The notes under the pieces: model-generated
Databases searched by the model: none
What the model saw: the letters and a program-made list of their open reading frames with translations, nothing else
Told to the model about the DNA's origin: nothing
In this document: positions 1 to 64,000 of the stretch, one piece after another
How the letters are laid out: each line of letters begins with the position of its first letter
How positions within the stretch are numbered: the stretch's first letter is position 1
Assembly (NCBI GenBank): GCA_018060845.1
Contig: JAGOVG010000003.1
Span: 21,759 to 85,758 of the forward strand
Source of the DNA: Candidatus Woesebacteria bacterium
Lineage (GTDB): Bacteria > Patescibacteriota > Microgenomatia > UBA1400 > UBA12108
Length of the DNA stretch: 64,000 nucleotides
Direction: 5' to 3'
Position numbers and translations under genes: made by a program

Positions 1-347
1 TTACGACAGACCTCTTAAAGAGTCTAGGTGGCACCCACCAAATCGCCAACTTTAGCGCCGGCTCCTACGCGAGTCCTGCTAGCTGGTCTGGTAGCGAAAC
101 AGGTTTTGGCTACACTAGCTCCGACACCACTATCCAGGGTTCAAACAAGTTTAGCTCGGGCACACTCTACGCTCCCTTTACCCAAACTGGCCCCGGCGAC
201 ATCGTGGCTGACCATACTAGCACTGTTACAGGGACAAGTATTAGCAATGAAGCCTTTAATATAACCTACAAAGTCAAAGTCCCGAGTGACCAGGCAGCCA
301 CCAACTACACTAGTACCGTCGTCTACACCGCAACCGCTCAGTACTAA
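1..347 (+). CDS. 3' end of secreted Thr/Ser-rich surface protein (cassette A, gene 1). Partial, 5' end outside window.
   Basis: Open frame 3 from position 3 to TAA at 345-347 with no internal stops. Ends ...TNYTSTVVYTATAQY and contains GFGY. The C-terminal Y-x-A-T-(P/G)-x-(Y/F) motif is shared with ORFs 1267-2349, 19634-20362 and 21294-22712. Confidence 0.5.
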   Translation, partial: TTDLLKSLGGTHQIANFSAGSYASPASWSGSETGFGYTSSDTTIQGSNKFSSGTLYAPFTQTGPGDIVADHTSTVTGTSISNEAFNITYKVKVPSDQAATNYTSTVVYTATAQY

Positions 348-365
348 GACTGCTATAGTATATTC

Positions 366-1406
366 ATGCGCTATCTTTTGCTCCTACTTTTACCTTTCAC
401 CTTTTTACTTTTTCCTAGCTCGCTCGCTCATGCGAGCGAAAGCGCTCTCTCCGCCTCCCCCGCTATTCTGGAGACTGTCCTAGAATTAGATAAAGCAACA
501 ACTACTAGTGTCACAATCCAAAATAACACTAACTTCCCCCTGCCGATCAAAGGTAGTGTTAGCGCGTTTTTGAGCACCGAAAAAATAAACGATGAAAACA
601 AAGATACCTTTAACGCTAGTCGCTGGTTTACCCTAGAGCCGGCCGACTTTATTCTCCAACCAAATGAGGTCAAAAAAGTCGAGGTAAAGATCAATCCCCC
701 AAAGGGTGCAGAACCTGGAGGCCACTATGCAACAATCTATTTTCGACCACTAATTCCTCAAGATGCGGTAAGCTCCGGTAGTACCATTTCGCTCGCGCGT
801 ATCGGGATCCTCGCCATGATGATCGTCCCTGGTGATATCGAGACAACACTCGCTAGTAGTCCCGTCTCTGCTCCACTCTGGAGTAGCTTTGGGCCAGTCA
901 AGTTCTTTAGCACCCTAACCAACGATGGTTCCGTTCACCTCCTCCCTAGTAGCACACTAACTATTACTAATGTCTGGGGTCAAAAAGTAACCGAGCTCAA
1001 ATCCGATCCCTCGATCGTGCTCCCACACACCACCAAAGAGAACAACTTTGTCTGGGACAAAAAACTCGGTCTAGGTCCATATTCAGCAACTTTGACCACA
1101 ATATATGGTACTGACGAAAAACCAATAATATCTGACCCCGTGGTCATTTACCTTCTCCCCTGGCCTCTCATTCTTGCCACATTTGTTCTATTGACATTCG
1201 TGTATAAAATCTTCATAGTAAATCGTAGGAGATTAGCGCTCGCTATTCGTGTACTCAAAGGACAATATGAACCGCCAGAAACTATTCAAAAAAACCCTAG
1301 CCACCACACTCGCTCTCGCACTAGGCTTATCCCCCCTAACACCCCTGAGTCAGCTCGGCGGAGTCCACGCAGCCAGTCTAACCGGCGGCAAAGTAAGCCT
1401 GTCTGA
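366..1406 (+). CDS. Secreted cell-surface protein with C-terminal TM anchor, PGGHY motif (cassette A, gene 2). Architecturally DUF916/CscA-like.
   Basis: N-terminal signal peptide (MRYLLLLLLPFTFLLFPSSLAHA). Motif KGAEPGGHYATIYF. C-terminal hydrophobic helix LLPWPLILATFVLLTFVY followed by a basic tail. It lies 19 nt downstream of the preceding paralog-family gene. The long basic tail overlaps the next gene by about 140 nt, so the true stop may be earlier if there is a frameshift. Confidence 0.5.
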   Translation: MRYLLLLLLPFTFLLFPSSLAHASESALSASPAILETVLELDKATTTSVTIQNNTNFPLPIKGSVSAFLSTEKINDENKDTFNASRWFTLEPADFILQPNEVKKVEVKINPPKGAEPGGHYATIYFRPLIPQDAVSSGSTISLARIGILAMMIVPGDIETTLASSPVSAPLWSSFGPVKFFSTLTNDGSVHLLPSSTLTITNVWGQKVTELKSDPSIVLPHTTKENNFVWDKKLGLGPYSATLTTIYGTDEKPIISDPVVIYLLPWPLILATFVLLTFVYKIFIVNRRRLALAIRVLKGQYEPPETIQKNPSHHTRSRTRLIPPNTPESARRSPRSQSNRRQSKPV

Positions 1407-2349
1407 TAGTAGGCCATCTGGCACCGCAGTTAGCTATGACATAGAGTTTGATAATGTAACCACTAGCGCCACAAAGTGTCTTAAGGTAGAGTTTGATACC
1501 GCAGCCGACGGCTCTGGTGGCAAGCCCACTGGAATAGATATCACGAGTGCCGCCCTCTCTGGCACCTCCGACTACATACCCACTCCTGCTTCATGGAGTG
1601 TTAGTAATAACAATACAACAGGCATTAGTAGTATCACTTATGTAACCGGCGAAACACCAGCCGGTGCCTCAGATCGCAACGTCATCTTAACTGGCATTAC
1701 TAATGGCAGTACCGCGGAGACTGGTTATTACGTTCTCTTTAGCACATACAACAACACCGACTGTACTAGTAGCGCTATAGATTCTGGCGTTGGCACTTTT
1801 ATATATGTCACAGGTCAAGCAGTCAGCTTAACCGTTGACCCCTCACTCTCTTTCAACATTGCCGCTGTTGCATCGAGTCAAGCAGTCAATAGTGCCACCA
1901 CAACCGTGACCACTACCGACGGCACCATCCCGTTTGGCACAGTCACATCAGGCGCTCTTAGTATCGCTGCTCATGATGCAACCGTTACCACCAACGCGGG
2001 CTCTGGCTACACTGTCTATATCCGCTATACCGCTGCTCCTAGTAGTGGTGCCAATAGTATCGATGACCACTCAGGTAGCAATGCCGCACCTAGCGCCATG
2101 TCTGCAGGCACCGAAGCCTTTGGTTATACAACCAATGACTCAAGTCTATCTGGCAGTGCAGCACGCTTTACCGACAGTGCGCCCGAATACGCCGCTTTCA
2201 CAACCAGTAATGCAGAGGTCGCCTACAGCGCTGCAGCTGTCTCCTCTCAAACAACTCGCATCGGTTATGCAGTGGGTATCTCCGGTACTACTCCAGCCGG
2301 CACTTATAGTTCCTCAACCGTTATAATTACCGCTACCCCTGCCTACTAA
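1267..2349 (+). CDS. Secreted Thr/Ser-rich surface protein (cassette B, gene 1)
   Basis: ATG at 1267 preceded by AAGGA. Signal peptide MNRQKLFKKTLATTLALALG...VHA. Ends TVIITATPAY. The track ORF starts at GTG 1249, and the ATG at 1267 with an RBS is preferred. Confidence 0.55.
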   Translation: MNRQKLFKKTLATTLALALGLSPLTPLSQLGGVHAASLTGGKVSLSDSRPSGTAVSYDIEFDNVTTSATKCLKVEFDTAADGSGGKPTGIDITSAALSGTSDYIPTPASWSVSNNNTTGISSITYVTGETPAGASDRNVILTGITNGSTAETGYYVLFSTYNNTDCTSSAIDSGVGTFIYVTGQAVSLTVDPSLSFNIAAVASSQAVNSATTTVTTTDGTIPFGTVTSGALSIAAHDATVTTNAGSGYTVYIRYTAAPSSGANSIDDHSGSNAAPSAMSAGTEAFGYTTNDSSLSGSAARFTDSAPEYAAFTTSNAEVAYSAAAVSSQTTRIGYAVGISGTTPAGTYSSSTVIITATPAY

Positions 2350-2407
2350 GCTATGTACTCTGCCTAACCATAATATTTAAAGCAGGGGCAAAGGCAACAA
2401 GGCAGTT

Positions 2408-3355
2408 ATGAAATCAAAAATTCTTTCAAAACTTTCACCCCTCGTCTTACTTGTACCTTTCAACTTTTACCTTGCGTCACTCGTCCTTGCCCAATCAGCT
2501 AACAGCACCCCAAGCACTGGCTTAGCCGTTACTCCTCCTACATTCGAGTTAAATGGTAACCCTGGCGACAATATCAAAAATACTGTCAGACTCGACAACA
2601 TGCATCCCTATCCCGTCGAGATTGCAGTAGATCTACGCAACTTTACGGCCGTTGGTGAGGATGGTGCAGTTGGTATCACCGAAGAGCAAAATAGTTTTAG
2701 CTTGGCTAGCTGGATCGAGATTACACCAAAAACTATCACTCTCGCCCCCAAAACCTCACAGTACTTTACCTTTAACATCAAAGTTCCGCTCCAAGCCGAA
2801 CCCGGTGGTCACTTTGGCTCGCTAATCTTCCGCACCATCCCAACCGAAAAACTCGAAGGTAGTGGTGCTAGCCTAGCCCAGGAGATCGGCGCCTTAGTAC
2901 TCTTACGTATCGCCGGTGAGACGGTCGAACAAGCCAACATCGAGAGCTTTAATCCTGTCAAAAGTTTATTTGAAAAAGGTCCAGTTGGTTTTGAGATCAG
3001 AGTCAGAAATCAAGGTAACGTCCACACCAAGCCTAGTGGCACCATCATCATTACCAACATGCTCGGAAGTCAGGTCGCAAGCGTAGTCGTTGAGCCAAAA
3101 AATATATTGCCAGCTGCTACCCGCAAACTAGAGGCAGTTTGGGATACCAAGTGGCGCCTCGGCCGCTACAGCGCCACCTACACCGCCGTTTTAAGTGACC
3201 AAACTACTCGTAGCGCCACAACTACTTTTACCATCCTCCCATACCGAGCCATAGGCGTTGCGCTCGTTATTGTCATCATTCTGATTATCATACTCAAGAA
3301 GTATCAAAAACGACTTAGCCTAGCCTGGAAGATACTTAGATCTGGTAAAGCATAG
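2408..3355 (+). CDS. Secreted surface protein with C-terminal TM anchor, PGGHF motif (cassette B, gene 2)
   Basis: Signal peptide. Motif QAEPGGHFGSLIFR. C-terminal TM GVALVIVIILIIIL followed by KKYQKR. Paralog of 366-1406 and 22712-23677, and likely also of 20365-21279. Confidence 0.55.
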   Translation: MKSKILSKLSPLVLLVPFNFYLASLVLAQSANSTPSTGLAVTPPTFELNGNPGDNIKNTVRLDNMHPYPVEIAVDLRNFTAVGEDGAVGITEEQNSFSLASWIEITPKTITLAPKTSQYFTFNIKVPLQAEPGGHFGSLIFRTIPTEKLEGSGASLAQEIGALVLLRIAGETVEQANIESFNPVKSLFEKGPVGFEIRVRNQGNVHTKPSGTIIITNMLGSQVASVVVEPKNILPAATRKLEAVWDTKWRLGRYSATYTAVLSDQTTRSATTTFTILPYRAIGVALVIVIILIIILKKYQKRLSLAWKILRSGKA

Positions 3356-3367
3356 GAGATCTCTCCC

Positions 3368-4231
3368 ATGCGATACATTGTCCCCATCCTTGCGACTTTA
3401 ACCTTTCTCCTTTCCACTATCCTCGTACGTTCCGAAAGCCTGACTGTCTCACTCGTAGTCGGCGTTACCGAAGTCGTCTTTTCTGGCTACACTAGTCCGA
3501 GCAGTCAGATTGTAATCAAAGAAGATGGTAGTGTCGTAGGCACTACCACGAGCGATAGTAGCGGCCTCTGGACCAAAACAGTCTCGGTTGCCGTCCCAAC
3601 CACTCATACCTATGAGCTCTATGCTACTGATGCGAGTAGCATCGCAAGCGCAACCATTAGCTATTCTCTAAGTGTTGCAGGCGGTACAACAACTAGTATC
3701 AGCAACATTGTAATGCCCCCAACTGTAATTCTCTCTGGAACAACCTTATCTGGTCAAAGCTATCCTGGCAGCTCACTGACCGCAACTAGTGACCTAGGCG
3801 ACACCCTAACCCTAACTGTCCCAGGTAGCGGAATGTGGTCAACGGACCTAACCACTTGGCTCACTGGCGGCCCACACAATATAAGCGTCGTTACAACCGT
3901 TGGTAGCTTTATTTCTCTCAGTAGCACTAGTCTTACCTACACTACCCCTGCTCCCTCACCGAGCCCCACTACTACTCCTAACTCTAGTTCCAGTTTGAGT
4001 CCTACTCCAACCTCATCACCATCACCTTCTCCAAGCTCAGCACCTACATCCACACCCATCCCCTACGCAATCGAGATTTATGATCAAAACCAAGATGGTC
4101 GCCTCGGCCTAGGTGAACTCATTAGCGTCATCACCAGCTGGCTCAAACAACACCTACCCTGTGACTTAAACCGTGATACTCGCTGTGATCTGATCGACCT
4201 CTCGATCTTACTTTATTACTTTGAACGCTAA
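3368..4231 (+). CDS. Secreted Ser/Thr/Pro-rich protein with C-terminal two-repeat dockerin-like module
   Basis: Signal peptide. PT-rich linker (SPSPTTTPNSSSSLSPTPTSSPSPSPSS). Two Ca-loop-like segments, DQNQDGRLGLGE and DLNRDTRCDLID, each followed by a hydrophobic helix, as in type I dockerins. Confidence 0.5.
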   Translation: MRYIVPILATLTFLLSTILVRSESLTVSLVVGVTEVVFSGYTSPSSQIVIKEDGSVVGTTTSDSSGLWTKTVSVAVPTTHTYELYATDASSIASATISYSLSVAGGTTTSISNIVMPPTVILSGTTLSGQSYPGSSLTATSDLGDTLTLTVPGSGMWSTDLTTWLTGGPHNISVVTTVGSFISLSSTSLTYTTPAPSPSPTTTPNSSSSLSPTPTSSPSPSPSSAPTSTPIPYAIEIYDQNQDGRLGLGELISVITSWLKQHLPCDLNRDTRCDLIDLSILLYYFER

Positions 4232-4249
4232 AGAGGGTAAAATGAATCT

Positions 4250-5236
4250 ATGAACATATTAACTATCGCCAAGCAAGCCTTCTCCCTCATCCTCTACCTC
4301 ATCTTGGCATTTATCCTTATCCACTTTTTAGCAGTCTTTGGAGTCTTTTTAGCGCTCGCGATCCCCCTTCTCCACCTCGCTTTTTACCCCAATATCACTT
4401 GTTTTAGCTGCCACATTAGCAAACGTCCTCATTCATTTAAACACTCACTCCTCGATGCCACACTCATCCTGCTTCTAACCCTCCTCTCAATTCCTATTAT
4501 TTATGGCGAGACTAGATTGATTAGCTATATTTTAAGCAAAAGAACGACTCCTACGATTGCAACTATTGCCGAGTTTAGTATCCCCGCTCGTTCACAGTAT
4601 CCAGTCGGCACTATTTTCCCGCTCCCCCTCGAGCTCAGGCGGATTCCCTCTGCCATCAACGTTGCCCAGGCCGACCTCGCATTTGACCCCAACCTCCTCG
4701 AAGTCGTCGACATCACAACTGATGGGACCTTTGCCGAGTTTTTTGTTCAAAAAGAATTTGATAATCAAAAAGGCTACCTTAGGTTAAGCGGCGGCATCCC
4801 CAATCCTGGGTATAACCGAGCCGACGGCCTCATTGGCACCGCCTATTTCCGCGCCAAGTCAGCCGGTGCCACAACCCTTAGATACTTAGAGAGCTCGCTC
4901 GTCCTCGCTAACGACGGCCGTGGCACCAACCTCCTCTCCGACTACCCGACCATCAACCTCATCATCACTCCGGGAACAGGTATTGGCGATGCTACATCTT
5001 CTGCCCTCACCATCAAGAACATGGTTCAGGGCGACAGCGACAAAACCGTGCTTAGCTTTACCGAATATGGCGGCGATCTCCCCAAACCGCTCAACAACGT
5101 CAATGGCACAAGCACTACTATGCCTATTCCCACCAAGCCACAGTCACTGCCCGCCGAATCCCCGCTTCTTGCTCATTTGCTCTCATTTAACCAGCAAGTA
5201 CTCAGTATCTACCGCTACCTACTCTCCAATTTATAG
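4250..5236 (+). CDS. Membrane-anchored protein with cohesin-like domain
   Basis: Three N-terminal TM helices. Then a domain resembling type I cohesin, GTIFPLPLELRRIPSAINVAQADLAFDPNLLEVVDI...GLIGTAYFRAKSAGATTL. Compare the cohesin pattern G.P.VYFRGVPSKGIANCDFVFRYDPNVLEII...GVFAKIRATVKS. It lies immediately downstream of the dockerin-bearing gene. Confidence 0.45.
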   Translation: MNILTIAKQAFSLILYLILAFILIHFLAVFGVFLALAIPLLHLAFYPNITCFSCHISKRPHSFKHSLLDATLILLLTLLSIPIIYGETRLISYILSKRTTPTIATIAEFSIPARSQYPVGTIFPLPLELRRIPSAINVAQADLAFDPNLLEVVDITTDGTFAEFFVQKEFDNQKGYLRLSGGIPNPGYNRADGLIGTAYFRAKSAGATTLRYLESSLVLANDGRGTNLLSDYPTINLIITPGTGIGDATSSALTIKNMVQGDSDKTVLSFTEYGGDLPKPLNNVNGTSTTMPIPTKPQSLPAESPLLAHLLSFNQQVLSIYRYLLSNL

Positions 5237-5583
5237 TCCCCTAGTTTAAACCATAACACTCTTTATTAATTTTAGTTTACTATCGTCTCACATCTACTTT
5301 TCCCCACAATTGTTCACATTTAATATACTACGATCACCAGATTAAAAGATCGAATTATTCACAAGATGGGATCAAAGTTACATTAAAATATTGCCTTACT
5401 TATGATCACTCTCACACCCTCTCTTATACTATCCCATAGCTATTATGCATCTTATGTCAGTATTCACGACTCAGCTAGCCGTCAACAAAACTCTGAGAGG
5501 ATCGCCTCCAAGAGCGTTTTTATCAGCAACATTGGTTCATTTGATAGCAATCAATATACCTAGTTTGCTAATTGCTCAATTTG

Positions 5584-6462
5584 CTAGGGTAGAATGATAT
5601 CTCCCTCCAAATCTGTCCGCATCACTGCCGTACCTACGCTCTCTAATCTGGCCAGTGCCTCCTTAGTCGGGTGACCATAAGTATTCCGCTCCCCTACACT
5701 GATCACTGCTATTTCTGGTCTGACAATCTCCAAGAAATCCTGGGAGCTCGCGTACTTTGACCCATGGTGACCTACTTTGAAGTAGTCAATATCATGTAGT
5801 AGACCACTCTTCACCAGTTCCTTCTCTGCCTGGAAACCCGCATCCCCCATGAGGAGAAAACGATGATTGTCCTCTAATATTTCTACAACAACACTTCGCT
5901 CATTCAAGTCACCTCTTTTGGCACTCGCTCCTAGTATCTGCTCACGAGCCACTTTATCCATTTGATCTGTAAACACCGCAACATATTCTTCGATAACTTC
6001 CGGTGGCCATAGGACCTTTAGCTCCATCTCGCTCTCACCTGACACTCTCACAACATCCCCCTGCTCCACCCCTACGACTGCAACTCCATACTCCCTGAGT
6101 TTGGCGATCATTCTATCTAGCGCCGAGCTCGCGTGTACCCCATCAGATGTTACAAACTGCATCACCTCGTATCTCTCTATTACAGAGCTCAAACCGTTCA
6201 TGTGGTCGTAATCGGTGTTGGTCAGTACTATGAGCTCAATAGTCCTATCCCAAAACGGCATATGTCGCTCCAGGCAAGATAGCATCCTCTCGCCGCTCGG
6301 CCCACCGTCCACTATTACTTGGAGACTCCCCTTAATCATCACTATCCCATCGCCCTGCCCGACGTCACAGGCAACCATGCGAAACTTAGAGTCTGGCCAC
6401 TGCAATACAACCAGCATTGCTAGTCCAACTAAGAGTCCCAGGCCATACCAATACTTCAGCAT
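5584..6462 (-). CDS. comEC: ComEC/Rec2 C-terminal metallo-beta-lactamase domain protein (separate ORF)
   Basis: Carries CDVGQGDGIVM and TNTDYDHMNGL, which is an MBL-fold HxHxDH-like motif typical of the ComEC C-terminal domain. It has its own N-terminal TM segment. Confidence 0.65.
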   Translation of the reverse strand: MLKYWYGLGLLVGLAMLVVLQWPDSKFRMVACDVGQGDGIVMIKGSLQVIVDGGPSGERMLSCLERHMPFWDRTIELIVLTNTDYDHMNGLSSVIERYEVMQFVTSDGVHASSALDRMIAKLREYGVAVVGVEQGDVVRVSGESEMELKVLWPPEVIEEYVAVFTDQMDKVAREQILGASAKRGDLNERSVVVEILEDNHRFLLMGDAGFQAEKELVKSGLLHDIDYFKVGHHGSKYASSQDFLEIVRPEIAVISVGERNTYGHPTKEALARLESVGTAVMRTDLEGDIILP

Positions 6463-6577
6463 AGCTCTATCATAGCGTGCTCTGAGAGATGGATGCCAAA
6501 TATTAATTGCTTTAGATTATAAATTTTTGTCCATACGTTAAGAAACTGTGGCGAATACTATTATCCAGCGAGTTCAA

Positions 6578-6599
6578 CCTGGTTTGGTCTCAAACCAGG
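6578..6599. other. Perfect hairpin in the gap between the two comEC ORFs
   Basis: CCTGGTTTG gtct CAAACCAGG: 9-bp stem with 4-nt loop. No adjacent U-tract. Confidence 0.4.
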
Positions 6600-6649
6600 A
6601 GTTCTACGAGCTATCGCATGAGCAAACAGTTTTAGTCGGACATCAAAAT

Positions 6650-7738
6650 TTATAAACTAATGTCACCTCCAAAGGCTCGTATCACCCACGCCATCCACCA
6701 AAGAGGCACATAAAGTAGATAAGATAGAGGAGCAACAAAGACCGAGAGAGCCGAGAGTAGCATTATCACTGGCACGACAGGCAGGATCAGAAGATTAACC
6801 AATACTCCAATCAAAGATACCCTCCCAAAGTGCCACCAAATCACTGGTGCGGTAGCGACAGTCGCCGCAAGCGTAGGGATCAGATAATCTTGGATCCACT
6901 TCCAATTTGAGAATTTGAGAATTTGTGATTTGAGAATTTCGCCTACATAAAGCAATCCAACTGTCGCTGACAGTGACAGCTGAAACCCAATATCAGCAAT
7001 AAGATCTGGTTTGACCATTAACATAATCCAGGAAGTAACCCACAATAGCCACCGAGCGTCATTCACTCTTCCCAGTATTACTCCGATCAAAGTTAGGCTC
7101 CCCATCACTCCAGCTCTAACCACCGATGGGCTCGCACCAGATAGTAATACATAACCACCTATCGCAGCAATCCCCAGCATCAGACTCCTTTGTTTACTCA
7201 GGATCCCTGTGAGAGCTCCCATTACAACAGCCGCCACCACACTCACGTTGTAGCCTGATGCCGCAATCACGTGTAGTGTTCCAGTTTTAACCAACATGTC
7301 ATAAAACTCTCTAGGCATACTCCGCTTAACACCAAGCAAGATCCCGATCGCGAGACTTGCCTGCGGCTCAGGCAAAATACCTTGTAGCCTCCCGACTGCC
7401 CAGTACCTGAGCTTTGCAATCTGCACTAGTCCCCAGTCTACTCCCTCTAATTCTCGATACTTTATACTTTCTACTTTCGAATCAATTACCCTCCCTCTCT
7501 CGTCCACTACTCCCTCTACCTCCACAATATCACCAGGCATAAAGTCTGTATAACCTTTGACTCTCACCTCCCACTCTGCTCGCTTAATCACAGTTTGGCT
7601 GTCTGTATGCTCCGGGTAATCAATTGTTGGGATGGTCAGCCTGACTCTCGTCCCCTCCACTATTCTTTCTGGCTGCCCAGTGACCAATCTAATACCCAAT
7701 ATGCTAATAAACACTAATACTAGAGCTAATCTTGTCAT
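6650..7738 (-). CDS. comEC: ComEC/Rec2 competence membrane channel domain (N-terminal OB/DUF4131 plus competence domain)
   Basis: Polytopic membrane protein with TGTLHVIAASGYNVSVVAAV, which resembles the ComEC competence-domain signature. It follows comEA on the minus strand. Confidence 0.7.
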   Translation of the reverse strand: MTRLALVLVFISILGIRLVTGQPERIVEGTRVRLTIPTIDYPEHTDSQTVIKRAEWEVRVKGYTDFMPGDIVEVEGVVDERGRVIDSKVESIKYRELEGVDWGLVQIAKLRYWAVGRLQGILPEPQASLAIGILLGVKRSMPREFYDMLVKTGTLHVIAASGYNVSVVAAVVMGALTGILSKQRSLMLGIAAIGGYVLLSGASPSVVRAGVMGSLTLIGVILGRVNDARWLLWVTSWIMLMVKPDLIADIGFQLSLSATVGLLYVGEILKSQILKFSNWKWIQDYLIPTLAATVATAPVIWWHFGRVSLIGVLVNLLILPVVPVIMLLSALSVFVAPLSYLLYVPLWWMAWVIRAFGGDISL

Positions 7739-8294
7739 ACACGCTTTGTGGTATCCGAGCTTTGCTAACTAGCTCTTCTGTTTTACTGTACGGCCTGTTA
7801 TCAACTATCGCTTGAGCTCTAGATGGACCAATACCCTCCAAGCGATCTAGCTCGCTAACACTCGCTGTATTAATATTTATTTTCTGGTTCTTCTGAGTTT
7901 CTGATACTCCGATATTCTGAGTTGTCCGATTATCTGAGTTTTCTGACTTACCAGGAATATATACCTTCTCCCCATCTTCTAGCTTTTGTGCAAGGTTAAG
8001 GTTGACTGTAATCCAAGCTCTGTCAGCACTAGCCGACAGCCCACCAGCAACTACCAGCGCGTCCCCAATCCTTGAGTTTGATGGCAATTTGTATACACCG
8101 GGTTTTTCTACGGATCCAGCGACATCCACCACTATTTCACCACCAACTTTAACCTTTTCACTTTCACCTTTCACCTTTATTATCTCCACCCTCACTTCTC
8201 TCGGCTTTACCTGATCCCATACCCCGTAAACTACTAATCCCAACCCCAATACTCCCAACAACAAAGTAACTCCCCATTTCCTCACCCACTCCAT
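7704..8294 (-). CDS. comEA: ComEA competence protein, helix-hairpin-helix DNA-binding
   Basis: N-terminal TM. SLBB-like middle region. C-terminal tandem HhH: ININTASVSELDRLEGIGPSRAQAIVDNRPYSKTEEL. Confidence 0.75.
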   Translation of the reverse strand: MEWVRKWGVTLLLGVLGLGLVVYGVWDQVKPREVRVEIIKVKGESEKVKVGGEIVVDVAGSVEKPGVYKLPSNSRIGDALVVAGGLSASADRAWITVNLNLAQKLEDGEKVYIPGKSENSDNRTTQNIGVSETQKNQKININTASVSELDRLEGIGPSRAQAIVDNRPYSKTEELVSKARIPQSVYDKISSSISVY

Positions 8295-8367
8295 ACCCTA
8301 AATATAGCACTATATATAGTGACGATAAATCCTTGACTAAACGCTCATATTCTGCCAAGCTAAGTTA

Positions 8368-10182
8368 GTGAAGAAAACAAGTAAAAAGTCATACCTATTC
8401 CCTCTCAGTATATTAGCTCTGGCTGTTCTGGTCGCAACCTCTTATCAACTACTAGCTCCCAAACCTACTCAACTCGGCATCAACCAGATCACAGTCTCCG
8501 GCACTCAGAGATATGTCGCACCAAACGGCAGCGATACTAATAACGGCTCAGAGGCGACACCTTACAAAACTCTAGGTAAAGCTATCAACTCTGCTGGACC
8601 TGGTGATGTTGTCTGGATTAAGCCAGGAACATATAAAGAGAATATTAAAATTAATAATAAAAAAGGTACCCCAGATGCACCAATCCGCATTGTGGGAACC
8701 AGCACTAGTCCAGCCGACTACCCTATCTGGGATGGTGGTAACACCGGCTATGCCAAAAATACAGACAACCCCGCACTCACCCTCACTAATAGTAGTTGGA
8801 TCACCATCGAGCGCCTCAAATTCCAGAGCTCAGGCCTCGCCTCTGTTTTTGTCGATGCTTCACACTATATAACATTCCGTAGGAACGTTATGGATTATCT
8901 CAAGTATGGAGTCCTCTCTCGCAACAAAAGTTCTCACCTACTAATCGAGTATAACGAGTTCTACCAGAGTTATCCTAGCAACTCCACCTGGACCCAGCTC
9001 AAAGACAGTAAATGGGAAGGCGGTGCCTACACTTCGTTTAGCGGCGCTGGCATGAATATTATCCGCAACAACTACTTTCACGACCAGTTTAACTCAGTAT
9101 TTATGTATAGAGACGTCCGAGTCGGCAATTATTACGACGCCAACGTCTGGATCTACAGAAATCGCTTTGAACGTATCGTCGATGACCCCTACGAGCCAGA
9201 GACCTATGCCGTCAACAACCATTTCTTCCACAACACACTAATCGATACACATCGCTTAATCTCTCTAGCTCCAGAAGATGGCAAAGCTCCTCTCCAAGGC
9301 CCTATCTATGTCTATGGCAATATGATGATCCTCAAAAAAGATCCAACAAAAGAGCCAACTAGAGAAAATTCTGCCTACAAGCTAGAGCTCTCTCCCAACA
9401 GCTGGGCAAACGGGATTTATCTTTTTAATAACAGTATCGATGTAAGCTATGCCGGCACCAATGGCTCAGGAATAGACTTTTTGAGTAGTACTGTTTCAAA
9501 CGTCACCCATATTAACCATGCTTACAAAAGTCTCAAGAACGTCTTTGGTTCTAGTAAATTAACACTCAAAAACAGTACCTTTAGCCACGACATGGCGACC
9601 AACTTAGGATATACCGAGAACCCAGGGTTTGCCCAGGATCCTGCTTTTACCAATTCAAGCGGCGAAAACCTAACACTATCAGCCAACTCTCCAGCAAAGG
9701 GCAAAGGGCGAGAGCTCACTGTTAGCAGCGGCTTTAGCAACAACAACGTGATCGCAGCTGGCGCCGATCTAGGCGCATTTAACGCGAGCGGGACCGATTT
9801 TAAATCATTCCCCTCACCTGCCTATATGACACCTCCAGGTGGCGAAGATAGTAGCTTCCCCGCTAACACTGCTTGGCCCGCAGACATTATCCCAGGATTT
9901 ACCCCTCCCTCAGGCCCTAGTTGGCTAACTGGAGTAGTAACTACACCCAATCCAACTGCCACCCCCACTCCTACGCCCACGCAGACCCCCTCTACCGTTC
10001 CATCAGCCACCCCGGCACCTTCTCCAAGCGTAATCCCCACTCCATCTGTAAGCGCAAAGCCTGGCGACCTAAATAACGACGGTGCAGTCGATATCAAAGA
10101 CTTTAATCGACTTATCTCAAACTTTGGTAATCCCTATACCATCCTCGACTTTAACTTGATCATCAGTAACTTTGGTAAATAA
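8368..10182 (+). CDS. Secreted right-handed beta-helix (pectate-lyase-fold) protein with C-terminal dockerin-like module
   Basis: GTG start. Signal peptide. Repeated PbH1-like turns (IEYNEFYQS, IIRNNYFHD, IYRNRFERI, NNHFFHNTLID, VYGNMMI, LFNNSIDVS). PT linker. Then GDLNNDGAVDIKDFNRLISNFGNPYTILDFNLIISNFGK. Confidence 0.55.
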   Translation: MKKTSKKSYLFPLSILALAVLVATSYQLLAPKPTQLGINQITVSGTQRYVAPNGSDTNNGSEATPYKTLGKAINSAGPGDVVWIKPGTYKENIKINNKKGTPDAPIRIVGTSTSPADYPIWDGGNTGYAKNTDNPALTLTNSSWITIERLKFQSSGLASVFVDASHYITFRRNVMDYLKYGVLSRNKSSHLLIEYNEFYQSYPSNSTWTQLKDSKWEGGAYTSFSGAGMNIIRNNYFHDQFNSVFMYRDVRVGNYYDANVWIYRNRFERIVDDPYEPETYAVNNHFFHNTLIDTHRLISLAPEDGKAPLQGPIYVYGNMMILKKDPTKEPTRENSAYKLELSPNSWANGIYLFNNSIDVSYAGTNGSGIDFLSSTVSNVTHINHAYKSLKNVFGSSKLTLKNSTFSHDMATNLGYTENPGFAQDPAFTNSSGENLTLSANSPAKGKGRELTVSSGFSNNNVIAAGADLGAFNASGTDFKSFPSPAYMTPPGGEDSSFPANTAWPADIIPGFTPPSGPSWLTGVVTTPNPTATPTPTPTQTPSTVPSATPAPSPSVIPTPSVSAKPGDLNNDGAVDIKDFNRLISNFGNPYTILDFNLIISNFGK

Positions 10183-10276
10183 TAGCTAGTTTCCCAGATC
10201 TACACACCCAAAACATACAAATTGCTTGACAAGTGACCTATAATAGTCATAGTTATTAGTCGAGGAGGAGAATTAT

Positions 10277-10582
10277 ATGACAAGTCTTGAACAGCTAAGC
10301 AAACATATAAATTATGGAGCAAATCTTCACGGGACGGTAGGAGTTCATTTTAAAAAATCCGGCAATAGAGTAGAAATGCATCAATCCAACAGATTAGTTT
10401 GCGTTATGACAAATTTAGGCTCTGATGGTGTAAGAATTACCGGAGGTGTGAACGATGGCCATCCTTTTAATTCAGGTGAAAATGTTAGTTTGGCAAATAG
10501 TCTAGTTACAATTGAAGGTGCGGCTAACGATAGTGACAAAATTACCTATAACGGTTTGACTATACATGAAATGCCAAGATGA
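10277..10582 (+). CDS. hypothetical small protein
   Basis: Strong RBS GAGGAGGAG 7 nt upstream of the ATG. No recognisable domain. Confidence 0.35.
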   Translation: MTSLEQLSKHINYGANLHGTVGVHFKKSGNRVEMHQSNRLVCVMTNLGSDGVRITGGVNDGHPFNSGENVSLANSLVTIEGAANDSDKITYNGLTIHEMPR

Positions 10583-10613
10583 GAAGCTCTGTAATCATTA
10601 ATGTTTAAGTCAC

Positions 10614-13148
10614 CTACACCACCAAACTAAGCAACTTGCCAGGCACAAAAACTACTTTTTTAAAATCATGTCCTGAGCTTGCTTGCCCTGAGTCTACCGA
10701 ATGGGCCGAAGGAACCCACTTCTTCACCTTCTCGTCAATGAGAGCTAATGCCACAACCTCACTTTCAACTTTTGACTTGTCACTTTCTACTTGCAAAATG
10801 CCTCGCATTTTACCATTTACCTGCACCGCCACCCGAACGTTGAGAGATTCTATGCCCGATATTTGCGACACATCTGGCCATGCCTGCTCTTCCACGTTCC
10901 CCTTTCCTATCGTAGTCCATAGTTCCTGAGCAGTATTTGGTGCAAAAAGTGAAAGTAGTTTTGCAAACATACCTAGGTGTTCTTTAGAAATGGTTTGCCC
11001 ATCTTCTCGCCACGCATTTACAAACTCCATGAGTCCAGCAATAGCTGTATTAAATTTCTGGTTTAAGACTCCATCTTCTACCCGCATCACTAATGCCTTC
11101 AACTTTGCCGCCAACTCCGGTGTTGTTTTTTCACTTGTCACTTTTACCTTGTCACTTGCCACTTTTTTGATGCGTTCCAAAAACCTAACCTGTCCTGAGA
11201 TTGCCCCACTATCCCACGCAATAGACTGCTCCCATGGCCCCATAAACATCTCATACATCCTGGTCGCATCACTGCCATACTTTGTTACCATATCATCTGG
11301 ATTTACCACATTCCCTATCGATTTACTCATTTTTTTACCATCTTCTGCGAGCACTAGCCCGACCGAGCGAAGACGTAGAAATGGCTCTGGGAAGTCTAGG
11401 ATATTAAGATCCTGCAAAACCTTTACCCAAAAACGAGCATATAGCAGGTGTAATACGGCATGCTCCGCACCACCGAGATACCAATCAACCGGTGACCATT
11501 CTTTGATATATTTTTTAGCATCATTGAGATTGTTTATTTTTTCGCCACTTTGTTTGGCTGCCCAGAATGGGAAAGCAAGAAAATACCAGCAGGACCCTGC
11601 CCAGTTAGGCATAGTGTCAGTCTCGCGAGTGGCCGGCCCACCACAGTTGGGACAGGTGGTGTTCACCCAGTCGGTGACACGTGATAGTGGTGACTCTCCG
11701 GTCTCTGTGGGTTCATACGAGTCTAGGGTCGGCAGCTCTAGTGGGAGCTGATCTTCTGGCACTGGCACCACCCCATTCTCGTCTCCACACTTATCACAAT
11801 AAACTAGTGGGATCGGCTCACCCCAGTAACGTTGGCGACTAAATACCCAGTCACGGAGATGATAACTCACGGTTCGTTCGCCCCAACCATTCTCTTCAAA
11901 ATAATCCTTGGTTTTTTTCATCGCCTCAGCAAAATCTAAGCCATTCAAAAAGTCCGAGTTAATCATTGTCCCCTTCATACCTTTTTCGACAAGTTGCTCT
12001 ACTCGCTCTACAGGACTCTCATCACCATCCTCACCTACTACTACTCGCTTGATTGGTATCCCAAATTTCTTCGCAAATTCAAAATCACGCTTGTCATGTG
12101 CAGGACAGCCTTGCACAGCTCCTGTTCCTACATGAGCGAGCACAAAATCAGCAATCCAAACTGGGATGTTCTCATTGGTAACGTGATTAATTACGTATAG
12201 TCCAGTAAACACACCAGTTTTCTCTTTTCCCTCTACCATCCTGTCTACTTCAGATTTTTGTTGTGCTGTCTTTACATAATCAATAACACTTCTCTTAATC
12301 TCTTCTTCAACTGGGTATTCCCCACTAATTATCTTGTTAACCACTTCATGCTCTGGAGCTACAACCATAAATGTTGCACCAAAATTAACTGGAGTAGTAG
12401 TAAACACGGTTATTTTGTCCGTGTGATCAACAACATCATAGGTTATATTGATCCCCTCCTTTTTCCCTATCCAGTTCCTCTGCATCTCAAGTATTCCTTT
12501 AGGCCAGTCGAGCCCCGCCCTGGCGGGGTCTAGCTTCTTTCCCTCAATTTTTAAATCAACATCCAGATCATTTAGTAGTCGCTCGGCATAACTCGTGATC
12601 CGCATCACCCACTGTGGGAGGAGCTTCTTCCCCACCACTGTCCCACATCGCTCATGAGTCCCATCTGGCAGAACCTCTTCATTCGCTAGTCCAGTTAAGC
12701 ATTTGGGACACCAGTTGATGGCGACTTTTTCTCTGTATACAATCCGCCTCCCCTGTTCGTCTTTTTTCCCATAAAGCTGGAGGAAAATCCACTGGGTTAT
12801 CGCATAATATTGTGGATCAGTGGTTGCAAACTCCCGCTCCCAGTCAAAAGAAAGGGAAAGATTTTGCATTTGTTTTTTAAAGTTGGCGTAGTTATGTGGC
12901 ACCATGGTTTGAGGGATCTTTTTTGCTTTGATCGCCGCATTCTCTGCAGGCAGTCCAAACGCGTCCCACCCCATCGGAGAGAGCACCTGTGGAGAACTTT
13001 CACCGTGGCCGCTCGTAGCGCTTGCGCGAAGACGGCTCCGAAAATATCTGGCCATCACGTCACATGCTGTAAATATCCGCACATGCCCAACATGCAGCCC
13101 TTCGCCTGATGGATATGGGAACATGCCGAGGATATATGTTTTCTTCAT
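10614..13148 (-). CDS. leuS: leucine--tRNA ligase
   Basis: N-terminal PYPSGEGLHVGHV (HIGH motif). KMSKSIGN (KMSKS motif). Editing-domain-sized insert. 844 aa. Confidence 0.9.
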   Translation of the reverse strand: MKKTYILGMFPYPSGEGLHVGHVRIFTACDVMARYFRSRLRASATSGHGESSPQVLSPMGWDAFGLPAENAAIKAKKIPQTMVPHNYANFKKQMQNLSLSFDWEREFATTDPQYYAITQWIFLQLYGKKDEQGRRIVYREKVAINWCPKCLTGLANEEVLPDGTHERCGTVVGKKLLPQWVMRITSYAERLLNDLDVDLKIEGKKLDPARAGLDWPKGILEMQRNWIGKKEGINITYDVVDHTDKITVFTTTPVNFGATFMVVAPEHEVVNKIISGEYPVEEEIKRSVIDYVKTAQQKSEVDRMVEGKEKTGVFTGLYVINHVTNENIPVWIADFVLAHVGTGAVQGCPAHDKRDFEFAKKFGIPIKRVVVGEDGDESPVERVEQLVEKGMKGTMINSDFLNGLDFAEAMKKTKDYFEENGWGERTVSYHLRDWVFSRQRYWGEPIPLVYCDKCGDENGVVPVPEDQLPLELPTLDSYEPTETGESPLSRVTDWVNTTCPNCGGPATRETDTMPNWAGSCWYFLAFPFWAAKQSGEKINNLNDAKKYIKEWSPVDWYLGGAEHAVLHLLYARFWVKVLQDLNILDFPEPFLRLRSVGLVLAEDGKKMSKSIGNVVNPDDMVTKYGSDATRMYEMFMGPWEQSIAWDSGAISGQVRFLERIKKVASDKVKVTSEKTTPELAAKLKALVMRVEDGVLNQKFNTAIAGLMEFVNAWREDGQTISKEHLGMFAKLLSLFAPNTAQELWTTIGKGNVEEQAWPDVSQISGIESLNVRVAVQVNGKMRGILQVESDKSKVESEVVALALIDEKVKKWVPSAHSVDSGQASSGHDFKKVVFVPGKLLSLVV

Positions 13149-13210
13149 GGTAGTTATTTTACCAATGTTTAGACCAATGCGATATACAATCTTTTGAAAA
13201 TTATGTGCGC

Positions 13211-13663
13211 CTATTTACACATGGATTCAGTTGACGCTGAAGAGTCACCTGGACTACAGCCTATCTCTTGCTGATCAACAATTATCGCTACAGGTGCTGG
13301 ACACCATAGGTCTCCACCCGTAGAAAGCATTCCAGCTTCATAATCATCAGTAGTCCGTAAAGAAGTAGTTATCTGATTTGCGAGAGTTCCGATAAACTTC
13401 AAAGTTTCGGTGCCAGGCTTATCAGGTATTTGCTCCGCAGGGTAAACTACACTCACGAGACTACCTCGCTCTCCACCGTTCACTGTCACTGCACAGGTAT
13501 TAGGTGAGTTCCTAGATGCTGTAACAACATATTCTATGTTGTTACTAGATACGACAGTATCTGCACCGCACGCTATCATCAATAACGCAAGCGATATGTT
13601 AATGAATAATCGCTTCATCCATACAGGCATCTCAACTGGTCGAGAGTCATTTTCCATACACAC
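13211..13663 (-). CDS. hypothetical secreted protein or lipoprotein
   Basis: Signal-like MKRLFINISLALLMIACG with a Cys after a hydrophobic stretch. Four Cys in total. The true start is probably the internal Met near 13618. Confidence 0.3.
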   Translation of the reverse strand: MCMENDSRPVEMPVWMKRLFINISLALLMIACGADTVVSSNNIEYVVTASRNSPNTCAVTVNGGERGSLVSVVYPAEQIPDKPGTETLKFIGTLANQITTSLRTTDDYEAGMLSTGGDLWCPAPVAIIVDQQEIGCSPGDSSASTESMCK

Positions 13664-13682
13664 CCCTCTGAACTGAAAATTG

Positions 13683-14054
13683 TTATTTGCCTAACCGCAT
13701 TAGTGCAAGAATCGCGCGTTGTGTTCCATCAATAACATCTGGATTTGTTCGTGACAAGGTTTCGGCTATCTCGATTCCAGGGTTTTGACCTTTCAACCAA
13801 GCAGTATACAAGTCAAGCGAAGGCGCGTGGTCATATCCGTCGATTAATTGAGTTGATTTGTCGACCACGGTGGATAGTACATTTGATACATGATTAAGGA
13901 CAGAATTTGCTACACCCATCACATCAATACCACTCTCAATCATCCCAACAGCTGTCCATAAAATAAGCCCAGCACCAACTAAATAGGGCACTGCTTCAAC
14001 CGCCCAGTTCTCTTGTTTCCTGTTCATCGTATTTTTTAGTTTTTCCATACACAT
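13683..14054 (-). CDS. hypothetical membrane protein
   Basis: One TM segment (AVEAVPYLVGAGLILWTAVGMI). No recognisable domain. Confidence 0.3.
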   Translation of the reverse strand: MCMEKLKNTMNRKQENWAVEAVPYLVGAGLILWTAVGMIESGIDVMGVANSVLNHVSNVLSTVVDKSTQLIDGYDHAPSLDLYTAWLKGQNPGIEIAETLSRTNPDVIDGTQRAILALMRLGK

Positions 14055-14093
14055 CTCCTACTCACATATTATACCACTATCTATACTATAAGT

Positions 14094-15482
14094 CTACTGC
14101 CTGCCTGGAGGAATAGAGTTCTTGACTCGTTCTGAATGCTGTATATCTTGCTGCAACAATTCTACGTTAGTTTTAATTTCTTCCACTCCTCGAGCGGCCT
14201 GCGATTGCTCCCCATGTACAATACTCATATGTGCTATCGTCTTTTCCGTTGCATCAGTCACCATCCTGGCTATGTCATGTATTTGTGCAGCTTTTTCTTC
14301 AATTACTCCAGCTATTTGTTGCCCTAGTTGAGTAGTCAATATTACTTCTAAAGATGGATGCTTATAATTGTACTTATCTTCCATTGCAGCAACCACTCTC
14401 ACCATAGTGTCCCGATGAATTGGTAGATCTTTTACGCCATCTCTTTTGCTAATGTCAGCTAATAATTTTACTATTTCGTCTGCATCTTTTACTGCTTGTT
14501 GTGCATCTGCTGCCAGCTTTGGGTTCCTCGGTGTCGCCATTGCTAACTTTGAGCTAATAGACTGAGCAGAAGCTTCAGCAAATCTTGCATATGGCGCTAA
14601 ATGACCAATGTCTACATTTACTGGACCAGTATATTCATCTCCCAATCCATATGGATTAGCACCTACTGAACTGTTTGAGTTACTAGATCCATCTGCCGGG
14701 TAACTATAGAAAGTGTCAACTCCATCGCCATTATTATGGTTTCCTGCCAAAGCACTAGCATATCGTTCCGCCTCACCCTTAGCTGGACTTAGCCTACTGC
14801 CCTGGCGAACATAAGAGGTGTCACCTGGATCTGCGCGAAAAATTGCATACAACCAGTAACCTACCCCAAGTGCAGCTAGTCCAGCTCCACCCAGAAGGAG
14901 ACTCCGCTTATTTTCTTGCCTATTAGTTGCCGACTCCTCTCCTACCCCTCTTACTGTAGCGCTATTCATAGATGCCACAAAGATATCTACTGGAACTACT
15001 GCATTGACTGTATATTGCTGTTCAACCGCTGGATCAAAGAACACCATCCTTGTAGGTACATAAAAAGTATCATCTCCTTCAATTTTGGTGAGCGATATTG
15101 TGTCTGGTAGGTTATCTAATCTGATGCTCATGTCTTGAGCATTTGCTACATTGGCAGAGTCAGCATTAGTGCTAGGTATATTTTCAGCAAAGAAGCTAGG
15201 ATTAATATAGAGATCATGAGTAGCACTTATATAGTTAGCTAGTAGTTGCTGAAATAAGACCAAGTTTAATGTGTCGCCAGGCAAACAGTTGGCAGTATCA
15301 AGTGATAGCTGCTTAGTAGCGTCATCCACTCTGGGGTGTATACAGTCAGCCACAACATTCCCTAGAATCTCTGCGCTGGTACCACAGGCTAAACTAGATA
15401 ATATACCCATCAAACCAAGCACTGCAAAACTCTTTAAGCGAGTACTCCAGTGAATATTGCTCTCTGGGGATTTGTGGGACAT
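14094..15482 (-). CDS. hypothetical secreted/membrane protein with C-terminal coiled-coil
   Basis: Signal peptide. Internal TM (LLLGGAGLAALGVGYWLYAIF). The C-terminal about 70 aa (GEQSQAARGVEEIKTNVELLQQDIQ) are faintly reminiscent of an MCP signalling-domain tip. Confidence 0.35.
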   Translation of the reverse strand: MSHKSPESNIHWSTRLKSFAVLGLMGILSSLACGTSAEILGNVVADCIHPRVDDATKQLSLDTANCLPGDTLNLVLFQQLLANYISATHDLYINPSFFAENIPSTNADSANVANAQDMSIRLDNLPDTISLTKIEGDDTFYVPTRMVFFDPAVEQQYTVNAVVPVDIFVASMNSATVRGVGEESATNRQENKRSLLLGGAGLAALGVGYWLYAIFRADPGDTSYVRQGSRLSPAKGEAERYASALAGNHNNGDGVDTFYSYPADGSSNSNSSVGANPYGLGDEYTGPVNVDIGHLAPYARFAEASAQSISSKLAMATPRNPKLAADAQQAVKDADEIVKLLADISKRDGVKDLPIHRDTMVRVVAAMEDKYNYKHPSLEVILTTQLGQQIAGVIEEKAAQIHDIARMVTDATEKTIAHMSIVHGEQSQAARGVEEIKTNVELLQQDIQHSERVKNSIPPGRQ

Positions 15483-15598
15483 AACAATGACAAAATATCA
15501 CTAGTTTAATCGCATAATCCTATAGTATCTTAAATGAATTGTCAATATAACTATCTACTCCCCTTTCTACTTTCTACCCGTTACTTTATACTGTATCC

Positions 15599-16309
15599 AT
15601 GCCTGCCCGGTTTATTGCCCATACTATCCTCCTCTTTGCCGCTGTTTTTGGCATCCTAGCCTGGCTGCTCTCCCCTCTAGAGCCGTATACGCTCCAGTTG
15701 ACCGGCATCCTAGCTCTACTCTATATTGGCTCACACAGCCTACGCCGCCACTACCCCAAGCTATTTCACAGAAGTAGCATCACATTAGACCTAACCATCC
15801 TCACCAGCATGATCCTACTCTTGGTCACCGAGACCGGCGCACTCACCTCCCCCCTCTTCTTCCTCCTCTATTTCCTCCTCTTTGCAGTCTCCATGCTCTA
15901 CGAGATCGAGGCTACTCTGGTTCTAACAGGCGCCCTCATCCTCTACTTTATCTTTCTGCCTGGCACCAACCTAGGCGATCTCATGCATCTCTCTCAGCTC
16001 GGCGCACTCATTATGATTACTCCCCTCGCACTCTTTACTGGTCATCAATATGAGGTCAGTCTAGAGGAAAAAGAGGCAAGGCGCAGGCTCACCCACCACC
16101 TCAGCCACCAAGAGACCGATACTCTCCTCTTCCTCTCCCTCAACCTCAAAAATACACTAGTTGCCTCGCTAGACAGACTATCTACCATTATTCCAGTTAC
16201 CAGGGTCAAGGAGGTTCACGACAACCTGAACACTCTCTACAAAGATCTCAAAGCCCTCTACAAAACCAGTCTAGATCTAGAGCGTGCGATCGACAAAGAA
16301 ACGGATTAA
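15599..16309 (+). CDS. hypothetical polytopic membrane protein
   Basis: Four to five predicted TM helices at the N-terminus, then a charged cytoplasmic tail. No recognisable catalytic motif. Confidence 0.35.
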   Translation: MPARFIAHTILLFAAVFGILAWLLSPLEPYTLQLTGILALLYIGSHSLRRHYPKLFHRSSITLDLTILTSMILLLVTETGALTSPLFFLLYFLLFAVSMLYEIEATLVLTGALILYFIFLPGTNLGDLMHLSQLGALIMITPLALFTGHQYEVSLEEKEARRRLTHHLSHQETDTLLFLSLNLKNTLVASLDRLSTIIPVTRVKEVHDNLNTLYKDLKALYKTSLDLERAIDKETD

Positions 16310-16728
16310 TCGCTCAACAGATGGATCAATACATCACTCACTTCACCTACATCTTTAAATCCACCCAGAAATCGGTGTTCCAGAGAACCTAGAAGAATAC
16401 CAGCCGTAAATCCTGTCAGAGCACCATGGACACCGTAGTGGACAATAGATCCGTCAGATCGCTTCCGTCTATCTTTAGGGATATTTAAATCTACTAGATG
16501 CCCGATACCACCAAAGATCAATATTGGCCATATAACATCTTCTACTCCTTCGAGTATTCCTACAATTGATCGAATTAAGTCTGGATCAAAATCTAATTGT
16601 TGTTTATGAGTGATACTGTTCATGACTCGCTCTGCACCAACAACTAGTCCTGGTACGTCAATGCCATTTTCCGTCATCTTGCCTGCGAGATGTATTGATG
16701 CTTGACTCACAATTTCAACTACTGACAT
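16306..16728 (-). CDS. hypothetical protein
   Basis: ORF only. No motif recognised. Confidence 0.3.
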   Translation of the reverse strand: MSVVEIVSQASIHLAGKMTENGIDVPGLVVGAERVMNSITHKQQLDFDPDLIRSIVGILEGVEDVIWPILIFGGIGHLVDLNIPKDRRKRSDGSIVHYGVHGALTGFTAGILLGSLEHRFLGGFKDVGEVSDVLIHLLSD

Positions 16729-16776
16729 AAGACCAGTATTCTAACTTAAGTAACTAAAAATTAAAATAGTAATTTT

Positions 16777-17511
16777 CTATCGAGTTTCGTAAGACAGTGT
16801 CACGCTAGCCACCACCTCACTACTGCCTACCTCAACTGGTGTCTCAACCTTAGCTTCCATGGTCGAGGACACAGCCACATCTCGGCCGTAGTTCATTGGT
16901 ACTGGGTATCCACCACTCCCACCCTCGTTAATATTTACGATTCGCCCTAGCTTCATACCAGCTAGTCCTGACAGTTCTTCTGCCTTACTCTTAGCTTTAT
17001 CTATCGCTATTTCTCTGGCTTCTTTCATAGTCTTCTCTCTCAGTTCTTCTGACAGTCCAAAGCTCGGGCCAGCCACATTATCTAGTCCTAGAGTACCTAT
17101 CAAATCTAGCGCGTCCGAGACCTTATCTAAGTCACGGATCTTTACACTAAGACTAGCCTGAGCCTGGTAGAGCCCCTCTTCTTGGTAGTCTGGGTACACG
17201 TTATATCCGGTGGTCTTAATGTCTTTGTCGTCAATCCCAATGTCATTCAAACTCTCGCTCAGTTCTTGCATTGTTGCATTGATACTTTGTTGCACTTGCT
17301 TTAGGTTACGACCCTGATCTGTTACTCCGAGCTGTAGAGTAGCTTCATCTGGTACCACAACCACTCGACCCTCTCCTGACACATCAAATGTTGTCATCTT
17401 CTGGGTTTGAGTAACCGCAATAGGTAGTGCACCAACCACCTTAAAATAAACCCCTACTACTCCTGCGACTAAGAGTGCTACTAAGGTCATTTCCATTATT
17501 TTCTTCATCAT
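16777..17511 (-). CDS. SIMPL/DUF541 (YggE-like) periplasmic protein
   Basis: N-terminal TM or signal. Pattern V.G.G.V...PD.A.L.LGV...VK.RD and a C-terminal region typical of the 26-kDa periplasmic immunogenic protein family. Confidence 0.6.
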   Translation of the reverse strand: MMKKIMEMTLVALLVAGVVGVYFKVVGALPIAVTQTQKMTTFDVSGEGRVVVVPDEATLQLGVTDQGRNLKQVQQSINATMQELSESLNDIGIDDKDIKTTGYNVYPDYQEEGLYQAQASLSVKIRDLDKVSDALDLIGTLGLDNVAGPSFGLSEELREKTMKEAREIAIDKAKSKAEELSGLAGMKLGRIVNINEGGSGGYPVPMNYGRDVAVSSTMEAKVETPVEVGSSEVVASVTLSYETR

Positions 17512-17571
17512 ATCTCCTCCATTGGTACCAAACTATATATACTTACTCTATACTAGAATTTAGTTACAAAT

Positions 17572-18954
17572 ATGTCAAAGTATTCTATGTTTAATCACAT
17601 CTTGTTTCGCACTACAGCGTGTGTCTTTTTGACGATTGCACTCAGTTTCATATCTTCTTCTCCTGTACTAGCTCAGAGCACTCCAGGCATCACTACTGGC
17701 AGCATTCGCAAACTAGACGTCACTCCACCAAGCGGCGGCTACTTTGAGCTGCCATTTTTTATGACATCATTTAACAATACTCGTGTAATTAATGTTCCAA
17801 CAGCCTGGACTTTTACCTGCAATGTCACTGCCAACCCTCTTACTACTAGCATTAACACCAGTAACTCTAGTTGTCTCTTAACCAACAAGAGTCTCATCCA
17901 CCAAAAAGATTCTAGTGTCACTGCTCCCTACGCCCGCAACTATATAGCGACCGTTACCAACCACTACATTAATGTTGGTGGCTCACAGAGGCGCTATAGC
18001 GTTAACCACGGCGAAAATAAGAACGAAAAGGTTAATGGTGTAGCATATCAAAACTCAGTTAACCCTGATATCACTACTTCTACGTGTATGTCACAGTTAG
18101 TAAATGGTGTCTACCAAGACTGTAATGCTTCCTACCACTCGTTTATAACTCTAAGCTACGGTGACAGCTATCCACAGACAGATCTTGGACCCATCATATG
18201 GCCCGATCGCGGCTACTACTCCCCTCACCCTAATAACTCAGGAGTTCGCTGGAGCCACTCTTTTGTCCGCATTCCTCATGGTTTTGTTAATGACGGGTAC
18301 CTGTACGTTTACTACCACGAACAATCCTCCTACAACGATAGAATTGGTTTAAAAGTGGCTCGCGCTCCAATCAACAATCTGACCCCAGCAGCATTCAAAA
18401 AATACTCACAGGGTAGCTGGGTCCCAGCACTACCCTCTGGTTTTGACAACAACAGAATTACAGATTTTTATAATCAGCCAACCAGCGACTCTAGCCCTAT
18501 TATCCCAAGAGTTACTGGCGTCGCGCATATTTCTATGGCTGTCACCAAGACTCAATCAGGCTCATTTTTGGGGATCGAAGAAGCAATAGTCAATAATCAG
18601 TGGGCGCTGCGCCTCTACTCAACGACTGATCTAGTCAACTTTACTCTTCTCGGGACCGTTGCACAGGAGGCTAGTTATGCCGCAGGCAAACTTCATTACC
18701 CCGTTTTTCTAAACGCGGCTGGCGACAATAGTAGTCTAGTTGATACTAATAATTTTTACGTAGTCGGTAGTAGCCACACTGGCGAGATCTCGGTACTCCC
18801 GTTAAGCGTCTCTAACATGAAGCCCAGCAAGCCAGGTGACCTTAACCTTGATGGCACAGTCAATCTCATCGACTTTAATCTCCTAATCACCAATTTTGGT
18901 AACCCTTATACTATCCTCGACTTTAACTCGATCATTAGTAACTTTGGCAAATAA
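17572..18954 (+). CDS. Secreted protein of unknown function with C-terminal dockerin-like module
   Basis: Signal peptide. C-terminus KPGDLNLDGTVNLIDFNLLITNFGNPYTILDFNSIISNFGK, nearly identical to the tail of 8368-10182. Confidence 0.55.
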   Translation: MSKYSMFNHILFRTTACVFLTIALSFISSSPVLAQSTPGITTGSIRKLDVTPPSGGYFELPFFMTSFNNTRVINVPTAWTFTCNVTANPLTTSINTSNSSCLLTNKSLIHQKDSSVTAPYARNYIATVTNHYINVGGSQRRYSVNHGENKNEKVNGVAYQNSVNPDITTSTCMSQLVNGVYQDCNASYHSFITLSYGDSYPQTDLGPIIWPDRGYYSPHPNNSGVRWSHSFVRIPHGFVNDGYLYVYYHEQSSYNDRIGLKVARAPINNLTPAAFKKYSQGSWVPALPSGFDNNRITDFYNQPTSDSSPIIPRVTGVAHISMAVTKTQSGSFLGIEEAIVNNQWALRLYSTTDLVNFTLLGTVAQEASYAAGKLHYPVFLNAAGDNSSLVDTNNFYVVGSSHTGEISVLPLSVSNMKPSKPGDLNLDGTVNLIDFNLLITNFGNPYTILDFNSIISNFGK

Positions 18955-18963
18955 TACCAACCA

Positions 18964-19614
18964 TTGACAAGGATAGTCACCCTCTGTCATATTAGAGATA
19001 TGCCAAGTATTCTACTCAAACGCGACTACCTAGCCGGGTCTTACTACCACATCAAGCATCAGGCCAAAAAAGATACACTATTGTTTCAGACTGAGGCCGA
19101 CTACAAAACTTTTATCCTGCTCCTCTCTTACTACCTCCGCTTCCCCGATGCGACCCCTCTCTCTTGGGTCAAAAGACTCAACCCCAAGACAGTTGTCGAC
19201 AAACGAAACAAGAGCGAGCTGGGGGCTAGCCCTGTCACCCTCCACTCTTTTCTCCTCCTCCCCGACCACTTCCACCTGGTTCTCAAAGAAAACCAAGGGG
19301 GCAAAAAACCCGGGATCAGCAACCTCATGCGCAGGCTCTCAGTTGGCTACGCCATGTACTACAACAAAACTTACGGAGTAAAAGGCACCATCTATCAAGG
19401 CAAGTACAAAAATATTCAGATCAACCAGGACGACCTATCTCCACTCGTGCAGTCGCTCCACGCTCACGACAACGTCAACTCGACATATATGAATAGCCCG
19501 CTGCACAGTAGCGCTAGCGACTATGGTAGTAGCGCCCGACCATGGATCACACCACTACCTCTAGGTATGGAAGATAATGCCAAACTAAATCCTCGCTTAC
19601 TGCTAGACAAATAA
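18964..19614 (+). CDS. IS200/IS605-family Y1 (HuH) transposase-like protein, REP-associated tyrosine transposase-like
   Basis: YYHIKHQAKKDTLLF resembles the N-terminal YHxxxxxKxR motif. PDHFHLVL is an HuH motif. YQGKY provides the Tyr motif. There is no tnpB partner. The start is possibly the Met at 19000. Confidence 0.5.
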   Translation: MTRIVTLCHIRDMPSILLKRDYLAGSYYHIKHQAKKDTLLFQTEADYKTFILLLSYYLRFPDATPLSWVKRLNPKTVVDKRNKSELGASPVTLHSFLLLPDHFHLVLKENQGGKKPGISNLMRRLSVGYAMYYNKTYGVKGTIYQGKYKNIQINQDDLSPLVQSLHAHDNVNSTYMNSPLHSSASDYGSSARPWITPLPLGMEDNAKLNPRLLLDK

Positions 19615-19633
19615 TCCTTGCTATACTAGGTTC

Positions 19634-20362
19634 ATGCCCAAGTTATACGCAGTGTTTCTGCTTTCAACTTTCTACTTGCTACTTTCTACTCCACTCGCCT
19701 CTCGCGCACTCGCTGAGACCATGAATAGCAACAACTACACAATCCGGACCGGCAACTTTAATATTACTAGTGGTCTCAAGAGTAGTGGTAGCTATAGTTT
19801 GACCGACACCGTTGGTCAAACAGTCGCCAACTATTTTTCTGGCACTGGCTACCACGTCAAAGCAGGTTTTCAATACCTCTACACTCTCTACAACTTTAGC
19901 TTTAGCATCTCTGATCTCGCAGTTAATCTAACTCTCACCCCCAACTTCTTTAGTACCGATACTCATAACTTGGTAGTGACCGCACCAGGTCAGGGCTATA
20001 GCGTAAGCGTTTACGAGACCGAAAAACTAACCCTGAGTGGTGGTCTAGATACCATCCCAGATACTACCTGCGACTCTGGCTCCTGCACAGAGACTAGTGC
20101 CGAGCCCTGGACTAACGCCAACAATAATGGTTTTGGCTACAACTTAACAGGCAACGACATAAGTTCCGACTTTATAAACAGTTCATACTTTCGCCCCTTC
20201 CCCGATTTTTCCCTAGGCGAAAATCCCGCAACCATCATGTCTACAGTCGAAGCCGGGAAAAACAGAACAGCTACCGTCACCTACCAGCTCAGTCCTAGTG
20301 GCTCTCAAGCCTCAGGCACTTACTTCACCAACATTATTTATATAGCCACTCCAACCTACTAA
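19634..20362 (+). CDS. Secreted Thr/Ser-rich surface protein (cassette C, gene 1)
   Basis: Signal peptide MPKLYAVFLLSTFYLLLSTPLASRALA. Contains TCDSGSCTETSAEPWTNANNNGFGY. Ends YIATPTY. Confidence 0.55.
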   Translation: MPKLYAVFLLSTFYLLLSTPLASRALAETMNSNNYTIRTGNFNITSGLKSSGSYSLTDTVGQTVANYFSGTGYHVKAGFQYLYTLYNFSFSISDLAVNLTLTPNFFSTDTHNLVVTAPGQGYSVSVYETEKLTLSGGLDTIPDTTCDSGSCTETSAEPWTNANNNGFGYNLTGNDISSDFINSSYFRPFPDFSLGENPATIMSTVEAGKNRTATVTYQLSPSGSQASGTYFTNIIYIATPTY

Positions 20363-20364
20363 CT

Positions 20365-21279
20365 ATGAAAAACATATTCATCTTCCTTTTACCTTTGACC
20401 TTTCTCCTTTTACCTCCACAAGCTAGTGCCGCCGCTGGCATGAGTGTAACTCCACCAGTCACCGAAATTCTAATATCGCCTAATAAGTCAGTTAGTACCA
20501 CCATTCAACTAACCAACGACGGTGAGGACACTAGTATCATCCTCTCGCTTCATCGCCTCATCCCCCAGGGAGACCAGGGACACTCCACCATCGACCCTAA
20601 ACCCCTCGACCCGACTTCTATCCCCGTAGTAATAAAGTTAGTAGGCAAGGAATTGGGTATTCCATTCAAATTATCTGCGGGTCAAACCCAGGCTATCACC
20701 ATCGAGCTCGAAGCGGCCAATCTAGATGAGCCGACAGATGTTTATTTTGCGATTCTCGCCCGCGGCGTAAATGAGGGGGCTAGCCCCACAGAGAGCCAGG
20801 CCACGCCCGGCATCACTGCGCTCTTCATGGCCACCATCACTCCCTCTGCATCCCTGCCCACAAACATTGCCTTAACCCCGCCTGAGTTACCGATTATTCA
20901 AGATACGAGCATACCTCTGTCATTTGATGTCAAAGCCGAAAACAAGACTGGCATAATGTTGCAGGTCCAAGGCAAGATCAAATTACTGTCACCCAATAAG
21001 GCATTAATTTCCGAATCAAGTATTGATCCCAAACTAATCCTAGGCAATACCTCACGCCTACTTTCTGATTTCGAATTTCTACCTTCTAATTTCGCTTTTG
21101 GTCCTCACACACTGACGATCGAGCTCTCAACAGTTGGCGGCCGCACCTTAACCGAGCACTCGTATGTGATCTGGATGCTCCCTCTTAGGTACCTACTGGT
21201 TGCTACTGTAGCCCTAGTCATTATTTCTATCCCATTACTCCGCAAGTTTCACTTGACAAGGGTATCCATAAGAGCCTAA
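20365..21279 (+). CDS. Secreted surface protein with C-terminal TM anchor (cassette C, gene 2)
   Basis: Starts 3 nt after the upstream stop. Signal peptide. C-terminal TM LLVATVALVIISIPLL followed by RKFHLTR. Confidence 0.5.
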   Translation: MKNIFIFLLPLTFLLLPPQASAAAGMSVTPPVTEILISPNKSVSTTIQLTNDGEDTSIILSLHRLIPQGDQGHSTIDPKPLDPTSIPVVIKLVGKELGIPFKLSAGQTQAITIELEAANLDEPTDVYFAILARGVNEGASPTESQATPGITALFMATITPSASLPTNIALTPPELPIIQDTSIPLSFDVKAENKTGIMLQVQGKIKLLSPNKALISESSIDPKLILGNTSRLLSDFEFLPSNFAFGPHTLTIELSTVGGRTLTEHSYVIWMLPLRYLLVATVALVIISIPLLRKFHLTRVSIRA

Positions 21280-21293
21280 AGTGATACATATAT

Positions 21294-22711
21294 ATGTCCA
21301 AATTGCTTGTAGGCTATTCTGCCCTTGTCCTCACTACTCTGGTAACACTTATTAACCCGAGCTCGCTCAATAGCGCCAACCTAACGACCGTCAGAGATAC
21401 TCTCCAGACATCAAGACTCTCAGTTAATGCGCGGGTGGACGCTACAGGTACAACTGTTGGCAGTAGTAACGTCAAACTCAAAACTGTCGCTAGTGCCCCA
21501 GCCAACACCATTAGTACCGGCAACCTGAGAGCCCAAGATAGCTTGGTAATAGGGACTGGAACCTACACCGTAGTCGATATCGTTGACGCAGACGAATTTA
21601 CCGTCACCCCAGTCCTGGCTAGCGGCGATGCCGACGACAACGATCCTATTTATTTAAAAATACGTCCTCGCCACGCCATCCAGTTTACGACAGCTAGCGC
21701 TGTCGCTAATGGCTATTTCCAGGTCCTTCTCCCTGCCGATCCAACTACCCCAAACGACGGCAACCCAGATGACCAGGGTTATGACTTTAATACTACTGTC
21801 AATGTGACAGCTCCCGCAGACGTCGGCTCTACTTTTGATTTTGTAACAGGTGTCGCAACGGCAGCTGGTGCCACAGGTTGTACTAGCCCAGCCAACTATC
21901 ACTGTTTTGAGTTTCACTACAGTGGCGCTGGCGGAGTCGGCCAAGCTTTTACCCTTTATATCGGTAACACCAATGGTAGTAACACTCCAATAGCCCCTGC
22001 GACCGGCACTGCGCACACCGAAGGTACCGCCGACACCTACCCTGTCTTGGTTCGCCAATTTGCCGCAGATACCAACCCCAATTCAGCCACACCAATCGAT
22101 GCAACAAGCGCTCGGGTCGCCCACATCGAAGCAGTACGAGTAACAGCCACAGTCGAACCAACTATCAGTTTTAGTATCGCAGGCATCGCATCAGGCGCTA
22201 CCCGCTGCGGTATTAGTACTGATGTTACAACCACAGCCACCAGCGTCCCCTTTGGCAGCATGACTCTAAACAGTTTCAAAACACTAGCCCAAGATTTGAC
22301 TGTTAGCACTAACGCTAGCGGAGGCTATGTCGTAACTAGCAGTGAAAACGACCAACTAGGTCTCGGTGGTGGCACCACTCCCTTTATCCCAGATACCACT
22401 TGTGATGGCGGCACATGTAGTGAGAGTACGGCAGTAGAGTGGGCAACAGCCACCAATAATGGTTTTGGTTATAGCCTGGAGAATGTAGATGCAGTAACCA
22501 TCGCGTTTGAGTACGACACTAGTGGCGACACATTCCGTAGCAAGCAGTTTGCCGATATTACAGGCAGCGAAACACCTCAGACTATCTTTAGTAGTAGTAC
22601 AGTCGCCAACGCCGAGAATGCTTATGTCTGTTACCGCTTAAGTGTAGGTGCTACTCAAGCAGCCGGCGACTACGAGAACCAGATTACTTACACTGCCACC
22701 GGAACCTTCTA

Positions 22712-22712
<1 letters not shown>
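21294..22712 (+). CDS. Secreted Thr/Ser-rich surface protein (cassette D, gene 1)
   Basis: Contains TCDGGTCSESTAVEWATATNNGFGY, a paralog of the 19634 protein. Ends YTATGTF. Confidence 0.55.
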
Positions 22713-23677
<965 letters not shown>

Positions 23678-23695
23678 CTGAGATATACTGGTTTC

Positions 23696-24955
23696 ATGCC
23701 CAAGTTTTTTATTGTTCTAATTCTTACTACTTTCAACTTTCTAATCTCTACTATTTCAGTCCACGCTGCAACAGATCCTATATCGGCCACAGTTAGTGCA
23801 ACCGCCAGGATCCCTAGCGCTAGTCCAACTACAGACGATACCGCAGCTCCCCCTGCCGTTATTTTGATTTCCCCTCACGATGGCGCGACCACCAACCAGT
23901 CACGCCCCGAACTAGTATGGAAGACGACCTTTGATAGTAATAGTAACAACGTAAGTTATATCGTCTACCTCAATGGTGTAGCTACCTATCTAGGTGTTAG
24001 TAATACCGGCAACTCACAGCAAAATAACTACATCTCCCATATCGGAGATGGCAACATTTATCTGACACCGACCATTGATCTACCTGCCGGTACCTACGAT
24101 TGGTATGTGAGAGCCATAGATGGCAGCGACAACTCTAGTTTCTCTACCACCTGGCGCTTTACCATTGATCAGACACCGCCGCAACTCACAGTGGTCAATA
24201 TTGATGATGTCTATCTCTCCCCATCCATTACAGAGGGTACTAGCTTTGATTTACCAGGACCACAAGAGGTCAAGATCATCTTTGCGACCGAGAGCTACGC
24301 TACAGTCTCAGTAACCATAACACTCAGTGATGGGACTTTAAGGTCTGTCAGCTTGCCTACCAGTAGTTCTGGTCTCGCCACACTCCTAACCTCGCTCCCG
24401 TTAGGAAGACATGAGATAGTCGCAACTAGTTTTGACTCTGCAGGCCTAACCACTACCCTACCCACCTTCTACCTCAATCTCACTACCACCACCATACCTG
24501 GTATTACAGGGTCGCCCATCCTGCCTATACTCAAAAATATCGTCAATCTACCCGCAAAACTGATAGTATTACCCGCTACCATCTCCCAGATCAAAGATGC
24601 TCAAGTGTTCGCATATGGTTATTCTATATTGCTAGCATTAGCAATAGCCATACTGCTAATCATAATCTGGAGCAGGAGATATAACATCACGATCCTTGAT
24701 ACTTCAACCAACAAGCCCTATCGATCACTTATCGTATACCATAGTAGACCTACTCACTCCGCGAGGCTAGGTGACTTAGCTAGTCGCATCTTTGTAACCT
24801 CTCGCTCACCTATCCTCTACGAGCTAGGGAGCAGTGGCAGGGCCTACATTAGTCATCTGTCGCGCTACAGTAGCTTAACTATCCGCACACCTAGTGGTAC
24901 TACCCACATCCTCTCGATCTCATATAATCTGAACAAGTATGTAATCTGTCTCTAG
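23696..24955 (+). CDS. Secreted Ig/FN3-like surface protein with C-terminal TM anchor
   Basis: Signal peptide MPKFFIVLILTTFNFLISTISVHA, paralogous to the cassette signal peptides. Beta-rich repeats. TM ILLALAIAILLIIIW near the C-terminus. Confidence 0.45.
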   Translation: MPKFFIVLILTTFNFLISTISVHAATDPISATVSATARIPSASPTTDDTAAPPAVILISPHDGATTNQSRPELVWKTTFDSNSNNVSYIVYLNGVATYLGVSNTGNSQQNNYISHIGDGNIYLTPTIDLPAGTYDWYVRAIDGSDNSSFSTTWRFTIDQTPPQLTVVNIDDVYLSPSITEGTSFDLPGPQEVKIIFATESYATVSVTITLSDGTLRSVSLPTSSSGLATLLTSLPLGRHEIVATSFDSAGLTTTLPTFYLNLTTTTIPGITGSPILPILKNIVNLPAKLIVLPATISQIKDAQVFAYGYSILLALAIAILLIIIWSRRYNITILDTSTNKPYRSLIVYHSRPTHSARLGDLASRIFVTSRSPILYELGSSGRAYISHLSRYSSLTIRTPSGTTHILSISYNLNKYVICL

Positions 24956-24960
24956 AGCAT

Positions 24961-25094
24961 AATTGTGTAGTGTTGTGCAGTGTAAGTAGGAGTAATCAAG
25001 TAAATATTGACCAAGCGAGTATGAGCGTAAGCGATGTCTACGAGCGACTCAATGTTTACCTGATATGTCTTTCTCACAAACAACACGCACAATT
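24961..25094 (+). repeat. Copy 1 of a ~130-nt conserved noncoding element (candidate structured RNA)
   Basis: Core TTGTGCAGTGTAAGTAGGAGTAATCAAGTAAATATT...GAGCG..AGCGA..CGAGCGAC..TTTACCTGA. About 75-80% identical to 52060-52160. Closed by imperfect inverted repeat AATTGTGTAGTGTTGTG / CACAAACAACACGCACAATT. Confidence 0.55.
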
Positions 25095-25243
25095 AGGCGA
25101 GATCACTATTTTCACATTACCGTAATCAGTGTAAACATTACCGCAGATACATTGCGGTTAATATACTCCGACTTGAGTATTGACAGCACCCATCATGTAT
25201 TACTATAGTGGGTGTATATCGATATAACTACGTATAACTCCAG

Positions 25244-28200
25244 ATGAAAAACACTGTCCAATTACCCTCTACTCACACAGCTCTCTTAACCGCCTTCAGG
25301 ACCTACTTGGCTAGTCTCGGCTTAAGCAGTATTAGCCGCAAGCTCTACTCTGCAGATATAGCTCGATTACTCGCCTCAAGTCTCTTTAGTGATCTCAATG
25401 TCGCTACCCTGACCAACCCCAAGAACTATGCATCCTACCTCTCCCAGCCCGAGCTAACTAGCTCTAGCACCCTACTCCGCCGCACACTCGCATCACTTCG
25501 CCAATTTGGCACCTTCCTCAATCAGAGTTTTGACCTCCCAAGCCCCATCACCAACCTCTCTCTAGCCTCCAACACCCTCTCAAACACCATTAGCAACAGT
25601 TCGAGCAAGTATATCAAAGCATGCATGGAGTATCTCAAAGACAATCATCTAACAGATTCGAGTATTAGGTCCTATAAATCAGACATCACCCAGTACCTCA
25701 CCTACCTAGAGTCTCACCACCCTAGCACTCAGATAGGGAGTCTGCTAACTGATAAAAATCTACAAAATTACACGGATCTACTCACTCATTTGGATACCCA
25801 ATCCCCTGCTACCATAGAGCGCAAAATCAAAACTATCAGACGATTTTTGAACTGGTACAGCAGTACCAAGTTGCAGGTAGTAGTATCCGATAACACAAAA
25901 ATCCCCGCATCCAGTTCACATATCTCCCCTCTGTCCTCTTCCGTCCAGGTCAATGGTGTTAACTCCGCACAGGCAGAGCTCTACTCAGATCAACCTCAAA
26001 CTCAACTACCAGATCACAAGTACAATAATGTGAAAACTAGCAATTACCGCAAACTACGTCTACCCACTCTAAGAATGATCCTAAGCGGCGTAATCCTCTT
26101 AGTCTTAGTCTCCACACTCTCAATATTCTCTTATCGACAGTTTGGCCGTGACGCTAGTCTAACTGCCGCCTTCCCCTCTACTCCAGTAACCCCCAATAGG
26201 CAGTTGAGTTTTCAGGGTCGCTTAGAGAATGCGAGCGGCACCCCAATCACTGCCGCGACCAACTTTGTCTTTAAGCTCCACGATGCCAGTAGCGGTGGCT
26301 CAGAACTATATAGTAGTGGTACCTGTAGTATCACCCCCGACACCGATGGCGTCTTCTCAACACAAATCGGCGGGACCTGTGGCGCCGGGATCGCGAGCTC
26401 TGTCTTTACCGAGAACGCAGATGTCTGGCTCGAAGTCACAGTCGGTGCCGAGACTCTAACCCCTCGCCAGCAGATTGCAACCGTCGCCTACGCCCTTAAC
26501 TCTGAGACCATCCAGGGCTTCCCGATCAGCGCCACAGTTAGTGCGATCAGAAACACAGTTGTCCCCATGAACCAGTGGGGCGAGATCATCGTTGGTGAAC
26601 AGTCCCCTCGTCTAACCGGAGTCTCAGGTACTTTTCAAATCTCGGCCCCCTCCCTCTCCTTAGTTACTGCAACTGGCACCAACGGCAACATCACATTAGC
26701 CCCCGACGGCACTGGTCAGGTTAATGTCAATGGCAACACCACTACCACCAACTTCTTTAATGTCAGTAACGCTCAGCTTACAACCGGATCCTTGATTACA
26801 GGTACTGCCGCCAACAACAATACAGGGTTCAACTTACTTGATCTATTATCAGGTGCCTCACCTACCAGCAAATTCTCGGTATCTGATTCAGGAGATACCA
26901 CAATTGCAGGCACACTCTCATTACCCAACTCAAATAATATGACTGGTGTCGCCAATGGCGTTCAATTTAATGAGGGTATTTTTGTCGGAGGTGGCACAAC
27001 TTACTATTTTGACGTTGGGGGTGAGCTAAATGCAGCAGGTGGGGCCTTCTCTAATGGCTTAAGCATCATTAACGATTCTGCTCTATCTGCTTTTGGCCAA
27101 GTAAACTTAGGTGATGGAGGTGAGACTATTCATCTAAACGGAACTAGCATTACACTCACTGGCTTTGACTGTACCGGCAACACCAACGGTGGCGCCCTGA
27201 CCACCAATGGTTCTGGGGTTCTACAGTGTAGTGATGACGACGGAGGTGGTGGTGGCAGCGGTGGTCTCTGGCAAGACACTACACTAGGCGCCATCTCCCC
27301 AAACAACTCTACCTGGGACGTCTTGGTAGGTGGCACAGCTACTAGTAGTGCCAAAATCGGTTTGATCAATATAAATAGCGGCACCCCTACCATCAATCTA
27401 GCTAACCAAGCCAGTAATCTAGCAGTAATTGACAATACCAGTAACGCCCTACGTATCCTCGAAGGAGCCAACAACTATCTCGCACTCACCACAACTAACG
27501 CGAGTGAAAACTTGTCATTTGGCAATACAACCACCAATCCTACATTCTCATTCCTAGGCACAGGTCTCACTACTCTTAGTGGTGGATTGACGGTTAACGG
27601 CATTACAACTATCGGCAACAACTCAGCGACTGTCGCTATCAATAGTAGCGACTGGGATATCACGACAGTCGGTAATATGTCTGGAATTGGAACCATTAGT
27701 AGCGATGGTGACTGGACCAACAGTCAGGCAACGCCATCTATATTTTTGACTGATTCTACAGCTAGTTCAGACGACTATAGCGTCAATGTCGACGCTAACG
27801 TATTTAATATAACCAATGCAACAGACTCTAGAATAGAGCTAGATTTCGCAGGTAACGGTAGTATCAACTTTGGCGACAACACTGCCACCAAGACTATCGA
27901 CATCGGTGGTGTCACAAGCTCAGCCATCGACACTATTAATATAGGTACCAACGCAACTGCCGCAGATATTATCTCTATCGGCAACAACCATGCATCAACT
28001 ACTCTTGCTCTCACAGGCGGTACAGCCTGGAGCATCACAACAGCAGGCAATCTAACTACCAACAATACAACAGTTAACGGTAATACAATCCTCGGCAACG
28101 CCATTACCGACACAATCGACTTCCAGGGTCGGGTACTACAAGATGCAGACCTCATCCCTATCACTACTACTGGGACCAATGACTTGGGTAGTTCTGCCCT

Positions 28201-31200
28201 CGCCTGGGACAACCTCTACACTAACGCTGCCTACTTTGCAGGCGGCACCAGCTTCTATGTCGATGCCTCGGGTAACGCTAGATTTAACGATATTATCGCT
28301 GCCGACACCGCTAACCCAGGTATCACCGTCGGCGATGGATCAACTGGCTTCCTCAAAGTTGGGTCACTGACAGTAGGAGACAATAATGCAAGTGTCGTGA
28401 CCTTTGATACTAACAGCGACGCAACTCCCGAATTTCAGCTCTACAACACCGGTTCCGCCACTGCCTCGGGCGACATTACAATGGGGGGACAGTTGCAGGT
28501 CGGTAGATTTGAAAACACTCCAACAGCCATCGGTGCCGGCACCATGATCTTTAATACGACTACCAACAGTTTCCAATGCTACAACGGTACCGCCTGGACT
28601 AGCTGTGGTGGGACGCTCTTTAGTAACTCTAACGCAAGTGTGGCCGATGGCAGCTATATTACAGTCACTCACAACTTGGCCAGTAACGACCTCCTCTCCA
28701 ATGCCTGGATCAACGCACAAGGGGTCTGGAAGAGTCTCGATGCCAGCTATAAACCCGCGATCGCTTGGGAGGGCAAGGATACTCAAAAAGGGATCTATCA
28801 CAACGCTCTAAACAGCTATATCCCCTCCTCAGAGACAGGCACCGGAACCAACACTCTCCATGAGGGGATGATCTTTGACACATTTGAGGACACAACCAAG
28901 ACCGATAGTGCCAACACCACGGTCAGCACCAACCAACAAATAGGCGATGATGGTAGTAGTAACTTTGTCACCCTCGACCAGCGCATCCAAGGCGGGCGGG
29001 TCGGGCTAGTTGGTGGTCAAACTTTGAGTACTGGTGAAACAGACAATGATGGCCAAGCATACTTAGGTAGCAACACAGTTAATGATATGTATTATTACGA
29101 TAGAGCAAAAGATAGCGTACCAGAAGTTTTAGTAGAACTTGGCATTGATCCAAACTGGTATAACGGAGTTACTCTTTCAGTTGCAACAGGTAGTGCAAGT
29201 TATTCTCAATCAGGAACACTTGCAGACAAGAATCCAAACCTAACAACTACATATAACGGTAGTTTAATCAAAGCAACAGGAACTGATTCAACACCGAGAA
29301 CAATCTTTATAACAATCAAATCCCCTACTACATTTGATTGGACAAACTATGAGGGTGACTCTGCAACAGCAGTCACAATTACTCCAGGAACTGCACAGGC
29401 ACTAGGTAGTACAGGCGTATCAGCTACTTTTACAGCTACAAACTACAACGTCGGTGATGTATTTAAAATTGCCTCTTGGTATATAGAAGCAGAATCTGCA
29501 ACAAGAGGAGCAAAACAACAGTTTCCAGAAAGAAGTTATGTTGTAGCTTCAGGTACAGCAGGAGCAGGTTTTATTGATGTGATCGACGCCGACACGCAAA
29601 AATTATGGATTAAGTTCACAGAAGGTACTGGGTACTACCTTCGCTCTACAGCAAATCGCGTCCCCCACACTGTTGACATGCTAAACGGCAAATTATACTT
29701 TGGTCAAAAGGATTCTAACAATGGGATCCTAGAAAGGATCAACTTTGATACAGATTCACTACACTTATGGACCCCGTCTGCTAAATACACCTACGACCAA
29801 GGAATATCACAAAGGAATACAGCCAGTAATATATTAACAATCAACACAACTGAAACAACTGTTGCAAACGACGTCAACGATGTTTCTGCAGCCGTCATCC
29901 CAAATCAACCGTCACAACAGATGACTCTGACAGGCTGGCGAGTTCACCCCGGCAATGGAACTGCAACCCTAACTTCTGGTGTTGACTTCCAGTATCCGTT
30001 TACCGACACACCTCAAATTCAAGTAAGTATTGTTGGTAGAACCACCTCAACTACAACGCCAAAAAGTCTAAAGGACTGTTCGACTAATGTCGATTCTGCA
30101 ACCATCTCAGCATACAACAACAATCCAGCTAACTTTTATGCAAGATTTTCCAACACAACCTTCTCTGCTTCTTACAATTATTGCTTTGTTTGGAGTGCGA
30201 CAGGCACAGTTGCACCAAAACAAATCGTGGCGGTTGCGACAGGCACAACTGGGGCAGATGGAGGAACGACTATTATCAACGAAACTGACGGTAAAAAGGC
30301 CGACATTTTAATTGGCTCACAAAACGCTTCAGTATTATGGCAAAACAAGGTTGCATTGGCTCAAGATGGCACGTTGTATGTCGTATTAAACAACCAATCG
30401 ACAGCAACAACCCTTAATGTCTATGCTGGAGCGTCGGGCATACCTGAAGTAATTTCTCAAGAACCAACCTGGGCAGCTTATCGCAATGGATTCTATTACC
30501 TTGATTTGCAAACACAAGGATGGTCAGCAACTGGTCCGGTCATTAAAGGAGTAGGTACAAACTCAGATGAAGTTAAGTCTCTATCTGTAACTAGTGGAAC
30601 CAGTTCAATATCTCCCGGAGCAAATACTATTTATGTTGGCACCTCTACAGGTGTAACCGTACTTAATGAAGCCAACATAGAGCCAGATTACAATAGTGAC
30701 GAACCAAGCAACGGCTCAGTCAAATACTACACCAAAGACTACGTTTCTGAAGAAATGATTGGCGATGTAAGAGGAATGTGGGGTATGTATGATACTGATA
30801 CAGACATTGACACGGCTGAAACAACAGATGATGTCTCGATTAAAAATCTTAACCTAACAGCTAACAACGCAAACAGTACTGGGTTTACCTCAACCTCAGG
30901 AGTTCGTGGTGAAGGTATAACTTTTGATGGTACCGACGACTACTTTAGTCGCGCAGATGACGCATCACTTAGTTTTTCTAACAACACCATGTCGGCAAGT
31001 TATTGGGTAAAACGTAATGGAAATCCATCTTCTGCTGAATATATCATGCTCAAAGGAATTACCACCTGGGAATATGCTTCTGCTATTACTACTGCAGGTA
31101 AAATTATCAGCTGGTTATTTACTTCAGCTGGAGCTACTGTCGCAACTGTTACTTCTAATTTATCTGTCACTGACAATGAGTGGCATCATGTAGCTATAAC

Positions 31201-34200
31201 CTCAAATGGTTCTACTATTGCTGTGTATATCGACGGGCAATTAGACAATAACTCCACATCATTCACCAGTGCAATGACAAATACTGCATCAAGTTTTTAT
31301 GTCGGAGACAGATCAGACATAGCTAATTCAGAGTTCCAAGGTTCATTAGATGAATTAATGATAACTGGCACTGCTTTATCGAGTAGTCAAGTTAGGAATA
31401 TCTATCAAGTTGGCTATCGTGCATTACAAAGTCATACAAGTTCTGGATTAGGTACAGGTGGTGCAGATACTAACCAACAGCTCGGATACATTTCGACAGG
31501 TACTAGCTCTGTAGGTGTAGTTCAACCGGATTACAACAACCAATATATGTACGTAGGTACAAACTCAACAACACTTGGAGCTCTATCAAAAATACAATTG
31601 AACAGTGATACAAATATTAAAACCTACAACTCCAGTGCAAACGTCCCTACTGGCGGTGTTCTTACTTTAGATGAAGACATAACTTCCCTAGCAGTTGGAG
31701 AAACACTGTATGCAGTTGGTTCTGCAGCAAGTGGTGTTAAAACAATGGGACTGGATAACAATGCAACTGCAACTAGTGGTAACTTTGTCAGTAAAACCTA
31801 TGCGCTACCAAAAAATATTGGCTCTGCAGTTCTTTGGGTCTCACCAATTATGGACAGCAACGACGGAAGTAACACAATCACAGTACAGGCAAGTAACGAT
31901 GGTGGTAGTAACTATGCAACTTGTACTCTAGTAAACACAAATACAAATTATGATGCACCAGAACGTGAGTATGCCTGTACATTTACAGCTGCAGACAACG
32001 ACCTAAAAGTTAGATTTCAAATGGCAAGAGGAAACACAAAAACAAATACCTATGTTGTCCAATATGGAATTAGCTGGTTAGGTGAAACTGGTTTTAGAGT
32101 CGAACAAGCTGATAACAACAATGTAAGGTTATATAACTTCTCAGGTGAAGCTCAAAACTTAAAGTTAAACATAACTGGTGCATCAACTTCTGCCCTAGCA
32201 AACCCATGGACAGATGGTGGTAGCTACATTTACGCAACAGGATATGAAACATTAAGAATATATGACGGTGCAGGAACAAATTACTTAGGACTCTCTCATG
32301 ATGGAACATATGCAACATTGGGCTACAATGGTACAGACTTTATCAACCTCACATCAACAGGTGATTTATTACCAGAGACAAATGATACTCAGGCTCTTGG
32401 TTCTGACTCATTTAGATGGGAAGATGTCTTCCTCGGTCCAGGTAGCGTTCACGTTGGAACCTCAACGACTGACGAAGGTGTTATATCTTATGATACATCC
32501 GGTAACATCTTAAATATTGGTACGGATAGTACTAGTAATGGAGATATTGCATTCTTCACCGACGACCTCTATCTAGATAAATCGTCTGGATTTATCGGTC
32601 TCGGCGATATAACTCCAGATTACTTACTTGACGTCGCAGGCACTGCAGGGTTTGACTCAACGCTCACACTTACCGGATCAGCAGCAAATGTCGCACTCGG
32701 ATCAAACTACCTATCAGGCGATGGTGGTGATGAAGGAGTCTATGTTGACTCCAGTGGTAACGTCGGCATTGGGAATGCCTCACCTGACAGACCATTACAA
32801 GTTACGAGATCAACAACAGGCATACCTATGAGATTACAAAACAATTTTACAGATTCATCTGAGTACTGGGTAGTCGGTCCGTCAGACAGTGATAACTTCG
32901 CGATATTTAATGATGCAACAACTGGTATGTATATTGCGTATGGTGCCACCTCTTGGACCGCCAACTCAGACGAACGACTAAAGACTAACATCGAGGCGCT
33001 CACTAGTGTAGAAGGACTGGCATCTCTTCTAGAGTTGACTCCGGTCAACTACAACTGGAAAGACGTTAACACCAATCAGAGCAAGCAAACAGGTTTCTTA
33101 GCTCAAGAAGTCCAGCGTCTCTTCCCAGGACTTGTAAGTTTAGGAGAAACCACAACAATTACGCTTGCTGATGGCTCGACCCAGACGATCGAGGCACCCC
33201 TTGGCGTCAACTACACTGGCTTTATCCCATACATCATCAAAGGGATCCAGGAACAACAAGCACAGATTAGTCAGATGTTCCAAAATCTCATTACACCTCA
33301 AGTTAATACCGCCATGATATCCCCTCTCGCTCCAGGGCAGTCCATCGAGATCACAGCCCCCGTCGTCATCTCACCCACAACTCCCAACCTAGACACGCCA
33401 ACTCTCATCGTTGATGGTGAGATTGAGGCCACGACCATCTCTGCTCGTGTAGCTCAGTTAGAAACCATCCGTGCCGAGACAATTACCGCCAGAGACATAG
33501 TAGCCGACACTATCACTGCCAACTCAATTGTCGGTCTAGATGCCAAAATAGCTAGTCTCTCAGCCGGGATCAGCGAATCAGATTTCGACTCGATCTCCGA
33601 GCGGATCAGATCTAGATTAGCGAGCCTGACTGGTGGCGAGGCAAATGCCCAGGACGTCCCCGCTCCTCCCTCTATTCCTGAGACAGTAATCGAATACTCA
33701 GAGCTATCCACTGCCTCAGCTACGCTAGCTACTGCCGACATAGACTTTGTCACAGTCAATCAGTATCTCGCTGTCATCGGCTCAGCCACCATCACTAGTT
33801 TGGATATAACTAGTGACCTCTATACTAATAGAATAGGTAGCAAGGATAACCTCCTCGCCATCCAGCCACTCGGTGGGATAGTCAACATAGCAGACAGCAC
33901 ATTTGTTGTAGATAGTAGCGGCCAGGTCATGGTCAACGGCGACTTAACAGTCTCCGGACGCATCCTAGCCGAATCAGGCAACCTAGGTTCGCTTGAACTA
34001 GGTTCGCCATTGGACGCTTCAGCTAGTAGCGCGCTAGGCAACCTCCTCTCTATCTACAACGAGCAGGGACAAGCGGTCGCAACTATAGACGCTTCAGGCA
34101 GTGCCAATCTAGCGGGTCTCACCACCCAGCTAGTAACCATCGCATCAGGTGGAACCTCCGCCACTCAGTCAGGACTGATCTCAAGTCAGACGAGTAGCAA

Positions 34201-34453
34201 CTCAACCGCAGGTGTCAGCACCCTCCTCTCACCCGACACTGAGCTAACGATCGATAGTCCCTATGTCACTGCCAACTCCCTAGTCTATTTGACACCTACC
34301 ACAAATACTGACAACAAAGTTCTTTTTGTCAAAGCTAAGGTTAGTTGTCCCGAAGAATCTGAACTATGCACACCATCATTCACAGTCGGGATAGATGCAC
34401 CAGCGTCGACTGACATCGGCTTTAACTGGTGGATAATCGAGCTCAAACAATGA
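25244..34453 (+). CDS. Giant (3069 aa) single-pass membrane surface protein. Two N-terminal phage-integrase SAM-like domains, TM, Gly/Thr/Asn-rich beta-repeat ectodomain with LamG-like domain and S74-type intramolecular chaperone domain.
   Basis: Uninterrupted 9.2-kb ORF. Two N-terminal repeats resemble the XerD N-terminal domain (LTAFRTYLASLGLSSISRKLYSADI and YLKDNHLTDSSIRSYKSDITQYLTYL). TM at about aa 272-298. LamG/ConA-like segment at about 30.88-31.41 kb (WHHVAITSNGSTIAVYIDGQ...LDELMI). SDERLKTNI...VNYNWKD at 32.96-33.25 kb matches the PF13884 tail-fibre chaperone motif. Confidence 0.75.
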   Translation: MKNTVQLPSTHTALLTAFRTYLASLGLSSISRKLYSADIARLLASSLFSDLNVATLTNPKNYASYLSQPELTSSSTLLRRTLASLRQFGTFLNQSFDLPSPITNLSLASNTLSNTISNSSSKYIKACMEYLKDNHLTDSSIRSYKSDITQYLTYLESHHPSTQIGSLLTDKNLQNYTDLLTHLDTQSPATIERKIKTIRRFLNWYSSTKLQVVVSDNTKIPASSSHISPLSSSVQVNGVNSAQAELYSDQPQTQLPDHKYNNVKTSNYRKLRLPTLRMILSGVILLVLVSTLSIFSYRQFGRDASLTAAFPSTPVTPNRQLSFQGRLENASGTPITAATNFVFKLHDASSGGSELYSSGTCSITPDTDGVFSTQIGGTCGAGIASSVFTENADVWLEVTVGAETLTPRQQIATVAYALNSETIQGFPISATVSAIRNTVVPMNQWGEIIVGEQSPRLTGVSGTFQISAPSLSLVTATGTNGNITLAPDGTGQVNVNGNTTTTNFFNVSNAQLTTGSLITGTAANNNTGFNLLDLLSGASPTSKFSVSDSGDTTIAGTLSLPNSNNMTGVANGVQFNEGIFVGGGTTYYFDVGGELNAAGGAFSNGLSIINDSALSAFGQVNLGDGGETIHLNGTSITLTGFDCTGNTNGGALTTNGSGVLQCSDDDGGGGGSGGLWQDTTLGAISPNNSTWDVLVGGTATSSAKIGLININSGTPTINLANQASNLAVIDNTSNALRILEGANNYLALTTTNASENLSFGNTTTNPTFSFLGTGLTTLSGGLTVNGITTIGNNSATVAINSSDWDITTVGNMSGIGTISSDGDWTNSQATPSIFLTDSTASSDDYSVNVDANVFNITNATDSRIELDFAGNGSINFGDNTATKTIDIGGVTSSAIDTINIGTNATAADIISIGNNHASTTLALTGGTAWSITTAGNLTTNNTTVNGNTILGNAITDTIDFQGRVLQDADLIPITTTGTNDLGSSALAWDNLYTNAAYFAGGTSFYVDASGNARFNDIIAADTANPGITVGDGSTGFLKVGSLTVGDNNASVVTFDTNSDATPEFQLYNTGSATASGDITMGGQLQVGRFENTPTAIGAGTMIFNTTTNSFQCYNGTAWTSCGGTLFSNSNASVADGSYITVTHNLASNDLLSNAWINAQGVWKSLDASYKPAIAWEGKDTQKGIYHNALNSYIPSSETGTGTNTLHEGMIFDTFEDTTKTDSANTTVSTNQQIGDDGSSNFVTLDQRIQGGRVGLVGGQTLSTGETDNDGQAYLGSNTVNDMYYYDRAKDSVPEVLVELGIDPNWYNGVTLSVATGSASYSQSGTLADKNPNLTTTYNGSLIKATGTDSTPRTIFITIKSPTTFDWTNYEGDSATAVTITPGTAQALGSTGVSATFTATNYNVGDVFKIASWYIEAESATRGAKQQFPERSYVVASGTAGAGFIDVIDADTQKLWIKFTEGTGYYLRSTANRVPHTVDMLNGKLYFGQKDSNNGILERINFDTDSLHLWTPSAKYTYDQGISQRNTASNILTINTTETTVANDVNDVSAAVIPNQPSQQMTLTGWRVHPGNGTATLTSGVDFQYPFTDTPQIQVSIVGRTTSTTTPKSLKDCSTNVDSATISAYNNNPANFYARFSNTTFSASYNYCFVWSATGTVAPKQIVAVATGTTGADGGTTIINETDGKKADILIGSQNASVLWQNKVALAQDGTLYVVLNNQSTATTLNVYAGASGIPEVISQEPTWAAYRNGFYYLDLQTQGWSATGPVIKGVGTNSDEVKSLSVTSGTSSISPGANTIYVGTSTGVTVLNEANIEPDYNSDEPSNGSVKYYTKDYVSEEMIGDVRGMWGMYDTDTDIDTAETTDDVSIKNLNLTANNANSTGFTSTSGVRGEGITFDGTDDYFSRADDASLSFSNNTMSASYWVKRNGNPSSAEYIMLKGITTWEYASAITTAGKIISWLFTSAGATVATVTSNLSVTDNEWHHVAITSNGSTIAVYIDGQLDNNSTSFTSAMTNTASSFYVGDRSDIANSEFQGSLDELMITGTALSSSQVRNIYQVGYRALQSHTSSGLGTGGADTNQQLGYISTGTSSVGVVQPDYNNQYMYVGTNSTTLGALSKIQLNSDTNIKTYNSSANVPTGGVLTLDEDITSLAVGETLYAVGSAASGVKTMGLDNNATATSGNFVSKTYALPKNIGSAVLWVSPIMDSNDGSNTITVQASNDGGSNYATCTLVNTNTNYDAPEREYACTFTAADNDLKVRFQMARGNTKTNTYVVQYGISWLGETGFRVEQADNNNVRLYNFSGEAQNLKLNITGASTSALANPWTDGGSYIYATGYETLRIYDGAGTNYLGLSHDGTYATLGYNGTDFINLTSTGDLLPETNDTQALGSDSFRWEDVFLGPGSVHVGTSTTDEGVISYDTSGNILNIGTDSTSNGDIAFFTDDLYLDKSSGFIGLGDITPDYLLDVAGTAGFDSTLTLTGSAANVALGSNYLSGDGGDEGVYVDSSGNVGIGNASPDRPLQVTRSTTGIPMRLQNNFTDSSEYWVVGPSDSDNFAIFNDATTGMYIAYGATSWTANSDERLKTNIEALTSVEGLASLLELTPVNYNWKDVNTNQSKQTGFLAQEVQRLFPGLVSLGETTTITLADGSTQTIEAPLGVNYTGFIPYIIKGIQEQQAQISQMFQNLITPQVNTAMISPLAPGQSIEITAPVVISPTTPNLDTPTLIVDGEIEATTISARVAQLETIRAETITARDIVADTITANSIVGLDAKIASLSAGISESDFDSISERIRSRLASLTGGEANAQDVPAPPSIPETVIEYSELSTASATLATADIDFVTVNQYLAVIGSATITSLDITSDLYTNRIGSKDNLLAIQPLGGIVNIADSTFVVDSSGQVMVNGDLTVSGRILAESGNLGSLELGSPLDASASSALGNLLSIYNEQGQAVATIDASGSANLAGLTTQLVTIASGGTSATQSGLISSQTSSNSTAGVSTLLSPDTELTIDSPYVTANSLVYLTPTTNTDNKVLFVKAKVSCPEESELCTPSFTVGIDAPASTDIGFNWWIIELKQ

Positions 34454-35151
34454 GACAATCAATGTGGTTTAATAGATCTATGCTCAACTCTAGACGACGT
34501 GGTTTTACATTAATCGAATTACTAGTAGTTTTGGCTATCCTAGCTATCTTAATGATAATTGCTTTGAGTATGGTTCAGACCAATAGAGACAAAGCAGTAG
34601 ATAGCAAAATTAAAGCCGATCTTCAAAGGTTAAAGATTGTCTTCGAAGATTACCATGCTGACAACGGCTGCTACCCGCCACCCAGTTTTTTCGACGATCC
34701 TAGTGATTGTGGCGCTAGCCACCTCGCTCCATACTTAAGCACGATTCCCTGCAATCAAAAAGGCGGTAATCCCTACACTCTCGAACGTGACCCCACAGGG
34801 TGTGAGTGGTTCAAGATTTATGCTGATCTATCACTCTCAACCGATCCTCAAGCCCTAGAACTCTGTTCACCCTCTGGATCCAGTCTTGGCAACTATGCAA
34901 CCAGCTCAGACAACGTAGTCCCGAGTGTCCTGTGTGATGCTCAACCTAGCTCATCTGCGCCGAGCTCTGCTCCGGGTGTGTCACCATTACCACAAGGTCA
35001 CAACTACTATTACTGCAGTGCACAGGGCAACTGCACCAGTTTTAACGAAGAATCTCACGTCTGTACACCCTATTTTGTAGATAATCCTAACTGCAATGGA
35101 ACCATCAGTCCTTGCACTACTCAGTTTGTTGGATCTTGCACCTCGCTATAA
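34450..35151 (+). CDS. Type IV pilin-like protein (prepilin N-terminal cleavage/methylation domain) with Cys-rich C-terminal domain
   Basis: GFTLIELLVVLAILAILMIIAL carries G-1/F+1 and Glu+5. The leader is about 18 aa. The ATG overlaps the giant gene's TGA as ATGA. The C-terminal domain has 14 Cys. Alternative start ATG 34480. Confidence 0.75.
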   Translation: MRQSMWFNRSMLNSRRRGFTLIELLVVLAILAILMIIALSMVQTNRDKAVDSKIKADLQRLKIVFEDYHADNGCYPPPSFFDDPSDCGASHLAPYLSTIPCNQKGGNPYTLERDPTGCEWFKIYADLSLSTDPQALELCSPSGSSLGNYATSSDNVVPSVLCDAQPSSSAPSSAPGVSPLPQGHNYYYCSAQGNCTSFNEESHVCTPYFVDNPNCNGTISPCTTQFVGSCTSL

Positions 35152-35169
35152 ATTACAAACTATCGTAAC

Positions 35170-37053
35170 ATGATATATATGACTACAAAATCTATATTAC
35201 TGGTCACACTAATCACACTGTGCTCGCTCTTCTTTTGGACAATCACCCCTAACTATTTTGCGACCCCAAAAGAGGTTGTCTACTCACTAGTTATATTAGT
35301 AATTGGCATTATCACAATACACTCCCTACTAGTCAAAAAAACTCTCCGTCTCCCAAGCATCTATACTATTGCCCCACTCATTTTGTTCATAGTATCAGTT
35401 ACTTTATCTCTCATTTTCAACCCAGAGGGGAGGCCAGAAGCACTAGGCAGCAAAGCTAGCATTCTCCTATCTCTACCAATTATCGCTCTATACTTTAATT
35501 ACCACGCAACTAGCGCTCTCTCCAAGATCCTAATCAACAGCCTCGTCTGGGTCGGCTCACTCCTCTCTCTCCACAGCCTACTTTCACTAATTACACTGTC
35601 CAAACTAATCTGGTTACCACAGTACATGCAATCACAGGCTTTCACGCCGACTGGCTCATACCTCACTACCCTCTTCCTCATCGCAGTTAGTCTATCGATC
35701 TCAATCTACCAGCTCAAAAAGAATACTCAAGGCGTCTATTACAAGGTTGCACTCCTCATCATCCACATTGTCGCAATCGTTGCAATCGTGGCACAGATGC
35801 TACCTGGCAACCCACTCTCACCACAACTCTTACCTTACGGTTCGAGCTGGAGCATCGCGCTAGATGCCCTCAAATCGATCAGATCACTATTTTTTGGGAT
35901 TGGTATTTCCAACTATAGTCTCCTCTATACCAGTGTCAGACCTCTCGCAATTAATGCAAGCGAACTATTTAATCTACTACCTCAGAGTGCGACCAGCGAA
36001 TTTCTCACCATTCTGCCGACCGCAGGCCTACTCACCTCAATATCACTGATTTATTTGATGCTAAAAACGGTCTATCAATCTCGTGCAACATTGCTTTTTG
36101 CACCTACAATACTCACAGTTATTACTTTCTTCCTTATCCCCTCCTCCCTGATCCAGTATCTCTTACTCTTTACTATTTATGGACTCGTCTCAAGAGAGCC
36201 GAGCACAGATCACGTTTCGCTCAAACACAAAAGTAATATTATAATTTCTATTCTAGTATTATTTTTAACAGGAGCTTATCTCTACCCAACAGTTTCCAAC
36301 TACGTAAGTGAATATTTCATTAATCGCGCGCGCGTTGCAACCATAGCAGGTGAGAGTCAAAAAGCCTACGAATCTCATCTTAGAGCACTCTCTATCTCGC
36401 CACGTATCAGCAACTACTACATTAGTTTTGCCGATATCAACTTTAGGCTAGCTCTCGCACTCTCGCAAAAACCAAATCTAAGCGAAGAAGAGCGCCAAAA
36501 CGTATCGAGGTTAATCCAACAGAGTATCGAATCATGCAAAAATGCCATCGCGCTAAGACCCAATGATAGTCGATCTTGGGTAGCGCTAGCCAAGATTTAT
36601 CAAAATTTAATCACTGTCGCTCAGGGTGCAGATAATTTTGCCCTAGAGGCATACACCAAAGCAGTCTCACTAGACCGTGCTAACCCTGAGCTTAGGGTTG
36701 AGCTGGGCAATCTCTTCTCACAACTAGCTTCGCTTCCCAAGAATGCTTCTAGCTCGAGCGCTTTGAGGGAGCGAGCTCTCAACGAGATCTCAACTTCCCT
36801 CCAGCTCAAGAACGACTTTGCTGCAGCATATTACAGCCTTGCTCGGATTTTTGTCCAAACCAACGAGACCGATAAGGCTCAGGCAGCATATGACCTAGCA
36901 CTCAAATACCTCGATCCAAATAGCCCAGAATATGCTCGAGTTCTTTCCGAAAAGAACCAGCCAGAGATCACAAAGACACCCTCACCAACCCCACTCCCAT
37001 CACCAATTGGTGGTGCAGCACTAAATCTGCCTACAGCAGAATCAAATAACTAA
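35170..37053 (+). CDS. Polytopic membrane protein with C-terminal TPR repeats (O-antigen ligase/Wzy_C-like; candidate pilin glycosyltransferase)
   Basis: At least 10 predicted TM helices in the N-terminal 400 aa. Then TPR-like repeats (AYESHLRALSISP..., ALRPNDSRSWVALAKIYQNL, AAAYYSLARIFVQTNETDKAQAAYDLALKY). It lies directly downstream of the pilin gene. Confidence 0.4.
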   Translation: MIYMTTKSILLVTLITLCSLFFWTITPNYFATPKEVVYSLVILVIGIITIHSLLVKKTLRLPSIYTIAPLILFIVSVTLSLIFNPEGRPEALGSKASILLSLPIIALYFNYHATSALSKILINSLVWVGSLLSLHSLLSLITLSKLIWLPQYMQSQAFTPTGSYLTTLFLIAVSLSISIYQLKKNTQGVYYKVALLIIHIVAIVAIVAQMLPGNPLSPQLLPYGSSWSIALDALKSIRSLFFGIGISNYSLLYTSVRPLAINASELFNLLPQSATSEFLTILPTAGLLTSISLIYLMLKTVYQSRATLLFAPTILTVITFFLIPSSLIQYLLLFTIYGLVSREPSTDHVSLKHKSNIIISILVLFLTGAYLYPTVSNYVSEYFINRARVATIAGESQKAYESHLRALSISPRISNYYISFADINFRLALALSQKPNLSEEERQNVSRLIQQSIESCKNAIALRPNDSRSWVALAKIYQNLITVAQGADNFALEAYTKAVSLDRANPELRVELGNLFSQLASLPKNASSSSALRERALNEISTSLQLKNDFAAAYYSLARIFVQTNETDKAQAAYDLALKYLDPNSPEYARVLSEKNQPEITKTPSPTPLPSPIGGAALNLPTAESNN

Positions 37054-37055
37054 AT

Positions 37056-37814
37056 ATGAAAGCTCGAAATACAAAATCCTGGAAAACACTCATAATCCCC
37101 ACTCTCGTAGTCGTGATTACCTTGCTCTATCTCTTCATCAAACCTAAGCCGATCCAGATCGCCGAAATTACTAATGTCCCAGGCAGCGTATCACTAACTC
37201 TGAGCGCCACATCTCCACAGCTCAAGCTCAACCAGCCCAGTACAGTCACACTCTCATATAGCTCTCCAACCGAAAGATTCACCGCCATCCAGACCGATAT
37301 TATCTTTGATCCGACCTACTTTAATGTCTCATCATTTACCCCCTCTCCCACCATGGAGGCCATCCTCCAGACTGCTACTGTCAAAAATGGCAATACTATT
37401 TCTTTTGCTTACGGGGTCGCACCTGGTAGTCAGGGTTTAATCGGTAGCGGTAGCATCATGAGCTTTACTGTCACACCAAAAAAAACTGGCTCTAGCCCGC
37501 TAACTCTGCAGAATACCTTAGTCGCGACAATAGGTCGTCCCACCAACGCTCTCCAGAGCGTGGCTAATCCCACATTTACCGTGATCAACCCATCCCCCTC
37601 AATATCCCCCACACCGAGCCCCACTCCCTTACCTTCAATTACTCCGACACCTAGTCCAGTGCCCTCTCCTTCACCATCTCCCACCTATAAGGCAGGTGAT
37701 CTCAATAAAGATGGTCAGGTCAACTTTGTCGACTTTAATGTACTCATTACCGACTTTGGGACCAAATATCACATTGTCGACTTTAACAACATCATTACCA
37801 ACTATGGCAAGTAG
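37056..37814 (+). CDS. Cohesin-like domain protein with C-terminal dockerin-like module (adaptor-scaffoldin-like)
   Basis: N-terminal TM or signal. Cohesin-like segment VTLSYSSPTERFTAIQTDIIFDPTYFNVSS...ISFAYGVAPGSQGLIGSGSIMSFTVTPKKTGSSPLTL. PT linker. Then KAGDLNKDGQVNFVDFNVLITDFGTKYHIVDFNNIITNYGK. Confidence 0.5.
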   Translation: MKARNTKSWKTLIIPTLVVVITLLYLFIKPKPIQIAEITNVPGSVSLTLSATSPQLKLNQPSTVTLSYSSPTERFTAIQTDIIFDPTYFNVSSFTPSPTMEAILQTATVKNGNTISFAYGVAPGSQGLIGSGSIMSFTVTPKKTGSSPLTLQNTLVATIGRPTNALQSVANPTFTVINPSPSISPTPSPTPLPSITPTPSPVPSPSPSPTYKAGDLNKDGQVNFVDFNVLITDFGTKYHIVDFNNIITNYGK

Positions 37815-37852
37815 TTGTTTGCATACCTCGCAAATAATGCTACATTAGTTAT

Positions 37853-39247
37853 ATGAAGAAAAAGATCACTCGTACCAAAGCTAAAGTTTCCAAGAGGATC
37901 AAGTCCAAATCAACCTCCCTTTCTCCACTCCCACTCATCTTAGTTTTAGCCTTAATCATTATCTCAGGCTACTATGTCTACCGCTCACTCCTATCCAGTT
38001 CTAGTACCCCGATCCAGATCGCCGAGATCAAAAATGCCACCGGGTCGGTTAATCTAAACTTAAATAGCACTAAGACTTCCCTCGCCCCTAACCAGGATGC
38101 AACAGTTACCTTAACCTACGACTCCCCAACCGACAAATTAACAGTCATTAGTGGTGAGATCAGCTACGACCCCGCAGTCTTGACTGTTAGCAACTTTGTC
38201 AAAGGCGATGGTTTCCCCACCGAGTTTGCAGCAGCCACAGCCGCAAATGGCAAAATAACCTTTACCTACGGCGTCGCGGTCGCCGCCGGATCAGGTTTAA
38301 CTGGTCAAGGCAATATCTTGACATTCAAAGTCAGATCCAAGGCAGTCGGCTCCTCCACCCTCGCAATCACTGATGCTACCCAAGTACTCGTAACTGGCAA
38401 CAGCAATAATGCACTTCGTGAGATTACCAATACTACAGTCGCAGTTGCAGACCCAGCAGTAAGCCCCTCCACTGCCGCGAGCGCTGCAGTCTCTCCATCA
38501 CCCAGTACCACTGTAACAGTTAGTCCGAGCCCAGCGGTATCTCCATCTGCAGCTGCATCCATTATTCCCTCAACTCCTGCCTCTGCCTCACCTATTGCTA
38601 GCGTGCCAGTAGTCCAAAAACCGGCCGCTCCCACTAACCTCGTATACAACTGCTACAGTGACGGCAAAAGGATCACCTTGCGCTGGAATGCAGTTGCCAA
38701 TGTTGATAGCTACGAAGTAGTCTTTGACCAAAAAGATGGCGACAACGACCAGACAAAGTCAGCCACTCGCGCCGAGATCGACCTAGATATCAAAAATAAC
38801 ACGAATTACAAATGGAGTGTTGTTAGCGTTAAGGATGGTGTTAAGAGCGATGCCAGCAGTGTAAATGATATTAAGTGTAGTGGTGACGTCGCACAAGCTG
38901 CTACCCCTACTCCTACTCCCACGCCAACAACTACTCCCACACCCACCCCAGCTCCAACCAAAAAACCTATTACAGAGCAGATTGCAGGTATCTTCAAACC
39001 CAAGTCTCCCTCACCTACTCCTACCCCCAAGCCAACCTTAGCTCCGACAGACTTTACTACGCCCAACCAGAATAGTAATGTCATTGCCACACCCACTCCA
39101 ACACCTGGCAGCCTCGGCGACATCTTTACTTCCCCCTCAGCTACTCCAGTCGTCGCAGCCAACACGAACAATACCAGCTTCTTCTCCAAAATCCTCTTAG
39201 GATGGCAAGCACTCTTCATTAGATTCATCGAAACGCTGACAAATTAA
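37853..39247 (+). CDS. Cohesin-like domain, FN3-like domain and Pro/Thr-rich linker surface protein
   Basis: N-terminal TM. Cohesin-like segment VTLTYDSPTDKLTVISGEISYDPAVLTVSNFVKGDGF...KITFTYGVAVAAGSGLTGQGNILTFKVRSKAVGSSTLAI. FN3-like NLVYNCYSDGKRITLRWNAVANVDSYEVVF. Long PTPTPT linker. Confidence 0.5.
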   Translation: MKKKITRTKAKVSKRIKSKSTSLSPLPLILVLALIIISGYYVYRSLLSSSSTPIQIAEIKNATGSVNLNLNSTKTSLAPNQDATVTLTYDSPTDKLTVISGEISYDPAVLTVSNFVKGDGFPTEFAAATAANGKITFTYGVAVAAGSGLTGQGNILTFKVRSKAVGSSTLAITDATQVLVTGNSNNALREITNTTVAVADPAVSPSTAASAAVSPSPSTTVTVSPSPAVSPSAAASIIPSTPASASPIASVPVVQKPAAPTNLVYNCYSDGKRITLRWNAVANVDSYEVVFDQKDGDNDQTKSATRAEIDLDIKNNTNYKWSVVSVKDGVKSDASSVNDIKCSGDVAQAATPTPTPTPTTTPTPTPAPTKKPITEQIAGIFKPKSPSPTPTPKPTLAPTDFTTPNQNSNVIATPTPTPGSLGDIFTSPSATPVVAANTNNTSFFSKILLGWQALFIRFIETLTN

Positions 39248-39358
39248 TCTCGAGTTGTAGTAAAATATCATCTACCAGGGACCTTATAGCTTGCACATCA
39301 AGTGCAGTATGCACATGAGAAATGCCTCCAGACACGAAGTAGTCTGGGAGACCAGTTG

Positions 39359-39390
39359 GTAGAGCGTCCCGATGGACATCGGGGAGGTAA
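39359..39390 (+). repeat. 32-nt direct repeat copy 1 (GTAGAGCGTCCCGATGGACATCGGGGAGGTAA) inside a degenerate tRNA-like sequence
   Basis: Identical to 39764-39795. Contains a 6-bp stem / 4-nt loop hairpin (CCCGAT ggac ATCGGG). Preceded by a tRNA D-arm-like CCAGTTGGTAGAGCG. Confidence 0.6.
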
Positions 39391-39421
39391 CCCTAGTCTT
39401 AACAATCAAATAGATATGCTT

Positions 39422-39497
39422 GGGCCCTTAGCTCAGTTGGTAGAGCGCTTCTATGGCATAGAAGAGGTAAGCGGTTCGATCCCGCTAGGGTCCACCA
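39422..39497 (+). tRNA. tRNA-Ala (anticodon GGC), CCA encoded
   Basis: Cloverleaf: acceptor GGGCCCT/AGGGTCC with the G3:U70 Ala identity pair. D-arm GCTC AGTTGGTA GAGC. Anticodon arm CTTCT ATGGCAT AGAAG. T-arm AGCGG TTCGATC CCGCT. Discriminator A plus CCA. 76 nt. Confidence 0.85.
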
Positions 39498-39761
39498 ATG
39501 TGGACTGTTTATATTCTGCAAAGCCAGATAAACTATTCCTACTACGTCGGCTCAACTTCTGATGTCAACCGCCGAATTAAAGAACATAATGCAGGCCACA
39601 CACCCTCCACAAAAAATCTCATACCACTCACCATTCGTTTTTCTCAAGAATACCCAACGCTAAAATATGCTAGAAAAGTCGAGAGTTGGTTAAAGTCCAC
39701 TCATAGCAAGGTCGTCATCGAACAAATAATACTAGATGGCAAGATAAACAAAAAGTTCTAA
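39498..39761 (+). CDS. GIY-YIG nuclease family protein (YhbQ/UPF0213-like)
   Basis: MWTVYILQSQINYSYYVGSTSDVNRRIKEHN is a classic GIY-YIG motif with the conserved Arg and Glu. ATG immediately follows the tRNA CCA. AGGG of the tRNA acceptor 3' strand sits 8 nt upstream as a possible SD. Confidence 0.7.
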   Translation: MWTVYILQSQINYSYYVGSTSDVNRRIKEHNAGHTPSTKNLIPLTIRFSQEYPTLKYARKVESWLKSTHSKVVIEQIILDGKINKKF

Positions 39762-39763
39762 CT

Positions 39764-39795
39764 GTAGAGCGTCCCGATGGACATCGGGGAGGTAA
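39764..39795 (+). repeat. 32-nt direct repeat copy 2, followed by a degenerate tRNA 3'-half copy (to about 39822)
   Basis: Identical 32-mer. The downstream GAGGTAAGCGGTAGGGTCCCACTAGGGTCCACAC parallels the tRNA-Ala 3' part AGGTAAGCGGTTCGATCCCGCTAGGGTCCACCA. Confidence 0.6.
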
Positions 39796-39822
39796 GCGGT
39801 AGGGTCCCACTAGGGTCCACAC

Positions 39823-40977
39823 TTAACTAAGTTGGTTAACTAGATCCACTACCTCACCCATCCCCGCACTAACCCAGACTATATTCTTACCTGTTTCTTC
39901 ATCAAATTTTGAGCTCACCATACCCCTATCAGCCTCGTCTACTAACTCCATTTTATTTACAACCACGATTTCGCTCTTCTCACTTAACCCTTTTCCACCC
40001 TGTGCTGAGCTAGCCGAAGCATATTTTTCTAGCTCTTTCCGTACGACTCTATAATCCCTGACCAGTTGCTCCGCGATACTTTCATTTTGCCCTTTTTCAC
40101 CCATTTCTATACTGGGCGCTATCACATGAATCAAGGTCTTTGTTCGCTCCAAATGTCTCAGGAACCATGGTCCTATCCCCTTCCCCTCCCACGCTTCCTC
40201 GATCACTCCAGGCACATCAACTAAGATCAGTTTTTTATCATGCACTGTAACTACACCCAGATTAGGTTCTAGTGTCGTAAATGGGTATCCAGCTATCTTG
40301 GGGTTAGCATTGGTCAGTGCTTTGAGTATTGAGCTTTTACCGACATTTGGTAGCCCCACAATGCCTATGTCTGCCACCACCTTAAGCTCTAGTAGTAGAT
40401 ATTTTTCTTCACCGGGTGTGCCGGGCTCAAACTCTTGCGGAGTCTGGTTAGTAGAACTACGAAAGTGCCAGTTCCCCTTGCCACCCCTACCACCCCATGC
40501 TCCCACAAATTCTTTGCCGTGAACATCCATATCAACGAGCATTCGTCTCTCTTTCATGAGCTCATCAAAGGTTTCTCGGTTTCTTAGGTTTTTCTCAAAA
40601 TAATCTTGAGTTACTTCATAGATTGCAGTACCCACTGGGACCGCGATCACAATATCACCTCTGTCTTCACCATGCATTTTCTTTGGCATCCCACCCTCTC
40701 CATCCATCGCCAAGTATTTCTTTTTAAAGTTAAACTCTACTAAGTTCTCGACATTTTCGTCAGCGCGGATTATAACGTCGCCACCCTTACCTCCGTCTCC
40801 CCCATCTGGTCCACCTTTAGGCGCAAATTTCTCATGCCGAAACGATAGCTTCCCACTCCCCCCGTCCCCTGCCTTGATATAAATCCGTGCTAGATCTTTC
40901 ACAGTGTCCCTCCGTAGTTCCCCCAGAACGAAGGGGGATCTCTTCATTATACCAGCAAATAGTTCAAAATAGATCAT
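39823..40977 (-). CDS. obg: GTPase Obg/CgtA
   Basis: Obg fold with Gly-rich LSFRHEKFAPKGGPDGGDGGKGGDVII. G-domain GIVGLPNVGKSS and FTTLEPNLGVV. The true start is possibly the internal Met around 40947. Confidence 0.85.
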   Translation of the reverse strand: MIYFELFAGIMKRSPFVLGELRRDTVKDLARIYIKAGDGGSGKLSFRHEKFAPKGGPDGGDGGKGGDVIIRADENVENLVEFNFKKKYLAMDGEGGMPKKMHGEDRGDIVIAVPVGTAIYEVTQDYFEKNLRNRETFDELMKERRMLVDMDVHGKEFVGAWGGRGGKGNWHFRSSTNQTPQEFEPGTPGEEKYLLLELKVVADIGIVGLPNVGKSSILKALTNANPKIAGYPFTTLEPNLGVVTVHDKKLILVDVPGVIEEAWEGKGIGPWFLRHLERTKTLIHVIAPSIEMGEKGQNESIAEQLVRDYRVVRKELEKYASASSAQGGKGLSEKSEIVVVNKMELVDEADRGMVSSKFDEETGKNIVWVSAGMGEVVDLVNQLS

Positions 40978-41023
40978 ATTTTCACTCTGCTATACTAATA
41001 GCAATATCACACTGGAGATATAT

Positions 41024-41761
41024 ATGGATTTTTTACTCCCAATTATTATTTTCTTAATTCTGATCTCTCTCAAGCAAGTAAACGAGTATGAGCGCGGCGT
41101 CGTCTACACCATGGGCAAGTTTAGCTATATTATCGGTGCCGGCTGGAAGCTAGTGATCCCCATCTTTCAATCATTTAGAAAAGTCGATATCAGAACCAAA
41201 GCAGTCGACGTCCCCAAACAAGATACCATTACCAAAGATAACGTTACCTGCAAAATGAACGCAGTTATCTACTACAAAGTAATCGATGCTGGTAAAACTA
41301 TCAATGAGGTCGAAGACGTCTACTACGCCATGCTCCAGCTCGCGCAGACCACCATGCGCAGGGTCGCGAGTGAGGCGACACTAGACGAGCTACTTAGTCA
41401 GCGAGAAAAGATCGCCACCAAGATATTGGCAATTGTCGACAAACACGCGACCGATTGGGGCATCGACGTCCAAACAGTCGAACTCAAAGATATCGAGCTA
41501 CCCGAGAGTATGGTCCGCACCATGGCCAAACAAGCCGAGGCCGAGCGTGAGAAGCGTGCAACTATCATTAATAGTGAGGGTGAGCTCATGGCTAGCCAAA
41601 ACCTAGCCGAAGCAGCCACCAAGTTAGCCAAGGCGCCAGGTGCCCTCCACTTGCGTACCCTTAACTCGATCAATGACATCAGTAGCGACGCCAGTAATAC
41701 CATTGTCTTTGCCGTCCCGATCGAAGTCCTCAAAGCCATCGACGGATTTGCTAAAAAATAA
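41024..41761 (+). CDS. SPFH/band-7 (stomatin/prohibitin-like) membrane protein
   Basis: N-terminal TM, then an SPFH domain (EYERGVVYTMGKF...VDIRTKAVDVPKQDTITKDNVTCKMNAVIYYKV). Confidence 0.7.
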   Translation: MDFLLPIIIFLILISLKQVNEYERGVVYTMGKFSYIIGAGWKLVIPIFQSFRKVDIRTKAVDVPKQDTITKDNVTCKMNAVIYYKVIDAGKTINEVEDVYYAMLQLAQTTMRRVASEATLDELLSQREKIATKILAIVDKHATDWGIDVQTVELKDIELPESMVRTMAKQAEAEREKRATIINSEGELMASQNLAEAATKLAKAPGALHLRTLNSINDISSDASNTIVFAVPIEVLKAIDGFAKK

Positions 41762-42081
41762 TGACCTTTTTTGAGCAGGTATATACTCTCGTCCAACAAG
41801 TCCCTGCAGGCTACGTCACCACATATGGCGATATCGCACGCGCTCTAGGCACTCGCGACGCCCGTCGGGTCGGCCACGCGCTCCACGCTAACCCCAGTGG
41901 TGATACTACCCCCTGCCACCGTGTAGTCAACAAAGATGGCAAACTGTCCGAATCCTACGCCTTTGGCGGGACTATGGAGCAATACGCCAAATTAATAGAA
42001 GAAGGAGTCACTTTCCTTGACCGCACCCATGTAGACAAAAATAGAAATCTTTACGTCTTTAATCAACAAAATAAGGGGTAA
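41761..42081 (+). CDS. MGMT-family protein (methylated-DNA--protein-cysteine methyltransferase DNA-binding/active-site domain only)
   Basis: VPAGYVTTYGDIA...NPSGDTTPCHRVV carries the PCHRV active-site motif. 106 aa with no N-terminal domain. The ATG overlaps the upstream stop. Confidence 0.65.
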   Translation: MTFFEQVYTLVQQVPAGYVTTYGDIARALGTRDARRVGHALHANPSGDTTPCHRVVNKDGKLSESYAFGGTMEQYAKLIEEGVTFLDRTHVDKNRNLYVFNQQNKG

Positions 42082-42601
42082 CAATAAACCTCTCTATATT
42101 CCCCACTTCTTTTAAGCTTTGATATACCACACTCTCGCGTTCACAAATAACCGATAATCCATTATGTCTATAACGAGTTGTGGCAAAATAGTACTGAAGT
42201 GATTGCATATCATCAAGAGTAAAAGGAAAATAAGAGTTCACTTCCATTTTTTCTTTCATAAGGGTCGCAAAGCCACTCCATAACACACTAGCGATCAACT
42301 CAAGATCAAGGTCACTACGCTCAAACTCGGCACTTATCACGACTTTACCATCAAAATCCGAATCAGTCATAGGAGGACGCTTATCACCAACTCCCCCACC
42401 CATCGACCCAGGCACAATAATTCCTTGAATAGCACGTCCATTCTCTCCCAGCTTGAGTTTAGATATTGTATTCTTTTTTGATCTCGCATAATAGCCCACA
42501 GCATGGTTCATTAGGGCCTGATGTTGCTTATGCGAAAGTGCTTCACCCCTCCTTTGTGCCATGTTCGCTATTTTACTACAGAAACTTTGCAAAGACATCA
42601 A
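42059..42601 (-). CDS. hypothetical protein
   Basis: ORF with no recognisable motifs. Convergent with and slightly overlapping the ogt-like gene. Confidence 0.3.
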   Translation of the reverse strand: MMSLQSFCSKIANMAQRRGEALSHKQHQALMNHAVGYYARSKKNTISKLKLGENGRAIQGIIVPGSMGGGVGDKRPPMTDSDFDGKVVISAEFERSDLDLELIASVLWSGFATLMKEKMEVNSYFPFTLDDMQSLQYYFATTRYRHNGLSVICERESVVYQSLKEVGNIERFIVTPYFVD

Positions 42602-42610
42602 TCTATTAAA

Positions 42611-43126
42611 TTAGAGATACTCTCTAATCATTTCTATATCATTATTATTAAAAAACTCTACCACTTTTCGCGGCACCCTACTCACCCATTCTTTATTACT
42701 TGCTCGCATTATCGCTCTTACTTTTACCCCCTCCAGCTCATCTCTGTTATGTAGCCCGCTTTCAGACACAGAGTAGCCTGCTTCTTTAAAAATAGAAAGA
42801 ACCCAATCATTATTACTAACTGCGACATCAAAATAACCTGCTCGGCGGATTAGGTCGGCGAGCCAAGCTTTGTCACTGGGGTTATCAGGGCAGCTACAAA
42901 TCCGGGCGATCCTCGCTTCTACTCCCAGCTCTCGCACCACCTCGCACACCATCTGTTTTCTTATTTTGTAACCCCATGGGTTATTTTCTGTCCCCGACTC
43001 CTGCGAACTCCCAACTGCAACCACTACCTTTTCAGCAATATCTAAACACTTTTTTAGGCTATACAGATGTCCATTATGAAATGGCTGAAATCTACCAATA
43101 AACAATGCTGTCTTATATTTTTTCAT
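42611..43126 (-). CDS. nicotinamide-nucleotide adenylyltransferase, archaeal NadM type
   Basis: GRFQPFHNGH matches the (H/T)xGH cytidylyltransferase motif in the NadM context. 171 aa. Confidence 0.65.
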   Translation of the reverse strand: MKKYKTALFIGRFQPFHNGHLYSLKKCLDIAEKVVVAVGSSQESGTENNPWGYKIRKQMVCEVVRELGVEARIARICSCPDNPSDKAWLADLIRRAGYFDVAVSNNDWVLSIFKEAGYSVSESGLHNRDELEGVKVRAIMRASNKEWVSRVPRKVVEFFNNNDIEMIREYL

Positions 43127-43309
43127 CCATAAATAATACTACAGTTCTCGCGATATTTTTTTCGGATCATTGCGAGCACAGGGTGCAGATGTATTTTGCA
43201 GTCAAAAAAACTTGCGCAGGACGTGTATCCGAGCGCGAGGTCGCTGAGTCAGCAGACTCTGATAGACCGGTTTTTTGCGCAAATTACATCGAAATCCAAG
43301 TGAGCGATA

Positions 43310-44398
43310 CTACTTCAAATATCCAAGCGGATCTACCTTACCACCTGGACCATGGATCTCAAAGTGGAGATGTGTACCCGTAGAGCGTCCTGTACTACCC
43401 ATCTGCCCCAGTGTCGCGCCTCTCGCTACGCGCTGACCTGACACTACTGAGAGTGACGATAAGTGAGCATACAGTGTTGTATATCCATTGCCATGATCGA
43501 TCACTACGTGGTTACCATATCCTGCACTGCTCCAGCCAGCTACCGAGATTGTACCTGCATCCGCAGCTAGGATTGCCCCACCATCGCGGTTGGCAATATC
43601 GATCGCCGGGTGATACCACCGGTATCCCTGGGTAATCCGGCCAAATCCAGGCCAGACAAAGTTACCTGTAGCTGCGACTGCCCCTGCATCAGGAGTTAGG
43701 ACATTAGCAAAGCGAGGTGTCGTCACGCTCGGTGCATCTGGCATAACACCATCTGGGACTATCAATGTCTGTCCTGCGACGAGTGCAAAGGTTTCGTCAT
43801 CCGAGAAAGTGTTAAATGGAAAGTCGACGATAGCCTGCTCAGACGATTCAAACTTTTTAGCGATCGAGTAAATCGTGTCACCTGGTCGTACTTTGTATAC
43901 CAGTCCAGTAACAGGCGGGATTTTAACTACCACTCCAGGCTTCAATTTCTTAAAATCTATACTCTCATTTGCCCATTTGATGGTGTCTATCGACACGTCA
44001 AATTTGTCAGAAATCGAAGATAGTGTGTCTCCATCACGGACAGTGTAATCTCTCACTTCGGATGGTGGCTTGTCAGAGACTAGCGTCACTACTCCAGCCG
44101 AATCTAGGGTTCCCAGCACTTCTCCCCCTACTCCACTCGCTTCGCCCTCGCTCGTAAATGATGCTTCGACTAGTAGTTTTGGACCAAAAGTTACACCAAA
44201 AAAGATCAAGGCCATCATGGTCGAGTGCAGAATAGGCTGGGCATACATCCCTCGCTTATGGTAGAGCACGCCTGTAATCACGTCTTTAACTGCCTCAAAA
44301 CGACCAAAAACATTCTTTCCATGGACAGCCAAATATGCCCCAAGTTGTCGTAAAAATTCTCTAAATTCTTCCCTAGGTGTCATCTCAGTCATAGGCAA
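43310..44398 (-). CDS. LysM-domain M23 family metallopeptidase (cell-wall hydrolase)
   Basis: N-terminal TM. Two LysM repeats (YTVRDGDTLSSISDKFDVSIDTI and YKVRPGDTIYSIAKKF). C-terminal HPAIDIA...GTHLHFEI zinc-binding M23 motif. Confidence 0.8.
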   Translation of the reverse strand: MPMTEMTPREEFREFLRQLGAYLAVHGKNVFGRFEAVKDVITGVLYHKRGMYAQPILHSTMMALIFFGVTFGPKLLVEASFTSEGEASGVGGEVLGTLDSAGVVTLVSDKPPSEVRDYTVRDGDTLSSISDKFDVSIDTIKWANESIDFKKLKPGVVVKIPPVTGLVYKVRPGDTIYSIAKKFESSEQAIVDFPFNTFSDDETFALVAGQTLIVPDGVMPDAPSVTTPRFANVLTPDAGAVAATGNFVWPGFGRITQGYRWYHPAIDIANRDGGAILAADAGTISVAGWSSAGYGNHVVIDHGNGYTTLYAHLSSLSVVSGQRVARGATLGQMGSTGRSTGTHLHFEIHGPGGKVDPLGYLK

Positions 44399-44437
44399 CC
44401 CCCTATCTTAGCAGAGTTGACCGATGAGCGCAAAAAA

Positions 44438-45883
44438 CTATCCCTCTTTAAGCATCGCCAGGAACTCTTTATTCGATTTGGCTCGAGCCATCCGGTCGAC
44501 CATCACAGATGTTCTCTCATCATCATTTAGCATATCTAGCATTCGGCGCATGACCACGATATTTTGATAATCGGTTCCGGAGAAGAGTAGATCTTCACGG
44601 CGTGTACCAGATTTATAGACATCGATTGCCGGGAAGATGCGGCGCTCAGAGAGGCGACGGTCTAGGACCAGCTCCATGTTGCCTGTACCCTTAAACTCTT
44701 CGTAAATGAGCTCGTCCATGCGAGATCCGGTATCAACAAGTGCAGTTCCTATAATAGTCAGTGACCCTCCATCCTCCATCTTTCGTGCAGCGCCAAAGAA
44801 GCGCTTAGGTGGATATAAGGCTGCTGGGTCAAAACCACCTGATAGAGTGCGCCCTGATGTTGGTATAGCTAGGTTGTAAGCACGGGCTAGACGAGTGATA
44901 GAGTCCAGTAGGATCACTACGTCCTTCCCCTCTTCAACCAGTCGCTTGGCACGCTCTAGAGCGATCTCGGCAACTCTTGTTTGGTCTTCGGCTGGCTCAT
45001 CAAAGTTGGATGCGGCACACTCCCCGACCATTGCCGAGTTCTCGGTCACCTTCTCTAGGTGACGTCTGATATCTGTTACTTCTTCTGGGCGCTCACCAAT
45101 GAGCACGGCCATAAGGTGGATCTCGGGATAGTTCTTAGCCACTCCAGTCATCATGTCTTTCATGATCGTGGTCTTACCAGCTTTTGGTGGTGCCACGACC
45201 ATCCCACGTTGCCCTCGACCAATTGGGGCTACTAGATCGATTACACGGTTAGATAAAGGAGCAGCCCCCATCTCTAGAGTAATTTTCTGATTAGGGTAGA
45301 TCGGGGTCATGTTGTGGAACTTAACGCGCTTATTAAACTCAGCTGGTGATTTGCCATTTACTCGCGTCACTGTCACTAGTCCCCAATATTTTTCGTTTTC
45401 TTTTGGCTTCCTGGCTGTACCTTCTACATAATCACCTGGTCTTAGACCGATGCGCCTAACAACCATCGATGAGATATAAACGTCGCGCTCCGAGGGTGAA
45501 AAGTGTGGGCGCAGTACGCCATGTCCATCTGCTGAGTCGTCTAGGAATCCCGCGACATTCTCGATAGGTTGGGTGTTTACTGGTGCAACATATGTGCCCG
45601 GGTTACTTCGACCTGCAAACTGATTGTTAACGGCTGGTCTCGGCATCATGGGGGGTCGCATTACATAGGTGTTGGGGACAGGTGGTGCCATCTCTCTCTT
45701 TGCCACTTCGATTACGGTGGTGGCTGGAGGTACTACTGGCTCTACTTTCTTTTCTTCTGGTTTTTCTTCAATTGGTTTAAGGATTTTTTCTTCGACCACT
45801 GGCTTGACTACTTTTTCTGCTTGTTCACTAACTACAGTCTCTTGATCATTATTTACTACTTTAGCCACTTTCTTAACAGGCAT
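44438..45883 (-). CDS. rho: transcription termination factor Rho
   Basis: Lys/Glu/Pro-rich N-terminal insert. OB-fold RNA-binding region. RecA-like ATPase with GQRGMVVAPPKAGKT (Walker A) and a conserved C-terminus. Confidence 0.85.
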   Translation of the reverse strand: MPVKKVAKVVNNDQETVVSEQAEKVVKPVVEEKILKPIEEKPEEKKVEPVVPPATTVIEVAKREMAPPVPNTYVMRPPMMPRPAVNNQFAGRSNPGTYVAPVNTQPIENVAGFLDDSADGHGVLRPHFSPSERDVYISSMVVRRIGLRPGDYVEGTARKPKENEKYWGLVTVTRVNGKSPAEFNKRVKFHNMTPIYPNQKITLEMGAAPLSNRVIDLVAPIGRGQRGMVVAPPKAGKTTIMKDMMTGVAKNYPEIHLMAVLIGERPEEVTDIRRHLEKVTENSAMVGECAASNFDEPAEDQTRVAEIALERAKRLVEEGKDVVILLDSITRLARAYNLAIPTSGRTLSGGFDPAALYPPKRFFGAARKMEDGGSLTIIGTALVDTGSRMDELIYEEFKGTGNMELVLDRRLSERRIFPAIDVYKSGTRREDLLFSGTDYQNIVVMRRMLDMLNDDERTSVMVDRMARAKSNKEFLAMLKEG

Positions 45884-46009
45884 ACACTCTCCTTCTGAAA
45901 TATTTATGTTGTTGAAAACATTTTGTCTAACTAAATACTGGGTACTTTGTTACTTGAAAAACTCGGTTTTCCTGGGAACAAGTGATAGTATCGCAAATCT
46001 AACCCAGTT

Positions 46010-46015
46010 CGTCAA
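46010..46015 (-). promoter_or_regulatory. Candidate -35 (TTGACG) for rho; putative -10 TACTAT at 45985-45990
   Basis: Minus-strand GTAGTTGACGAA, then 19 nt, then TACTAT. AAGGAGAG RBS before the rho ATG. The same GTAGTTGACGAA 12-mer recurs at 47090-47101 and 48187-48198. Confidence 0.3.
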
Positions 46016-47029
46016 CTACCCGCTGTGTTTTGAACTACTAAGTTGTCGCATGTTGTGCCATTTAGCAATTGATTTATGCATCTTATAAGCATATTGTAAT
46101 ATCAATGCTGCATTAGGTATGTCCGATCTACCAAGCGCCACAATCTCTGCAAAGCGCTGTTGCAGATCACCAACAGCCTCTAATTGTACAAAACCGAATT
46201 CCAAATCAGGTGTGAAGTGTCTAGGATCAGTGGCCATAGTTTGCAATTCAAACAAATCCTCTAGCAATACCTCACCCAACTCAAAGGTGGTATAGTTCTG
46301 CATAGGTTGCTCTTTAGATCCATCTTTGATAGCACGATTTACCTCTCTTTCTAGATCAGCTTGATTTTCCATCTCTTCAACCCAACGAGTCGCATATTCT
46401 GTATATGGTATATGTTCAGCTCTCTCCTGATTCATCATTTCCGAGAGCATTATTCGCACAGTTGTATTCACCACTCGCATTGTAGAAACATCATCACACT
46501 CTTCTGGATTTCCGGTTGCAAACTCATGCGCAATTTTTGCCAGGCCCACCAACACTGTAGCCTCTCCTAACTGCTCAGATACTTTAATCGAATCCTCCTG
46601 TAAAGATACTATATTTTCTCGCGCACTAACTGGAGGGCGTGATCTTTCTAGGTTCTCACCAATAACTAGTAGATCAGACTTAGCACAAGCTTCATCTATT
46701 ATTTTTAACTCTCCATTTAGCAACTGGGGATTACGATTTTTCGATGCAACTAATTTGGAAGTATAGGGTTCAACATATTTTTGATATCCATCGTCCACAC
46801 CAATGTACGCAAGTCTAATTCTAGTCATTCGTTCATTTAAATCTCTTGCCGAATGTACCAAACTATCCGTGTATTCAAGCATCTTTGCTTCAGGTGGGCG
46901 ATCCCAAGGGCTAAACTTTTTTTCATGTTGATCTACTGCAAGCGACAGTAAAGCATTAACTTTTTTGTTTCCAACATCAAAAGCGATGTCAGTTAATCTA
47001 AGTCCATCCACTTTAGAATGATCATTCAT
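46016..47029 (-). CDS. hypothetical cytoplasmic protein (tandem paralog 1)
   Basis: No signal peptide and no recognised domain. Shares blocks with 47095-48075 (SLQEDSIKVSEQLGEATVLVGLAKIAHEFA versus SLQNESVEASIMVGETGVLTELAKLAQEFA). Confidence 0.45.
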   Translation of the reverse strand: MNDHSKVDGLRLTDIAFDVGNKKVNALLSLAVDQHEKKFSPWDRPPEAKMLEYTDSLVHSARDLNERMTRIRLAYIGVDDGYQKYVEPYTSKLVASKNRNPQLLNGELKIIDEACAKSDLLVIGENLERSRPPVSARENIVSLQEDSIKVSEQLGEATVLVGLAKIAHEFATGNPEECDDVSTMRVVNTTVRIMLSEMMNQERAEHIPYTEYATRWVEEMENQADLEREVNRAIKDGSKEQPMQNYTTFELGEVLLEDLFELQTMATDPRHFTPDLEFGFVQLEAVGDLQQRFAEIVALGRSDIPNAALILQYAYKMHKSIAKWHNMRQLSSSKHSG

Positions 47030-47094
47030 ATATATATGATAGCTAAATCATTACACATTAACAACGTCGCTCTGACTAACTAAAACTTAATTCG

Positions 47095-48075
47095 TCAACT
47101 ACTTCCATCCCCCGCACGTCTCGCTTTATGCCAAGCGACGATCATATCGTTCATCCTATATCCTGTTCTCAAGACCCAGGCTGCATTTACAGAAGCACCT
47201 AGTCCATCAACTCTATTAACCAAAAGATGGACTCCATCGTGAAGGTCTAGTAGTGCTGCTAGCTGAAAATTGGCAACCTCATCATCTGATGCAACAAAGT
47301 TGTTTCTGTCTGTAGACAACTTTAAGATACCAAGCATCGCCTCCTTAAAGTTGGCATTCAAGGTATTAGCATCGTACAAGACAGTTGATGACTCTGATCC
47401 GTTTAGTGCTTTCATTTCCTGCTCTTGCTGCCACTTCAATTCATTTACCCAACTTTCGGCATAGTCAAGACTGGACTCTCTCTGTACTCCATCCTGCTCC
47501 ATCATTTTTGTGAGCATAGCCTCGACCGTTCTAACTACTACCCTGGTTGAAGATAGTTGGTCGCTAGGTTCAGCTTCAGCAAATTCTTGCGCTAGCTTAG
47601 CTAGTTCAGTCAATACTCCAGTTTCTCCAACCATAATGGATGCCTCGACAGATTCATTTTGCAAGGAGATCAATTCGTCGCGAGCACTTTCTGATTTTAC
47701 ATTAGTTCTACTTGTTTTTTTACCTAGAAGCTTTCTACTTGCCCTTCTAAACGCGCTACTGATTATATCTAGATCTGCTTCAGCGAGCTGAGTCTTGGGT
47801 AATTCGCTTGTATTTACTGGTTTATCTATATGGGGTTGTACAAATTCAGTATAGTATTCTTGAACCGTTCCAAAGACTTCCCCAACTCTCCCCAGTCTTT
47901 CCACTAGGTCGTTAGCAGAAGCGTCTACGCTTCGACCAAACTTGTCCATTTCTTCCTTTGGAGGTTTATTGAATACTCCGTACTGAGCTTGGGTCTCATT
48001 AACTACTTTAACTTTGAGTGCTGTGACTAACCCTGGATTATCATACAACTCGCTTAATTCAACGACCATATTCAC
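47095..48075 (-). CDS. hypothetical cytoplasmic protein (tandem paralog 2)
   Basis: Paralog of 46016-47029. GTG at 48075, or ATG at 48069, with TATAAT 2 to 8 nt upstream. Confidence 0.45.
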   Translation of the reverse strand: MNMVVELSELYDNPGLVTALKVKVVNETQAQYGVFNKPPKEEMDKFGRSVDASANDLVERLGRVGEVFGTVQEYYTEFVQPHIDKPVNTSELPKTQLAEADLDIISSAFRRASRKLLGKKTSRTNVKSESARDELISLQNESVEASIMVGETGVLTELAKLAQEFAEAEPSDQLSSTRVVVRTVEAMLTKMMEQDGVQRESSLDYAESWVNELKWQQEQEMKALNGSESSTVLYDANTLNANFKEAMLGILKLSTDRNNFVASDDEVANFQLAALLDLHDGVHLLVNRVDGLGASVNAAWVLRTGYRMNDMIVAWHKARRAGDGSS

Positions 48076-48077
48076 AG

Positions 48078-48083
48078 ATTATA
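48078..48083 (-). promoter_or_regulatory. Perfect TATAAT -10 box 2 to 8 nt upstream of start of 47095-48075 gene (possible leaderless transcript)
   Basis: Minus strand reads TTGTGC-N18-TATAAT-CT-GTG-AAT-ATG. Confidence 0.35.
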
Positions 48084-48175
48084 CACTTCAAATTTATACT
48101 GCACAATGAAAATTTTATGTCTGCTGTTTCGAGAATCTAATTCTAAAAACACTGTTTGCAATTTCCTACCAATTA

Positions 48176-49075
48176 CTATTGCTCAATTTCGTCAACTATC
48201 AAGCTTGCCACACTCAACACCTTGAGTTTCATATTTCTAATTTCTGATTTAGAATTTATAACCGTATCAGAGACCACCACCTCATCAATCTCGCTCTCCT
48301 CTAGCTTATCCTGAACCCCATCTAGATATAGGTGATGTGTGGCCGCCACCGATACGCTCACCGCCCCCATTTTCTTTAAGTATTCAGCACTCTCCATCAT
48401 GGTCGACCCAGTCACAATCATGTCATCAATTATGATCACGTTTTTGCCAACCACCTCCCCACTCATCCCGACCACACTTACTTCACCAGTTTTTAGATCT
48501 CGTCGCTTATCCATATAGGCTATAGACACCCCGAGCTCTCGCGCGATAGCCGCACTGGCTTTAACCGCCCCCTCATCAGGCGCTACCACCACATACTTTC
48601 CCTTACTCCCACCAATCTTTTTCTCATAATAGTCTTTAAAAAGTGGTTTAGCTGACAGTTCAACAACAGGGATATCAAAGAATCCAGTAATAGCCCTATT
48701 GTGTAGGTCAAAGGTAATCAGTTTTTTGATTTTGGTAGTCTGGATAATCTGCGCGATAACTTTGGCAGACAATGCCTCGCCCGGCAAAAAGACTTTGTCC
48801 TGTTTACTGTACCCGAGCCATGGGACAACACCCATCAACTCACTATATCCAGCTCGCGTCAGTGCATCCGCAAGCAGGCAAAACTCAATTATGTGTTCAT
48901 CTACCGGTTTAGAAAATGATTGCAGTATTGCCGCTGCTCCACTACCGTTCCCCACGCTCACTCTCTTCTCGTCGTTCGCAAATTTAGAAATATTTACATC
49001 ACCAATACCAATCCCCAACTCACCGATCTGTTTAACTAAATCCTTATTACTTGATCCAAAAAATAACGACGACAT
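48176..49075 (-). CDS. prs: ribose-phosphate pyrophosphokinase (PRPP synthase)
   Basis: PRPP-binding loop VIIIDDMIVTGSTM. Flexible loop and whole-length collinearity with Prs. Confidence 0.85.
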   Translation of the reverse strand: MSSLFFGSSNKDLVKQIGELGIGIGDVNISKFANDEKRVSVGNGSGAAAILQSFSKPVDEHIIEFCLLADALTRAGYSELMGVVPWLGYSKQDKVFLPGEALSAKVIAQIIQTTKIKKLITFDLHNRAITGFFDIPVVELSAKPLFKDYYEKKIGGSKGKYVVVAPDEGAVKASAAIARELGVSIAYMDKRRDLKTGEVSVVGMSGEVVGKNVIIIDDMIVTGSTMMESAEYLKKMGAVSVSVAATHHLYLDGVQDKLEESEIDEVVVSDTVINSKSEIRNMKLKVLSVASLIVDEIEQ

Positions 49076-49095
49076 CTCTATATTATACTATCCTC

Positions 49096-49905
49096 ATGAA
49101 GATTAAGCCTCTTTCAATATTATTTGTCGGTTACGCAACTATTGATTTTATCGATAATACAAAGCATTTTGGCGGCGCTGCAGGCGCGATGAGTATAAAT
49201 GCAACTTTGTTGGATATTAAATCGAATCTCTTTGCCCCTCTCTCCCAAGATATACTCGGTTCAACGTATATACAACAATTAAATAACGCAAAAGTCGGTT
49301 TGTCCTCTTGTGGTCTATCATCTCCGTCTATTCCCACTTGTACTGTCGTTGATCATCTTGGTCTCGGTAGTACACGAAAATGGCAAGATAACGGAGCCAT
49401 TAGCTACTTCCAGAATATGCCAATCCCGTATAACCTAAATCATTTATATGACTATATTTTTTTCTGCAATGCACCGAGCGACGTCGTCAAAAATATGTCA
49501 CAAAATCTTACAAAAAGAAACGCGTTATATATTCCTGGGCCACAGTCACTCAAAATCAACAACTGGATTCAAGATACCGCCTTACTTAGATCACTAATTG
49601 TTTTCTGTAACGAAGAAGAAGAACCTGTAGTATGGAAATCTCAGCCTTTCAAAAAAGGTGTCGAGCTCATAATTTGCACTCACGGTAAAAAAGGTGGCGT
49701 AGTACACACGTCAAACGGAGAGAAAATCCCCTATCAATCCAAATCGATCCAGGTAATCGACCCAACAGGCGCAGGAGACTCTTTTGCATTGGGATTCGCA
49801 CATAGTTATCTTGCAAAAAATGATATAATCTCGGCAATAAAGGCGGGCAAACAACTCGCTGAGCGTTGTATAAAGGTGAAAGGTTCGATACTAAACTATG
49901 CATAA
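49096..49905 (+). CDS. PfkB-family carbohydrate/nucleoside kinase (ribokinase-like)
   Basis: C-terminal DPTGAGDSF anion-hole motif of the ribokinase/PfkB family. Start set at ATG 49096 to avoid overlapping the divergent prs. Confidence 0.6.
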   Translation: MKIKPLSILFVGYATIDFIDNTKHFGGAAGAMSINATLLDIKSNLFAPLSQDILGSTYIQQLNNAKVGLSSCGLSSPSIPTCTVVDHLGLGSTRKWQDNGAISYFQNMPIPYNLNHLYDYIFFCNAPSDVVKNMSQNLTKRNALYIPGPQSLKINNWIQDTALLRSLIVFCNEEEEPVVWKSQPFKKGVELIICTHGKKGGVVHTSNGEKIPYQSKSIQVIDPTGAGDSFALGFAHSYLAKNDIISAIKAGKQLAERCIKVKGSILNYA

Positions 49906-50605
49906 ACTTGATAGAGCATTTGGTTTCGATGTCGATCAGACATTGAATACCAACTTAGTTGCACTCCACCTAAAGCATTACAACAGTATACTAAACCTGG
50001 GCTTAAGCTCACAATATATTCAAGAAGCCAACAAAAATTACAGAAAAGTCTTTGACGTACCAGAAATCGCAGCGGCCATGAATAATCGAGAAAATGAATT
50101 TAAAGCTGCCCGCAAATGGATCCGTGAATCAAGCGAAGTAAATATGGCATTCGATGTTATGCCAGGATCAGTATTAGGCGTAAAACACTTATCTTTGATC
50201 GCCCACAGTCTCGGATACTTTACAGTACGCCCGCAAATTGAAGGGATGTATGAAATGACGAGAGATTGGCTTGCCATGGCAGGTATACCAAACTCACAAA
50301 AGACTATAGTATGCAAAGATCCTGGAGACAAAATAGACAAAATTGTTAGATCAACAGAAACAGATCTACCTGTCGTTCTTATTGATGACAGCTTGGGCGG
50401 ACCTGATGGCCTACTTGCGGCTGCCGCTAAATACTCCCCTCAGGATCTACTAAATAGGCTCACACTAGTTGGTTTTGGCATGAATACCACAAAAGCTCAA
50501 TCACTACGCGAAGAAATGGGAGTTTCTTCAGCAATTAACGTCTTGGGACTTGCGAGCTGGAATCCTAATTTAGTCCATGCATTAACAATTGAACTTGCCG
50601 TTTAA
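49898..50605 (+). CDS. HAD-superfamily hydrolase (possibly 5'(3')-deoxyribonucleotidase-like)
   Basis: Motif I FGFDVDQTL (DxDxT). Motif IV VLIDDS. The 3' end overlaps convergent pyrF. Confidence 0.45.
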   Translation: MHKLDRAFGFDVDQTLNTNLVALHLKHYNSILNLGLSSQYIQEANKNYRKVFDVPEIAAAMNNRENEFKAARKWIRESSEVNMAFDVMPGSVLGVKHLSLIAHSLGYFTVRPQIEGMYEMTRDWLAMAGIPNSQKTIVCKDPGDKIDKIVRSTETDLPVVLIDDSLGGPDGLLAAAAKYSPQDLLNRLTLVGFGMNTTKAQSLREEMGVSSAINVLGLASWNPNLVHALTIELAV

Positions 50606-51311
50606 TTCCTATTGCCACTTCGCGCGGATCTTTTGCCTGAGATATACTCCTACTTGCATTAATTATCATATCTAGTCCACGACTATTCTCTTTGTTTAAA
50701 ACTTGATCAACACTCCCACCCTGCGTTCCAACTCCAGGCACTAGTAGCACCATATCACCCACTATTTCTCTAGCTCTCTTTAATTCTTCGGGATGAGTTG
50801 CCCCAAACACTAGTCCCCACTGCTTCATTCCATGATCTCTTAATACCACGTCGCGAGCTATTTTTTCCCACATATTTCCTTGGTATTCCTCAGATTCTGG
50901 GTTACTGGTACGACACAACACAAATAATCCTTTATCTTCATACTTTTCAAACGCAGTCAACGCGCCAATCCCTTGGTATGGATGAAGCGTTACAGCATCC
51001 CCTCCTAGATACTCAAAAACATATTTTGCATATGCCTCGTTGGTGCTTCCAATATCACCCCGTTTTGCGTCAATTATCAACGGTATACCAGGATAGCTAC
51101 TATGGATGTAATCACAAATTACCTTAAGCTGCTCTACCCCCTTAGCTCCCTCAGCCTCATAAAATGCCACGTTCGGCTTGTATGCACATACCAAATCGGC
51201 AGTCTGATCGACGAGCTTCTTGTTAAACTCAAAGTCAGCTTGATCTAGACCAACGCAAAGAAAGCTATTATTTTTTACTGCAGCTTTCTTATATAAATCA
51301 AAAAACTTCAT
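50565..51311 (-). CDS. pyrF: orotidine-5'-phosphate decarboxylase
   Basis: LIIDAKRGDIGST substrate/catalytic motif. C-terminal PGVGTQGG phosphate-binding loop. Confidence 0.75.
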   Translation of the reverse strand: MKFFDLYKKAAVKNNSFLCVGLDQADFEFNKKLVDQTADLVCAYKPNVAFYEAEGAKGVEQLKVICDYIHSSYPGIPLIIDAKRGDIGSTNEAYAKYVFEYLGGDAVTLHPYQGIGALTAFEKYEDKGLFVLCRTSNPESEEYQGNMWEKIARDVVLRDHGMKQWGLVFGATHPEELKRAREIVGDMVLLVPGVGTQGGSVDQVLNKENSRGLDMIINASRSISQAKDPREVAIGIKRQVQLLMHGLN

Positions 51312-52050
51312 CGACTTGTCTCCTCAGCTTGTCGATACTTAAATCTCAAATTGTCAGAGATTATTCGAGATATTAACAAAGTATAATTACTATCTATAAA
51401 ATAACCCACCCTGATCCCGACACATACTCCCTCAACACCTTTTGTATTATTGTGCATTAAAAATGTAGTTTAACACAAAATATCATGCGCAATATTGGGG
51501 GATTATGAGCCTGCCCTATCTCACATATCCCCCAATACTAAGCACGAATTATTGTTTAGTAACATCAAGTGATTATAGGTCGTGACCCTACCCGTAGTGT
51601 GTAGTATATGTACTTACACACAAAATGTAGCTTGACGACTATATAACCGAGTGTTAAAGTGCATGTAACGCTCACGCATCCTCAAAACGCGCGTGACGTC
51701 CTTGAATAAGAGCATTGCTACACGTGAACCCGGTATTAGGTGATTCAGCGGTAGGAATGCTCTTTTCGTTTCTACTGAGCAGGGTTTTAAGGCCTGCTAG
51801 GGCAGTATATAAACTTGTTTTCAAAGACCAACCAAGTTATTAGCTTGATCTAGCGGGTATTATCGCGCGTTTCTTGCCTGGAGTCAACCCATAATAATTT
51901 ATTACCAACAAAAACACGTAACCCATAACATAAATAGATCTGGAGAAATGATAATAATGTCCAGTGTGGATAACTATAGAATAAACTAATAATCGTGAGG
52001 TAGATACTGATTTACACGGTGTGCCTAGCATAAAACTACTAGACATGAGG

Positions 52051-52179
52051 TTGTATGGTTTGTGCAGTGTAAGTAAGAACAATCAAGTAAAAATTTTCAA
52101 AGTGAGTTGGAGCGCCAGCGACGTTCAACGAACGACACAATTTTTACCTGAAGTGAGATTCTCACCAGCAAACCATACA
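52051..52179 (+). repeat. Copy 2 of the ~130-nt conserved noncoding element (candidate structured RNA)
   Basis: Core TTGTGCAGTGTAAGTAAGAACAATCAAGTAAAAATT...GAGCG..AGCGA..CGAACGAC..TTTACCTGA. Enclosed by an 11-bp perfect inverted repeat TGTATGGTTTG / CAAACCATACA whose sequence differs from the closing helix of copy 1. Confidence 0.55.
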
Positions 52180-52186
52180 TGCATGC

Positions 52187-53500
52187 CTACAACGACTTAA
52201 CCAGCTCAGCTACTTTTCGGTAACTATTTTTCGAGTAAATCTGACTATAACCTAGTTTTTTGGCTTCTTTTTCGCGCTTATCATACAAACTCACGCTCCG
52301 AATCTCACCAAGCAGCCCAACTTCACCAATCGCACAACTATTTTTAGGCAGTGCTCTCCCGCTCGCTGAGCTCGCAACAGCCAGAACCACCGCGAGATCA
52401 ATCGCCGGTTCTTTGACCGTCAATCCACCAGTTACCTTAACGAACACATCTTTTGTACCAATCGAGAGCTTCGTATATTTTTGCAAAACTCCGAGTAGTA
52501 TTTGTACTCTCCTAACGTCTACCCCCTGAGAAACTCTTCGTGGTACCGGTAGCTCCGAGTTAACCACAAGTGCCTGTACTTCCAGTAGGACTGGTCGAGT
52601 TCCCTCCATCACAACCGCAATCGCACTCCCCACACTACCCTCCTCTCGCTCCGATAGGAAAAGTTCTGATGGATTAGTTACCTCCTCCATTCCACTCTCG
52701 TTCATGCGGAATACCCCTACCTCATCTGTTGCGCCAAATCTATTTTTTTGCGTTCGTAGCAGGCGGAGATCGTAGTACCTGTCCCCGGTTAATTCTAGAA
52801 CTGCGTCGACCATATGTTCTAGCACTTTGGGACCAGCCATCTCCCCATCCTTGGTCACATGACCAACCAAGATCACAGGCACATTCTTACTTTTGGCATA
52901 CGCAATTACCCGTCCCGTGCACTCCCTTATCTGTGAGACAGACCCAGCAAGACCAGGCAAATCTGATGTATAAAGTGTTTGAACAGAGTCAATAATTAGT
53001 AGCGATATAGATTCTTTATTTACAGTGCTTAAAATCGTGTCCACATCCATTTCCGCTAGCATTTTGAGGCCGACTATACTCTTATTAATTTTTGAGCTTT
53101 TCATCATTCGGTCAACTCGTATTTTTACTTGTCCCGGCGACTCCTCGCCACACACATAAACCACATTCGACATATTAAGTGATAATTGTGTAAGTAGGGT
53201 CGATTTACCTATTCCCGGCTCACCAACCATCAAAACCACTTCACCCGCAACCAGCCCACCACCGAGCACCCGGTCCATCTCACTAATACCTGTAGTCGCT
53301 CGCTCCCCCACCTTCCCCTCCACTTCGCTTAACGACAGAAGCCTTGTAGTGTGATTTGACACTTTGACCTTTGACCTTTGACCAACTGTACTTACGCTCT
53401 CCTCGAGAGTATTCCACTTCCCACACTCGCCACACTGCCCTTGCCATTTTTTTGACTGAGCACCACAATTAGAGCACTCGTAGATCACGGAATTTTTCAT
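52187..53500 (-). CDS. radA: DNA repair protein RadA/Sms
   Basis: N-terminal C4 zinc finger CSNCGAQSKKWQGQCGECGKW. Walker A GEPGIGKST. KNRFG motif. C-terminal Lon-protease-like domain. Start at MKNSV, with a GGAGGG RBS. Confidence 0.85.
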   Translation of the reverse strand: MKNSVIYECSNCGAQSKKWQGQCGECGKWNTLEESVSTVGQRSKVKVSNHTTRLLSLSEVEGKVGERATTGISEMDRVLGGGLVAGEVVLMVGEPGIGKSTLLTQLSLNMSNVVYVCGEESPGQVKIRVDRMMKSSKINKSIVGLKMLAEMDVDTILSTVNKESISLLIIDSVQTLYTSDLPGLAGSVSQIRECTGRVIAYAKSKNVPVILVGHVTKDGEMAGPKVLEHMVDAVLELTGDRYYDLRLLRTQKNRFGATDEVGVFRMNESGMEEVTNPSELFLSEREEGSVGSAIAVVMEGTRPVLLEVQALVVNSELPVPRRVSQGVDVRRVQILLGVLQKYTKLSIGTKDVFVKVTGGLTVKEPAIDLAVVLAVASSASGRALPKNSCAIGEVGLLGEIRSVSLYDKREKEAKKLGYSQIYSKNSYRKVAELVKSL

Positions 53501-53699
53501 AGCTTGCTGTGTCCCTCCGAAGCTCGTAGAGCGTAGGGGGATGCCCCACAATTACTACATTCATAAACGACTGATTGCTTCATACTCCTATTCTACTGCA
53601 ATATTATTAGATTCTCCCCTTGTCTGTTGTTTTTCACAGTAGTATCATATCCATATTGCCCAGTGTGATTAATACTATTTATATACAGGAGTTCTTTAT

Positions 53700-55673
53700 A
53701 TGGACGTTCATACACTTATTACTGTCTTACTATTTATCTCCACCTTCCTCCTCGGTGCTACCGCCCTCCAAAGTTGGAGCAGTAAAACCGGCTTCCCTTA
53801 TACCGTCGCCCTCCTCCTCTCAGGTTTTGTCACTCAATTCGTCGTACACACACTCCACCTCGAGTTACATCTCACTCTGAGTTCTGACATTATCTACTTT
53901 GTCCTACTCCCGATCCTCCTATTCGAGGCAGCACAACACCTCATATTCCACCAATTCAAATTACAGTTCAAAACCATTACCGCTTTTGCCACTATCGGCG
54001 TCATGATCAGTGTGGGCGTAGTAGCCGCTGTCCTCTCTATTGCGCTCGGCATGCCCGTTGGTCCTGCACTACTTTTTGGTTCTATCATCTCAGCAACAGA
54101 TCCTATTGCGGTCCTAGCTCTCTTCAAATCACTTGGTGCCCCCAAGCGATTGGGTCTTATCGCTGATGGCGAATCCATGTTTAACGATGCAACTGGCGTT
54201 ATCATGTTTAAAGTAGTATCAAGCTTTGTGGTTGCTGGTACCGTCTTTGAAGCCAGCAAGTTAACCGCTTCTCTTGGTAACTTCCTCTATGTCTTTATTG
54301 GCAGCATGCTCTTTGGCGCACTCTTTGGTTACGTCGGGACACTCTTTGCCAAAATGGTCAAAAACGACCGTGTCTTAAACATGGCCATCTCCTTAGCTAC
54401 CGGCCTCGGCTCCTTTGTAGCCGCCGAGCATTTCTTCCATTTCTCTGGCGTCATCAGTACTGTGATCGCCGGAATCGTCTTTGGCAATGTAGGACGCCTC
54501 GCCCTCTCCCATCACATCCTCCACTGGACTGAGGAAATGTGGGAAGTGCTCGGATTTGTCTCCCTCTCCCTCGTCTTCTTCTTTGCTGCCTTCAATATGC
54601 ACTTAGATATTTTTGGCCACTACGGACTCAAGCTAGTTTATGTCATCCTTGCTGTTCTGTTGGCTCGTGCCGCGTCAGTCTACATCACTGCGGCCTGGAC
54701 CAACAAGAGTCGCTTATTCAGTGACGAACCCAACATGCCTATGTCCTGGCAACACATCATGAACTGGGGTGGTCTACGTGGCGTGATCCCATTGGTCCTC
54801 GCCTATTCACTACCAGAAGACTATATGTATAGACAAGACATGCTTGCCTTTACTTTGGCAGCGCTCCTCTTTACGTTGATTGTTAACGGTCTAACAATCA
54901 AAAAACTCCTCCTGAGCCTAGGTCTACACTTACCTAAAAAAGAAGAGGAAATAGTCAAAGAAGAGGCTGAGGTCTACCACTATGAGAGCGCTCTCCACAA
55001 TCTCGAACACCTCGAGAAATCGGAGTTCAGCAAGGAGATAGTGCTCGAGCTCAAGAACAAGCTAGTCAAAGCCGAAAAGACTCACAAAGACAAACTAGTA
55101 AAGATCAGTACTAGCGATGAACTAAGAGTCGCCGTACAACTCCAAGGTATCGCCATCGAGCGTGAGGTTATCGACAACCTGCTTGATAGTGGCCACATTA
55201 ACGCTACCGTCCACACCCAGTTCTCGACTCAGCTAGATATGCAACAAGATGCGCTCGAGTACCCCGAGATCTATGCTAGAGCAATCGACAAAGATGGTAG
55301 GCTAACTAACCAGGAGACTCTAGCTAAGCGTCTAAAAAAGTTGCGCAAACTAGCTAGCGATCTTCCTTTCCTCAAGACCATATTGAGTGAGAGTGTAGAC
55401 CAGACTGTGCGTGATCGCTACTCGCTACTACGGGCTCGCAATTTAGCATCCGAGGCTGTAATTAGCTACATCGGTCGAGTTGAAACTAGCTTTAACGCCA
55501 AAACCGATAGGGCTGCTCTATCAGTAGTTCGCAAACTTCACCAGAAATTCATAAGTGACAATACCAACGAAATTAAAGAGGTGGGCGCTAAATATAAGGG
55601 AGTGGTCAAGAAATACCAATCCGAGCTCGCAGAGAGGATCATCCTCTCCCCTGCTACCCACGCCTCACACTAA
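53700..55673 (+). CDS. Na+/H+ (cation:proton) antiporter, CPA1/NhaP-like with C-terminal cytoplasmic domain
   Basis: About 12 TM helices. The conserved SATDPIAV motif appears as GSIISATDPIAVLALFKSLGAPKRL. A hydrophilic C-terminal region of about 250 aa. Confidence 0.75.
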   Translation: MDVHTLITVLLFISTFLLGATALQSWSSKTGFPYTVALLLSGFVTQFVVHTLHLELHLTLSSDIIYFVLLPILLFEAAQHLIFHQFKLQFKTITAFATIGVMISVGVVAAVLSIALGMPVGPALLFGSIISATDPIAVLALFKSLGAPKRLGLIADGESMFNDATGVIMFKVVSSFVVAGTVFEASKLTASLGNFLYVFIGSMLFGALFGYVGTLFAKMVKNDRVLNMAISLATGLGSFVAAEHFFHFSGVISTVIAGIVFGNVGRLALSHHILHWTEEMWEVLGFVSLSLVFFFAAFNMHLDIFGHYGLKLVYVILAVLLARAASVYITAAWTNKSRLFSDEPNMPMSWQHIMNWGGLRGVIPLVLAYSLPEDYMYRQDMLAFTLAALLFTLIVNGLTIKKLLLSLGLHLPKKEEEIVKEEAEVYHYESALHNLEHLEKSEFSKEIVLELKNKLVKAEKTHKDKLVKISTSDELRVAVQLQGIAIEREVIDNLLDSGHINATVHTQFSTQLDMQQDALEYPEIYARAIDKDGRLTNQETLAKRLKKLRKLASDLPFLKTILSESVDQTVRDRYSLLRARNLASEAVISYIGRVETSFNAKTDRAALSVVRKLHQKFISDNTNEIKEVGAKYKGVVKKYQSELAERIILSPATHASH

Positions 55674-55700
55674 CTAGCACTCAAGTTATTAGCCAACAAT

Positions 55701-55726
55701 TAACCCCACAGCAATGTGGGGTTAAT
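55701..55726. terminator. GC-rich hairpin between convergent genes (likely bidirectional transcription terminator)
   Basis: TTAACCCCACA gcaa TGTGGGGTTAA is an 11-bp perfect stem with a GNRA-type tetraloop. It lies between the antiporter (+) and the 55754-56734 gene (-). The flanking U-tracts are weak. Confidence 0.4.
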
Positions 55727-55753
55727 ATAGCGACACTCACGACTATGTTAATA

Positions 55754-56734
55754 CTAGCGAGCTGCGACTTTTAGCAGATAATGATTCACAAAAAATAGCG
55801 CGTTCACTGTCAGCATCGCTGGTAGTACTATTCCGACCACATTCAGTTGTGGCTGCACGATGAGTAGTAGCAGGAGTGTCGTGATCCCCTTCTGCTCAGC
55901 AGTAGCGATAACTCCTTTTTCTACCCAGCTAAAGCCGCGGAAAAATAATACAGTTTCTAGCGGCCGAACTACGTACACGAGTAGCAATCCAATAATAATG
56001 CCCGTCATCACCTCTACTCCTGCAGATGGCAAGAACATCCCAATCATGATATAACTCGCGTGCGTTATCAGGTTGATAGGTTCATCAAAAATCTTCTTTT
56101 TGACCTGGAAAAATAGTCCTGATAATGCCACTCCCAGAAATACGTTAAATATCCCACCCAGCACCACGAGAGCCGAAGGTAGAAAAGAATTGTGGATCTT
56201 GGTCCTATGCTTGGCATAGAGGAATAGCCCGACAAACAAAAAGTTCATGAGGAGCAAAAACAAGTAAAAATCCACGCTCACTTTGCCCGCCAGTGCAATC
56301 GGCAGCGCAATATAGACCGTGAGTAGAGTACTGACTGGGTCGTCAAAAGTCGACTCCACCAGGGTCAGTTGTGCCACCCTCCCCTTGATCTTGAACATCC
56401 GCTGGGCCCAGTTGGTAAACGATGGATCAATCTGAGACATCAAGGTAGCTACCAGTACAACCCGCAAATCATGGGTAATCAAGTAAGCCAACAACCCTAG
56501 CATTGCGGCCTTAAACACCAATCCTACAGAGACTAGAATAATCGATCTGGATTTGTATTCTTTGATAAATTTGCCATCTATCCCCTGCACATTGGCAAAC
56601 AGCGAGACAGAGAGAAATAGAGATCCAAGTAGTAATATTGTCTGGAGATAATCAAACGGGTTGATCTTAAACAGGGTTACAAACCCCGCTCCCGCAGCCA
56701 CCCACAATATTGGTAATATCAGAGCCTTCCACAT
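55754..56734 (-). CDS. hypothetical polytopic membrane protein
   Basis: About 9 TM helices. No clear motif. Confidence 0.4.
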   Translation of the reverse strand: MWKALILPILWVAAGAGFVTLFKINPFDYLQTILLLGSLFLSVSLFANVQGIDGKFIKEYKSRSIILVSVGLVFKAAMLGLLAYLITHDLRVVLVATLMSQIDPSFTNWAQRMFKIKGRVAQLTLVESTFDDPVSTLLTVYIALPIALAGKVSVDFYLFLLLMNFLFVGLFLYAKHRTKIHNSFLPSALVVLGGIFNVFLGVALSGLFFQVKKKIFDEPINLITHASYIMIGMFLPSAGVEVMTGIIIGLLLVYVVRPLETVLFFRGFSWVEKGVIATAEQKGITTLLLLLIVQPQLNVVGIVLPAMLTVNALFFVNHYLLKVAAR

Positions 56735-56766
56735 GGGTTGGATTATACACCCCAGGAACTACCACA

Positions 56767-57204
56767 CTACATTCTTAAGCGGTTATCTCCCCAAATATGT
56801 ATTAAAACCTGATCTAGTGGGGAAGGTTCGCCAAGATATAGTGTTCTCAATAAACCTGGCACACCAGATTCATCCAACTGTCTATACACTCTATCATGCA
56901 TGCTAAACCACCCATTACTGTTAAGCGCGCTCGAACTATTAGCTTCTGACAATATTATAGCTTGCTCTGTATCCTCCACCAGTTGTTGTAGAGCGATCCA
57001 GTGATAATCAATCCCCTCTATTCCCGTATGTCCTAGCCCCTTACTAACCCACTCCATCGCAAAAGCATATCGTTGCCCATCTCTACTATTAGCCCAGGAT
57101 GATTGGGCGCCATGGCTATATTCCTCTCTGCCCTCTAATTCCACCACCATCAGTCCACTCTCTACTCTACTTGCTGTTGCACCAAATACCTGCATTCCAC
57201 CCAT
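56767..57204 (-). CDS. hypothetical protein
   Basis: ORF only. No Cys and no clear motif. Confidence 0.3.
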   Translation of the reverse strand: MGGMQVFGATASRVESGLMVVELEGREEYSHGAQSSWANSRDGQRYAFAMEWVSKGLGHTGIEGIDYHWIALQQLVEDTEQAIILSEANSSSALNSNGWFSMHDRVYRQLDESGVPGLLRTLYLGEPSPLDQVLIHIWGDNRLRM

Positions 57205-57438
57205 ATTTTATCCCCTTTATGATTGTCTATAGGATTCTATCCTATTATTCTAATAATACAAGATTTAGTTGTTCTTTATCTTCAATTACTTGAAAACAAA
57301 GAACAACCAACACGACACACAGAGAGATCCTAAAAGGATCAAAGTAACCTTGCGGTCACATCTCTATGAAAGCAGTCGCTATAGTTATCCTTCCGCGGGG
57401 AGGATGGCTCGGCAGAATCATCCTCCCCTGTTCGCATA

Positions 57439-58671
57439 TTATGCGAACTGCACGGCGGGCGTGACGTCGTCGCGCTGACCAGCGGCGGAACGCTTGAGGG
57501 CAATGGCGACCGGAATCGTGATCAATGAACTGTAAAAAACCAGCCCTTGGATCATATCCGGGTTGACGTGGAGCGAGTGTGCCACTTCAACGGAGAGCCA
57601 CGAGGCCACCGCGAAACAACACAAACTTGCGTTAATGATTTTGATCCACATCAAAGTCGCAAGTTCACCATCACGCCGTTTCTGGACATACATCGCTGGC
57701 AGCAAACAAACAACAGTGATAACGAGAATCACAGTCATTGCAGCCATAGACAGCCAGAAAACGCGCCAAGTAAGGATGGAGTGGAAATCGAGGACTACCA
57801 TAATGCAACCAACGATCAAGACAACGAGAAAGTTGCCTAGTTCGTGGATATGATGGTGAAATCGATGTACTCGATCGGCGTCCATCTTTTTCTCGAAAGC
57901 ATTCTCAATGTAGCCAGCGATGCAAAGCACCAAGATGGGAAGAAACATCCCGAAATTGGCGAGTTCTGCAGCTACGATCGAGATCGCAATCCACACAAAG
58001 AACTCCTTGGTTTTCGAGATTCCTACTCCCTCACAGAACTTTCGCCATGAGACACGGATCACGAGTAGCCCTGCGATCGCAACCAATGCGAAACCAAAGG
58101 CTTTCATCGCCAATGCTTTTCCAAGCAAAACAACGAGGTCAATCGTACTAGCGGCTCCGTCGTTGGCTTGGCTATAGATCAAGTTTGTGTGGGTCGCAAA
58201 CTCGGACCGAGTAACGTTCTTCACACCACCTAGATCTTTGGCGAGGAGCCATGATTTGCCAAAATCGTCTACAGACAACGTATCATCCTTCGATGACTTT
58301 GCTCCTGCCGACTCGGCAATCAACGCCCCAATCGGATCGCTAGCTGAGCCAGCCGACCCAATTCTTCCGGCGAACAACCCAGCCGGGTATCCAAACATCA
58401 TCGCCAACGCGCGAAGTACAATTGCGCGTAATACGACGGCAACCATCAACCAACTAAGCGTTGGCCATGTTGCTTTCCATTCATACAGTTTAGAACGAAA
58501 CCCTAAAATCAGAGCTTCGTTACCAACAGCCAGGGCTATAATTACGCCCATTTGGCTAAAAAACATCGCGAGGTTAAGGTGGTGGTAAAGTTCGCCATTC
58601 ACACCTTCTCCACCGTTTGCAACGGTCAAAATTACAGCCGCTGCGAATACTACCAAACTAATCACTTTCAT
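57439..58671 (-). CDS. hypothetical polytopic membrane protein in a GC-elevated segment (possibly cation:proton antiporter-like)
   Basis: Start MKVISL with an AGGAGA RBS. Multiple TM helices. GSAGSASDPIGALIAESAG resembles the CPA SxTDP motif. Local GC is visibly higher than surrounding genes. Confidence 0.4.
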   Translation of the reverse strand: MKVISLVVFAAAVILTVANGGEGVNGELYHHLNLAMFFSQMGVIIALAVGNEALILGFRSKLYEWKATWPTLSWLMVAVVLRAIVLRALAMMFGYPAGLFAGRIGSAGSASDPIGALIAESAGAKSSKDDTLSVDDFGKSWLLAKDLGGVKNVTRSEFATHTNLIYSQANDGAASTIDLVVLLGKALAMKAFGFALVAIAGLLVIRVSWRKFCEGVGISKTKEFFVWIAISIVAAELANFGMFLPILVLCIAGYIENAFEKKMDADRVHRFHHHIHELGNFLVVLIVGCIMVVLDFHSILTWRVFWLSMAAMTVILVITVVCLLPAMYVQKRRDGELATLMWIKIINASLCCFAVASWLSVEVAHSLHVNPDMIQGLVFYSSLITIPVAIALKRSAAGQRDDVTPAVQFA

Positions 58672-59010
58672 TTCGGTACGATCTCCTATTCTTTTTTTGT
58701 CTTTTGCCGAGACTTGGAATATAGCGAGCAAAACCTAATTACTATAAGTTCCACTATCTATACCCCAAGCTTGCTAAGAAAATTAGGAGAATTTTGCGTG
58801 TCGTGTTGTTAAAGTGCGAATAGGAAGTAAATAACTAGACGCAAATGTCTATTGTTACCCCTAAACACCAAAAAAGAGTCCTTCCCTCCCCCCATTCATG
58901 CGTCTTAAGCACTTTGGTGATGAGTTAGTTGACTCCTCCTATATACGGGTTTACACACCCACTACACCGGGGATCATAGCACTTTTTCGGAAAATTTCAA
59001 GATTATAGGG

Positions 59011-59322
59011 CTAATTAACAGTCTCTTCTACTGACGGAGCCCACCACTTTTCGTGATTACGCCATCCCAACCAACCAAGCTTTACCAACACCATCCCTAA
59101 TCCAACATTTGCCAACACACTATCCTCTCCCATAATCGCCTTAATCGCAAACACCGACTCAGGTACTAGTGTTGCAAACTCCGCGATCGCAGTCCATGCC
59201 TTACGGCGAAATTTTTCAGTTGCTTCATCTGTGCCCGCAATCCAAGCCATCTCAACAAATTGCTGCATCCCACCAATTCCAATACCACCACAAAACGCTA
59301 ATAGCGGATCCATTTCAGTCAT
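59011..59322 (-). CDS. hypothetical small protein (paralog pair member)
   Basis: CGGIGIGGMQQFVEMAWIAG resembles SLGVAGGLVVSETQYQIERAWIEK in the adjacent 59352-59675 ORF. Confidence 0.3.
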   Translation of the reverse strand: MTEMDPLLAFCGGIGIGGMQQFVEMAWIAGTDEATEKFRRKAWTAIAEFATLVPESVFAIKAIMGEDSVLANVGLGMVLVKLGWLGWRNHEKWWAPSVEETVN

Positions 59323-59351
59323 ACTTTTCTCCTTCGGCGTCGATTATACAC

Positions 59352-59675
59352 CTAGCGAGTATTTGTGGCTCGCAACAGCGCCCTATCTCTATCTAACCAC
59401 CGCACCTTATCTGCCAAATAGCCTACACAGAATCCCGCAACCTCGATTCTTTGCTCAAGCACTGCTGCAGCAAACAAAACCACGGCACAAACACTAGCTC
59501 CCACCTCAGCCATACAACTCCACACGATTGCATGGACATAATCACTATCATTCCGCTTGTTTTTCTCGATCCATGCGCGCTCGATCTGATATTGCGTTTC
59601 TGATACCACCAAACCCCCAGCTACACCAAGAGAAAAATCTACAGCAGGTATGGTAAAAACCTCAGCTCCTGTCAT
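59352..59675 (-). CDS. hypothetical small protein (paralog pair member)
   Basis: See 59011-59322. One hydrophobic segment. Confidence 0.3.
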   Translation of the reverse strand: MTGAEVFTIPAVDFSLGVAGGLVVSETQYQIERAWIEKNKRNDSDYVHAIVWSCMAEVGASVCAVVLFAAAVLEQRIEVAGFCVGYLADKVRWLDRDRALLRATNTR

Positions 59676-59689
59676 GTAATAAGGAATTT

Positions 59690-59833
59690 TTATTCTTCAA
59701 CAGCTGATAGTAGTCCCTTGAGCTGCTCTTCGACTGCTTTCCAGTCGCCATTAGCACCTCGGATCTCTTCAAAGATCCACTGTAGGTCTACTAGGATTTG
59801 ATCATCCTTGACTATCATTTTTGTTTTTGACAT
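59690..59833 (-). CDS. hypothetical 47-aa protein (MSKTKMIVKDDQILVDLQWIFEEIRGANGDWKAVEEQLKGLLSAVEE)
   Basis: Clean short ORF in the gap upstream of the 59352 gene. Not in the supplied track because it is under 60 aa. No RBS evaluated. Confidence 0.2.
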   Translation of the reverse strand: MSKTKMIVKDDQILVDLQWIFEEIRGANGDWKAVEEQLKGLLSAVEE

Positions 59834-59896
59834 ATCTTCCCTTCTCAGTCTTACAAAAAGACTGTGTATGGGTACCTTAGTATTTGTATTTTCGCT

Positions 59897-61150
59897 TTAT
59901 TTGTAACCAACTGGTACTTCGGTGAGTACTGGACCGAGACTCATACGGCGATTCGCTGGGTCTACGTTCTCGACTAAGACCTCGATCTCCTCACCAGCAG
60001 TCAGTTCAGGGAAGCTGCCCATGCGGGACACATGGATTAGTCCGTCTACGCCTGGCTCAAAGTTAACGAAGGTTCCAAATGGCGCGCTACGTGACACCTT
60101 GCCCTTAACAGTAGTACCGGCTGGGTATTTGTCTCCTGCAGTTGACCATGGATCATTCTTGAGCTGCTTGATAGAGAGGTTCAGTTTACCTGTCCCCTCC
60201 TCAACTCCCATTACTTTAACCTGAGCACTGTCTCCGACCTTGAGGTACTTGTGGATATCATCCACCTTCTCCCATGAGATCTCAGAGATATGGACTAGTC
60301 CCTCAACAGTAACGGAACCGACATGGATCGCCACAAATGCACCAAAGTTAAGTACTCCTGTGACCTTGCCCTCTAGTTGGTCGCCAACCTTAACAGCTTT
60401 GAGTGCAGTCTCGCGCTCAGCCATTACAGCTGCTTCGGATACATGTTTTTCAGAGAAGATAAGTCTATTCTTTTCGCGGTCGACTTCGATAGGCTTAACT
60501 GCGATAGCTTTGCCAACGAGTCCCTGTAGGTTGCCAGCAAAGGCGCTACCAAACTGGGAACTAGGGATAAACCCGCGTAGTCCCTGCCACTTTACTATCA
60601 TTCCACCACGATTTAGCTCGACAGATTTAACCTGTACTTCGGTCTCATTCTTGAGATAATCATCTAGCATATCCCAGAGTTTGCCCATCATAGCTCTTCG
60701 GAGTGAGAGCAGGATCTGTCCCCTCTCATTCTCGTCAGATGCTACGTAAACATCGATCTCGTCACCAGGTTTGATGGTCTCGATAAATTCTTTGGCAATT
60801 TCGTATTCTTTGTCAGCCACCACTCCCTCGGTTTTGGCGCCCACATCAACTAGCACCATCTTGCGGTTAACCATGGTAACAAGGCCTGTCATTGTCTCGC
60901 CTTTTTTAGGTACCGAGAGTGTATAGCCTGCACTAGATAATAGGTCTTCCATGGTAATGGCAGATCCCTTTTTCTCAACAGTTTTTTCTACTTTTGGAGC
61001 TTTCTTTTCGACTTTTACCTCTGGTTCAGACTTAACCTCAGGTGTAGGAACGGTAGCAGTAACCTCAACTTTCTTGGCTACTTTCTTAACTACTTTTTCC
61101 TCAACTTTCTCAGATTTTTTTGTCTTAACGACTGCTTTTGCTTTTGGCAT
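59897..61150 (-). CDS. rpsA: 30S ribosomal protein S1
   Basis: Lys-rich N-terminal extension followed by four S1 domains (GETMTGLVTMVNRKMVLVDVG, GDQLEGKVTGVLNFGAFVAI, and others). Confidence 0.8.
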   Translation of the reverse strand: MPKAKAVVKTKKSEKVEEKVVKKVAKKVEVTATVPTPEVKSEPEVKVEKKAPKVEKTVEKKGSAITMEDLLSSAGYTLSVPKKGETMTGLVTMVNRKMVLVDVGAKTEGVVADKEYEIAKEFIETIKPGDEIDVYVASDENERGQILLSLRRAMMGKLWDMLDDYLKNETEVQVKSVELNRGGMIVKWQGLRGFIPSSQFGSAFAGNLQGLVGKAIAVKPIEVDREKNRLIFSEKHVSEAAVMAERETALKAVKVGDQLEGKVTGVLNFGAFVAIHVGSVTVEGLVHISEISWEKVDDIHKYLKVGDSAQVKVMGVEEGTGKLNLSIKQLKNDPWSTAGDKYPAGTTVKGKVSRSAPFGTFVNFEPGVDGLIHVSRMGSFPELTAGEEIEVLVENVDPANRRMSLGPVLTEVPVGYK

Positions 61151-61250
61151 AATAAATAATCCCCTTTCTTATAGAAATCTTATTTTACCAGAGGACAAAT
61201 CAATTCACAAGAACATTACACTTTATGAACTTTAGCCTTTATACTTTCGA

Positions 61251-61475
61251 CTAATTACCAGCACCTGGGATTAATTCTGTTGGCGAAATTTCGTATACGC
61301 TTGTGGGAACCTGTAGTGAGATAACAAAGTATCTAACTACTACCACGAGTGCACCTAACCCTAGAGCGATCAGGAGCATGCCAAAGAATTGATTATTGCG
61401 GATCCCAGTCGGACTCATCGAAGTCTTAACTACTTTTTTTGCAACTGTTTTCTTGGTGACTTTTTTCTTGGGCAT
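61251..61475 (-). CDS. hypothetical small membrane protein
   Basis: MPKKKVTKKTVAKK basic N-terminus, then one TM (FFGMLLIALGLGALVVVV). Confidence 0.3.
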   Translation of the reverse strand: MPKKKVTKKTVAKKVVKTSMSPTGIRNNQFFGMLLIALGLGALVVVVRYFVISLQVPTSVYEISPTELIPGAGN

Positions 61476-61519
61476 AGAACTCCTTATTGGTGTGTATCTA
61501 CACTCCAATATACACTATT

Positions 61520-62578
61520 TTAGTGCTCTGCAATAATCCCACCACCCACAACCACTCCCTCGCTATCATAAAACACCGCACTCTGCCCGGGAGCGAGTGC
61601 AAATATTGGCTCTTCTACTGACGCTTTGTTCCCATTTACCTCTTTAACTGGAGTTAGTTCCCCCAAGTTACGCACCCTGACCCTCAAGTCTCGCTCGTTA
61701 TCGGTATTCAAATGGAGCTTGTCCAGCCCAAAAGAGCTCAAATAGCACTCGTCGCGCACACCTACTACCAAGGTATTCAAACTCGCCTCTTTGCCAACGA
61801 CATAAAGTGGTGGCATTGATTCATTCTGAGCATGAGGGTTAATCTTAAACCCGCCTCTCGAACCGATCGTGTAGAACCAAAGTCCTTCGTGACTTCCCAC
61901 AGACACCCCTTTCCACATAACTGGTCCTGGATTAGTCCCGAGCTTTTCCTTCAAAAAATCACGCACATTCAACTCTCCAATCATGCACACTCCCATCGAA
62001 TCTGGTTTGTCTGCATTTGGCAGACCTAGTTCGTGTGCTCGCTGCCGCACCCAGCTCTTTTCGACATTACCCAGTGGCCATAAAATATGCTCAAGTTTTT
62101 CGCGCGCCACTTGCCAGAGAAAGTAGGTTTGATCTTTACTCAAATCCTTTGGCTGTTGTATGAAAAACGCTTTAACCTTCTCGCTTGTCCCTTTAACCTC
62201 TGTGATCCTCGCATAATGTCCAGTCGCCAGGTAGTCATATCCGTTTTGGATCATATATTCATAAAGCAGTCCAAACTTAATGTCTCGGTTGCAGATAATG
62301 TCTGGGTTAGGCGTCCTACCCTGCTTATACTCATCAATAAAGTAGTTAACCACTCTCTCTTTGTATTCTTTTCTTAGATCCAAGACCTTAAATGGTATGC
62401 CTAGTTTTAGAGCGACCTGGAGTGCATCTTTTTTATCTTGGTCAGTCCGGCACCCTGGCTCGTTGTAGGCCTCGACAAATACCCCATGAACCTCATATCC
62501 TTGCTCTTTCAGCATAGTGGCAACCACAGAAGAGTCCACTCCCCCACTCATCCCCACTAGTACTTTTTTACTTATCAT
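61520..62578 (-). CDS. mnmA: tRNA-specific 2-thiouridylase MnmA
   Basis: PP-loop VLVGMSGGVDSSV. Conserved Cys residues. Length and collinearity with MnmA/TrmU. Confidence 0.85.
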   Translation of the reverse strand: MISKKVLVGMSGGVDSSVVATMLKEQGYEVHGVFVEAYNEPGCRTDQDKKDALQVALKLGIPFKVLDLRKEYKERVVNYFIDEYKQGRTPNPDIICNRDIKFGLLYEYMIQNGYDYLATGHYARITEVKGTSEKVKAFFIQQPKDLSKDQTYFLWQVAREKLEHILWPLGNVEKSWVRQRAHELGLPNADKPDSMGVCMIGELNVRDFLKEKLGTNPGPVMWKGVSVGSHEGLWFYTIGSRGGFKINPHAQNESMPPLYVVGKEASLNTLVVGVRDECYLSSFGLDKLHLNTDNERDLRVRVRNLGELTPVKEVNGNKASVEEPIFALAPGQSAVFYDSEGVVVGGGIIAEH

Positions 62579-62831
62579 ATCGCGTTATTGTATCCGTTGA
62601 CGCTCACAGGTACAACTGTTAATATCAATTTATGACTCTAACACATTCTGACTTAAATGCTATTCAAGAGTTGATTATTCAGCAATTTACCAAACATCTA
62701 AAGCCGATCAAAAAGGATATCAAAGATATCAAGACTACTCAGAATCTAATTATTGGCCAGTTCGACCAAAGAATAAATCATCTCGAAAAACATACGACGC
62801 ACCCACCAAAAGTGACTACATTTATTCCACT

Positions 62832-64000
62832 CTAACCCACCACGACCGCAAATTGTTTTAAGTCACGTCTCCCAATCAAGATTTTAGTCCTGAGTCTAGA
62901 TCGATCAGCGATCGAGATTTGTGTCTTTACTCTCCTGCCCGCCATCACAAATGTTACCCCCACTATTTTTCTGCGTTTACGGCCGTTCGCATTACTAAAA
63001 TAGTCGTAGTAGAGCACATTATCACTATCAGTCAAACCTAATTCATGCGCTAGTGACTCATCTATACTACTCCCGTCTGCACCCGTATCTATCTTTGCTG
63101 TAATAGTCAGAATCTTTCCATTTAGTCCTTGGACCTCCACTTCCTCGTATGCTCCGACTGTTTTTCTCCCGAGCCCCTTCTCTTGTAGTTTGGGGTCAGC
63201 AAAGAGCGCTTGAGCAACTCTGATCCCATGCCTAGGTGAGACCACCTTTAGGCCCTGTACGCGGTTTAGGCGCTCCCACAGGCCTGCTCTATTTGCTATC
63301 TGGATCTTGAGTCCTGGCTGAGCGTTTACCTCCAGAATCATCGGCACTGCCCCAGTTGGTTCGTCTGATGCTACTTTACCCTTTATACTTTCACCTTTAA
63401 CCTTGTCTACCGTCTGCAAAACAATGTCTGATGCCATATACCCGAGTCCAATTGCCTTAGATGCTGCGATCGCTGTCTCTAGTATCTCCTCCCATTGTGG
63501 GATATGGATCCCAGCTAGTTTGCGCCTAGTCCCAGGGAATACATCGATTGGCCTCCCATGATGCACCCCGTAAGTCGTAATACCTGTAGCTATATCTATA
63601 CCTGCAGCAGCTGCTCCTTGAAACAAATTAGCTCTCCCACCAGACTCTTCAGTCGGCAATCTCACATAGCTCATTATCGGTATCTCATTAAAGACGATTA
63701 CTCGTATGTCAGGGGTACCATGGTAGCTATACTTCTCAAATACTGGATGTACTCTCACTCGCTCTTCAATATATGCGATATCAGGCTGATCATCCATCGA
63801 ATATCGACCAGACAAAATATCTGCGATATGTAACCTGATATCTGCAGTTGCAAAAGTATCTCCCTGCGAATCTATCCACTCACCCGCAAATTCTCCTTGG
63901 CGCTCTATAACTACTATCCCCTCACCTCCTAACCCATTGTTAGGCTTAACTACAAAATCTGGCGGTAATGTTAAAAAATCAAAGTTGTCTAACTGCTCAA
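62832..64000 (-). CDS. ATP-grasp (RimK-like) enzyme fused to C-terminal retropepsin-like aspartic protease domain. Partial, N-terminus outside window.
   Basis: Frame open to the window edge (…LPPDFVVKPNNGLGGEGIVVI…). SGGRANLFQGAAAAG and MILEVNAQPGL are ATP-grasp RimK-like motifs. C-terminal AKIDTGADGSS is the DTGA aspartyl protease motif. Confidence 0.55.
   Translation of the reverse strand, partial: EQLDNFDFLTLPPDFVVKPNNGLGGEGIVVIERQGEFAGEWIDSQGDTFATADIRLHIADILSGRYSMDDQPDIAYIEERVRVHPVFEKYSYHGTPDIRVIVFNEIPIMSYVRLPTEESGGRANLFQGAAAAGIDIATGITTYGVHHGRPIDVFPGTRRKLAGIHIPQWEEILETAIAASKAIGLGYMASDIVLQTVDKVKGESIKGKVASDEPTGAVPMILEVNAQPGLKIQIANRAGLWERLNRVQGLKVVSPRHGIRVAQALFADPKLQEKGLGRKTVGAYEEVEVQGLNGKILTITAKIDTGADGSSIDESLAHELGLTDSDNVLYYDYFSNANGRKRRKIVGVTFVMAGRRVKTQISIADRSRLRTKILIGRRDLKQFAVVVG

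Follow-up and report, generated by a model that had tools for sequence, protein, structure and literature searches.

Paired surface-protein genes of a Candidatus Woesebacteria bacterium probably form two conserved operons of the Pam pilus type

Our analyses of a 64,000-nt stretch of Candidatus Woesebacteria DNA (the window; contig JAGOVG010000003.1 of assembly GCA_018060845.1) indicate that four gene pairs, A to D, probably belong to two Pam-type pilus operons, encoding a monoderm CPR fiber assembled by donor-strand exchange without an usher. The Pam pilus was recently described for Ca. Mycosynbacter, with PamA and PamB as pilins, PamC and PamD as chaperones, and the further components PamR and PamT (Troman et al., 2026; bioRxiv 10.64898/2026.03.03.709456). 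Microgenomatia are a main carrier of the system, which occurs in CPR only (bioRxiv 10.64898/2026.03.03.709456). A first-pass annotation had read the pairs as repeated cassettes of a surface-fiber assembly system, and such a system is what the Pam assignment points to. The same annotation had stated that a characterized family explaining the pairing would count against its reading. It missed the Pam pilus and its pilin family NF058581, which explain the pairing. As the four pairs probably represent two old conserved operons of this pilus, the original observation is real but largely explained.

All genes discussed here lie on the + strand, with coordinates and strand taken from ORF calls. Operon 1 begins with A1 (3 to 347), a partial ORF covering the final 114 codons of a giant protein of ∼3,000 aa that ends in a Pam-type pilin C-terminal module; A1 is thus not the small gene that had been assigned to cassette A. 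It is followed by A2 (366 to 1406), B1 (1267 or 1249 to 2349), B2 (2408 to 3355), X (3368 to 4231) and Y (4250 to 5236). Operon 2 consists of C1 (19634 to 20362), C2 (20365 to 21279), D1 (21294 to 22712), D2 (22712 to 23677), R (23696 to 24955) and a second giant gene (25244 to 34453). The gene pairs are therefore present as reported, their members are truly homologous, and the fifth anchored Ig-like protein noted after pair D corresponds to R. The reported spacing of 0 to 20 nt between the first and second gene of a pair does not extend to B1 and B2, which are 58 nt apart. A2 and B1 overlap by 140 nt, with the long basic tail of A2 running across the B1 start.

The first-gene products (A1, B1, C1 and D1) are Thr/Ser-rich, as previously described (25 to 31% Ser+Thr), and have a common C-terminal module of ∼190 aa. 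In composition-corrected BLASTP, with E-values relating to an 11-protein database, the modules of C1 and D1 are 40% identical over 151 aa (1e-22), those of B1 and D1 39% over 80 aa (7e-11), and those of A1 and B1 31% (1e-5). An independent profile built from 121 database representatives recovers all four proteins, with E-values from 6e-16 (A1) to 3e-127 (D1). The C-terminal motifs that had been reported are also present: FGY is invariant, the C termini conform to (Y/I)TAT(P/G/A)x(Y/F), and both C1 and D1 contain TCD(S/G)G(S/T)C. Cluster representatives of the module number 2,374, and in 150 of 150 among the matches listed it is at the extreme C terminus.

NF058581 (CPR_Pam_pilin_C, “Pam pilus system pilin subunit”) was the sole significant NCBIfam family and the sole one matched by all four first-gene products. 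The best match was B1 (E 1.4e-8, 35 bits, model positions 2 to 148 of 148), followed by D1 (E 2e-3), C1 (0.08) and A1 (0.1); all of these scores, at most 35 bits, are under the 55 bits that NCBI sets as its curated cut-off. The model is matched at E 0.01 or better by 53 of 56 B1 orthologs (best 1e-12) and by 104 of the 121 family representatives; five of the 121 match NF058579 (PamT). The domain organization of B1 is that of the Pam pilins, which comprise an N-terminal sandwich, a linker and a C-terminal domain (PamA/PamB structures 25PZ and 25QA; bioRxiv 10.64898/2026.03.03.709456). In the AF2 model of the two-domain pilin B1 (pLDDT 88.8), a β-sandwich (residues 39 to 179) is joined to the C-terminal domain (194 to 358) by a conserved, low-confidence linker (184 to 192), in which residues 185 to 188 have pLDDT values below 50 in the monomer model and columns G183, Q184, V186 and V190 are conserved at 90% or more in the family. 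The linker segment QAVSLTVDP (1816 to 1842) is a candidate donor strand, as suggested by its family conservation. C1 is a small pilin with a short N-terminal part, the module and a Cys146/Cys151 loop, and D1 is a large pilin of 472 aa. Among PDB chains other than 25PZ and 25QA, none was matched by sequence.

The second-gene products (A2, B2, C2 and D2) all carry the N-terminal hydrophobic, signal-type segment and C-terminal TM helix that had been ascribed to them, and they appear to be membrane-anchored, chaperone-like proteins. Composition-corrected BLASTP gave 28% identity over 295 aa for A2 and D2 (4e-32), 30% for A2 and B2 (4e-30) and 30% for B2 and D2 (2e-39), with C2 divergent (23% over 281 aa to B2, 5e-7). 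As reported, PGGH(Y/F) is found in three of the four, as AEPGGHY in A2, which has two Ig-like domains, as AEPGGHF in B2 and as PGGHY in D2, and is missing from C2. The AF2 model of D2 (pLDDT 83.8) consists of two β-sandwiches, a TM segment (271 to 298) and a conserved cytoplasmic helix (302 to 320). Its top Foldseek match was WxLIP of E. faecium bound to a WxL protein (9i25_C, E 1.9e-12; also 9i1y), followed by CfaA, CupB2, FimC, DraB, Caf1M and CsuC (E 5e-11 to 5e-8). This fits the description of PamC and PamD as “FimC/PapD-like with C-terminal TM helix” (bioRxiv 10.64898/2026.03.03.709456). None of the NCBIfam Pam models matched the second-gene products or R. The D2 strand PGGHYAGIFF and the conserved low-confidence loop that follows it, ..RTVSYTTTQVGSLF (23081 to 23179), may form a chaperone donor hairpin resembling F1-G1; in the hhalign comparison with WxLIPs, the PGGHY strand lines up with their F(E/D)G(V/I)I.GG motif.

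Both operons are conserved in gene order. The order C1-C2-D1-D2-R-giant (S74) is kept in 50 of 80 CPR loci, down to ∼35% identity, with the C1 ortholog as first and the giant as sixth gene, and R lies after D2 in 65 loci. The operon 1 order, giant A1-A2-B1-B2-X-Y, was found again in WWE3 and in two close relatives, of which one is a Woesebacteria MAG, and X and Y keep their positions after B2 in loci L081 to L083. Informative database labels of the related loci are those of CPR lineages (Woesebacteria, Pacebacteria, Shapirobacteria and Microgenomates); many other loci are labeled “uncultured Pseudomonadales” or similar, which we take to be mislabeling. The four cassettes are two different ancient operons and not recent duplicates.

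The remaining operon proteins have candidate roles. R has a signal peptide, an Ig-like domain (Big_13, E 8e-8), a TM segment (302 to 331) and a cytoplasmic tail of ∼90 aa, and is a candidate PamR-like terminator or anchor. X is secreted, with an Ig-like domain (Big_6) and a dockerin-like EF-hand C terminus, and Y is a cohesin-domain protein (E 7e-7) whose N terminus is membrane-embedded through TM segments; X is possibly a base or anchor adaptor and Y possibly its membrane receptor. Over its 114 residues, A1 shares 94.7% identity with the C terminus of a 3,020-aa protein from a related MAG (locus L082), and this ortholog carries Peptidase_M23. The A1 giant also has lectin-like domains, the pilin module being its last domain. 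It is probably the tip subunit of the operon 1 fiber. None of the terms M23, peptidase, peptidoglycan and adhesin appears in the text of the Pam paper (bioRxiv 10.64898/2026.03.03.709456). The giant of operon 2 (3,069 aa) has an N-terminal anchor together with Laminin_G_3 and Peptidase_S74 domains (“tail-fiber-like”).

In the assembly model that we favor, the pilins B1, C1 and D1 and the C-terminal module of the A1 giant would be exported by Sec. The presumably incomplete Ig-like C-terminal module of each would then be capped by the product of the next gene (A2, B2, C2 or D2), a chaperone with two Ig-like domains that would be held in the membrane by its C-terminal helix; the capping strand would probably be the conserved PGGH(Y/F) strand with the loop that follows it. 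An incoming pilin would displace the chaperone strand with its own linker strand (QAVSLTVDP in B1; family consensus ExVxVxATVxP), and the fiber would thus grow from its base. The A1 giant, with its M23 peptidase, lectin-like domains and terminal pilin module, would form the tip of the operon 1 fiber. R would end and anchor the fiber of operon 2, and X docked on the cohesin protein Y might do so in operon 1.

Could the resemblance among these proteins be compositional, a product of Ser/Thr-rich stretches and hydrophobic ends? The Ser+Thr content would be in keeping with this, and global hhalign scores are indeed inflated by signal peptides and TM segments. Homology beyond composition is nevertheless evident: BLASTP E-values reach ∼1e-39 after composition correction, the invariant features other than Ser/Thr include the FGY and PGGH motifs as well as isolated N, P and F columns, trimmed ectodomains score 96% in hhalign against 0.2% for reversed controls, and the AF2 folds are confident. 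Similarity by composition only is refuted by BLASTP, profile search and hhalign, and its chance of being correct is negligible. The proposal of the first-pass annotation, a lineage-specific adhesin cassette recently spread within the genome by tandem duplication and recombination, is very improbable. The pairs do form two head-to-tail arrays, and D2 and C1 share the TTTCTAC heptamer in the DNA of their signal peptides. However, the paralogs are merely 22 to 40% identical, A1 is not cassette-sized, and in dozens of genomes each paralog has a separate ortholog in the matching position, down to ∼35% identity, so that recent spread by duplication is refuted; the synteny across Microgenomatia and WWE3 does not support a lineage-specific expansion. 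Nor are the signal-peptide DNAs near-identical, as had been claimed: their mean column identity is 53%, and a perfect run, (CTTTCTA/TTTCTAC)×4.3, is found in D2 only (22729 to 22758, in the signal-peptide core), the C1 run being imperfect. The heptamers found at this site differ between orthologs, against the recent recombination that had been suggested; the TTTCTAC runs represent local microsatellites with a heptamer unit within the signal-peptide DNA and are no trace of recombination.

The more serious competitor, though still unlikely, is a nonpolymerizing complex resembling WxL/Csc, in which each first-gene product would act singly as a wall-associated protein, held and stabilized at the surface by the WxLIP-like membrane protein of the neighboring gene, an arrangement proposed for the WxL clusters of Firmicutes. 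Structurally, D2 comes closest to WxLIP in complex with a long WxL protein, and domain 1 of the second-gene products is a distant relative of DUF916. PF06030 (DUF916) scores are 21.3 bits for B2 (E 2.8e-4), 19.6 for D2 and 12.3 for A2, all below the 27.3-bit cut-off, with no match in C2; 29 of 55 members of the second-gene family match below the cut-off (best 1.4e-6), and hhalign of trimmed domain 1 ectodomains against verified WxLIPs gave 96.3% (E 1.5e-9; reversed control 0.2%). Moreover, the combination of a small module protein, a large or giant one and an anchored two-Ig protein mirrors the small WxL, large WxL and WxLIP proteins of Firmicutes clusters (PMC10599100). The first-gene products do not follow this parallel. 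No WxL domain (PF13731) was found in them at E up to 1, they lack W-x-L motifs, and their module reached 1.0 to 2.1% in hhalign against 22 WxL domains, which gives no support to reading them as WxL equivalents; they match the Pam pilin model instead. Domain 2 of the second-gene products has no PF11797 (DUF3324) match (hhalign 0.5%), and relatives with the same module make filaments in Ca. Mycosynbacter (bioRxiv 10.64898/2026.03.03.709456). The csc/WxL parallel drawn in the first-pass annotation thus holds for the second gene, where it is more than an analogy, and could not be demonstrated for the first. The WxL/Csc and Pam readings may also coexist, as the WxL sandwich is predicted by AF2 to gain its completing strand from WxLIP. 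A speculative extension, which we consider possible but doubtful, is that Pam pili in CPR and WxL/WxLIP (Csc) in Firmicutes are two branches of one ancient usher-free monoderm system, in which a membrane-anchored two-Ig chaperone completes and hands over C-terminal pilin-like modules, with the ∼3,000-aa M23 peptidoglycan endopeptidase and lectin protein at the Woesebacteria fiber tip and the heptamer tracts acting as hypermutable switches. If so, the pilus would display a wall-cutting enzyme toward its host.

Compared with known systems, the Pam-type operons share with WxL/WxLIP the second-gene layout (signal peptide, two Ig domains, TM helix, basic tail), C-terminal placement of the shared module in small and very large partners, and a chaperone strand predicted to complete the partner sandwich; they differ from it in the absence of WxL motifs, DUF3324 and the NQIDKxxxYFDLK motif, and WxL proteins are described as peptidoglycan-bound and not as filaments. 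With chaperone-usher systems (PapD/FimC, CfaA, Caf1M and CsuC) they have in common the two-domain Ig-like chaperone fold, a long conserved loop after the last domain 1 strand, and presumed donor-strand complementation and exchange. In contrast to those systems, there is no PapD-family sequence similarity, usher or outer membrane (no usher or PF00345/PF02753 domains among the operon proteins scanned), the chaperone carries a membrane anchor, an additional N-terminal domain is present in the pilins, and the putative donor strand is an internal linker instead of an N-terminal extension. The chaperone-free donor-strand fibers, TasA-like TLP fibers and archaeal bundling pili, have no dedicated chaperone gene per subunit, and matches to them were no better than those to cohesins or YcnI. 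Sortase-assembled pili also place multi-Ig subunits on a monoderm surface, but here LPXTG (LPx(T/S/A)G) is absent from all twelve proteins, no sortase domain occurs among the proteins scanned, including those of the operons, and there is no sign of a pilin motif.

From the Pam pilus of M. amalyticus the window differs in gene order, its two separate operons having a dedicated chaperone gene right after each pilin gene, in the subcut-off scores of its pilins, in the ∼3,000-aa M23-peptidase/lectin subunit, and in the dockerin-like/cohesin pair that replaces a TM-anchored R in operon 1. Described pam operons have a conserved tail-fiber-like neighbor, a TM-anchored PamR and ATP synthase genes nearby (bioRxiv 10.64898/2026.03.03.709456). 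No ATP synthase genes are adjacent here: a scan of 40 further ORFs of the window, in addition to the ten cassette proteins, found none, and only Rho has an ATP-synt_ab domain. What the two share is the two-Ig chaperone with its C-terminal TM helix, the sandwich-linker-module architecture of the pilin (B1), a TM-anchored Ig-like operon protein, a tail-fiber-like (S74) neighbor and restriction to CPR.

Our analyses revealed that the four gene pairs lie on the plus strand, as the first-pass annotation had listed them. The pilin-type gene A1 (3..347) is partial, truncated at the window edge, and is followed by A2 (366..1406), which encodes the anchored chaperone-like partner; the other pairs are B1 (1267..2349; the longest ORF begins at 1249) and B2 (2408..3355), C1 (19634..20362) and C2 (20365..21279), and D1 (21294..22712) and D2 (22712..23677). 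Pair D is followed by R (23696..24955), which encodes a fifth anchored protein with an Ig-like Big_13 domain and a TM helix. C1 and D2, the two proteins checked there, are 'hypothetical protein' in GenBank (MBP9702484.1 and MBP9702487.1, respectively). The proposed spacing of 0 to 20 nt between paired genes does not hold for B1 and B2, which are 58 nt apart, and the A2 frame extends 140 nt into B1 (1267-1406) as a basic low-complexity tail. Because the A2 orthologue in the related locus L083 stops 11 nt upstream of the B1 start, this extension looks like the result of a stop codon lost in this lineage. In all gene 2 products a hydrophobic segment lies at the N-terminus, and a transmembrane segment with a basic tail behind it lies at the C-terminus; the gene 1 products, which are 25-31% Ser+Thr, have the N-terminal hydrophobic segment only. 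None of the gene 1 and gene 2 products scanned contains an LPXTG-like motif, and an isopeptide/sortase pilus was rejected on that ground. Promoter and terminator scans gave counts at chance level and did not define operon boundaries.

All-versus-all alignment, the comparison proposed in the first-pass annotation, revealed that the similarity within both sets is real. By composition-corrected BLASTP, with E-values that refer to the tiny database of the set itself, A2 and D2 are 28% identical over 295 aa (E 4e-32), A2 and B2 30% (E 4e-30), B2 and D2 30% (E 2e-39), and B2 and C2, the divergent member, 23% over 281 aa (E 5e-7). Among the gene 1 products the similarity is confined to a C-terminal stretch of ~190 aa, hereafter the pilin module, with identities of 40% over 151 aa for C1-D1 (E 1e-22), 39% over 80 aa for B1-D1 (E 7e-11) and 31% for A1-B1 (E 1e-5). 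With a profile made independently from 121 unrelated representatives of the database, the four gene 1 products were the only hits in the window (E 6e-16 to 3e-127). The previously described motifs were also found: FGY is invariant, the gene 1 C-termini read ..TAT(P/G/A)x(Y/F), TCD(S/G)G(S/T)C is common to C1 and D1, and PGGH(Y/F) is present in A2, B2 and D2, the three of four proteins claimed, and not in C2.

Pfam gave nothing above threshold for the gene 1 products. The one significant NCBIfam family, and the sole one matching all four, is NF058581, 'CPR_Pam_pilin_C, Pam pilus system pilin subunit'. B1 matched model positions 2-148 of 148 (E 1.4e-8, 35 bits), and D1, C1 and A1 matched with E-values of 2e-3, 0.08 and 0.1, respectively, every score in the window falling short of the curated 55-bit cut-off. 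Thus, Pam-type loci like these escape current annotation. NF058581 was matched by 53 of 56 B1 orthologues and by 104 of the 121 wider-family representatives, five of which also match NF058579 (PamT). A profile of the pilin module built from four sequences retrieved 2,374 cluster representatives, 1,480 of them with E-values of 1e-10 or lower; among the matches listed, proteins of 148 to 2,723 aa, the module reaches the last residue in 150 of 150. In the long proteins the alignment to the profile begins only at about position 30, and the linker part thus seems to be missing from them. In the Pam system, the pilins PamA and PamB were found by filament cryo-EM in the CPR bacterium Ca. Mycosynbacter amalyticus; PamC and PamD are PapD/FimC-like chaperones that, unlike classical ones, have a transmembrane helix at the C-terminus, and the pam operon also encodes the membrane-anchored RbmA-like PamR and the tip subunit PamT (10.64898/2026.03.03.709456). 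PDB-chain sequence searches with single proteins and with B1 and D2 profiles, for which the PamA/PamB entries 25PZ and 25QA lay outside the search, returned nothing meaningful.

The first-pass annotation had taken the pairs as a lineage-specific family likely expanding by duplication; our survey argues against this, as both operon orders recur in other genomes. Scanning one genome per species yielded 80 loci for operon 2, 50 of which contain the complete order small pilin, chaperone, large pilin, chaperone, R, giant, the incomplete ones being mostly cut by contig ends. Many of the 80 carry labels such as 'uncultured Pseudomonadales', which we take as mislabelling; loci with informative records come from CPR lineages (Woesebacteria, Pacebacteria, Shapirobacteria, Microgenomates). 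D2 identity falls to about 35% across the set. We found the operon 1 order (giant A1, A2, B1, B2, X, Y) again in a WWE3 genome and in two close relatives, one being a Woesebacteria MAG. Keeping their position and order across genomes, the four pairs are therefore old and position-specific operon members rather than recent duplicates. In six genomes the chaperone gene at the C2 position begins 3-7 nt past the pilin stop, and its product has no signal peptide (L030 7493, L050 7407, L051 7465, L064 1353, L071 4743 and L076 6191). Just upstream of C1, window 18964-19614 encodes a 216-aa protein with a HUH-like motif (..LLPDHFHLVL..) and no Pfam match, possibly a Y1/REP-type transposase relative, which recurs upstream of operon 2 in about ten related loci, sometimes in two copies.

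A1 had been described as a small cassette gene. Instead, its 114 residues match the C-terminus of a 3,020-aa protein from a related Woesebacteria MAG with 94.7% identity, and the C-termini of 3,019- and 3,445-aa proteins from two other genomes with 62-66%. These giant orthologues of ~3,000-3,400 aa (L082 1-8814, L083 2-9058 and L081 1-8941) have an M23 peptidase domain, which in the Woesebacteria orthologue lies near the N-terminus (Peptidase_M23); the WWE3 orthologue contains DUF2341/Laminin_G_3 domains. Of five other giants ending in the pilin module that were examined, three have an N-terminal M23 domain, and two of those three Laminin_G_3 as well. Giant A1 is a candidate wall-degrading pilus tip, and the pilin module as the last domain of giant M23/lectin proteins offers a testable idea on fibre-tip action. 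The terms M23, peptidase, peptidoglycan and adhesin are absent from the Pam preprint (10.64898/2026.03.03.709456). Conserved 3' of B2 are X (3368-4231), a secreted protein with a Big_6 Ig-like domain and a dockerin-like EF-hand C-terminus, and then Y (4250-5236), a membrane-embedded cohesin protein. Elsewhere the window encodes two further proteins with cohesin domains and a further one whose C-terminus is dockerin-like (17572-18954, 37056-37814, 37853-39247), a pattern pointing to a surface network of the cohesin-dockerin kind in this CPR genome. Directly 3' of the giant tail-fibre-like gene, and slightly overlapping it, lies a gene (34429-35151) with the N-terminal methylation motif of type IV pilins (N_methyl, E 2e-10); genes for a TPR protein and two cohesin proteins follow.

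We examined AF2 monomer models of B1 and D2. The B1 model (pLDDT 88.8) contains a sandwich (residues 39-179) and a C-terminal domain (194-358), joined by the linker QAVSLTVDP (184-192), in which residues 185-188 have a pLDDT below 50. G183, Q184, V186 and V190 are conserved at 90% or more across the family, and a conserved yet low-pLDDT linker would fit a strand ordered only in a partner's groove. The D2 model (pLDDT 83.8) predicts beta-sandwiches at 29-135 and 152-268, then a TM helix at 271-298 and, in the cytoplasm, a helix at 302-320. After its PGGH(Y/F) strand, loop 136-151 has pLDDT values below 50 at 142-149, and T144, S146, Y147, T148, Q151 and G153 are at 90% or more; strand and loop resemble the F1-G1 region of PapD-type chaperones. 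The top Foldseek match of D2 in the PDB was the Enterococcus faecium WxLIP (9i25_C, 'bound to long WxL', E 1.9e-12; also 9i1y), followed by the chaperones CfaA, CupB2, FimC, DraB, Caf1M and CsuC; RbmA and CEP192 PapD-like domains were matched as well. As predictions, both models fit the Pam pilin and chaperone descriptions. The D2 cytoplasmic tail, R(H)L.HR.D.RD.EIDELKRKI.E(L/M)EN (window 23588-23677, residues ~293-321), is near-invariant in orthologues, predicted helical and absent from A2, B2 and C2; it may serve to contact a partner in the cytoplasm.

Starting from the established homology within each set, domain architectures, family matches and conserved pairing, we infer assembly steps from the Pam structures and chaperone-usher biology. 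After Sec export, the chaperone from the adjacent gene would cap the open C-terminal module of each pilin, probably through its PGGH(Y/F) strand and following loop. The linker of the next pilin would then displace the chaperone strand, so that the fibre would grow at the membrane. R would end and anchor the operon 2 fibre; in operon 1, which lacks R, X and Y might tentatively form a split anchor. The giant A1 protein, as its module seems to be without a donor linker, would enter first and sit at the fibre tip.

Near-identical signal-peptide DNA had been put forward as a sign of recent recombination between cassettes, but mean column identity in this region is only 53%. What is present are heptamer tracts on the plus strand, perfect in D2 (22729-22758, (TTTCTAC)x4.3) and imperfect in C1 and C2 (19655-19690 and 20385-20415). 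Across 1.27 Mb of related loci, tracts of period 7 that are perfect over 3.4 copies or more occur 15 times, compared to 0-2 times at periods 5, 6 and 8-11; 11 of them fall in the first ~75 nt of C1, C2 or D2 orthologues (5'-end tracts in L002, L005, L010, L012, L013, L014 and L063). The unit varies by genome (TTTCTAC, TTGCTAT, TTTCCTA, ACTGCAT, AGATTCC, TTCATTT, GTATGCC and TCTGTTA, the last x8.4), and among D2 proteins of the 90%-identity cluster the mature parts are, by inspection, nearly identical, while the signal peptides are of four unrelated kinds. These data argue for local slippage and rapid turnover of signal-peptide DNA, not exchange between cassettes. The region may be hypermutable or phase-variable; since seven is not a multiple of three, it could act as an on/off switch. 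A metagenome pattern search found no copy-number variants and no frame-shifted 'off' forms were seen among the orthologues examined, so that phase variation through the tract is possible but not supported.

A parallel with the WxL/Csc clusters of Firmicutes had also been suggested, and it stands for gene 2. WxL clusters were taken from metagenomes by the conserved NQIDKxxxYFDLK motif, and three of their WxLIPs, checked against Pfam, had both domains far above cut-offs. The CPR chaperone ectodomain scored 95.8% (E 8e-9) against WxLIP in hhalign, and domain 1 alone 96.3% (E 1.5e-9) against the DUF916 part, compared to 0.2-0.3% for both against a reversed WxLIP control; domain 2 scored 0.5%. Therefore, gene 2 is a distant WxLIP/DUF916 relative as well as having a PapD-like fold. 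None of the proteins satisfies the definitions that Pfam sets for the families of the WxL cluster. The D2 strand and loop also resemble the hairpin with which WxLIP, in an AF2 prediction, completes the WxL sandwich (PMC10599100). For gene 1 the parallel is limited to motif-level hints (TVSTNA..GY.V versus VTDNRGT..GW.L; C-terminally, Y...I.Y.ATP versus WxL Y...LTW.L...P): the pilin module scored 1-2% against 22 WxL domains of the same loci, and we do not claim homology. Our literature search found no paper linking WxL to donor-strand or chaperone-usher assembly. Structure and profile comparison thus link the membrane-anchored chaperone to the WxLIP of enterococci, listeriae and lactobacilli; if this is borne out, the WxL clusters of virulence and colonisation, which are poorly understood, could be reread as chaperone-subunit systems.

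The first-pass annotation was thus largely right in its observation and partly right in its interpretation, this kind of system having been published in 2026. The Pam preprint, the only paper on donor-strand pili in CPR that our literature search found, describes one cultured Saccharimonadia species whose pili are thought to make first host-cell contact, and reports a tail-fibre-like protein as a conserved neighbour of the pam operon (10.64898/2026.03.03.709456); the 3,069-aa protein after R, with Laminin_G_3 and Peptidase_S74 domains, fits that neighbour. Beyond the published description, three leads emerge here: the WxLIP link, the giant M23/lectin proteins ending in the pilin module, and the heptamer tracts. 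The window loci are distant in sequence from Pam and place machinery of this kind in Woesebacteria as two conserved operons in which each pilin has its own chaperone; the system is a distant, differently organised member of the Pam kind.

Follow-up and report, generated by a model that had tools for sequence, protein, structure and literature searches.

R. flavefaciens has naturally occurring dockerins with a single loop and a length of about 40 aa, whose affinity for cohesin is high (PMC12270676). The 'naturally truncated' dockerins of its group 2, to which five sequences were assigned, have as their target ScaE, a cohesin anchored to the cell (Duarte et al., J Biol Chem 2025, PMC12270676; PDB 9gvb). 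Each of these is essentially half a dockerin (loop and one cohesin-binding helix) followed by an R. flavefaciens-specific helix 4. OlpA and OlpC of Clostridium thermocellum (PDB 3ul4, 4dh2) carry one cohesin each and bind type I dockerin enzymes directly, and cohesin-dockerin systems outside cellulose degradation are represented by the R. bromii amylosome (PMC4611034) and the Clostridium perfringens glycosidase complexes (PDB 2jh2, 2vo8, 2w1n), alongside the non-cellulosomal cohesin of Archaeoglobus fulgidus (PDB 2xdh). In CPR bacteria, cohesin and dockerin proteins were found in the metaproteome of Cand. Shapirobacterales, a Microgenomates MAG (bioRxiv 10.1101/2021.08.21.457207), and an essential dockerin-domain protein, SEML1_0315, was described in a Saccharibacterium (PMC10633639). 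Both share the superphylum and the domain families of the locus described here, and the former also its class-level group (Microgenomates); both reports are one-sentence annotations without short dockerin, anchoring architecture or gene linkage. In this sense, dockerins with a single loop have been published before, as have cohesin/dockerin domains in CPR. Most CPR bacteria have not been cultured; their cells are very small and are believed to live attached to others.

The window, meaning the whole 64 kb stretch of DNA that was analysed, comes from a Candidatus Woesebacteria MAG (Microgenomates, CPR), in agreement with the CPR origin guessed in the initial annotation, and all six ORFs of that annotation were present in it at the coordinates given there (Table 1). 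Most of the checks suggested in that annotation favoured its interpretation, and none of the outcomes named there as refuting it was observed. Judged from sequence, these genes probably encode cohesin-dockerin pairs of a non-cellulosomal kind, by which the Woesebacteria cell would keep secreted proteins on its surface.

Table 1. Positions and predicted layout of the cohesin and dockerin genes and their neighbours in the window
Position (nt)	Strand	Predicted product and layout	Remark
3368..4231	+	Secreted Ig-like (Big_6) protein; Pro/Ser/Thr linker; C-terminal two-repeat EF-hand/dockerin-like module	Module at ~nt 4073-4228
4250..5236	+	Membrane protein; multi-segment N-terminal hydrophobic region, one cohesin, C-terminal amphipathic helix	Cohesin at nt 4571-4915
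8368..10182	+	Secreted right-handed beta-helix (DUF1565, PL9-like N-terminus), Pro/Thr linker, 43-aa short dockerin	Dockerin at nt 10051-10179
17572..18954	+	Secreted 460-aa protein, ~380-aa cargo domain, 43-aa short dockerin	Dockerin at nt 18823-18951
34429..35151	+	Pilin-like protein	N_methyl 40.4 bits; with the next gene, directly upstream of cohesin pair; context only
35170..37053	+	Polytopic TPR membrane protein	Multiple TPR matches; context only
37056..37814	+	N-terminal membrane helix, one cohesin, Pro/Ser/Thr linker, short dockerin	Dockerin at nt 37683-37811
37853..39247	+	N-terminal membrane helix, one cohesin, FN3-like module, Pro/Thr linkers, C-terminal amphipathic helix	

Cohesin proteins of the window

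Pfam Cohesin (PF00963, gathering score 24.1 bits) matched 4250-5236 (29.9 bits, aa 108-222), 37056-37814 (26.5 bits, aa 63-160) and 37853-39247 (32.5 bits, aa 70-196), all above gathering, as expected from the initial annotation, and 4250-5236 was additionally aligned to cohesin alignment A3 at 87% (hhalign). The cohesin and tail proteins of the window are labelled 'hypothetical protein' at NCBI, the beta-helix protein 8368-10182 'DUF1565 domain-containing protein'. The one window cohesin modelled, 37056-37814, gave an AF2 model with pLDDT >90 across aa 45-177, to which the best 50 PDB matches were essentially all cohesin modules (target TM-score <=0.84), including CipA 1aoh, the suggested reference, the non-cellulosomal cohesins of C. 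perfringens (2jh2, 2vo8, 2w1n) and A. fulgidus (2xdh), and both 3ul4 and 4dh2. A beta-sandwich (jelly-roll) cohesin fold is assigned to this model with confidence. A profile search found no further cohesin or dockerin-like ORFs elsewhere in the window.

The amphipathic helix at the C-terminus of 37853-39247 is conserved, no dockerin was present in this protein, and loci L001, L002, L008 and L012 retain its gene and the preceding one as a pair; the protein is likely a membrane receptor for short dockerins. Its partner in the pair, 37056-37814, had been compared with an adaptor scaffoldin. Both modules are indeed there, but the label fits loosely because 37056-37814 also bears an N-terminal membrane helix and none of the 66 cohesin ORFs surveyed is a multi-cohesin scaffoldin.

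Short dockerin tail and Ig-like protein

A six-frame scan of the 64 kb yields exactly three copies of the Ca-binding loop with its tail, all of them ending one residue short of the stop in a long ORF (8368-10182, 17572-18954 and 37056-37814). Three ORF-terminal tails in 64 kb cannot be ascribed to chance. All were recovered by a local tail profile at 75-84 bits (84 bits in 8368-10182 and 17572-18954). The short dockerin has 43 aa, with one DxNxDGxV[ND]xxD loop, helix 1, a four-residue turn (NPYT or TKYH) and a repeat-2 helix. The loop pattern given in the initial annotation is borne out for the three short tails, but the 3368-4231 loops, DQNQDGRLGLGE and DLNRDTRCDLID, do not fit it exactly, and the tail end ILDFNxIISNFGK, called strictly conserved, is found in two proteins, the third reading IVDFNNIITNYGK.

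The proposal of four dockerins was upheld by profile homology and not by Pfam. Dockerin_1 (PF00404, gathering score 22.9 bits) scored below threshold on the three short tails (13.8 bits in 8368-10182, 15.4 and 16.1 bits in the others, on about 20 of 57 model positions each) and did not match 3368-4231 at all. The best PDB sequence matches of the tail profile were dockerins (2y3n_B, E 1e-8), and its alignment to canonical CPR dockerins (hhalign, 99.05%, E 2e-18) contained a single 14-column gap, corresponding to the linker and loop 2 (positions 1-8). The two tandem loop-helix repeats of about 22 residues that define type I are reduced in the short tail to one loop and two helices, and from this alignment the tail is read as a canonical dockerin that lacks its linker and the greater part of loop 2. 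Its second helix copies the repeat helix (DFNxLISNFG, DFNxIISNFG), and the alignment places it on helix 3 of canonical dockerins; DYNLLVxNFG helices are shared by P0145, a canonical two-repeat dockerin. The AF2 model of the tail has the dockerin fold, in which helices 1 and 3 run antiparallel after a Ca loop, with 4dh2 among its fold matches at non-significant Foldseek E-values (0.46 at best). This match is not fully independent, because the AF2 input alignment included canonical dockerins and solved dockerins belong to AlphaFold's training data.

Like the R. flavefaciens group-2 dockerins, the CPR tail has about 40 residues and a single Ca-binding loop and lies at the C-terminus of its cargo; one group-2 member sits on a cohesin-like module, as some CPR tails sit on cohesin proteins, and the target in both, predicted on the CPR side, is a single-cohesin surface-anchored protein. 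Unlike them, it retains the helices of both repeats, having lost the linker and loop 2, and is not half of a group-4 dockerin with helix 4 as second helix. Since the tail profile matched 9gvb_B weakly (E 0.13) and at positions 4-26 (loop and helix 1) only, the two truncations look independent, and the CPR tail would be a second, independent natural example of a dockerin losing one Ca loop. The single-loop form had been considered unusual, but group 2 is a published functional precedent for it (PMC12270676).

The further tails that the initial annotation proposed to look for proved numerous. A full tail was found in 92 of the top 150 library representatives, no more than 5 residues from the C-terminus in 88 of the 92, and the family comprises at least 92 clusters at 50% identity, against the five sequences of group 2; the genomes found carrying tails are Microgenomates-type CPR. 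Cohesin and dockerin modules as such are familiar from cellulosomes, whereas the shortened dockerin is a large family missed by current annotation. Its cargo consists mostly of beta-helices and glycoside hydrolases (domains in the 92 representatives: Beta_helix 11, GH43 3, GH130 3, GH10 2, Cohesin 6), a predicted set of the kind usual for proteins with dockerins. PEP-CTERM-like ends (VPEP...RRRR) turned up in that library search on other, multi-repeat dockerin-like proteins and on none of the short-tail proteins.

The window cargo consists of one beta-helix protein, one protein with an unmatched domain and one Ig-like protein. The right-handed beta-helix previously noticed in 8368-10182 was recovered above cutoff (Beta_helix 31.3 bits, cutoff 25.9; DUF1565 31.3 bits, cutoff 20.3), and in PDB the protein weakly resembles pectate lyase 1ru4 and rhamnogalacturonan lyase 5olq; the cargo domain of 17572-18954 had no match in Pfam or PDB. 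In the Ig-like protein 3368-4231 (Big_6, 31.5 bits), an invariant Cys pair flanks loop 2 of the C-terminal module. EF-hand_1 matched this protein weakly (E 0.027) and EF-hand proteins were matched in PDB with the single sequence, and its family profile A7 aligned to canonical dockerins (A6) at 98.6% (hhalign, E 9e-16) over both repeats. PF00404 is found at the equivalent position in homolog P0193, and homolog P0192 has a TM anchor where the dockerin module would be, which fits an anchoring role for the module. The gap between 3368-4231 and the cohesin gene 4250-5236 is 18 nt, one less than the 19 nt given earlier. L019 keeps both this gene pair and its ComEC/ComEA synteny, with 53% identity between the upstream proteins, and 4250-5236 is likely the partner of 3368-4231.

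Linkage of tail and cohesin genes and alternative explanations

Of the metagenome loci 10 kb or longer, 12 of 16 contained a cohesin ORF, as did 7 of 15 genome loci. That the short tail instead binds a non-cohesin target (a cell-wall or S-layer glycan, or itself) or acts as a secretion or sorting tag, the cohesins having other ligands, is unlikely, although tails outnumber cohesins about 3 to 1 (129 vs 45 genes) and no adjacent cohesin was found in 8 of 15 genome loci or beside the window's own two cargo genes. Loss of one Ca loop and the sub-threshold Pfam scores also speak for such a target, as does the occurrence of dockerin-like modules in many organisms without an obvious partner, noted in surveys of non-cellulosomal modules. 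Where cohesin genes occur, however, tail genes directly adjoin them, with a median gap of 14 bp and 24 of 41 gaps within 200 bp (about 2% expected for uniform positions over the flank), and canonical and short dockerins are mixed within the same cohesin clusters (e.g. L013, L014, L052, L053). Cohesins thus stand beside tails in many independent loci, which speaks against a sorting signal whose cargo has no cohesin to pair with, and the tail end (...IISNFGK) has none of the hydrophobic span or Arg/Lys cluster of the hydrophobic helix and basic end in LPXTG or PEP-CTERM-type signals. The most conserved tail parts are both putative cohesin-contacting helices, and the single-loop dockerins of R. 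flavefaciens are functional (PMC12270676).

A true cellulosome-like multi-enzyme complex degrading plant polysaccharide is improbable. The tail family does carry GH10, GH43, GH130, beta-helix/PL9-like and lectin-like domains, and Bell et al. took the expressed Cand. Shapirobacterales proteins as cellulosomal (bioRxiv 10.1101/2021.08.21.457207), but a Pfam search of the window found no cellulase or CBM, the dockerin cargo there, apart from the Ig-like protein, being the PL9-like beta-helix and the unmatched domain. A single cohesin was found in 64 of 66 cohesin ORFs from the window and 98 loci, the second match in the other two being spurious (only -0.5 bits), and no multi-cohesin scaffoldin was found among the 66. 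An N-terminal hydrophobic segment is present in all 65 cohesin ORFs that could be evaluated; it could be a cleaved signal peptide instead of an anchor. With one cohesin and its own hydrophobic anchor per protein, there would therefore be no scaffoldin. Such an arrangement resembles OlpA and OlpC, by which single dockerin enzymes are tethered at the surface without scaffoldin, as predicted for the CPR anchors. OlpA and OlpC use SLH domains for attachment and have canonical two-loop partner dockerins, whereas the CPR cohesins have N-terminal hydrophobic helices. The amylosome, C. perfringens and A. fulgidus systems, similar in lying outside cellulose degradation, differ in their lineages, canonical dockerins and partly multi-cohesin scaffoldins.

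It is very doubtful that proteins with both modules mainly bind one another, as a chained or lattice-like coat or host-cell bridge in place of enzyme display, since many enzyme-like cargo proteins with the same tail would be left unexplained, even though proteins laid out as TM-cohesin-linker-dockerin occur repeatedly, with short as well as canonical dockerins (P0004-6; 6 of 92 representatives, 14 ORFs) in clusters of two or three single-cohesin genes; such mutual binding is compatible with surface tethering and does not exclude it.

Predicted surface assembly

Surface tethering by short dockerin and membrane cohesin, most likely a plug-and-socket hold for enzymes, would proceed as follows. 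Three proteins, each with one cohesin and an N-terminal hydrophobic anchor, would serve as sockets, and the plugs would be C-terminal dockerin derivatives placed after a Pro/Thr-rich linker on secreted proteins, either the 43-residue short dockerin or, on the Ig-like protein, the two-repeat EF-hand-like dockerin. Binding is predicted to be Ca-dependent and to retain the cargo at the surface. As for partner choice, 3368-4231 would plug into the cohesin of 4250-5236, and the short dockerins of 8368-10182, 17572-18954 and 37056-37814 into the cohesins of 37056-37814 and 37853-39247. This provides a parts list for one CPR lineage, consisting of single-cohesin membrane anchors and a large 43-residue dockerin family, and flags secreted proteins that are probably retained at the surface (beta-helix/lyase-like proteins, glycoside hydrolases and Ig-like proteins). 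Protein engineering may also gain very small affinity tags from the CPR short dockerins, a stated aim for those of R. flavefaciens (PMC12270676).

A bolder and rather speculative reading is that the short dockerin, with two near-identical cohesin-contacting helices, a four-residue turn and a single Ca ion, is a minimal, internally symmetric plug that could dock in either of two orientations or link two cohesins, and that together with the membrane proteins bearing cohesin and plug it self-assembles into a chained coat. On the ultra-small CPR cells this coat would organise enzymes, adhesins and possibly host-cell contact, and would, if real, be a distinct Microgenomates envelope-organising principle and not a borrowed cellulosome part.

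The order of pilin-like gene, TPR gene and cohesin pair (34429..37053 onward) was also seen in L001 and L002; the first two are regarded as neighbours only of the putative tethering system.

Cohesin and dockerin modules of the window

All six ORFs that the initial annotation had assigned to a dispersed cohesin-dockerin set were recovered at their proposed positions, and the host was indeed a CPR organism, the genome being Candidatus Woesebacteria, of the Microgenomates type. Pfam Cohesin scored above its gathering score (24.1 bits) in each of the three proposed cohesin proteins. The Ca loop followed by the conserved tail occurred exactly three times in a six-frame scan of the 64 kb, each time ending one residue short of the stop codon of a long ORF (8368-10182, 17572-18954 and 37056-37814). 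Pfam Dockerin_1 gave half-domain matches to these three tails at 13.8-16.1 bits, under the cutoff of 22.9, and no match to the fourth proposed dockerin, 3368-4231, where a weak EF-hand match was the only one. A scan of all ORFs in the window with local HMMs found no further cohesin or dockerin-like module.

Features of the window, minus strand where indicated
Feature	Position	Strand	Remarks
Cohesin protein	4250-5236		Pfam Cohesin, 29.9 bits
Cohesin protein with short tail	37056-37814		Pfam Cohesin, 26.5 bits
Model: N-terminal helix	aa 7-28 of 37056-37814
Model: beta-sandwich	aa 45-177 of 37056-37814		pLDDT > 90
Model: Pro/Ser/Thr linker, then two-helix tail			Linker disordered
Cohesin protein	37853-39247		Pfam Cohesin, 32.5 bits
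C-terminal helix of cohesin proteins	5165-5233; 39140-39244
Motif after membrane helix	37140-37165; 37991-38016
Cys pair of 3368-4231	4193-4219		aa 276-284
Paralogous surface-protein operons	366-5236; 19634-24955
Ig-like proteins	366-1406; 2408-3355; 20365-21279; 22712-23677		Signal peptide and C-terminal TM helix
Ser/Thr/Ala-rich proteins	1249-2349; 19634-20362; 21294-22712		Ends ...TATPAY, ...ATPTY or ...TATGTF
Competence genes, split	5584-8294	minus
ComEA	7704-8294	minus	SLBB + HHH_3
ComEC 'Competence' domain	6650-7738	minus	Separate ORF
ComEC metallo-beta-lactamase domain	5584-6462	minus	Separate ORF
ORF after tail-bearing gene	18964-19614		216 aa, TTG start
Giant protein	25244-34453		3,069 aa
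Pilin-like protein and TPR membrane protein	34429-37053		Prepilin N-methylation motif of the pilin-like protein, 40.4 bits

The protein 8368-10182, described initially as a right-handed beta-helix, matched both Beta_helix and DUF1565 above threshold in Pfam, and weak similarity was found to the PL9 pectate lyase 1ru4 and the rhamnogalacturonan lyase 5olq. For the cargo domain of 17572-18954, the part that carries the dockerin, no match was obtained in Pfam, NCBIfam or PDB sequences, and its homologs likewise yielded nothing. In one of these homologs (comparison locus L027, 6229-8067) a C-terminal DUF4214 (41.8 bits) replaces the short dockerin, which would make it a further case of this cargo exchanging its C-terminal module. 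Public entries do not annotate the cohesin and dockerin modules of the window: the 3368-4231 protein is 100% identical to NCBI KBD69_02170, a 'hypothetical protein', four other proteins of interest on the same contig bear that name (KBD69_02175, KBD69_02240, KBD69_02290 and KBD69_02295), and the beta-helix protein is entered as 'DUF1565 domain-containing protein'.

The structure of 37056-37814 was modeled with AlphaFold2 from an input alignment of 12 sequences. The best 50 PDB matches of the model in Foldseek were essentially all cohesin modules (E-values down to 8e-10, target TM-scores up to 0.84), in agreement with the proposed fold; they included CipA (1aoh, 1anu), OlpA/OlpC (3ul4, 4dh2) and, from outside cellulosomes, A. 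fulgidus (2xdh) and C. perfringens cohesins, with types I, II and III all mixed. The cohesin of 4250-5236 is more divergent, yet passes Pfam, and was aligned with the cohesin profile at 87% probability. A single cohesin was present in 64 of the 66 cohesin ORFs of the window and the comparison loci, and the two exceptions were the same gene, whose second match scores -0.5 bits; there is therefore no multi-cohesin scaffoldin among them, and a classical cellulosome was rejected on this ground. The likeness is to ScaE, OlpA and OlpC, the single-cohesin surface anchors of cellulosomal bacteria, and not to the cellulosome proper. Cohesin-dockerin pairs outside cellulosomes are known from the R. bromii amylosome (PMC4611034) and from C. 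perfringens and A. fulgidus structures, cohesin and dockerin proteins are expressed in Cand. Shapirobacterales, a Microgenomates MAG (bioRxiv 10.1101/2021.08.21.457207), and a dockerin-domain protein is essential in a Saccharibacterium (PMC10633639).

N-terminal to the cohesin, a strongly hydrophobic 19-residue segment was found in 65 of 65 evaluable ORFs, which would be either a retained signal anchor or a cleaved signal peptide. The anchoring cohesin proteins carry a conserved amphipathic or hydrophobic C-terminal helix, which may contact the membrane a second time or mediate oligomerisation; it reads GSLGDIF...FFSKILLGWQALFIRFIETLTN in 37853-39247, with equivalents in the homologous proteins P0003 and P0014; the C-terminal end of 4250-5236 is LLAHLLSFNQQVLSIYRYLLSNL. 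A short motif after the N-terminal membrane helix, which could be a processing site, is conserved also in the homologs P0003-P0006, P0012, P0066, P0152 and P0165; the window's pair has PIQIAEI(T/K)N, and relatives whose dockerins are canonical have QEIREKAAP.

Identity and spread of the short tail

In P0004-P0006 and P0017, homologs of 37056-37814 with precomputed PF00404 and PF00963 matches, a membrane helix, a cohesin and a Pro/Thr linker are followed by a canonical two-repeat dockerin. The window's tail aligns end to end with these dockerins save for one gap of about 14 residues, which takes out the linker between the repeats together with positions 1-8 of Ca loop 2, and the same single gap was obtained when 49 tails were compared, profile to profile, with 17 canonical CPR dockerins (99.05% probability, E 2e-18). 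P0145, a canonical dockerin in which both repeats have the same DYNLLVxNFG helices, looks like the undeleted form of the tail. The best PDB sequence matches of the tail profile were dockerins (2y3n_B with E 1e-8, 5nrm_B, 4fl4_A, 4dh2_B and CelS), matched via positions 4-27 and several of them at both of their own repeats. An AlphaFold2 model of the tail alone (pLDDT 87.8) consisted of the loop, a helix (20-28), a tight turn and a second helix (36-45). Foldseek matched it to five PDB chains only, all dockerins, with a best E-value of 0.46, which is not significant, as expected for 48 residues; this match is supportive and not fully independent because the alignment used for the model contained canonical dockerins. 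Together, the single-gap alignments, P0145, the PDB matches and the model identify the tail, at the level of sequence and predicted structure, as an internally deleted dockerin with one Ca loop and both repeat helices kept. The turn joining the helices reads NPYT, or TKYH in 37056-37814. Against a sorting signal, which was rejected, stand the lack of a hydrophobic or basic end, the homology with dockerins and the linkage between tail and cohesin genes.

Group 2 of the R. flavefaciens dockerins includes natural truncations to about 40 aa that have a single loop and retain cohesin binding, one of them carried on a cohesin-like module (PMC12270676). The CPR tail keeps both repeat helices, whereas the group-2 modules consist of one repeat and a lineage-specific helix 4; the match of the tail to the group-2 structure sequence was weak (E 0.13), and the tail family is far larger.

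With the 43-aa tail as sole query, a word-index protein search gave one weak match only, and an exhaustive profile search of 1.84 billion representatives was needed, which returned 9,085 matches at E <= 1e-3 (273 at E <= 1e-10). The whole 43-residue profile was matched in one stretch in 92 of the best 150 of these 9,085, and in 88 of the 92 the match ended at most 5 residues from the C-terminus. The consensus is KPGDLNgDGkV[ND]IFD[YF]NLL[IV]SKFGNPYTIFD[YF]NxL[VI]xN[FY]GK; NCBIfam has no model covering it, and Dockerin_1 reached E < 1e-3 in 10 of the 92 only. Pfam families in these 92 full-tail proteins were Beta_helix (11), Cohesin (6), DUF1565 (4), GH43, GH130, DUF4434 and SLH (3 each), and GH10, Laminin_G_3 and F5/8 type C (2 each).

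A pattern scan of 185,579 species-representative genomes gave 15 tail loci in 9 assemblies, named Woesebacteria, Microgenomates, Gottesmanbacteria, Patescibacteria or unclassified, with five (CAZSVV, CAYILS, CAYGFH, CAZOUV and CAYGFS) labelled uncultured Pseudomonadales or uncultured Gammaproteobacteria (loci L005, L006, L008, L009, L011 and L015-L017). CAZSVV (GCA_964610445.1) is a close relative of the window with synteny in common, so its proteobacterial label looks wrong, and the labels of all five MAGs are probably wrong. All other MAGs in which short-tail genes were found were CPR or unclassified, and as far as sampled the family is restricted to Microgenomates-type CPR.

The module of 3368-4231, gene linkage and proposed pairing

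As a single sequence, the C-terminus of the Ig-like protein 3368-4231 had its best PDB matches in the EF-hands of neuronal calcium sensor and calcineurin B, with no dockerin among them, as an ordinary EF-hand protein might. Its family comprises 23 homologs (identity down to 33%), and the strongly conserved C-terminus consists of a helix, an EF-hand-like first loop and CDLNRDxxCNLIDLSILLYYFER, a dockerin-type loop and helix. The EF-hand reading is disfavoured by the family profile, which aligned along both repeats of canonical two-repeat dockerins (98.6%, E 9e-16), by the distant homolog P0193, which has a Pfam-recognised dockerin at this position, and by the conserved cohesin neighbour: in locus L019 (Ig-like protein 53% identical) the next gene again encodes a Pfam cohesin, and the same ComEC/ComEA genes come after it. 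In the homolog P0192 a transmembrane helix takes the place of the module, as expected if the module's job is anchoring. From these lines of evidence the module was accepted as a putative dockerin derivative, divergent and with the adjacent cohesin as its partner, though less certain than the short tails. An invariant Cys pair flanks the second Ca-type loop (C-DLNRDxx-C) in 17 of 17 aligned family members; this suggests that a disulfide bridges the loop, where it could take the place of Ca binding or stabilise it.

Local HMMs for cohesin, short tail, canonical dockerins and the EF/dockerin module were run on all ORFs of loci chosen by the tail alone. A cohesin ORF was found in 7 of the 15 genome loci, mostly directly adjacent, and in 12 of the 16 metagenome loci of >= 10 kb; all 78 metagenome loci (518 kb) held 129 short-tail ORFs, 45 cohesin ORFs and 14 cohesin + dockerin ORFs. 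For 41 tail ORFs a separate cohesin ORF was present in the locus; the median gap between the two was 14 bp, and 24 of the 41 had a cohesin within 200 bp, vs about 2% expected if positions were unrelated (10-kb flank). Cohesin ORFs thus adjoin tails in many loci, and the tails are not, as the initial annotation had weighed against its own reading, a sorting signal on cargo that lacks partner cohesins. A recurrent order is one or more cargo-tail genes, then cohesin, cohesin + dockerin and cohesin, and short dockerins are found together with canonical ones within single clusters (L013, L014, L052, L053 and L059). In the window's lineage the cargo genes are dispersed, and the cohesin + tail gene is paired with the long-cohesin gene; this pair is conserved and is preceded by genes for a pilin-like protein and a TPR membrane protein, in that order (L001, L002).

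The dockerin derivatives would bind the cohesins in a Ca-dependent manner and hold secreted proteins on the surface of the cell. The module of 3368-4231 would pair with 4250-5236, and the tails of 8368-10182, 17572-18954 and 37056-37814 with the cohesins of 37056-37814 and/or 37853-39247. With cohesin, dockerin and a membrane helix in one protein, 37056-37814 could form a chain with its neighbour instead of acting as a soluble adaptor. The set noticed initially is real and its reading was largely right; it is of moderate interest to CPR surface biology and to the design of minimal dockerins, and not categorically new.

Other features of the window

Both paralogous surface-protein operons contain a Big_6 or Big_13 protein, and their Ig-like proteins gave sub-threshold WxLIP_PGBD/DUF916, fn3_5 and FixG_C matches. 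The operons recall the cell-surface clusters of Csc/WxL type found in Gram-positive bacteria; a WxL/Csc-type reading was rejected, as WxLIP_PGBD remained sub-threshold and no WxL domain was detected. In a relative's locus, L020, a gene just upstream of the Ig-like operon encodes a 3,290-aa protein in which Peptidase_M23 and Laminin_G_3 were matched. The giant protein of the window contains Laminin_G_3 (83.5 bits) and a Peptidase_S74 intramolecular-chaperone domain (52.7 bits), and its gene is followed by the pilin-like gene, whose product has a C-terminal half rich in Cys and Ser/Pro, immediately behind that by the gene of a polytopic membrane protein with C-terminal TPR repeats, and then by the cohesin pair.

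The split competence-gene arrangement was seen also in L019. The ORF 18964-19614, with no Pfam match at E < 1e-3, contains ...LLPDHFHLVLKE..., which resembles the HUH motif known from Y1 transposases of the IS200 type or REP-associated. An Rfam scan of the window gave one tRNA and nothing else. GC skew was negative in all 4-kb blocks (-0.06 to -0.29) of window 1-64000, regardless of gene strand, and weakest within the giant gene (28-32 kb).

Follow-up and report, generated by a model that had tools for sequence, protein, structure and literature searches.

A previously uncatalogued structured hairpin family beside stop codons in a lineage of Candidatus Woesebacteria

REP units are G+C-rich sequences of 20-40 nt that occur in hundreds of copies and depend on the RAYT transposase; they are hairpin-forming extragenic palindromes located at gene ends, and in the REPIN arrangement a doublet of about 100 nt forms one long hairpin. 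Bacterial MITE-like repeats are shorter than 200 bp, A+T-rich and able to form a long stem-loop when transcribed, and they are characterised by conserved terminal inverted repeats, which match those of a transposase, by TA ends, by duplication of the target site and by the presence of multiple copies (PMC2229807). Correia/NEMIS, RUP and other bacterial MITEs belong here, being small, A+T-rich, intergenic and hairpin-forming in their transcripts. The 127-bp ERIC element (IRU) is an imperfect palindrome of about 130 bp found only in intergenic DNA, usually in transcribed 3' regions and in either orientation; its interior is unusually conserved, shorter and longer variants exist, it can be present or absent at orthologous sites, and mRNA stability is affected by the long stem-loop that forms in its RNA (PMC2229807). 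ERIC copies number tens to hundreds, end in TA, carry short conserved inverted repeats at their termini and are accompanied by target-site duplications. Two further systems are comparable in shape. Intrinsic (Rho-independent) terminators are stem-loops that stand directly past the stop codon, and between convergent genes one terminator hairpin can serve both directions; 6S RNA, encoded by one or two paralogues per genome, is rod-shaped and 150-200 nt long, and its long closing stem leads through an internal bubble to an apical stem. To our knowledge, almost no regulatory RNAs have been characterised in the CPR bacteria, whose genomes are tiny.

The window analysed here is a stretch of 64,000 nt from a metagenome-assembled genome of Candidatus Woesebacteria (CPR/Microgenomates); its RadA has 100% identity to a protein that is annotated as coming from a Candidatus Woesebacteria bacterium. 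Two copies of one element lie on the same strand, copy 1 at 24961-25094 and copy 2 at 52051-52179, with a mean column identity of 78% in a MAFFT alignment; they have in common an exact 16-mer, TTGTGCAGTGTAAGTA (24973-24988 and 52060-52075), and the blocks AATCAAGTAAA, TTTACCTGA and TTCTCAC, and a repeat search of the window groups them as the two-copy family D10. Covariance model R1, run with filters off on the whole window, recovers copy 2 as 52046-52187 (151.3 bits) and copy 1 as 24958-25099 (143.3 bits). The remaining matches are the reverse strands of these same copies and noise of at most 14 bits, so that the 64 kb contain exactly two copies and no third one. The alignment, the repeat family and the covariance-model scores together rule out a chance repeat, and two matches with 3 mismatches, at 35588 and 48091, are unrelated to the hairpin family.

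Copy 1 begins 6 nt past the stop codon of an ORF for a Big_13 surface protein (23696-24955) and ends 150 nt ahead of a 3069-aa ORF for a giant surface protein (25244-34453). Copy 2 is antisense to radA (52187-53551, minus strand) and follows closely on the 3' end of that gene, within the 875 nt that separate it from pyrF; its last position is 8 nt short of the stop codon of radA (52187-52189, minus strand). A previous sequence-only reading had described two repeats of about 130 nt in these positions, on the same strand, with a core about 75-80% identical and with terminal helices that differ in sequence between copies while remaining complementary, the first copy 150 nt before the giant gene and the second in the pyrF-radA gap; all of this agrees with what we find. 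The positions that it gave also stand, but the hairpins themselves reach further, to 24948-25103 and 52040-52189, and overlap stop codons.

Each copy folds into a single long hairpin, of -48.9 kcal/mol for copy 1 and -38.0 kcal/mol for copy 2, with z-scores against shuffled controls of -4.7 and -3.1, respectively. The parts of the two hairpins are as follows.

24948-25103, plus strand: full extended hairpin of copy 1 (minimum free energy fold of 24940-25115, -52.2 kcal/mol)
Within 24948-25103, plus strand: outermost helix P0 of copy 1 (GUCUC/GAGAU), overlapping the last codons and the stop of ORF 23696-24955
24960-24976, plus strand: 5' arm of helix P1 of copy 1, TAATTGTGTAGTGTTGT, pairing with 25080-25095
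24973-24988, plus strand: invariant 16-mer TTGTGCAGTGTAAGTA of copy 1, spanning inner P1, the GUG helix and the start of the internal loop
24980-24982 with 25075-25077, plus strand: 3-bp helix of copy 1, GUG with CAC
24983-24991 and, opposite, 25067-25074, plus strand: conserved asymmetric internal loop of copy 1, 5' strand UAAGUAnGA, opposite strand GnnnUUCn (alignment A5)
24992-25010, plus strand: 5' arm of helix P2a/P2 of copy 1, containing UCAAGUAAA
25011-25048, plus strand: apical region of copy 1, purine-rich, with three AGCGA-like repeats and a small covarying helix, P3
25049-25066, plus strand: 3' partner in P2a/P2 of copy 1, containing UUUACCUGA, with a conserved A.C mismatch inside the helix
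25080-25095, plus strand: 3' arm of helix P1 of copy 1, ACAACACGCACAATTA
52040-52189, plus strand: full extended hairpin of copy 2 (minimum free energy fold of 52030-52200, -43.0 kcal/mol)
52052-52063, plus strand: 5' arm of helix P1 of copy 2, TGTATGGTTTGT, pairing with GCAAACCATACA at 52168-52179
52060-52075, plus strand: invariant 16-mer TTGTGCAGTGTAAGTA of copy 2; GUG 52067-52069 pairs with CAC 52163-52165
52070-52078 and, opposite, 52155-52162, plus strand: conserved internal loop of copy 2 (from the alignment)
52079-52097, plus strand: 5' arm of helix P2a/P2 of copy 2, pairing with 52137-52154
52098-52136, plus strand: apical region of copy 2 (from the alignment)

The outermost pairs of copy 2 reach the radA stop codon, and P0 overlaps stop codons at both loci of the window. 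With the relatives described below, the family consists of rod-like imperfect hairpins of 120-165 nt, with 35-45% G+C and minimum free energies from -33 to -53 kcal/mol. From the outside inward these hairpins have P0, an outer helix made of locus-specific flanks; P1, of 12-17 bp, variable in its outer part and UUGU/ACAA in its inner part; the 3-bp GUG/CAC helix; the internal loop 5'-UAAGUAnGA / 5'-GnnnUUCn; P2a/P2, of about 17 bp, with the conserved A.C mismatch; and an apex of 22-40 nt, rich in purines, in which AGC(G/A)A is repeated three times. Conservation is highest in the asymmetric internal loop and in P2 and lowest in the apex. Eight of the ten copies in alignment A5 have the 16-mer TTGTGCAGTGTAAGTA unchanged.

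Relatives were sought on contigs surrounding homologues of the neighbouring genes, which were searched with covariance model R1, and by pattern scans of larger collections. The sequence-only reading had proposed looking in related genomes, and these do contain homologues: the covariance model finds eight further distinct copies, which fall at two syntenic loci, one beside radA and one between a T4SS-pilin-like gene and uppS. Full copies, scoring 43-117 bits, are those of loci L001, L006, L009 and L010 (pilin-uppS), of L013-L016, L018/L019 and L020 (radA), and of L025, a degenerate copy of 43 bits. An exact-pattern scan of 185,579 species-representative genomes gave one match, which is L001, in a Woesebacteria MAG; a metagenome scan with the pattern GTGCAGTGTAAGTAN{55,85}TTCTCAC gave six stretches with L006 as the single homologue, the others (L002-L005 and L007) being chance matches with covariance-model scores of at most 13.5 bits. 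Within the collections searched, the known range of the family is one clade of Candidatus Woesebacteria. Its copy number looks low and is estimated at 1-3 per genome, from the two copies in the window, the one representative-genome match and the lack of any extra copy under the covariance model in about 300 kb of DNA flanking the relatives' loci, a sample that includes no complete genomes.

At the pilin-uppS locus (L001, L006, L009 and L010) the space between the T4SS-pilin-like gene (PF18895) and the convergent uppS is occupied by a short variant, about 120 nt long and about 20 nt from both stop codons; in L011 the two genes abut without an element. A tblastx comparison of L009 with the window, made to place the pilin-locus genomes relative to it, found no shared genes. 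At the radA locus the element lies 8-15 nt past the radA stop codon, antisense to radA, as a long variant in window copy 2, L013-L016 and L020 and as a short variant in L018/L019; the degenerate L025 copy also belongs to this locus. Only remnants of 65 and 49 nt, from which P2 and the apex are gone, are left in L012 and L021-L024, and the covariance model detects no element after radA in L017 or at the searched L026/L027 loci. A nested insertion in L018, of a short variant inside a long one, was considered and then abandoned, because the L001 and L018 flanks can be aligned at a greater distance (TGG..TAAAGGCG / GCC.AA..CCA) and simple homology with indels is more economical. As for L017 and L018, their RadA proteins are 99% identical, yet their DNA diverges completely from the last radA codons onward (L017 11329, L018 11320), and L017 is without both the hairpin and the conserved block that lies between copy 2 and pyrF; judged from the sequences, this divergence probably marks a recombination or insertion breakpoint exactly at the position of the element. 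In L020, an IS1595-family DDE transposase gene (13922-14728) lies about 2.5 kb from the hairpin.

Base pairing within the element has been maintained by compensatory change. Alignment A5, which was fitted to the structure of the model, represents about six lineages with its ten copies; 90.7% of its cells are paired. Fourteen pairs have changed on both sides, against 7.5±1.4 in column shuffles, none of 500 of which reaches the observed value; when the 3' partners are shifted by 1-3 columns, at most 7 such pairs are obtained. RNAalifold, run independently on A5, recovers P1, GUG/CAC and P2 together with a small covarying apical pair, and a plain MAFFT alignment of four copies has compensatory change in 7 of 26 pairs. 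The sequence-only reading had argued for a base-paired stem from compensatory differences between two copies, and in ten copies the covariation indeed exceeds that of shuffled and of slid controls alike. Two more lines of evidence do not depend on A5. The conserved block of the short variant is sharply bounded (AG[G/A]CGTC ... AAG[C/T]CGA), and beyond it the flanks are unalignable even between orthologous loci, yet mutually complementary in every copy (GTGGT/ACCAC, GGTGGT/ACCACC, AGGC/GCCT, TTGGCAT/ATGCCAA, CTTGGTATG/CATACCAAG and, in L020, 12 bp). Within the block, one series of pairs changes stepwise in alignment A6, GGC/GCC to GGC/GUC to GAC/GUC, that is, from G-C through G.U to A-U.

The sequence itself is also constrained. 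Among L001, L006, L009 and L010 the short variant is 88-94% identical, whereas the four-fold degenerate sites of the flanking genes are only 30-57% identical; synonymous sites are therefore saturated, and the constraint must act on sequence as well as on pairing. For orthologues at the radA locus the element is 69-75% identical against about 50-57% at four-fold sites. Moreover, the element tree is discordant with the loci: copy 1 is closer to L013 than to copy 2, and the radA-locus copy of L018 is 92-94% identical to pilin-locus copies of other genomes. In sum, selection maintains the intramolecular pairing, purifying selection on the core sequence is strong, copies are inherited at syntenic positions, and every one of them begins within about 25 nt of a stop codon. 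We conclude that it is a real, selected and previously uncatalogued family of structured hairpins in this CPR lineage.

Known RNAs and proteins do not account for it. At gathering thresholds, Rfam 15 identifies only a tRNA-Ala in the whole window, and at E<=10 no match in 24900-25300 or 51250-52250 overlaps either copy, the 6S, SRP and Y-like families included; the covariance-model scan against Rfam that had been proposed earlier has thus been run, and it rules out a known RNA family for either copy. In particular, there is no match to RF00013 (6S RNA) at E<=10. Moreover, unlike 6S RNA, which it resembles as a rod, the element has an internal loop of just 9 x 8 nt and a large open loop as its apex, and it has been lost at a locus in several relatives. 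A protein-coding function was rejected as well: ORFs cross the copies on both strands, but a 1-nt indel shifts the frame, and L001 has a TAA in the frame of copy 1.

The sole good sigma-70-like promoter for the giant gene (TTGACA-18-TATAGT, 25180-25209) lies downstream of copy 1, and the family follows stop codons and does not precede starts; a cis-regulatory leader of the giant gene, one of the options of the sequence-only reading, is therefore unlikely. At both window loci the next promoter-like site lies beyond the hairpin. We tentatively favour, at somewhat less than an even chance, the view that the element is a putative RNA 3'-end element of the preceding gene, which sets or protects the 3' end, insulates the next unit and carries a protein-recognition loop. 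The element would then act as RNA, forming the 3'-terminal part of a transcript whose gene lies next to it (the Big_13 gene at copy 1, radA at copy 2, and the pilin gene and uppS among the relatives); its long stem would define or protect the 3' end of that transcript and insulate the next promoter, and the conserved internal loop and P2 might be the recognition site of a protein, e.g. a nuclease or an RNA-binding factor.

An ordinary terminator is a poor description of this putative 3'-end element. Like an intrinsic terminator it is a stem-loop directly past the stop codon, also between convergent genes, but it is about five times longer, has neither a short G+C-rich stem nor an adjacent U-tract, and is conserved in the sequence of its loop and helix, which a terminator does not need. 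Scanning for intrinsic terminators at both copies gave none, and no U-tract directly follows the stem; lacking a G+C-rich stem with a U-tract, it is not a classical intrinsic terminator. The same facts count against the 3'-end reading as a whole, since such strong sequence conservation would be superfluous for a plain terminator or stabiliser. Its main weakness is that the element is both sense (after Big_13 and pilin) and antisense (after radA and uppS) to the genes it follows, so that a strand-specific recognition site in a 3' UTR would not be presented at every locus. Moreover the element is lost or reduced in L012 and L021-L024 and absent from L011, L017 and the searched L026/L027, and it is therefore dispensable at a given locus.

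Either strand may be the functional one: both fold about equally well, and counts of G-U against A-C fail to separate them. For the sense strand speak a ratio of 7 to 2 of G-U pairs to A-C mismatches, obtained when the degenerate L025 copy is excluded, and the G.U intermediate in L006; for the antisense strand speak the conserved A.C mismatch, which there becomes a G.U wobble, and radA and uppS, which would supply the transcript. Also in favour of the antisense strand, a minus-strand promoter-like sequence with a TG extension (TTTACA-16-GAAAAT, 25135-25108) points straight into copy 1, with its predicted start at the base of the hairpin.

The conservation pattern may instead suggest an RNA with a function of its own. 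Of the three options raised by the sequence-only reading, a small structured RNA is the one still tenable. One formulation, possible although we hold it to be somewhat unlikely, is a new class of functional structured RNA in this Woesebacteria clade, a rod of 120-160 nt that would bind a dedicated protein or carry an activity and exist as 1-3 paralogues exchanging sequence; the invariant asymmetric loop, the mismatched P2 and the apex with its AGCGA repeats would be the functional parts, under a constraint comparable to that of housekeeping RNAs. Another, which we regard as a little more doubtful, is an independent gene for a small trans-acting structured RNA, present as 1-3 paralogues per genome and serving as part of a ribonucleoprotein or as a regulator, in which the function would reside in the conserved loop, P2 and the apex, while the stem P0/P1 would serve for closing or processing. 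An invariant interior within a freely covarying closing helix is the conservation pattern of structured RNAs, and the short variant is under near-rRNA-like sequence constraint across saturated lineages; the copy number, apparently low (one match among the representative genomes, two copies in the 64 kb, no other across some 300 kb of related DNA), suits such a gene. The closeness of copy 1 to L013 and of the L018 copy to pilin-locus copies (92-94%) looks like exchange between paralogues, and the pseudogene-like remnants at one locus fit paralogue redundancy. Against a small RNA gene are the absence of a convincing flanking promoter or terminator and of any Rfam match, 6S, SRP and Y-like families included. 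Between stop codon and stem there is no room for a promoter at the pilin-uppS locus or at copy 1, and such an RNA would therefore need to be processed from an mRNA.

A mobile origin was among the options of the sequence-only reading, in the form of a miniature inverted-repeat element. The size and composition of the element, 120-165 nt and A+T-rich with a long stem-loop fold, are those of a MITE. However, conserved terminal inverted repeats are absent, the outer arms differing between copies (TAATTGTGTAG, TTGTATGG, CTTGGTATGAG, AGTGA and AGGCGTCATAT) while the interior is conserved; no direct repeat flanks any copy, the flanks being instead inverted-complementary (P0); and TA ends are not consistent, TA...TA being found at copy 1 only. 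With variable termini, no target-site duplication and an apparently low copy number, it is not a typical MITE, and the earlier suggestion is weakened. The terminal repeats and TA duplication of Correia/NEMIS, RUP and other MITEs are not found here, nor, in the DNA scanned, is their high copy number. REP units and REPINs, equally hairpin-forming and located at gene ends, differ from it in being G+C-rich and numerous, whereas this element is A+T-rich and apparently low-copy and has an asymmetric conserved loop; no Y1 (IS200/IS605-type) transposase was recognised among the Pfam families listed for genes in the fetched loci.

ERIC is a close parallel, in its length, intergenic 3' position, use of both orientations, conserved interior, length variants and presence or absence at orthologous sites, but the Woesebacteria element differs from it in having variable termini, no target-site duplication and only about 1-3 apparent copies per genome, in lacking any sequence similarity and in belonging to another phylum. 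We consider it unlikely, and less probable than the small RNA gene, that the family is an ERIC-, Correia- or REPIN-like palindromic intergenic repeat, non-autonomous, mobile now or formerly, surviving in 3' UTRs and possibly co-opted there. Such a repeat would explain why the element resembles bacterial MITE-like repeats in being shorter than 200 bp, A+T-rich and forming a long stem-loop transcript (PMC2229807), why it sits at at least three non-homologous loci in both orientations relative to genes, why it is present or absent at orthologous sites (the pilin-uppS locus of L011; the radA locus of L017, despite a RadA that matches that of L018 at 99% identity), why internal-deletion derivatives exist and why the L018 radA copy shares 92-94% identity with pilin-locus copies from other genomes. 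It fits poorly with termini that are the least conserved part and show neither target-site duplications nor consistent TA ends, with an apparently low copy number (none further in about 300 kb of related DNA), and with retention of the same loci at 88-94% identity across saturated lineages, which suits function and not the decay of a neutral parasite. Viral contigs and the phage and plasmid collections searched hold no counterpart of the hairpin element.

The least probable reading, and in our opinion a very unlikely one, places the function in the DNA, as a hairpin site that folds when single-stranded (e.g. in the lagging-strand template) and serves replication, recombination or transfer. Pairing is equally good on both strands, bases of the asymmetric loops would be extrahelical, which is also so in sites that are recognised in the form of folded single strands, T4SS-pilin-like genes are neighbours of one locus, and the sense strand of the element is the C-rich strand at all three independent loci (GC skew about -0.2), regardless of gene direction; agreement of three loci in orientation is, however, expected by chance in about 1 case in 4. 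Genes for a recombinase, relaxase or integrase are not a constant feature of the surroundings. Sequence inspection of the ends of either window copy did not find the boxes of integron attC sites (R'' RYYYAAC, R' GTTRRRY), and there is neither a cassette array nor an integrase among the scanned neighbours or the Pfam families listed for the fetched loci. As DNA, a long palindrome is usually unstable, with which the deletion remnants agree.

The gap that contains copy 2 includes further conserved noncoding DNA. At about 51470-51852 (minus strand), some 370 nt are nearly invariant in five relatives, in which the four-fold sites of radA are just about 50% identical; the block begins just past a conserved promoter-like sequence, TTGACT-17-GATAAT (51887-51859), and is followed by prs in the relatives and by pyrF in the window. 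Fourteen pairs of this block have changed on both sides, against 7.0±1.8 in shuffles; the compensatory changes lie in two helices, including a hairpin at 51475-51555. The block has no Rfam match, and no tmRNA was found. We regard it as a candidate for a new large structured RNA or leader, perhaps more interesting than the hairpin family. Upstream of the promoter-like sequence, a second conserved noncoding block (51890-51990) contains a perfect DnaA-box sequence, TTATCCACA (51965-51973, minus strand), the sole exact one in the window, together with a GATC site and two TTATGGGT repeats, and may be a regulatory region. Inside the larger block, TTTGTGTGTAAGTA (51611-51624, minus strand) resembles the most conserved segment of the hairpin family, TTTGTGCAGTGTAAGTA; because it lies on the opposite genomic strand, a hairpin RNA made in the sense of radA, i.e. 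the antisense RNA, would be partly complementary to it.

Other features of the window were also recorded. The GC skew of the plus strand, about -0.2, is strong and uniform over the 64 kb and independent of gene orientation, and it is the same in every related locus from L001 to L025. A tRNA-Ala(GGC) gene and an 87-aa ORF, which by eye we take to be GIY-YIG-like, are bracketed by two tRNA-like half sequences (39340-39395, 39422-39497, 39498-39761 and 39758-39822), which share an identical 32-mer, GTAGAGCGTCCCGATGGACATCGGGGAGGTAA; the arrangement could represent an insertion flanked by parts of a split or duplicated tRNA gene. A repeat of 128 nt, 65-80% identical, at the 3' ends of three ORFs (10057-10184, 18829-18956 and 37689-37816) suggests a shared C-terminal module. 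Many ORFs of the window start with repeats of the CTTTCTACTTTC type, which look like signal-peptide coding sequence (families D1 and D3-D9, which include the 128-nt repeat).

Identity of about 90% beside saturated synonymous sites, with pairing kept through compensatory changes, is strong evidence for function. Curators of RNA motifs gain a concrete new family, with an alignment, a structure and known loci. Should the family prove to be an ERIC-like repeat, it would be the first of its kind known to us in the CPR, a literature search having found none comparable. For organisms that are not yet culturable alone, the element is a marker for the biology of transcript ends.

Follow-up and report, generated by a model that had tools for sequence, protein, structure and literature searches.

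Within the 64,000-nt stretch of Woesebacteria DNA analyzed here (the window), positions 25244..34453 are occupied by a single giant gene that, like every feature given coordinates below, lies on the + strand. As the initial annotation had read it, the frame is open throughout, with no frameshift break, and encodes a protein of 3069 aa identical to NCBI MBP9702489.1, a "tail fiber domain-containing protein" from Candidatus Woesebacteria. The source is accordingly a member of Microgenomatia and not of Saccharibacteria. A gap of 288 nt separates the gene from an upstream pam-like operon. A promoter-like site, TTGACA-18-TATAGT (25180..25209), agrees with the consensus at 11 of 12 positions, a consensus match only, and its 3′ end lies 35 nt before the ATG of the giant gene, which may thus have its own putative, near-consensus promoter. 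The chromosomal neighbors are cellular genes: the pam-like operon, a pilin gene, and the genes for Obg, Rho, and LeuRS.

The N-terminal portion of the protein contains two SAM-like repeats resembling the core-binding domain of tyrosine recombinases. Repeat 1 (aa 10-97; 25271..25534) was modeled by AF2 as a four-helix bundle with pLDDT >90. Repeat 2 (aa 118-208; 25595..25867) was recognized by Pfam profiles PF02899 and PF13495, by the N-terminal part of the NCBIfam XerD model, and by AF2 and Foldseek. An hhalign comparison showed the two repeats to be homologs (probability 99.2%, E 1.8e-19). They are followed by a disordered, low-complexity linker (aa 209-272; 25868..26059; pLDDT <50) that is weakly conserved in the family alignment. 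In the AF2 model of the region, two four-helix bundles (pLDDT ~85-97) precede a disordered segment (211-270), which leads into a TM helix (276-299). When the full-length protein was scanned, the SAM-like Pfam matches were below threshold (E 0.02-0.07). When only the first 300 aa were scanned, PF02899 scored 22.9 bits against a cut-off of 22.3, and PF13495 reached E 2.7e-5 and 24.9 bits, under its cut-off of 27. Each of the 28 aligned family members was matched by both profiles (best E 8.7e-23), and the XerD model matched aa 132-210 of the giant protein at E 3.8e-7 over model positions 9-82 only. The top PDB matches found by Foldseek for the head were all tyrosine recombinases (XerA, IntI, Brujita Int, XerD, and the lambda Int core-binding domain), aligned over 86-101 columns with an rmsd of 2.3-3.5 Å and a probability of ~1, but with weak E-values (0.04-2). 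Residues K33, Y35, D38, Y65, and R80 in repeat 1 and Y144, S146, D147, Y176, and R193 in repeat 2 are invariant in the family alignment, and the median net charge of both repeats across the family is +6. These data bear out the earlier proposal of tandem integrase SAM-like domains in the first ~270 aa. They also agree with its statement that no catalytic domain follows: a search of the full protein with Pfam and NCBIfam returned no Phage_integrase match, the XerD, XerC, and XerA models align over their first ~82 positions only, and repeat 2 gives way to the disordered linker and the TM helix. Thus, the head shares its four-helix fold and signature residues with the core-binding domains of XerC/D, lambda Int, and IntI, here in two tandem copies, whereas it has no catalytic domain and is fused instead to a TM helix and a giant ectodomain.

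A hydropathy scan detected one hydrophobic segment in the whole protein, a predicted transmembrane signal-anchor at aa 276-298 (26069..26137) that coincides with the AF2 helix. Because six K/R residues flank it on the N side and two on the C side, its predicted topology is N-in, placing the tandem repeats and the linker in the cytoplasm, as the initial annotation had proposed. Most homologs have a TM helix at the equivalent position. Beyond the anchor lies a conserved membrane-proximal module (aa 307-560; 26162..26923), which begins PNRQLSFQGRL, is covered by blastp alignments from ~108-115 of 119 homologs, and has 36 invariant columns in the family alignment. Its first ~60 aa resemble the NCBIfam model NF053851 (Bdello_MAT_N), which matched the giant protein at E 3.7e-6 and 26.8 bits (cut-off 60) over ~60 residues, spanning profile positions 14-75 of 162 only. 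The same model matched 13 of 14 family members, the best at E 6.2e-10 and all under the cut-off of 60. On the strength of these alignments, the module appears to share a remote ancestry with the N-domain of the adhesive MAT fibers of Bdellovibrio.

Within Microgenomatia, at least 396 GTDB species genomes encode a relative of the giant protein. Among the 80 loci listed, most are Microgenomates-type CPR records (Woese-, Collier-, Shapiro-, and Pacebacteria), and the exceptions are evidently mislabeled. Family members range from 1400 to 5000 aa, and a comparison with 119 homologs revealed a common plan in which the N-terminal ~550 aa and the C-terminal ~400 aa are kept while the middle is mosaic. 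The head consists of one or two core-binding (SAM-like) domains and lacks a catalytic domain; the SAM_N profile is found in 86/86 loci, in 16 of which the head is split off as a separate polypeptide. Nearly all longer proteins that share the N-terminal head also carry the TM helix and the ecto-module. The databases name family members either "tail fiber domain-containing protein" or "site-specific recombinase XerD". Judged by this sequence comparison, the giant protein is a member of a large, so far undescribed Microgenomatia family with a fixed architecture.

The mosaic region of the giant protein is a G/T/N/S-rich variable stretch (aa 561-2559; 26924..32920). Between aa 561 and 800, 26-64 of the 119 homologs align, and from ~aa 800 on, ~9-26 do. 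Two homologs illustrate how the parts are exchanged: one (P0013) matches the giant protein with 85% identity N-terminally and 59% C-terminally but is unrelated in the middle, and another (P0008) has a middle that is 54-70% identical and different ends. The initial annotation had described a beta-repeat ectodomain of about 2770 aa. The length and the G/T/N/S-rich composition held up, but repeats did not, as none were detected within the protein at E<1e-3 and no tandem repeats were found in the DNA. A LamG/ConA-like lectin-fold domain, also predicted initially, was recovered at aa 1895-2050 (30926..31393), with Laminin_G_3 (PF13385) above threshold at E 2.2e-23, PF02210 at E 2.3e-7, and PDB 4qvs at E 3.9e-10.

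Toward the C-terminus lies a Peptidase_S74 intramolecular chaperone autoprocessing domain (aa 2575-2680; 32966..33283). PF13884 matched aa 2575-2631 at E 5.4e-14 with 52.7 bits (cut-off 22), and the alignment takes in positions 1-57 of the 58 in the profile. The SDERLK motif supplies Ser2575 (32966-32968) and Lys2580 (32981-32983), a dyad at the level of sequence only, and suggests a predicted cut between Asn2574 and Ser2575. The AF2 monomer model (pLDDT ~65-89) ends in a helix at 2657-2680. In Foldseek searches, the best PDB match was the MyRF ICA (7dc3; E 2e-5, TM target 0.6), the endosialidase chaperone 3gw6 was matched with a probability of 1.0, and 95 BFVD viral models, mostly phage S74 proteins, were matched at E<=1e-3. 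The domain is therefore genuine, as first called from its sequence. From Ser2575 to the end of the protein there are 495 aa (initially put at ~480), of which about 390 lie beyond the S74 helix. This placement had been regarded as unusual. Within the family it is the rule, since all 17 homologs with an S74 domain, out of 120 (~14%), carry it 390-660 aa from the C-terminus, directly ahead of a conserved C-terminal module, and all 17 retain an SDxRxK-type motif. In the giant protein this module spans aa 2670-3069 (33251..34450) and comprises helices at 2765-2796, a beta-rich stretch, and a terminal beta-sandwich (aa 2979-3069) that ends FNWWIIE. The number of aligning homologs climbs from 53 to ~109 of 119 across aa 2651-3050, and an FNWW motif lies close to the C-terminus in most of them. 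AF2 modeled the beta-sandwich as a complete stand-alone domain with pLDDT 83-95, and Foldseek returned no significant structural match in PDB or BFVD for the module outside its S74 part. The coiled coil proposed initially is putative and corresponds to helices predicted in the monomer model, at 2657-2680 and 2765-2796.

The S74 domain, its phage-like matches, and the source annotations raise the alternative that the giant protein is a (pro)phage-derived tail fiber or a misannotated or decayed site-specific recombinase. Recombinase identity was rejected, as there is no catalytic domain and the XerD models match over their N-terminal ~80 positions only. As for a phage origin, the phage-like matches are confined to the S74 stretch, which also produced the one weak match to PHROGs. 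The intact reading frame, the TM anchor, and the cellular flanking genes, with a synteny kept across dozens of species, also argue against this alternative. We therefore consider this alternative very improbable. Tail fibers and tailspikes such as K1F endosialidase (3GW6) and T5 pb1 do have the S74 sequence, the Ser-Lys motif, the predicted fold, and a mosaic body in common with the giant protein. In the phage proteins, however, the chaperone forms the extreme C-terminus and the N-terminus docks on the virion, while in the giant protein ~390 aa follow the chaperone and the N-terminus holds a membrane anchor.

Stand-alone core-binding domains of the recombinase type, such as those of ALOG and Ndc10, can bind DNA. 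Together with the basic character of both repeats and the MyRF ICA as best structural match to the S74 domain in PDB, this raises the question of whether the giant protein is a membrane-tethered, ToxR-like or MYRF-like regulator that relays host contact to a DNA-binding-like head. Among well-known proteins, MYRF (myelin regulatory factor), a membrane-bound transcription factor, is alone in uniting a DNA-binding head with an S74/ICA domain and a TM helix, and it too has substantial sequence after the ICA. The order of the parts differs, with DBD-ICA-TM in MYRF, whereas in the giant protein the head (aa 10-208) is followed by the TM helix (276-298), the fiber, and then S74 (2575-2680). Head and S74 domain would consequently lie on opposite sides of the membrane, and a cut outside the cell cannot free the cytoplasmic head, so that release in the manner of MYRF is impossible. 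Furthermore, the S74 domain is optional in the family (17/120), a mosaic ectodomain of 2770 aa is atypical for a sensor, and in 16/86 loci the head is a separate polypeptide. A regulator of this kind thus seems improbable.

Downstream of the giant gene is a type IV pilin or pseudopilin gene (34450..35151; 233 aa). Its product reads RRRG/FTLIELLVVLAIL at the prepilin cleavage site, marked by the slash (motif G/FTLIELLVV), and matched N_methyl PF07963 at E 1.7e-10, above the cut-off, TIGR02532 at 34.9 bits against 16.3, and a GspG-like model at E 1.4e-11. The TGA of the giant gene (34451-34453) overlaps the ATG at position 34450 as ATGA, so the stop/start overlap with a bona fide prepilin gene noted initially is real. 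Translational coupling through this ATGA is no more than plausible, because an alternative start, ATG 34480, would give a typical 8-residue leader (MLNSRRRG/FTLIEL). The next gene (35170..37053) encodes a polytopic membrane protein with TPR matches to its C-terminal repeats; it is a frequent neighbor of the pilin and is found downstream of the giant gene in 14/28 loci.

One explanation for this arrangement is that the giant protein is a type IV pilus-associated adhesin that works with the coupled pilin. Beyond the ATGA overlap, type IV pilin genes lie downstream in 13 of 28 loci and, in ~6 species, within <=55 nt on the same strand. However, over half of the loci either lack the pilin or have it at a distance, and only 9 of the 28 have it next to the giant gene. 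In some loci it is encoded on the opposite strand, and in many a second giant gene intervenes. Moreover, the giant protein lacks a prepilin motif, its anchor is a TM helix of its own, and no type IV pilus motor or platform genes were found within the 64,000-nt window. A dedicated pilus adhesin is accordingly improbable, and the pilin, which the initial annotation had emphasized, does not qualify as the conserved partner.

The constant genomic partner of the giant gene is, instead, the divergent pam-like pilus operon (19634..24955), whose five genes were assigned from NCBIfam models, Ig-like and Big_13 matches, and gene order. Of the loci with at least 6 kb of upstream sequence, 66/66 have pam-like genes immediately ahead of the giant gene and in the same orientation. 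In the window, the products of the operon are, from first to last, PamT/pilin-like (242 aa), chaperone-like (304 aa), Pam-pilin-like (472 aa), chaperone-like (321 aa), and PamR-like with a Big_13 match (419 aa). Inspection of the translations placed a TM helix at the C-terminus of the 304-aa, 321-aa, and 419-aa proteins and a signal peptide in both chaperone-like proteins, the candidates for PamC and PamD, which also have Ig-like matches. WxLIP_PGBD/fn3-like and Big_13 matches also occur in the operon. The CPR_Pam_pilin_C model gave E-values of 0.0022 for the 472-aa protein and 0.08 for the 242-aa protein, with both scores under the NCBI cut-off. The orthologs gave clearer matches, likewise below the curated cut-offs: for the 472-aa protein, 6 of 9 orthologs matched CPR_Pam_pilin_C (best E 6.5e-7), CPR_pilus_PamT matched one ortholog of the 242-aa protein at E 3e-8 over the full model length, and Pam-model matches among orthologs of the operon proteins reached E 1.1e-9. 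The order of the five genes agrees with that of the operon in the description of the Pam pilus system of CPR (Troman et al., bioRxiv 10.64898/2026.03.03.709456). That preprint gives an identity of ~21% for Microgenomatia Pam homologs and reports a "tail fibre-like protein", not analysed there, that is consistently co-located with pam operons and central in the neighborhood network. The giant family is a candidate for this protein.

Since the giant gene directly follows pam-like genes in every locus examined, and since the Pam system was described without a dedicated membrane platform or usher and with a tail-fiber-like gene central in its network, the giant protein could be part of the Pam machinery itself, as membrane base, platform, terminator, or filament tip adhesin. 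Several findings speak against such a role. In the 288-nt gap, the giant gene is preceded by a promoter-like site of its own, the protein has no CPR_Pam_pilin_C match, and its terminal beta-sandwich is predicted to be complete on its own. It is also not among the described Pam components, and the preprint already assigns PamT as the tip and PamR as the anchor. We regard a place within the Pam machinery as rather unlikely.

The best reading of the giant protein, from its sequence, is a surface fiber or adhesin. More specifically, it is probably, though far from certainly, a cell-anchored, chromosomally encoded, trimeric surface fiber of Woesebacteria (Microgenomatia, CPR) that binds a host or partner cell and acts with the Pam pilus. 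A close parallel is the MAT family of Bdellovibrio bacteriovorus (Caulton et al. 2024, PMC10769870), trimeric beta-helix fibers that bind glycans, have a conserved N-domain after the export signal, and end in S74 or non-S74 termini. Like the giant family, MAT proteins place a conserved beta-rich, cell-proximal domain, apparently a remote homolog with scores under the NCBI family cut-off, right after the export signal and carry a long fiber with exchangeable adhesive parts; both families have S74 and non-S74 subfamilies and an SDxxxK motif, and the comparison extends to lifestyle, that of a bacterium living on other bacteria. MAT proteins, however, lose their signal peptide by cleavage, measure ~1000 aa, and terminate in S74 or a variable tip, whereas the giant family has an uncleaved TM anchor, a cytoplasmic tandem recombinase head, and a conserved end module of ~400 aa that follows S74 when S74 is present.

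In the proposed surface fiber, the signal-anchor would insert the protein into the membrane and ~2770 aa would be exported. The ectodomain would then trimerize from its C-terminal end, as phage tail and MAT fibers do, and the S74 domain would check trimer formation before cutting between Asn2574 and Ser2575. This cut would release a 495-aa C-terminal piece and expose the mature tip. Release of the C-terminal module would not be general to the family, because only ~14% of homologs carry S74. The exchangeable central cassettes may bind surface glycans or other ligands on the host or partner cell, and the fiber and the Pam pilus encoded upstream would be parts of one attachment locus.

The cytoplasmic tandem domains most plausibly serve in nucleic-acid binding or as an intracellular docking or oligomerization platform, which is the least supported step of the proposal. 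The positive charge of the SAM-like repeats is not in itself proof of DNA binding. A bolder possibility, which we think unlikely, is that the repeats bind DNA on the cytoplasmic side of the membrane, so that the fiber would physically connect a host-contact structure outside the cell, itself associated genetically with the Pam pilus, to the chromosome or to incoming DNA. If true, this would constitute a new transmembrane contact-to-nucleoid (or contact-to-DNA-uptake) device specific to CPR, and the repeated separation of the head as a soluble polypeptide would permit regulated assembly of the DNA link.

At the other end of the protein, the conservation of the C-terminus counts against the proposal, since receptor-binding fibers usually vary there. 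The C-terminal module may be either an assembly or chaperone element or a binder of something conserved.

The feature at 25244..34453 on the forward strand is a single uninterrupted open reading frame of 3069 aa, intact as the initial annotation had it, and its product is identical to NCBI MBP9702489.1, 'tail fiber domain-containing protein [Candidatus Woesebacteria bacterium]'. When scanned whole against Pfam, this giant protein matched Laminin_G_3 at aa 1895-2050 (E 2e-23), which bears out the LamG/ConA-like domain proposed earlier, and Peptidase_S74 at aa 2575-2631 (E 5e-14); SAM-like matches were only sub-threshold. The protein contains one hydrophobic segment, flanked by six Lys/Arg residues on its N-terminal side and two on its C-terminal side. 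By the positive-inside rule, this charge difference places the head in the cytoplasm and ~2770 aa outside, in agreement with the single-TM topology and large ectodomain originally described.

Several independent lines of evidence converge on two copies of the core-binding (SAM-like) domain of tyrosine recombinases, at aa 10-97 and 118-208. The NCBIfam XerD, XerC and XerA models matched aa ~128-211 (E 3.8e-7) through their first ~82 positions only, PF02899 reached its gathering score when the N-terminal 300 aa were scanned alone, and PF02899 and PF13495 were matched by all 28 aligned family members (best E 8.7e-23). The head alignment has duplicated invariant residues (K33, Y35, D38, Y65 and R80, and Y144, S146, D147, Y176 and R193), and the two repeats, compared profile to profile, matched each other with a probability of 99.2% (E 1.8e-19). 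Using 28 sequences, AlphaFold2 produced the SAM-like four-helix fold twice, as bundles with pLDDT ~85-97, followed by a disordered linker (211-270) and a TM helix (276-299). The best Foldseek matches of the head in the PDB were all recombinases (XerA, IntI, Brujita Int, XerD, lambda Int CB and Cre), with deviations of 2.3-3.5 Å over 86-101 columns and weak E-values of 0.04-2. Each repeat is basic; its median net charge in the family is +6. Nucleic-acid binding and intracellular docking are candidate functions for the head. As the initial annotation had also stated, Pfam and NCBIfam searches of the giant protein found no recombinase catalytic domain after the repeats, and its reading as a recombinase is refuted on that ground. 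That the protein is instead a phage remnant was rejected on its genomic context, the window containing no phage genes, and on PHROGs, which gave one weak match, to the S74 stretch only. We regard an origin of either kind as highly improbable.

The giant protein does not stand alone but belongs to a family. Searching 5.8 billion proteins gave >200 relatives of 1700-5000 aa from Woese-, Collier-, Shapiro-, Pacebacteria and other Microgenomates, and 396 genomes contained relatives when each GTDB species was represented by a single genome. Most relatives carry precomputed Phage_int_SAM matches and many are named 'site-specific recombinase XerD'; hundreds of database entries under this name or 'site-specific integrase' are mis-named. 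Among 120 homologs, 80 have two SAM-like repeats, 28 have one and 11 have none, the last appearing to be N-terminally truncated or split, and the head was present in all 80 loci fetched from GTDB genomes. Almost all longer proteins retrieved with the head alone also had the TM helix and the membrane-proximal ecto-module (aa 307-560). Recurrent features include the TM helix, an RQLSFQG motif ~40 aa past it and FNWWI(I/V) ~10 aa before the C-terminus. Coverage by 119 homologs revealed two conserved ends, aa 1-550 and a C-terminal module at ~2670-3069, while the middle (aa ~800-2650) was aligned by just ~9-26 of them. This middle is mosaic. One homolog (P0013) is 85% identical to the giant protein over aa 1-716 and 59% identical in the C-module with an unrelated middle, and another (P0008) is 54-70% identical in the middle and S74 region with a one-repeat head and a divergent C-module. 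The variable ectodomain of several relatives (P0084, P0095, P0101, P0039 and others) holds Hint/intein-type domains (PF14890, PF07591, PF01079), and P0084 has an apparent intein-like insertion with an endonuclease-like segment. Many of the GTDB records that carry this CPR-specific cluster (L007-L086) are titled 'uncultured Pseudomonadales' or 'uncultured Gammaproteobacteria', with one 'Spirochaetia' and one 'Bathyarchaeia'; these metagenome-assembled genomes are evidently mislabelled or mis-binned.

The ecto-module is >45% identical family-wide, with 36 invariant columns, and a profile search with it found no significant sequence relative in the PDB. Thirteen of 14 members (best E 6e-10; E 3.7e-6 for the giant protein) matched NCBIfam NF053851, the N-domain of the mosaic adhesive trimer (MAT) fibres of Bdellovibrio, over positions 14-75 of 162 and with a score below the curated cut-off. 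Bdellovibrio, a bacterial predator, displays MATs as fibres on its surface: a conserved beta-rich domain follows the signal peptide, the shaft is a trimeric beta-helix, the end is of an S74 or a non-S74 type and the tip binds glycans (PMC10769870). The initial annotation had also described the G/T/N/S-rich ectodomain as a beta-repeat structure, a description that did not hold, as searches of this region detected no internal sequence repeats.

The S74 domain, an intramolecular chaperone, is genuine, as previously claimed. Its SDERLK motif supplies Ser2575 and Lys2580. Searched by sequence against the PDB, the stretch matched only MyRF, non-significantly (E 1.5), and a fold search was therefore needed: an AlphaFold2 model of aa 2560-3069 matched the MyRF ICA domain (7dc3, E 2e-5) and the K1F endosialidase chaperone (3gw6), and among viral models 95 matched at E<=1e-3, most of them of phage S74 proteins. 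The likeness to MyRF and the basic cytoplasmic head bring to mind a membrane-tethered regulator, a role we find improbable for the giant protein; a MYRF-like version, with release of the head, is excluded by the domain order. The SDxRxK motif occurs in 17 of 120 homologs and always lies 390-660 aa from the C-terminal end, indicating that S74 is an optional cassette at the C-module junction. The internal placement that had been called unusual is thus the rule wherever the family carries S74. In the AlphaFold2 model the C-module has helices at 2765-2796, a beta-rich part and a terminal beta-sandwich (aa 2979-3069), the last of these modelled with confidence. Past S74 we obtained no informative fold match, those of the terminal sandwich (CUB, pyocin fibre foot) being non-significant. 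Such C-terminal conservation is unusual for a receptor-binding fibre and fits better with a role in assembly or chaperoning, or with binding of a conserved partner.

The most constant neighbor of the giant gene lies upstream. A five- to six-gene operon is located directly 5' of it, on the same strand, in every one of the 66 loci whose upstream sequence extends to 6 kb or more (six loci from exact protein look-up, then GTDB loci). In the window, its five genes (19634-24955) encode secreted proteins of 242 and 472 aa and three proteins with a C-terminal TM helix, of which two are ~310 aa long with Ig-like domains and one is a Big_13 protein. NCBIfam CPR_Pam_pilin_C was matched end to end by the 472-aa protein and by its orthologs (E 0.002 in the window, to 6.5e-7 in orthologs) and an ortholog of the 242-aa protein matched PamT (E 3e-8), all with scores below the cut-offs. 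This composition agrees with the pam operon of Candidatus Mycosynbacter amalyticus, which encodes the PamT/A/B/E pilins, the TM-anchored PapD-like chaperones PamC/D and the TM-anchored terminator PamR of a chaperone-usher-like pilus; homologs in Microgenomatia are only ~21% identical (bioRxiv 10.64898/2026.03.03.709456). Sequence similarity, though sub-cut-off, thus identifies 19634-24955 as a putative divergent pam operon. The same preprint reports 'a tail fibre-like protein' consistently co-located with pam operons; it presents no analysis of this protein, and its supplement does not give the protein's identity (bioRxiv 10.64898/2026.03.03.709456). With so tight a linkage, the giant protein could be part of the Pam machinery itself, which we judge unlikely; the giant gene has a near-consensus promoter-like site of its own, past a 288-nt gap.

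The initial annotation had instead coupled the giant gene to a downstream pilin. The two genes are certainly contiguous: the giant-gene TGA overlaps the ATG at 34450 as ATGA, and the downstream frame encodes a bona fide prepilin (RRRG|FTLIELLVV; N_methyl E 1.7e-10, GspG-like E 1.4e-11). Judging from this overlap, translational coupling is plausible; with an in-frame alternative start at 34480 (ATG), the leader would be 8 residues long, which is more typical. As a constant partner, however, the pilin did not stand up. Content downstream of the giant gene varies (a second LamG giant, type IV pilins, a polytopic TPR membrane protein, Obg), and pilins homologous to that of the window are downstream in 13 of 28 loci and adjacent in just 9, sometimes on the opposite strand, against the 66 of 66 for the pam-like operon. 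A type IV pilus adhesin, the reading that the adjacent prepilin would favor, is accordingly a poor candidate in our estimation, and the window holds no type IV pilus motor genes or other machinery elsewhere.

Taken together, we think it probable, by analogy with MATs and phage fibres, that the giant protein is a trimeric, membrane-anchored, host- or partner-binding fibre that acts with the Pam pilus. Such a fibre would be held in the membrane by its signal-anchor, with folding and trimerisation nucleated from the C-terminal end. In this family member S74 would then cut between Asn2574 and Ser2575 and so set free a fragment of 495 aa. Ligands on the host or partner surface would be bound by the exchangeable middle, which in this protein includes a LamG lectin fold, and fibre and pilus would act together in attachment. 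The MAT family is the closest characterised system; new in comparison are a tandem core-binding head in the cytoplasm, a TM anchor that is retained, a conserved C-module following S74 and the obligate linkage to pam. In the searchable literature we found no description of this giant-fibre architecture in CPR, and no other extracellular fibre is known to bear a recombinase-derived head in the cytoplasm, which represents a new use of the core-binding domain. Microgenomatia make up a very large part of the CPR and, to our knowledge, are entirely uncultivated, with no known mode of host attachment. Because the giant genes rank among the largest in these ~1-Mb genomes, occur in hundreds of species, have a mosaic middle of the kind expected of host-range determinants and are hard-wired beside the recently recognised Pam pilus operon, the family is a prime candidate for the fibre by which Microgenomatia recognise hosts or surfaces, and a marker of host specificity.

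A recurrent split of the giant gene, always at one point in the helix B-C loop of SAM repeat 2, occurs in 16 of 86 loci (L029, L034, L045, L049, L053, L054, L060, L062, L063, L069, L071, L072, L077, L080, L085 and L086; about 9000-9650 in most), giving a soluble ~170-aa protein and a membrane protein that starts with helices C-D. Recoding is not the explanation, as the first frame ends in TAA or TAG and a restart ATG is close by (-53 to +18 nt in most). The frames vary, Rfam gave no match to introns at the site, and one split locus belongs to a complete chromosome (CP066686.1). Genes in the gap include 23S_rRNA_IVP-like (L072, L049), an NYN-domain gene (L034), and a LamG giant with DUF3800 (L063).

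Many relatives have a second giant gene directly 3' of the first, at times with a stop/start overlap (L003 19963-26541; L004 18117-26867; L006 18427-24546; L001 19421-25300), encoding 2000-2900 aa with an N-terminal TM anchor and LamG, DUF2341 or Gly_rich_2 domains. The window has none, and the pilin, which has an S/P-rich stretch, occupies that position. Directly after it, 35170-37053 encodes a polytopic membrane protein with C-terminal TPR repeats, found downstream in 14 of 28 loci; given the S/P-rich stretch of the pilin, a role for it in pilin modification or pilus biogenesis is conceivable. Directly upstream of the pam-like operon lies an open reading frame (18964-19614) that weakly matches REP-associated tyrosine transposase (E 9e-4). 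The reverse strand at 5584-8294 carries a trio of comEA (SLBB+HHH_3), comEC (Competence) and a Lactamase_B gene. In L001 and L004 this trio lies right next to the pam-like operon; in the window ~11 kb with a beta-helix protein, LeuRS and other genes separates them. A second surface-protein operon of similar flavour (366-5236; WxLIP_PGBD-like 2408-3355, Big_6 3368-4231, cohesin-domain 4250-5236) may be another pam-like or a WxL-like cluster. Finally, two otherwise different secreted proteins, at 17572-18954 and 37056-37814, have near-identical ~40-aa dockerin-like C-terminal tails (PGDLNLDGTVNLIDFNLLITNFGNPYTILDFNSIISNFGK and AGDLNKDGQVNFVDFNVLITDFGTKYHIVDFNNIITNYGK), and three cohesin-domain proteins lie near them, including those at 37853-39247 and 4250-5236, which hints at a cohesin-dockerin-type surface assembly.
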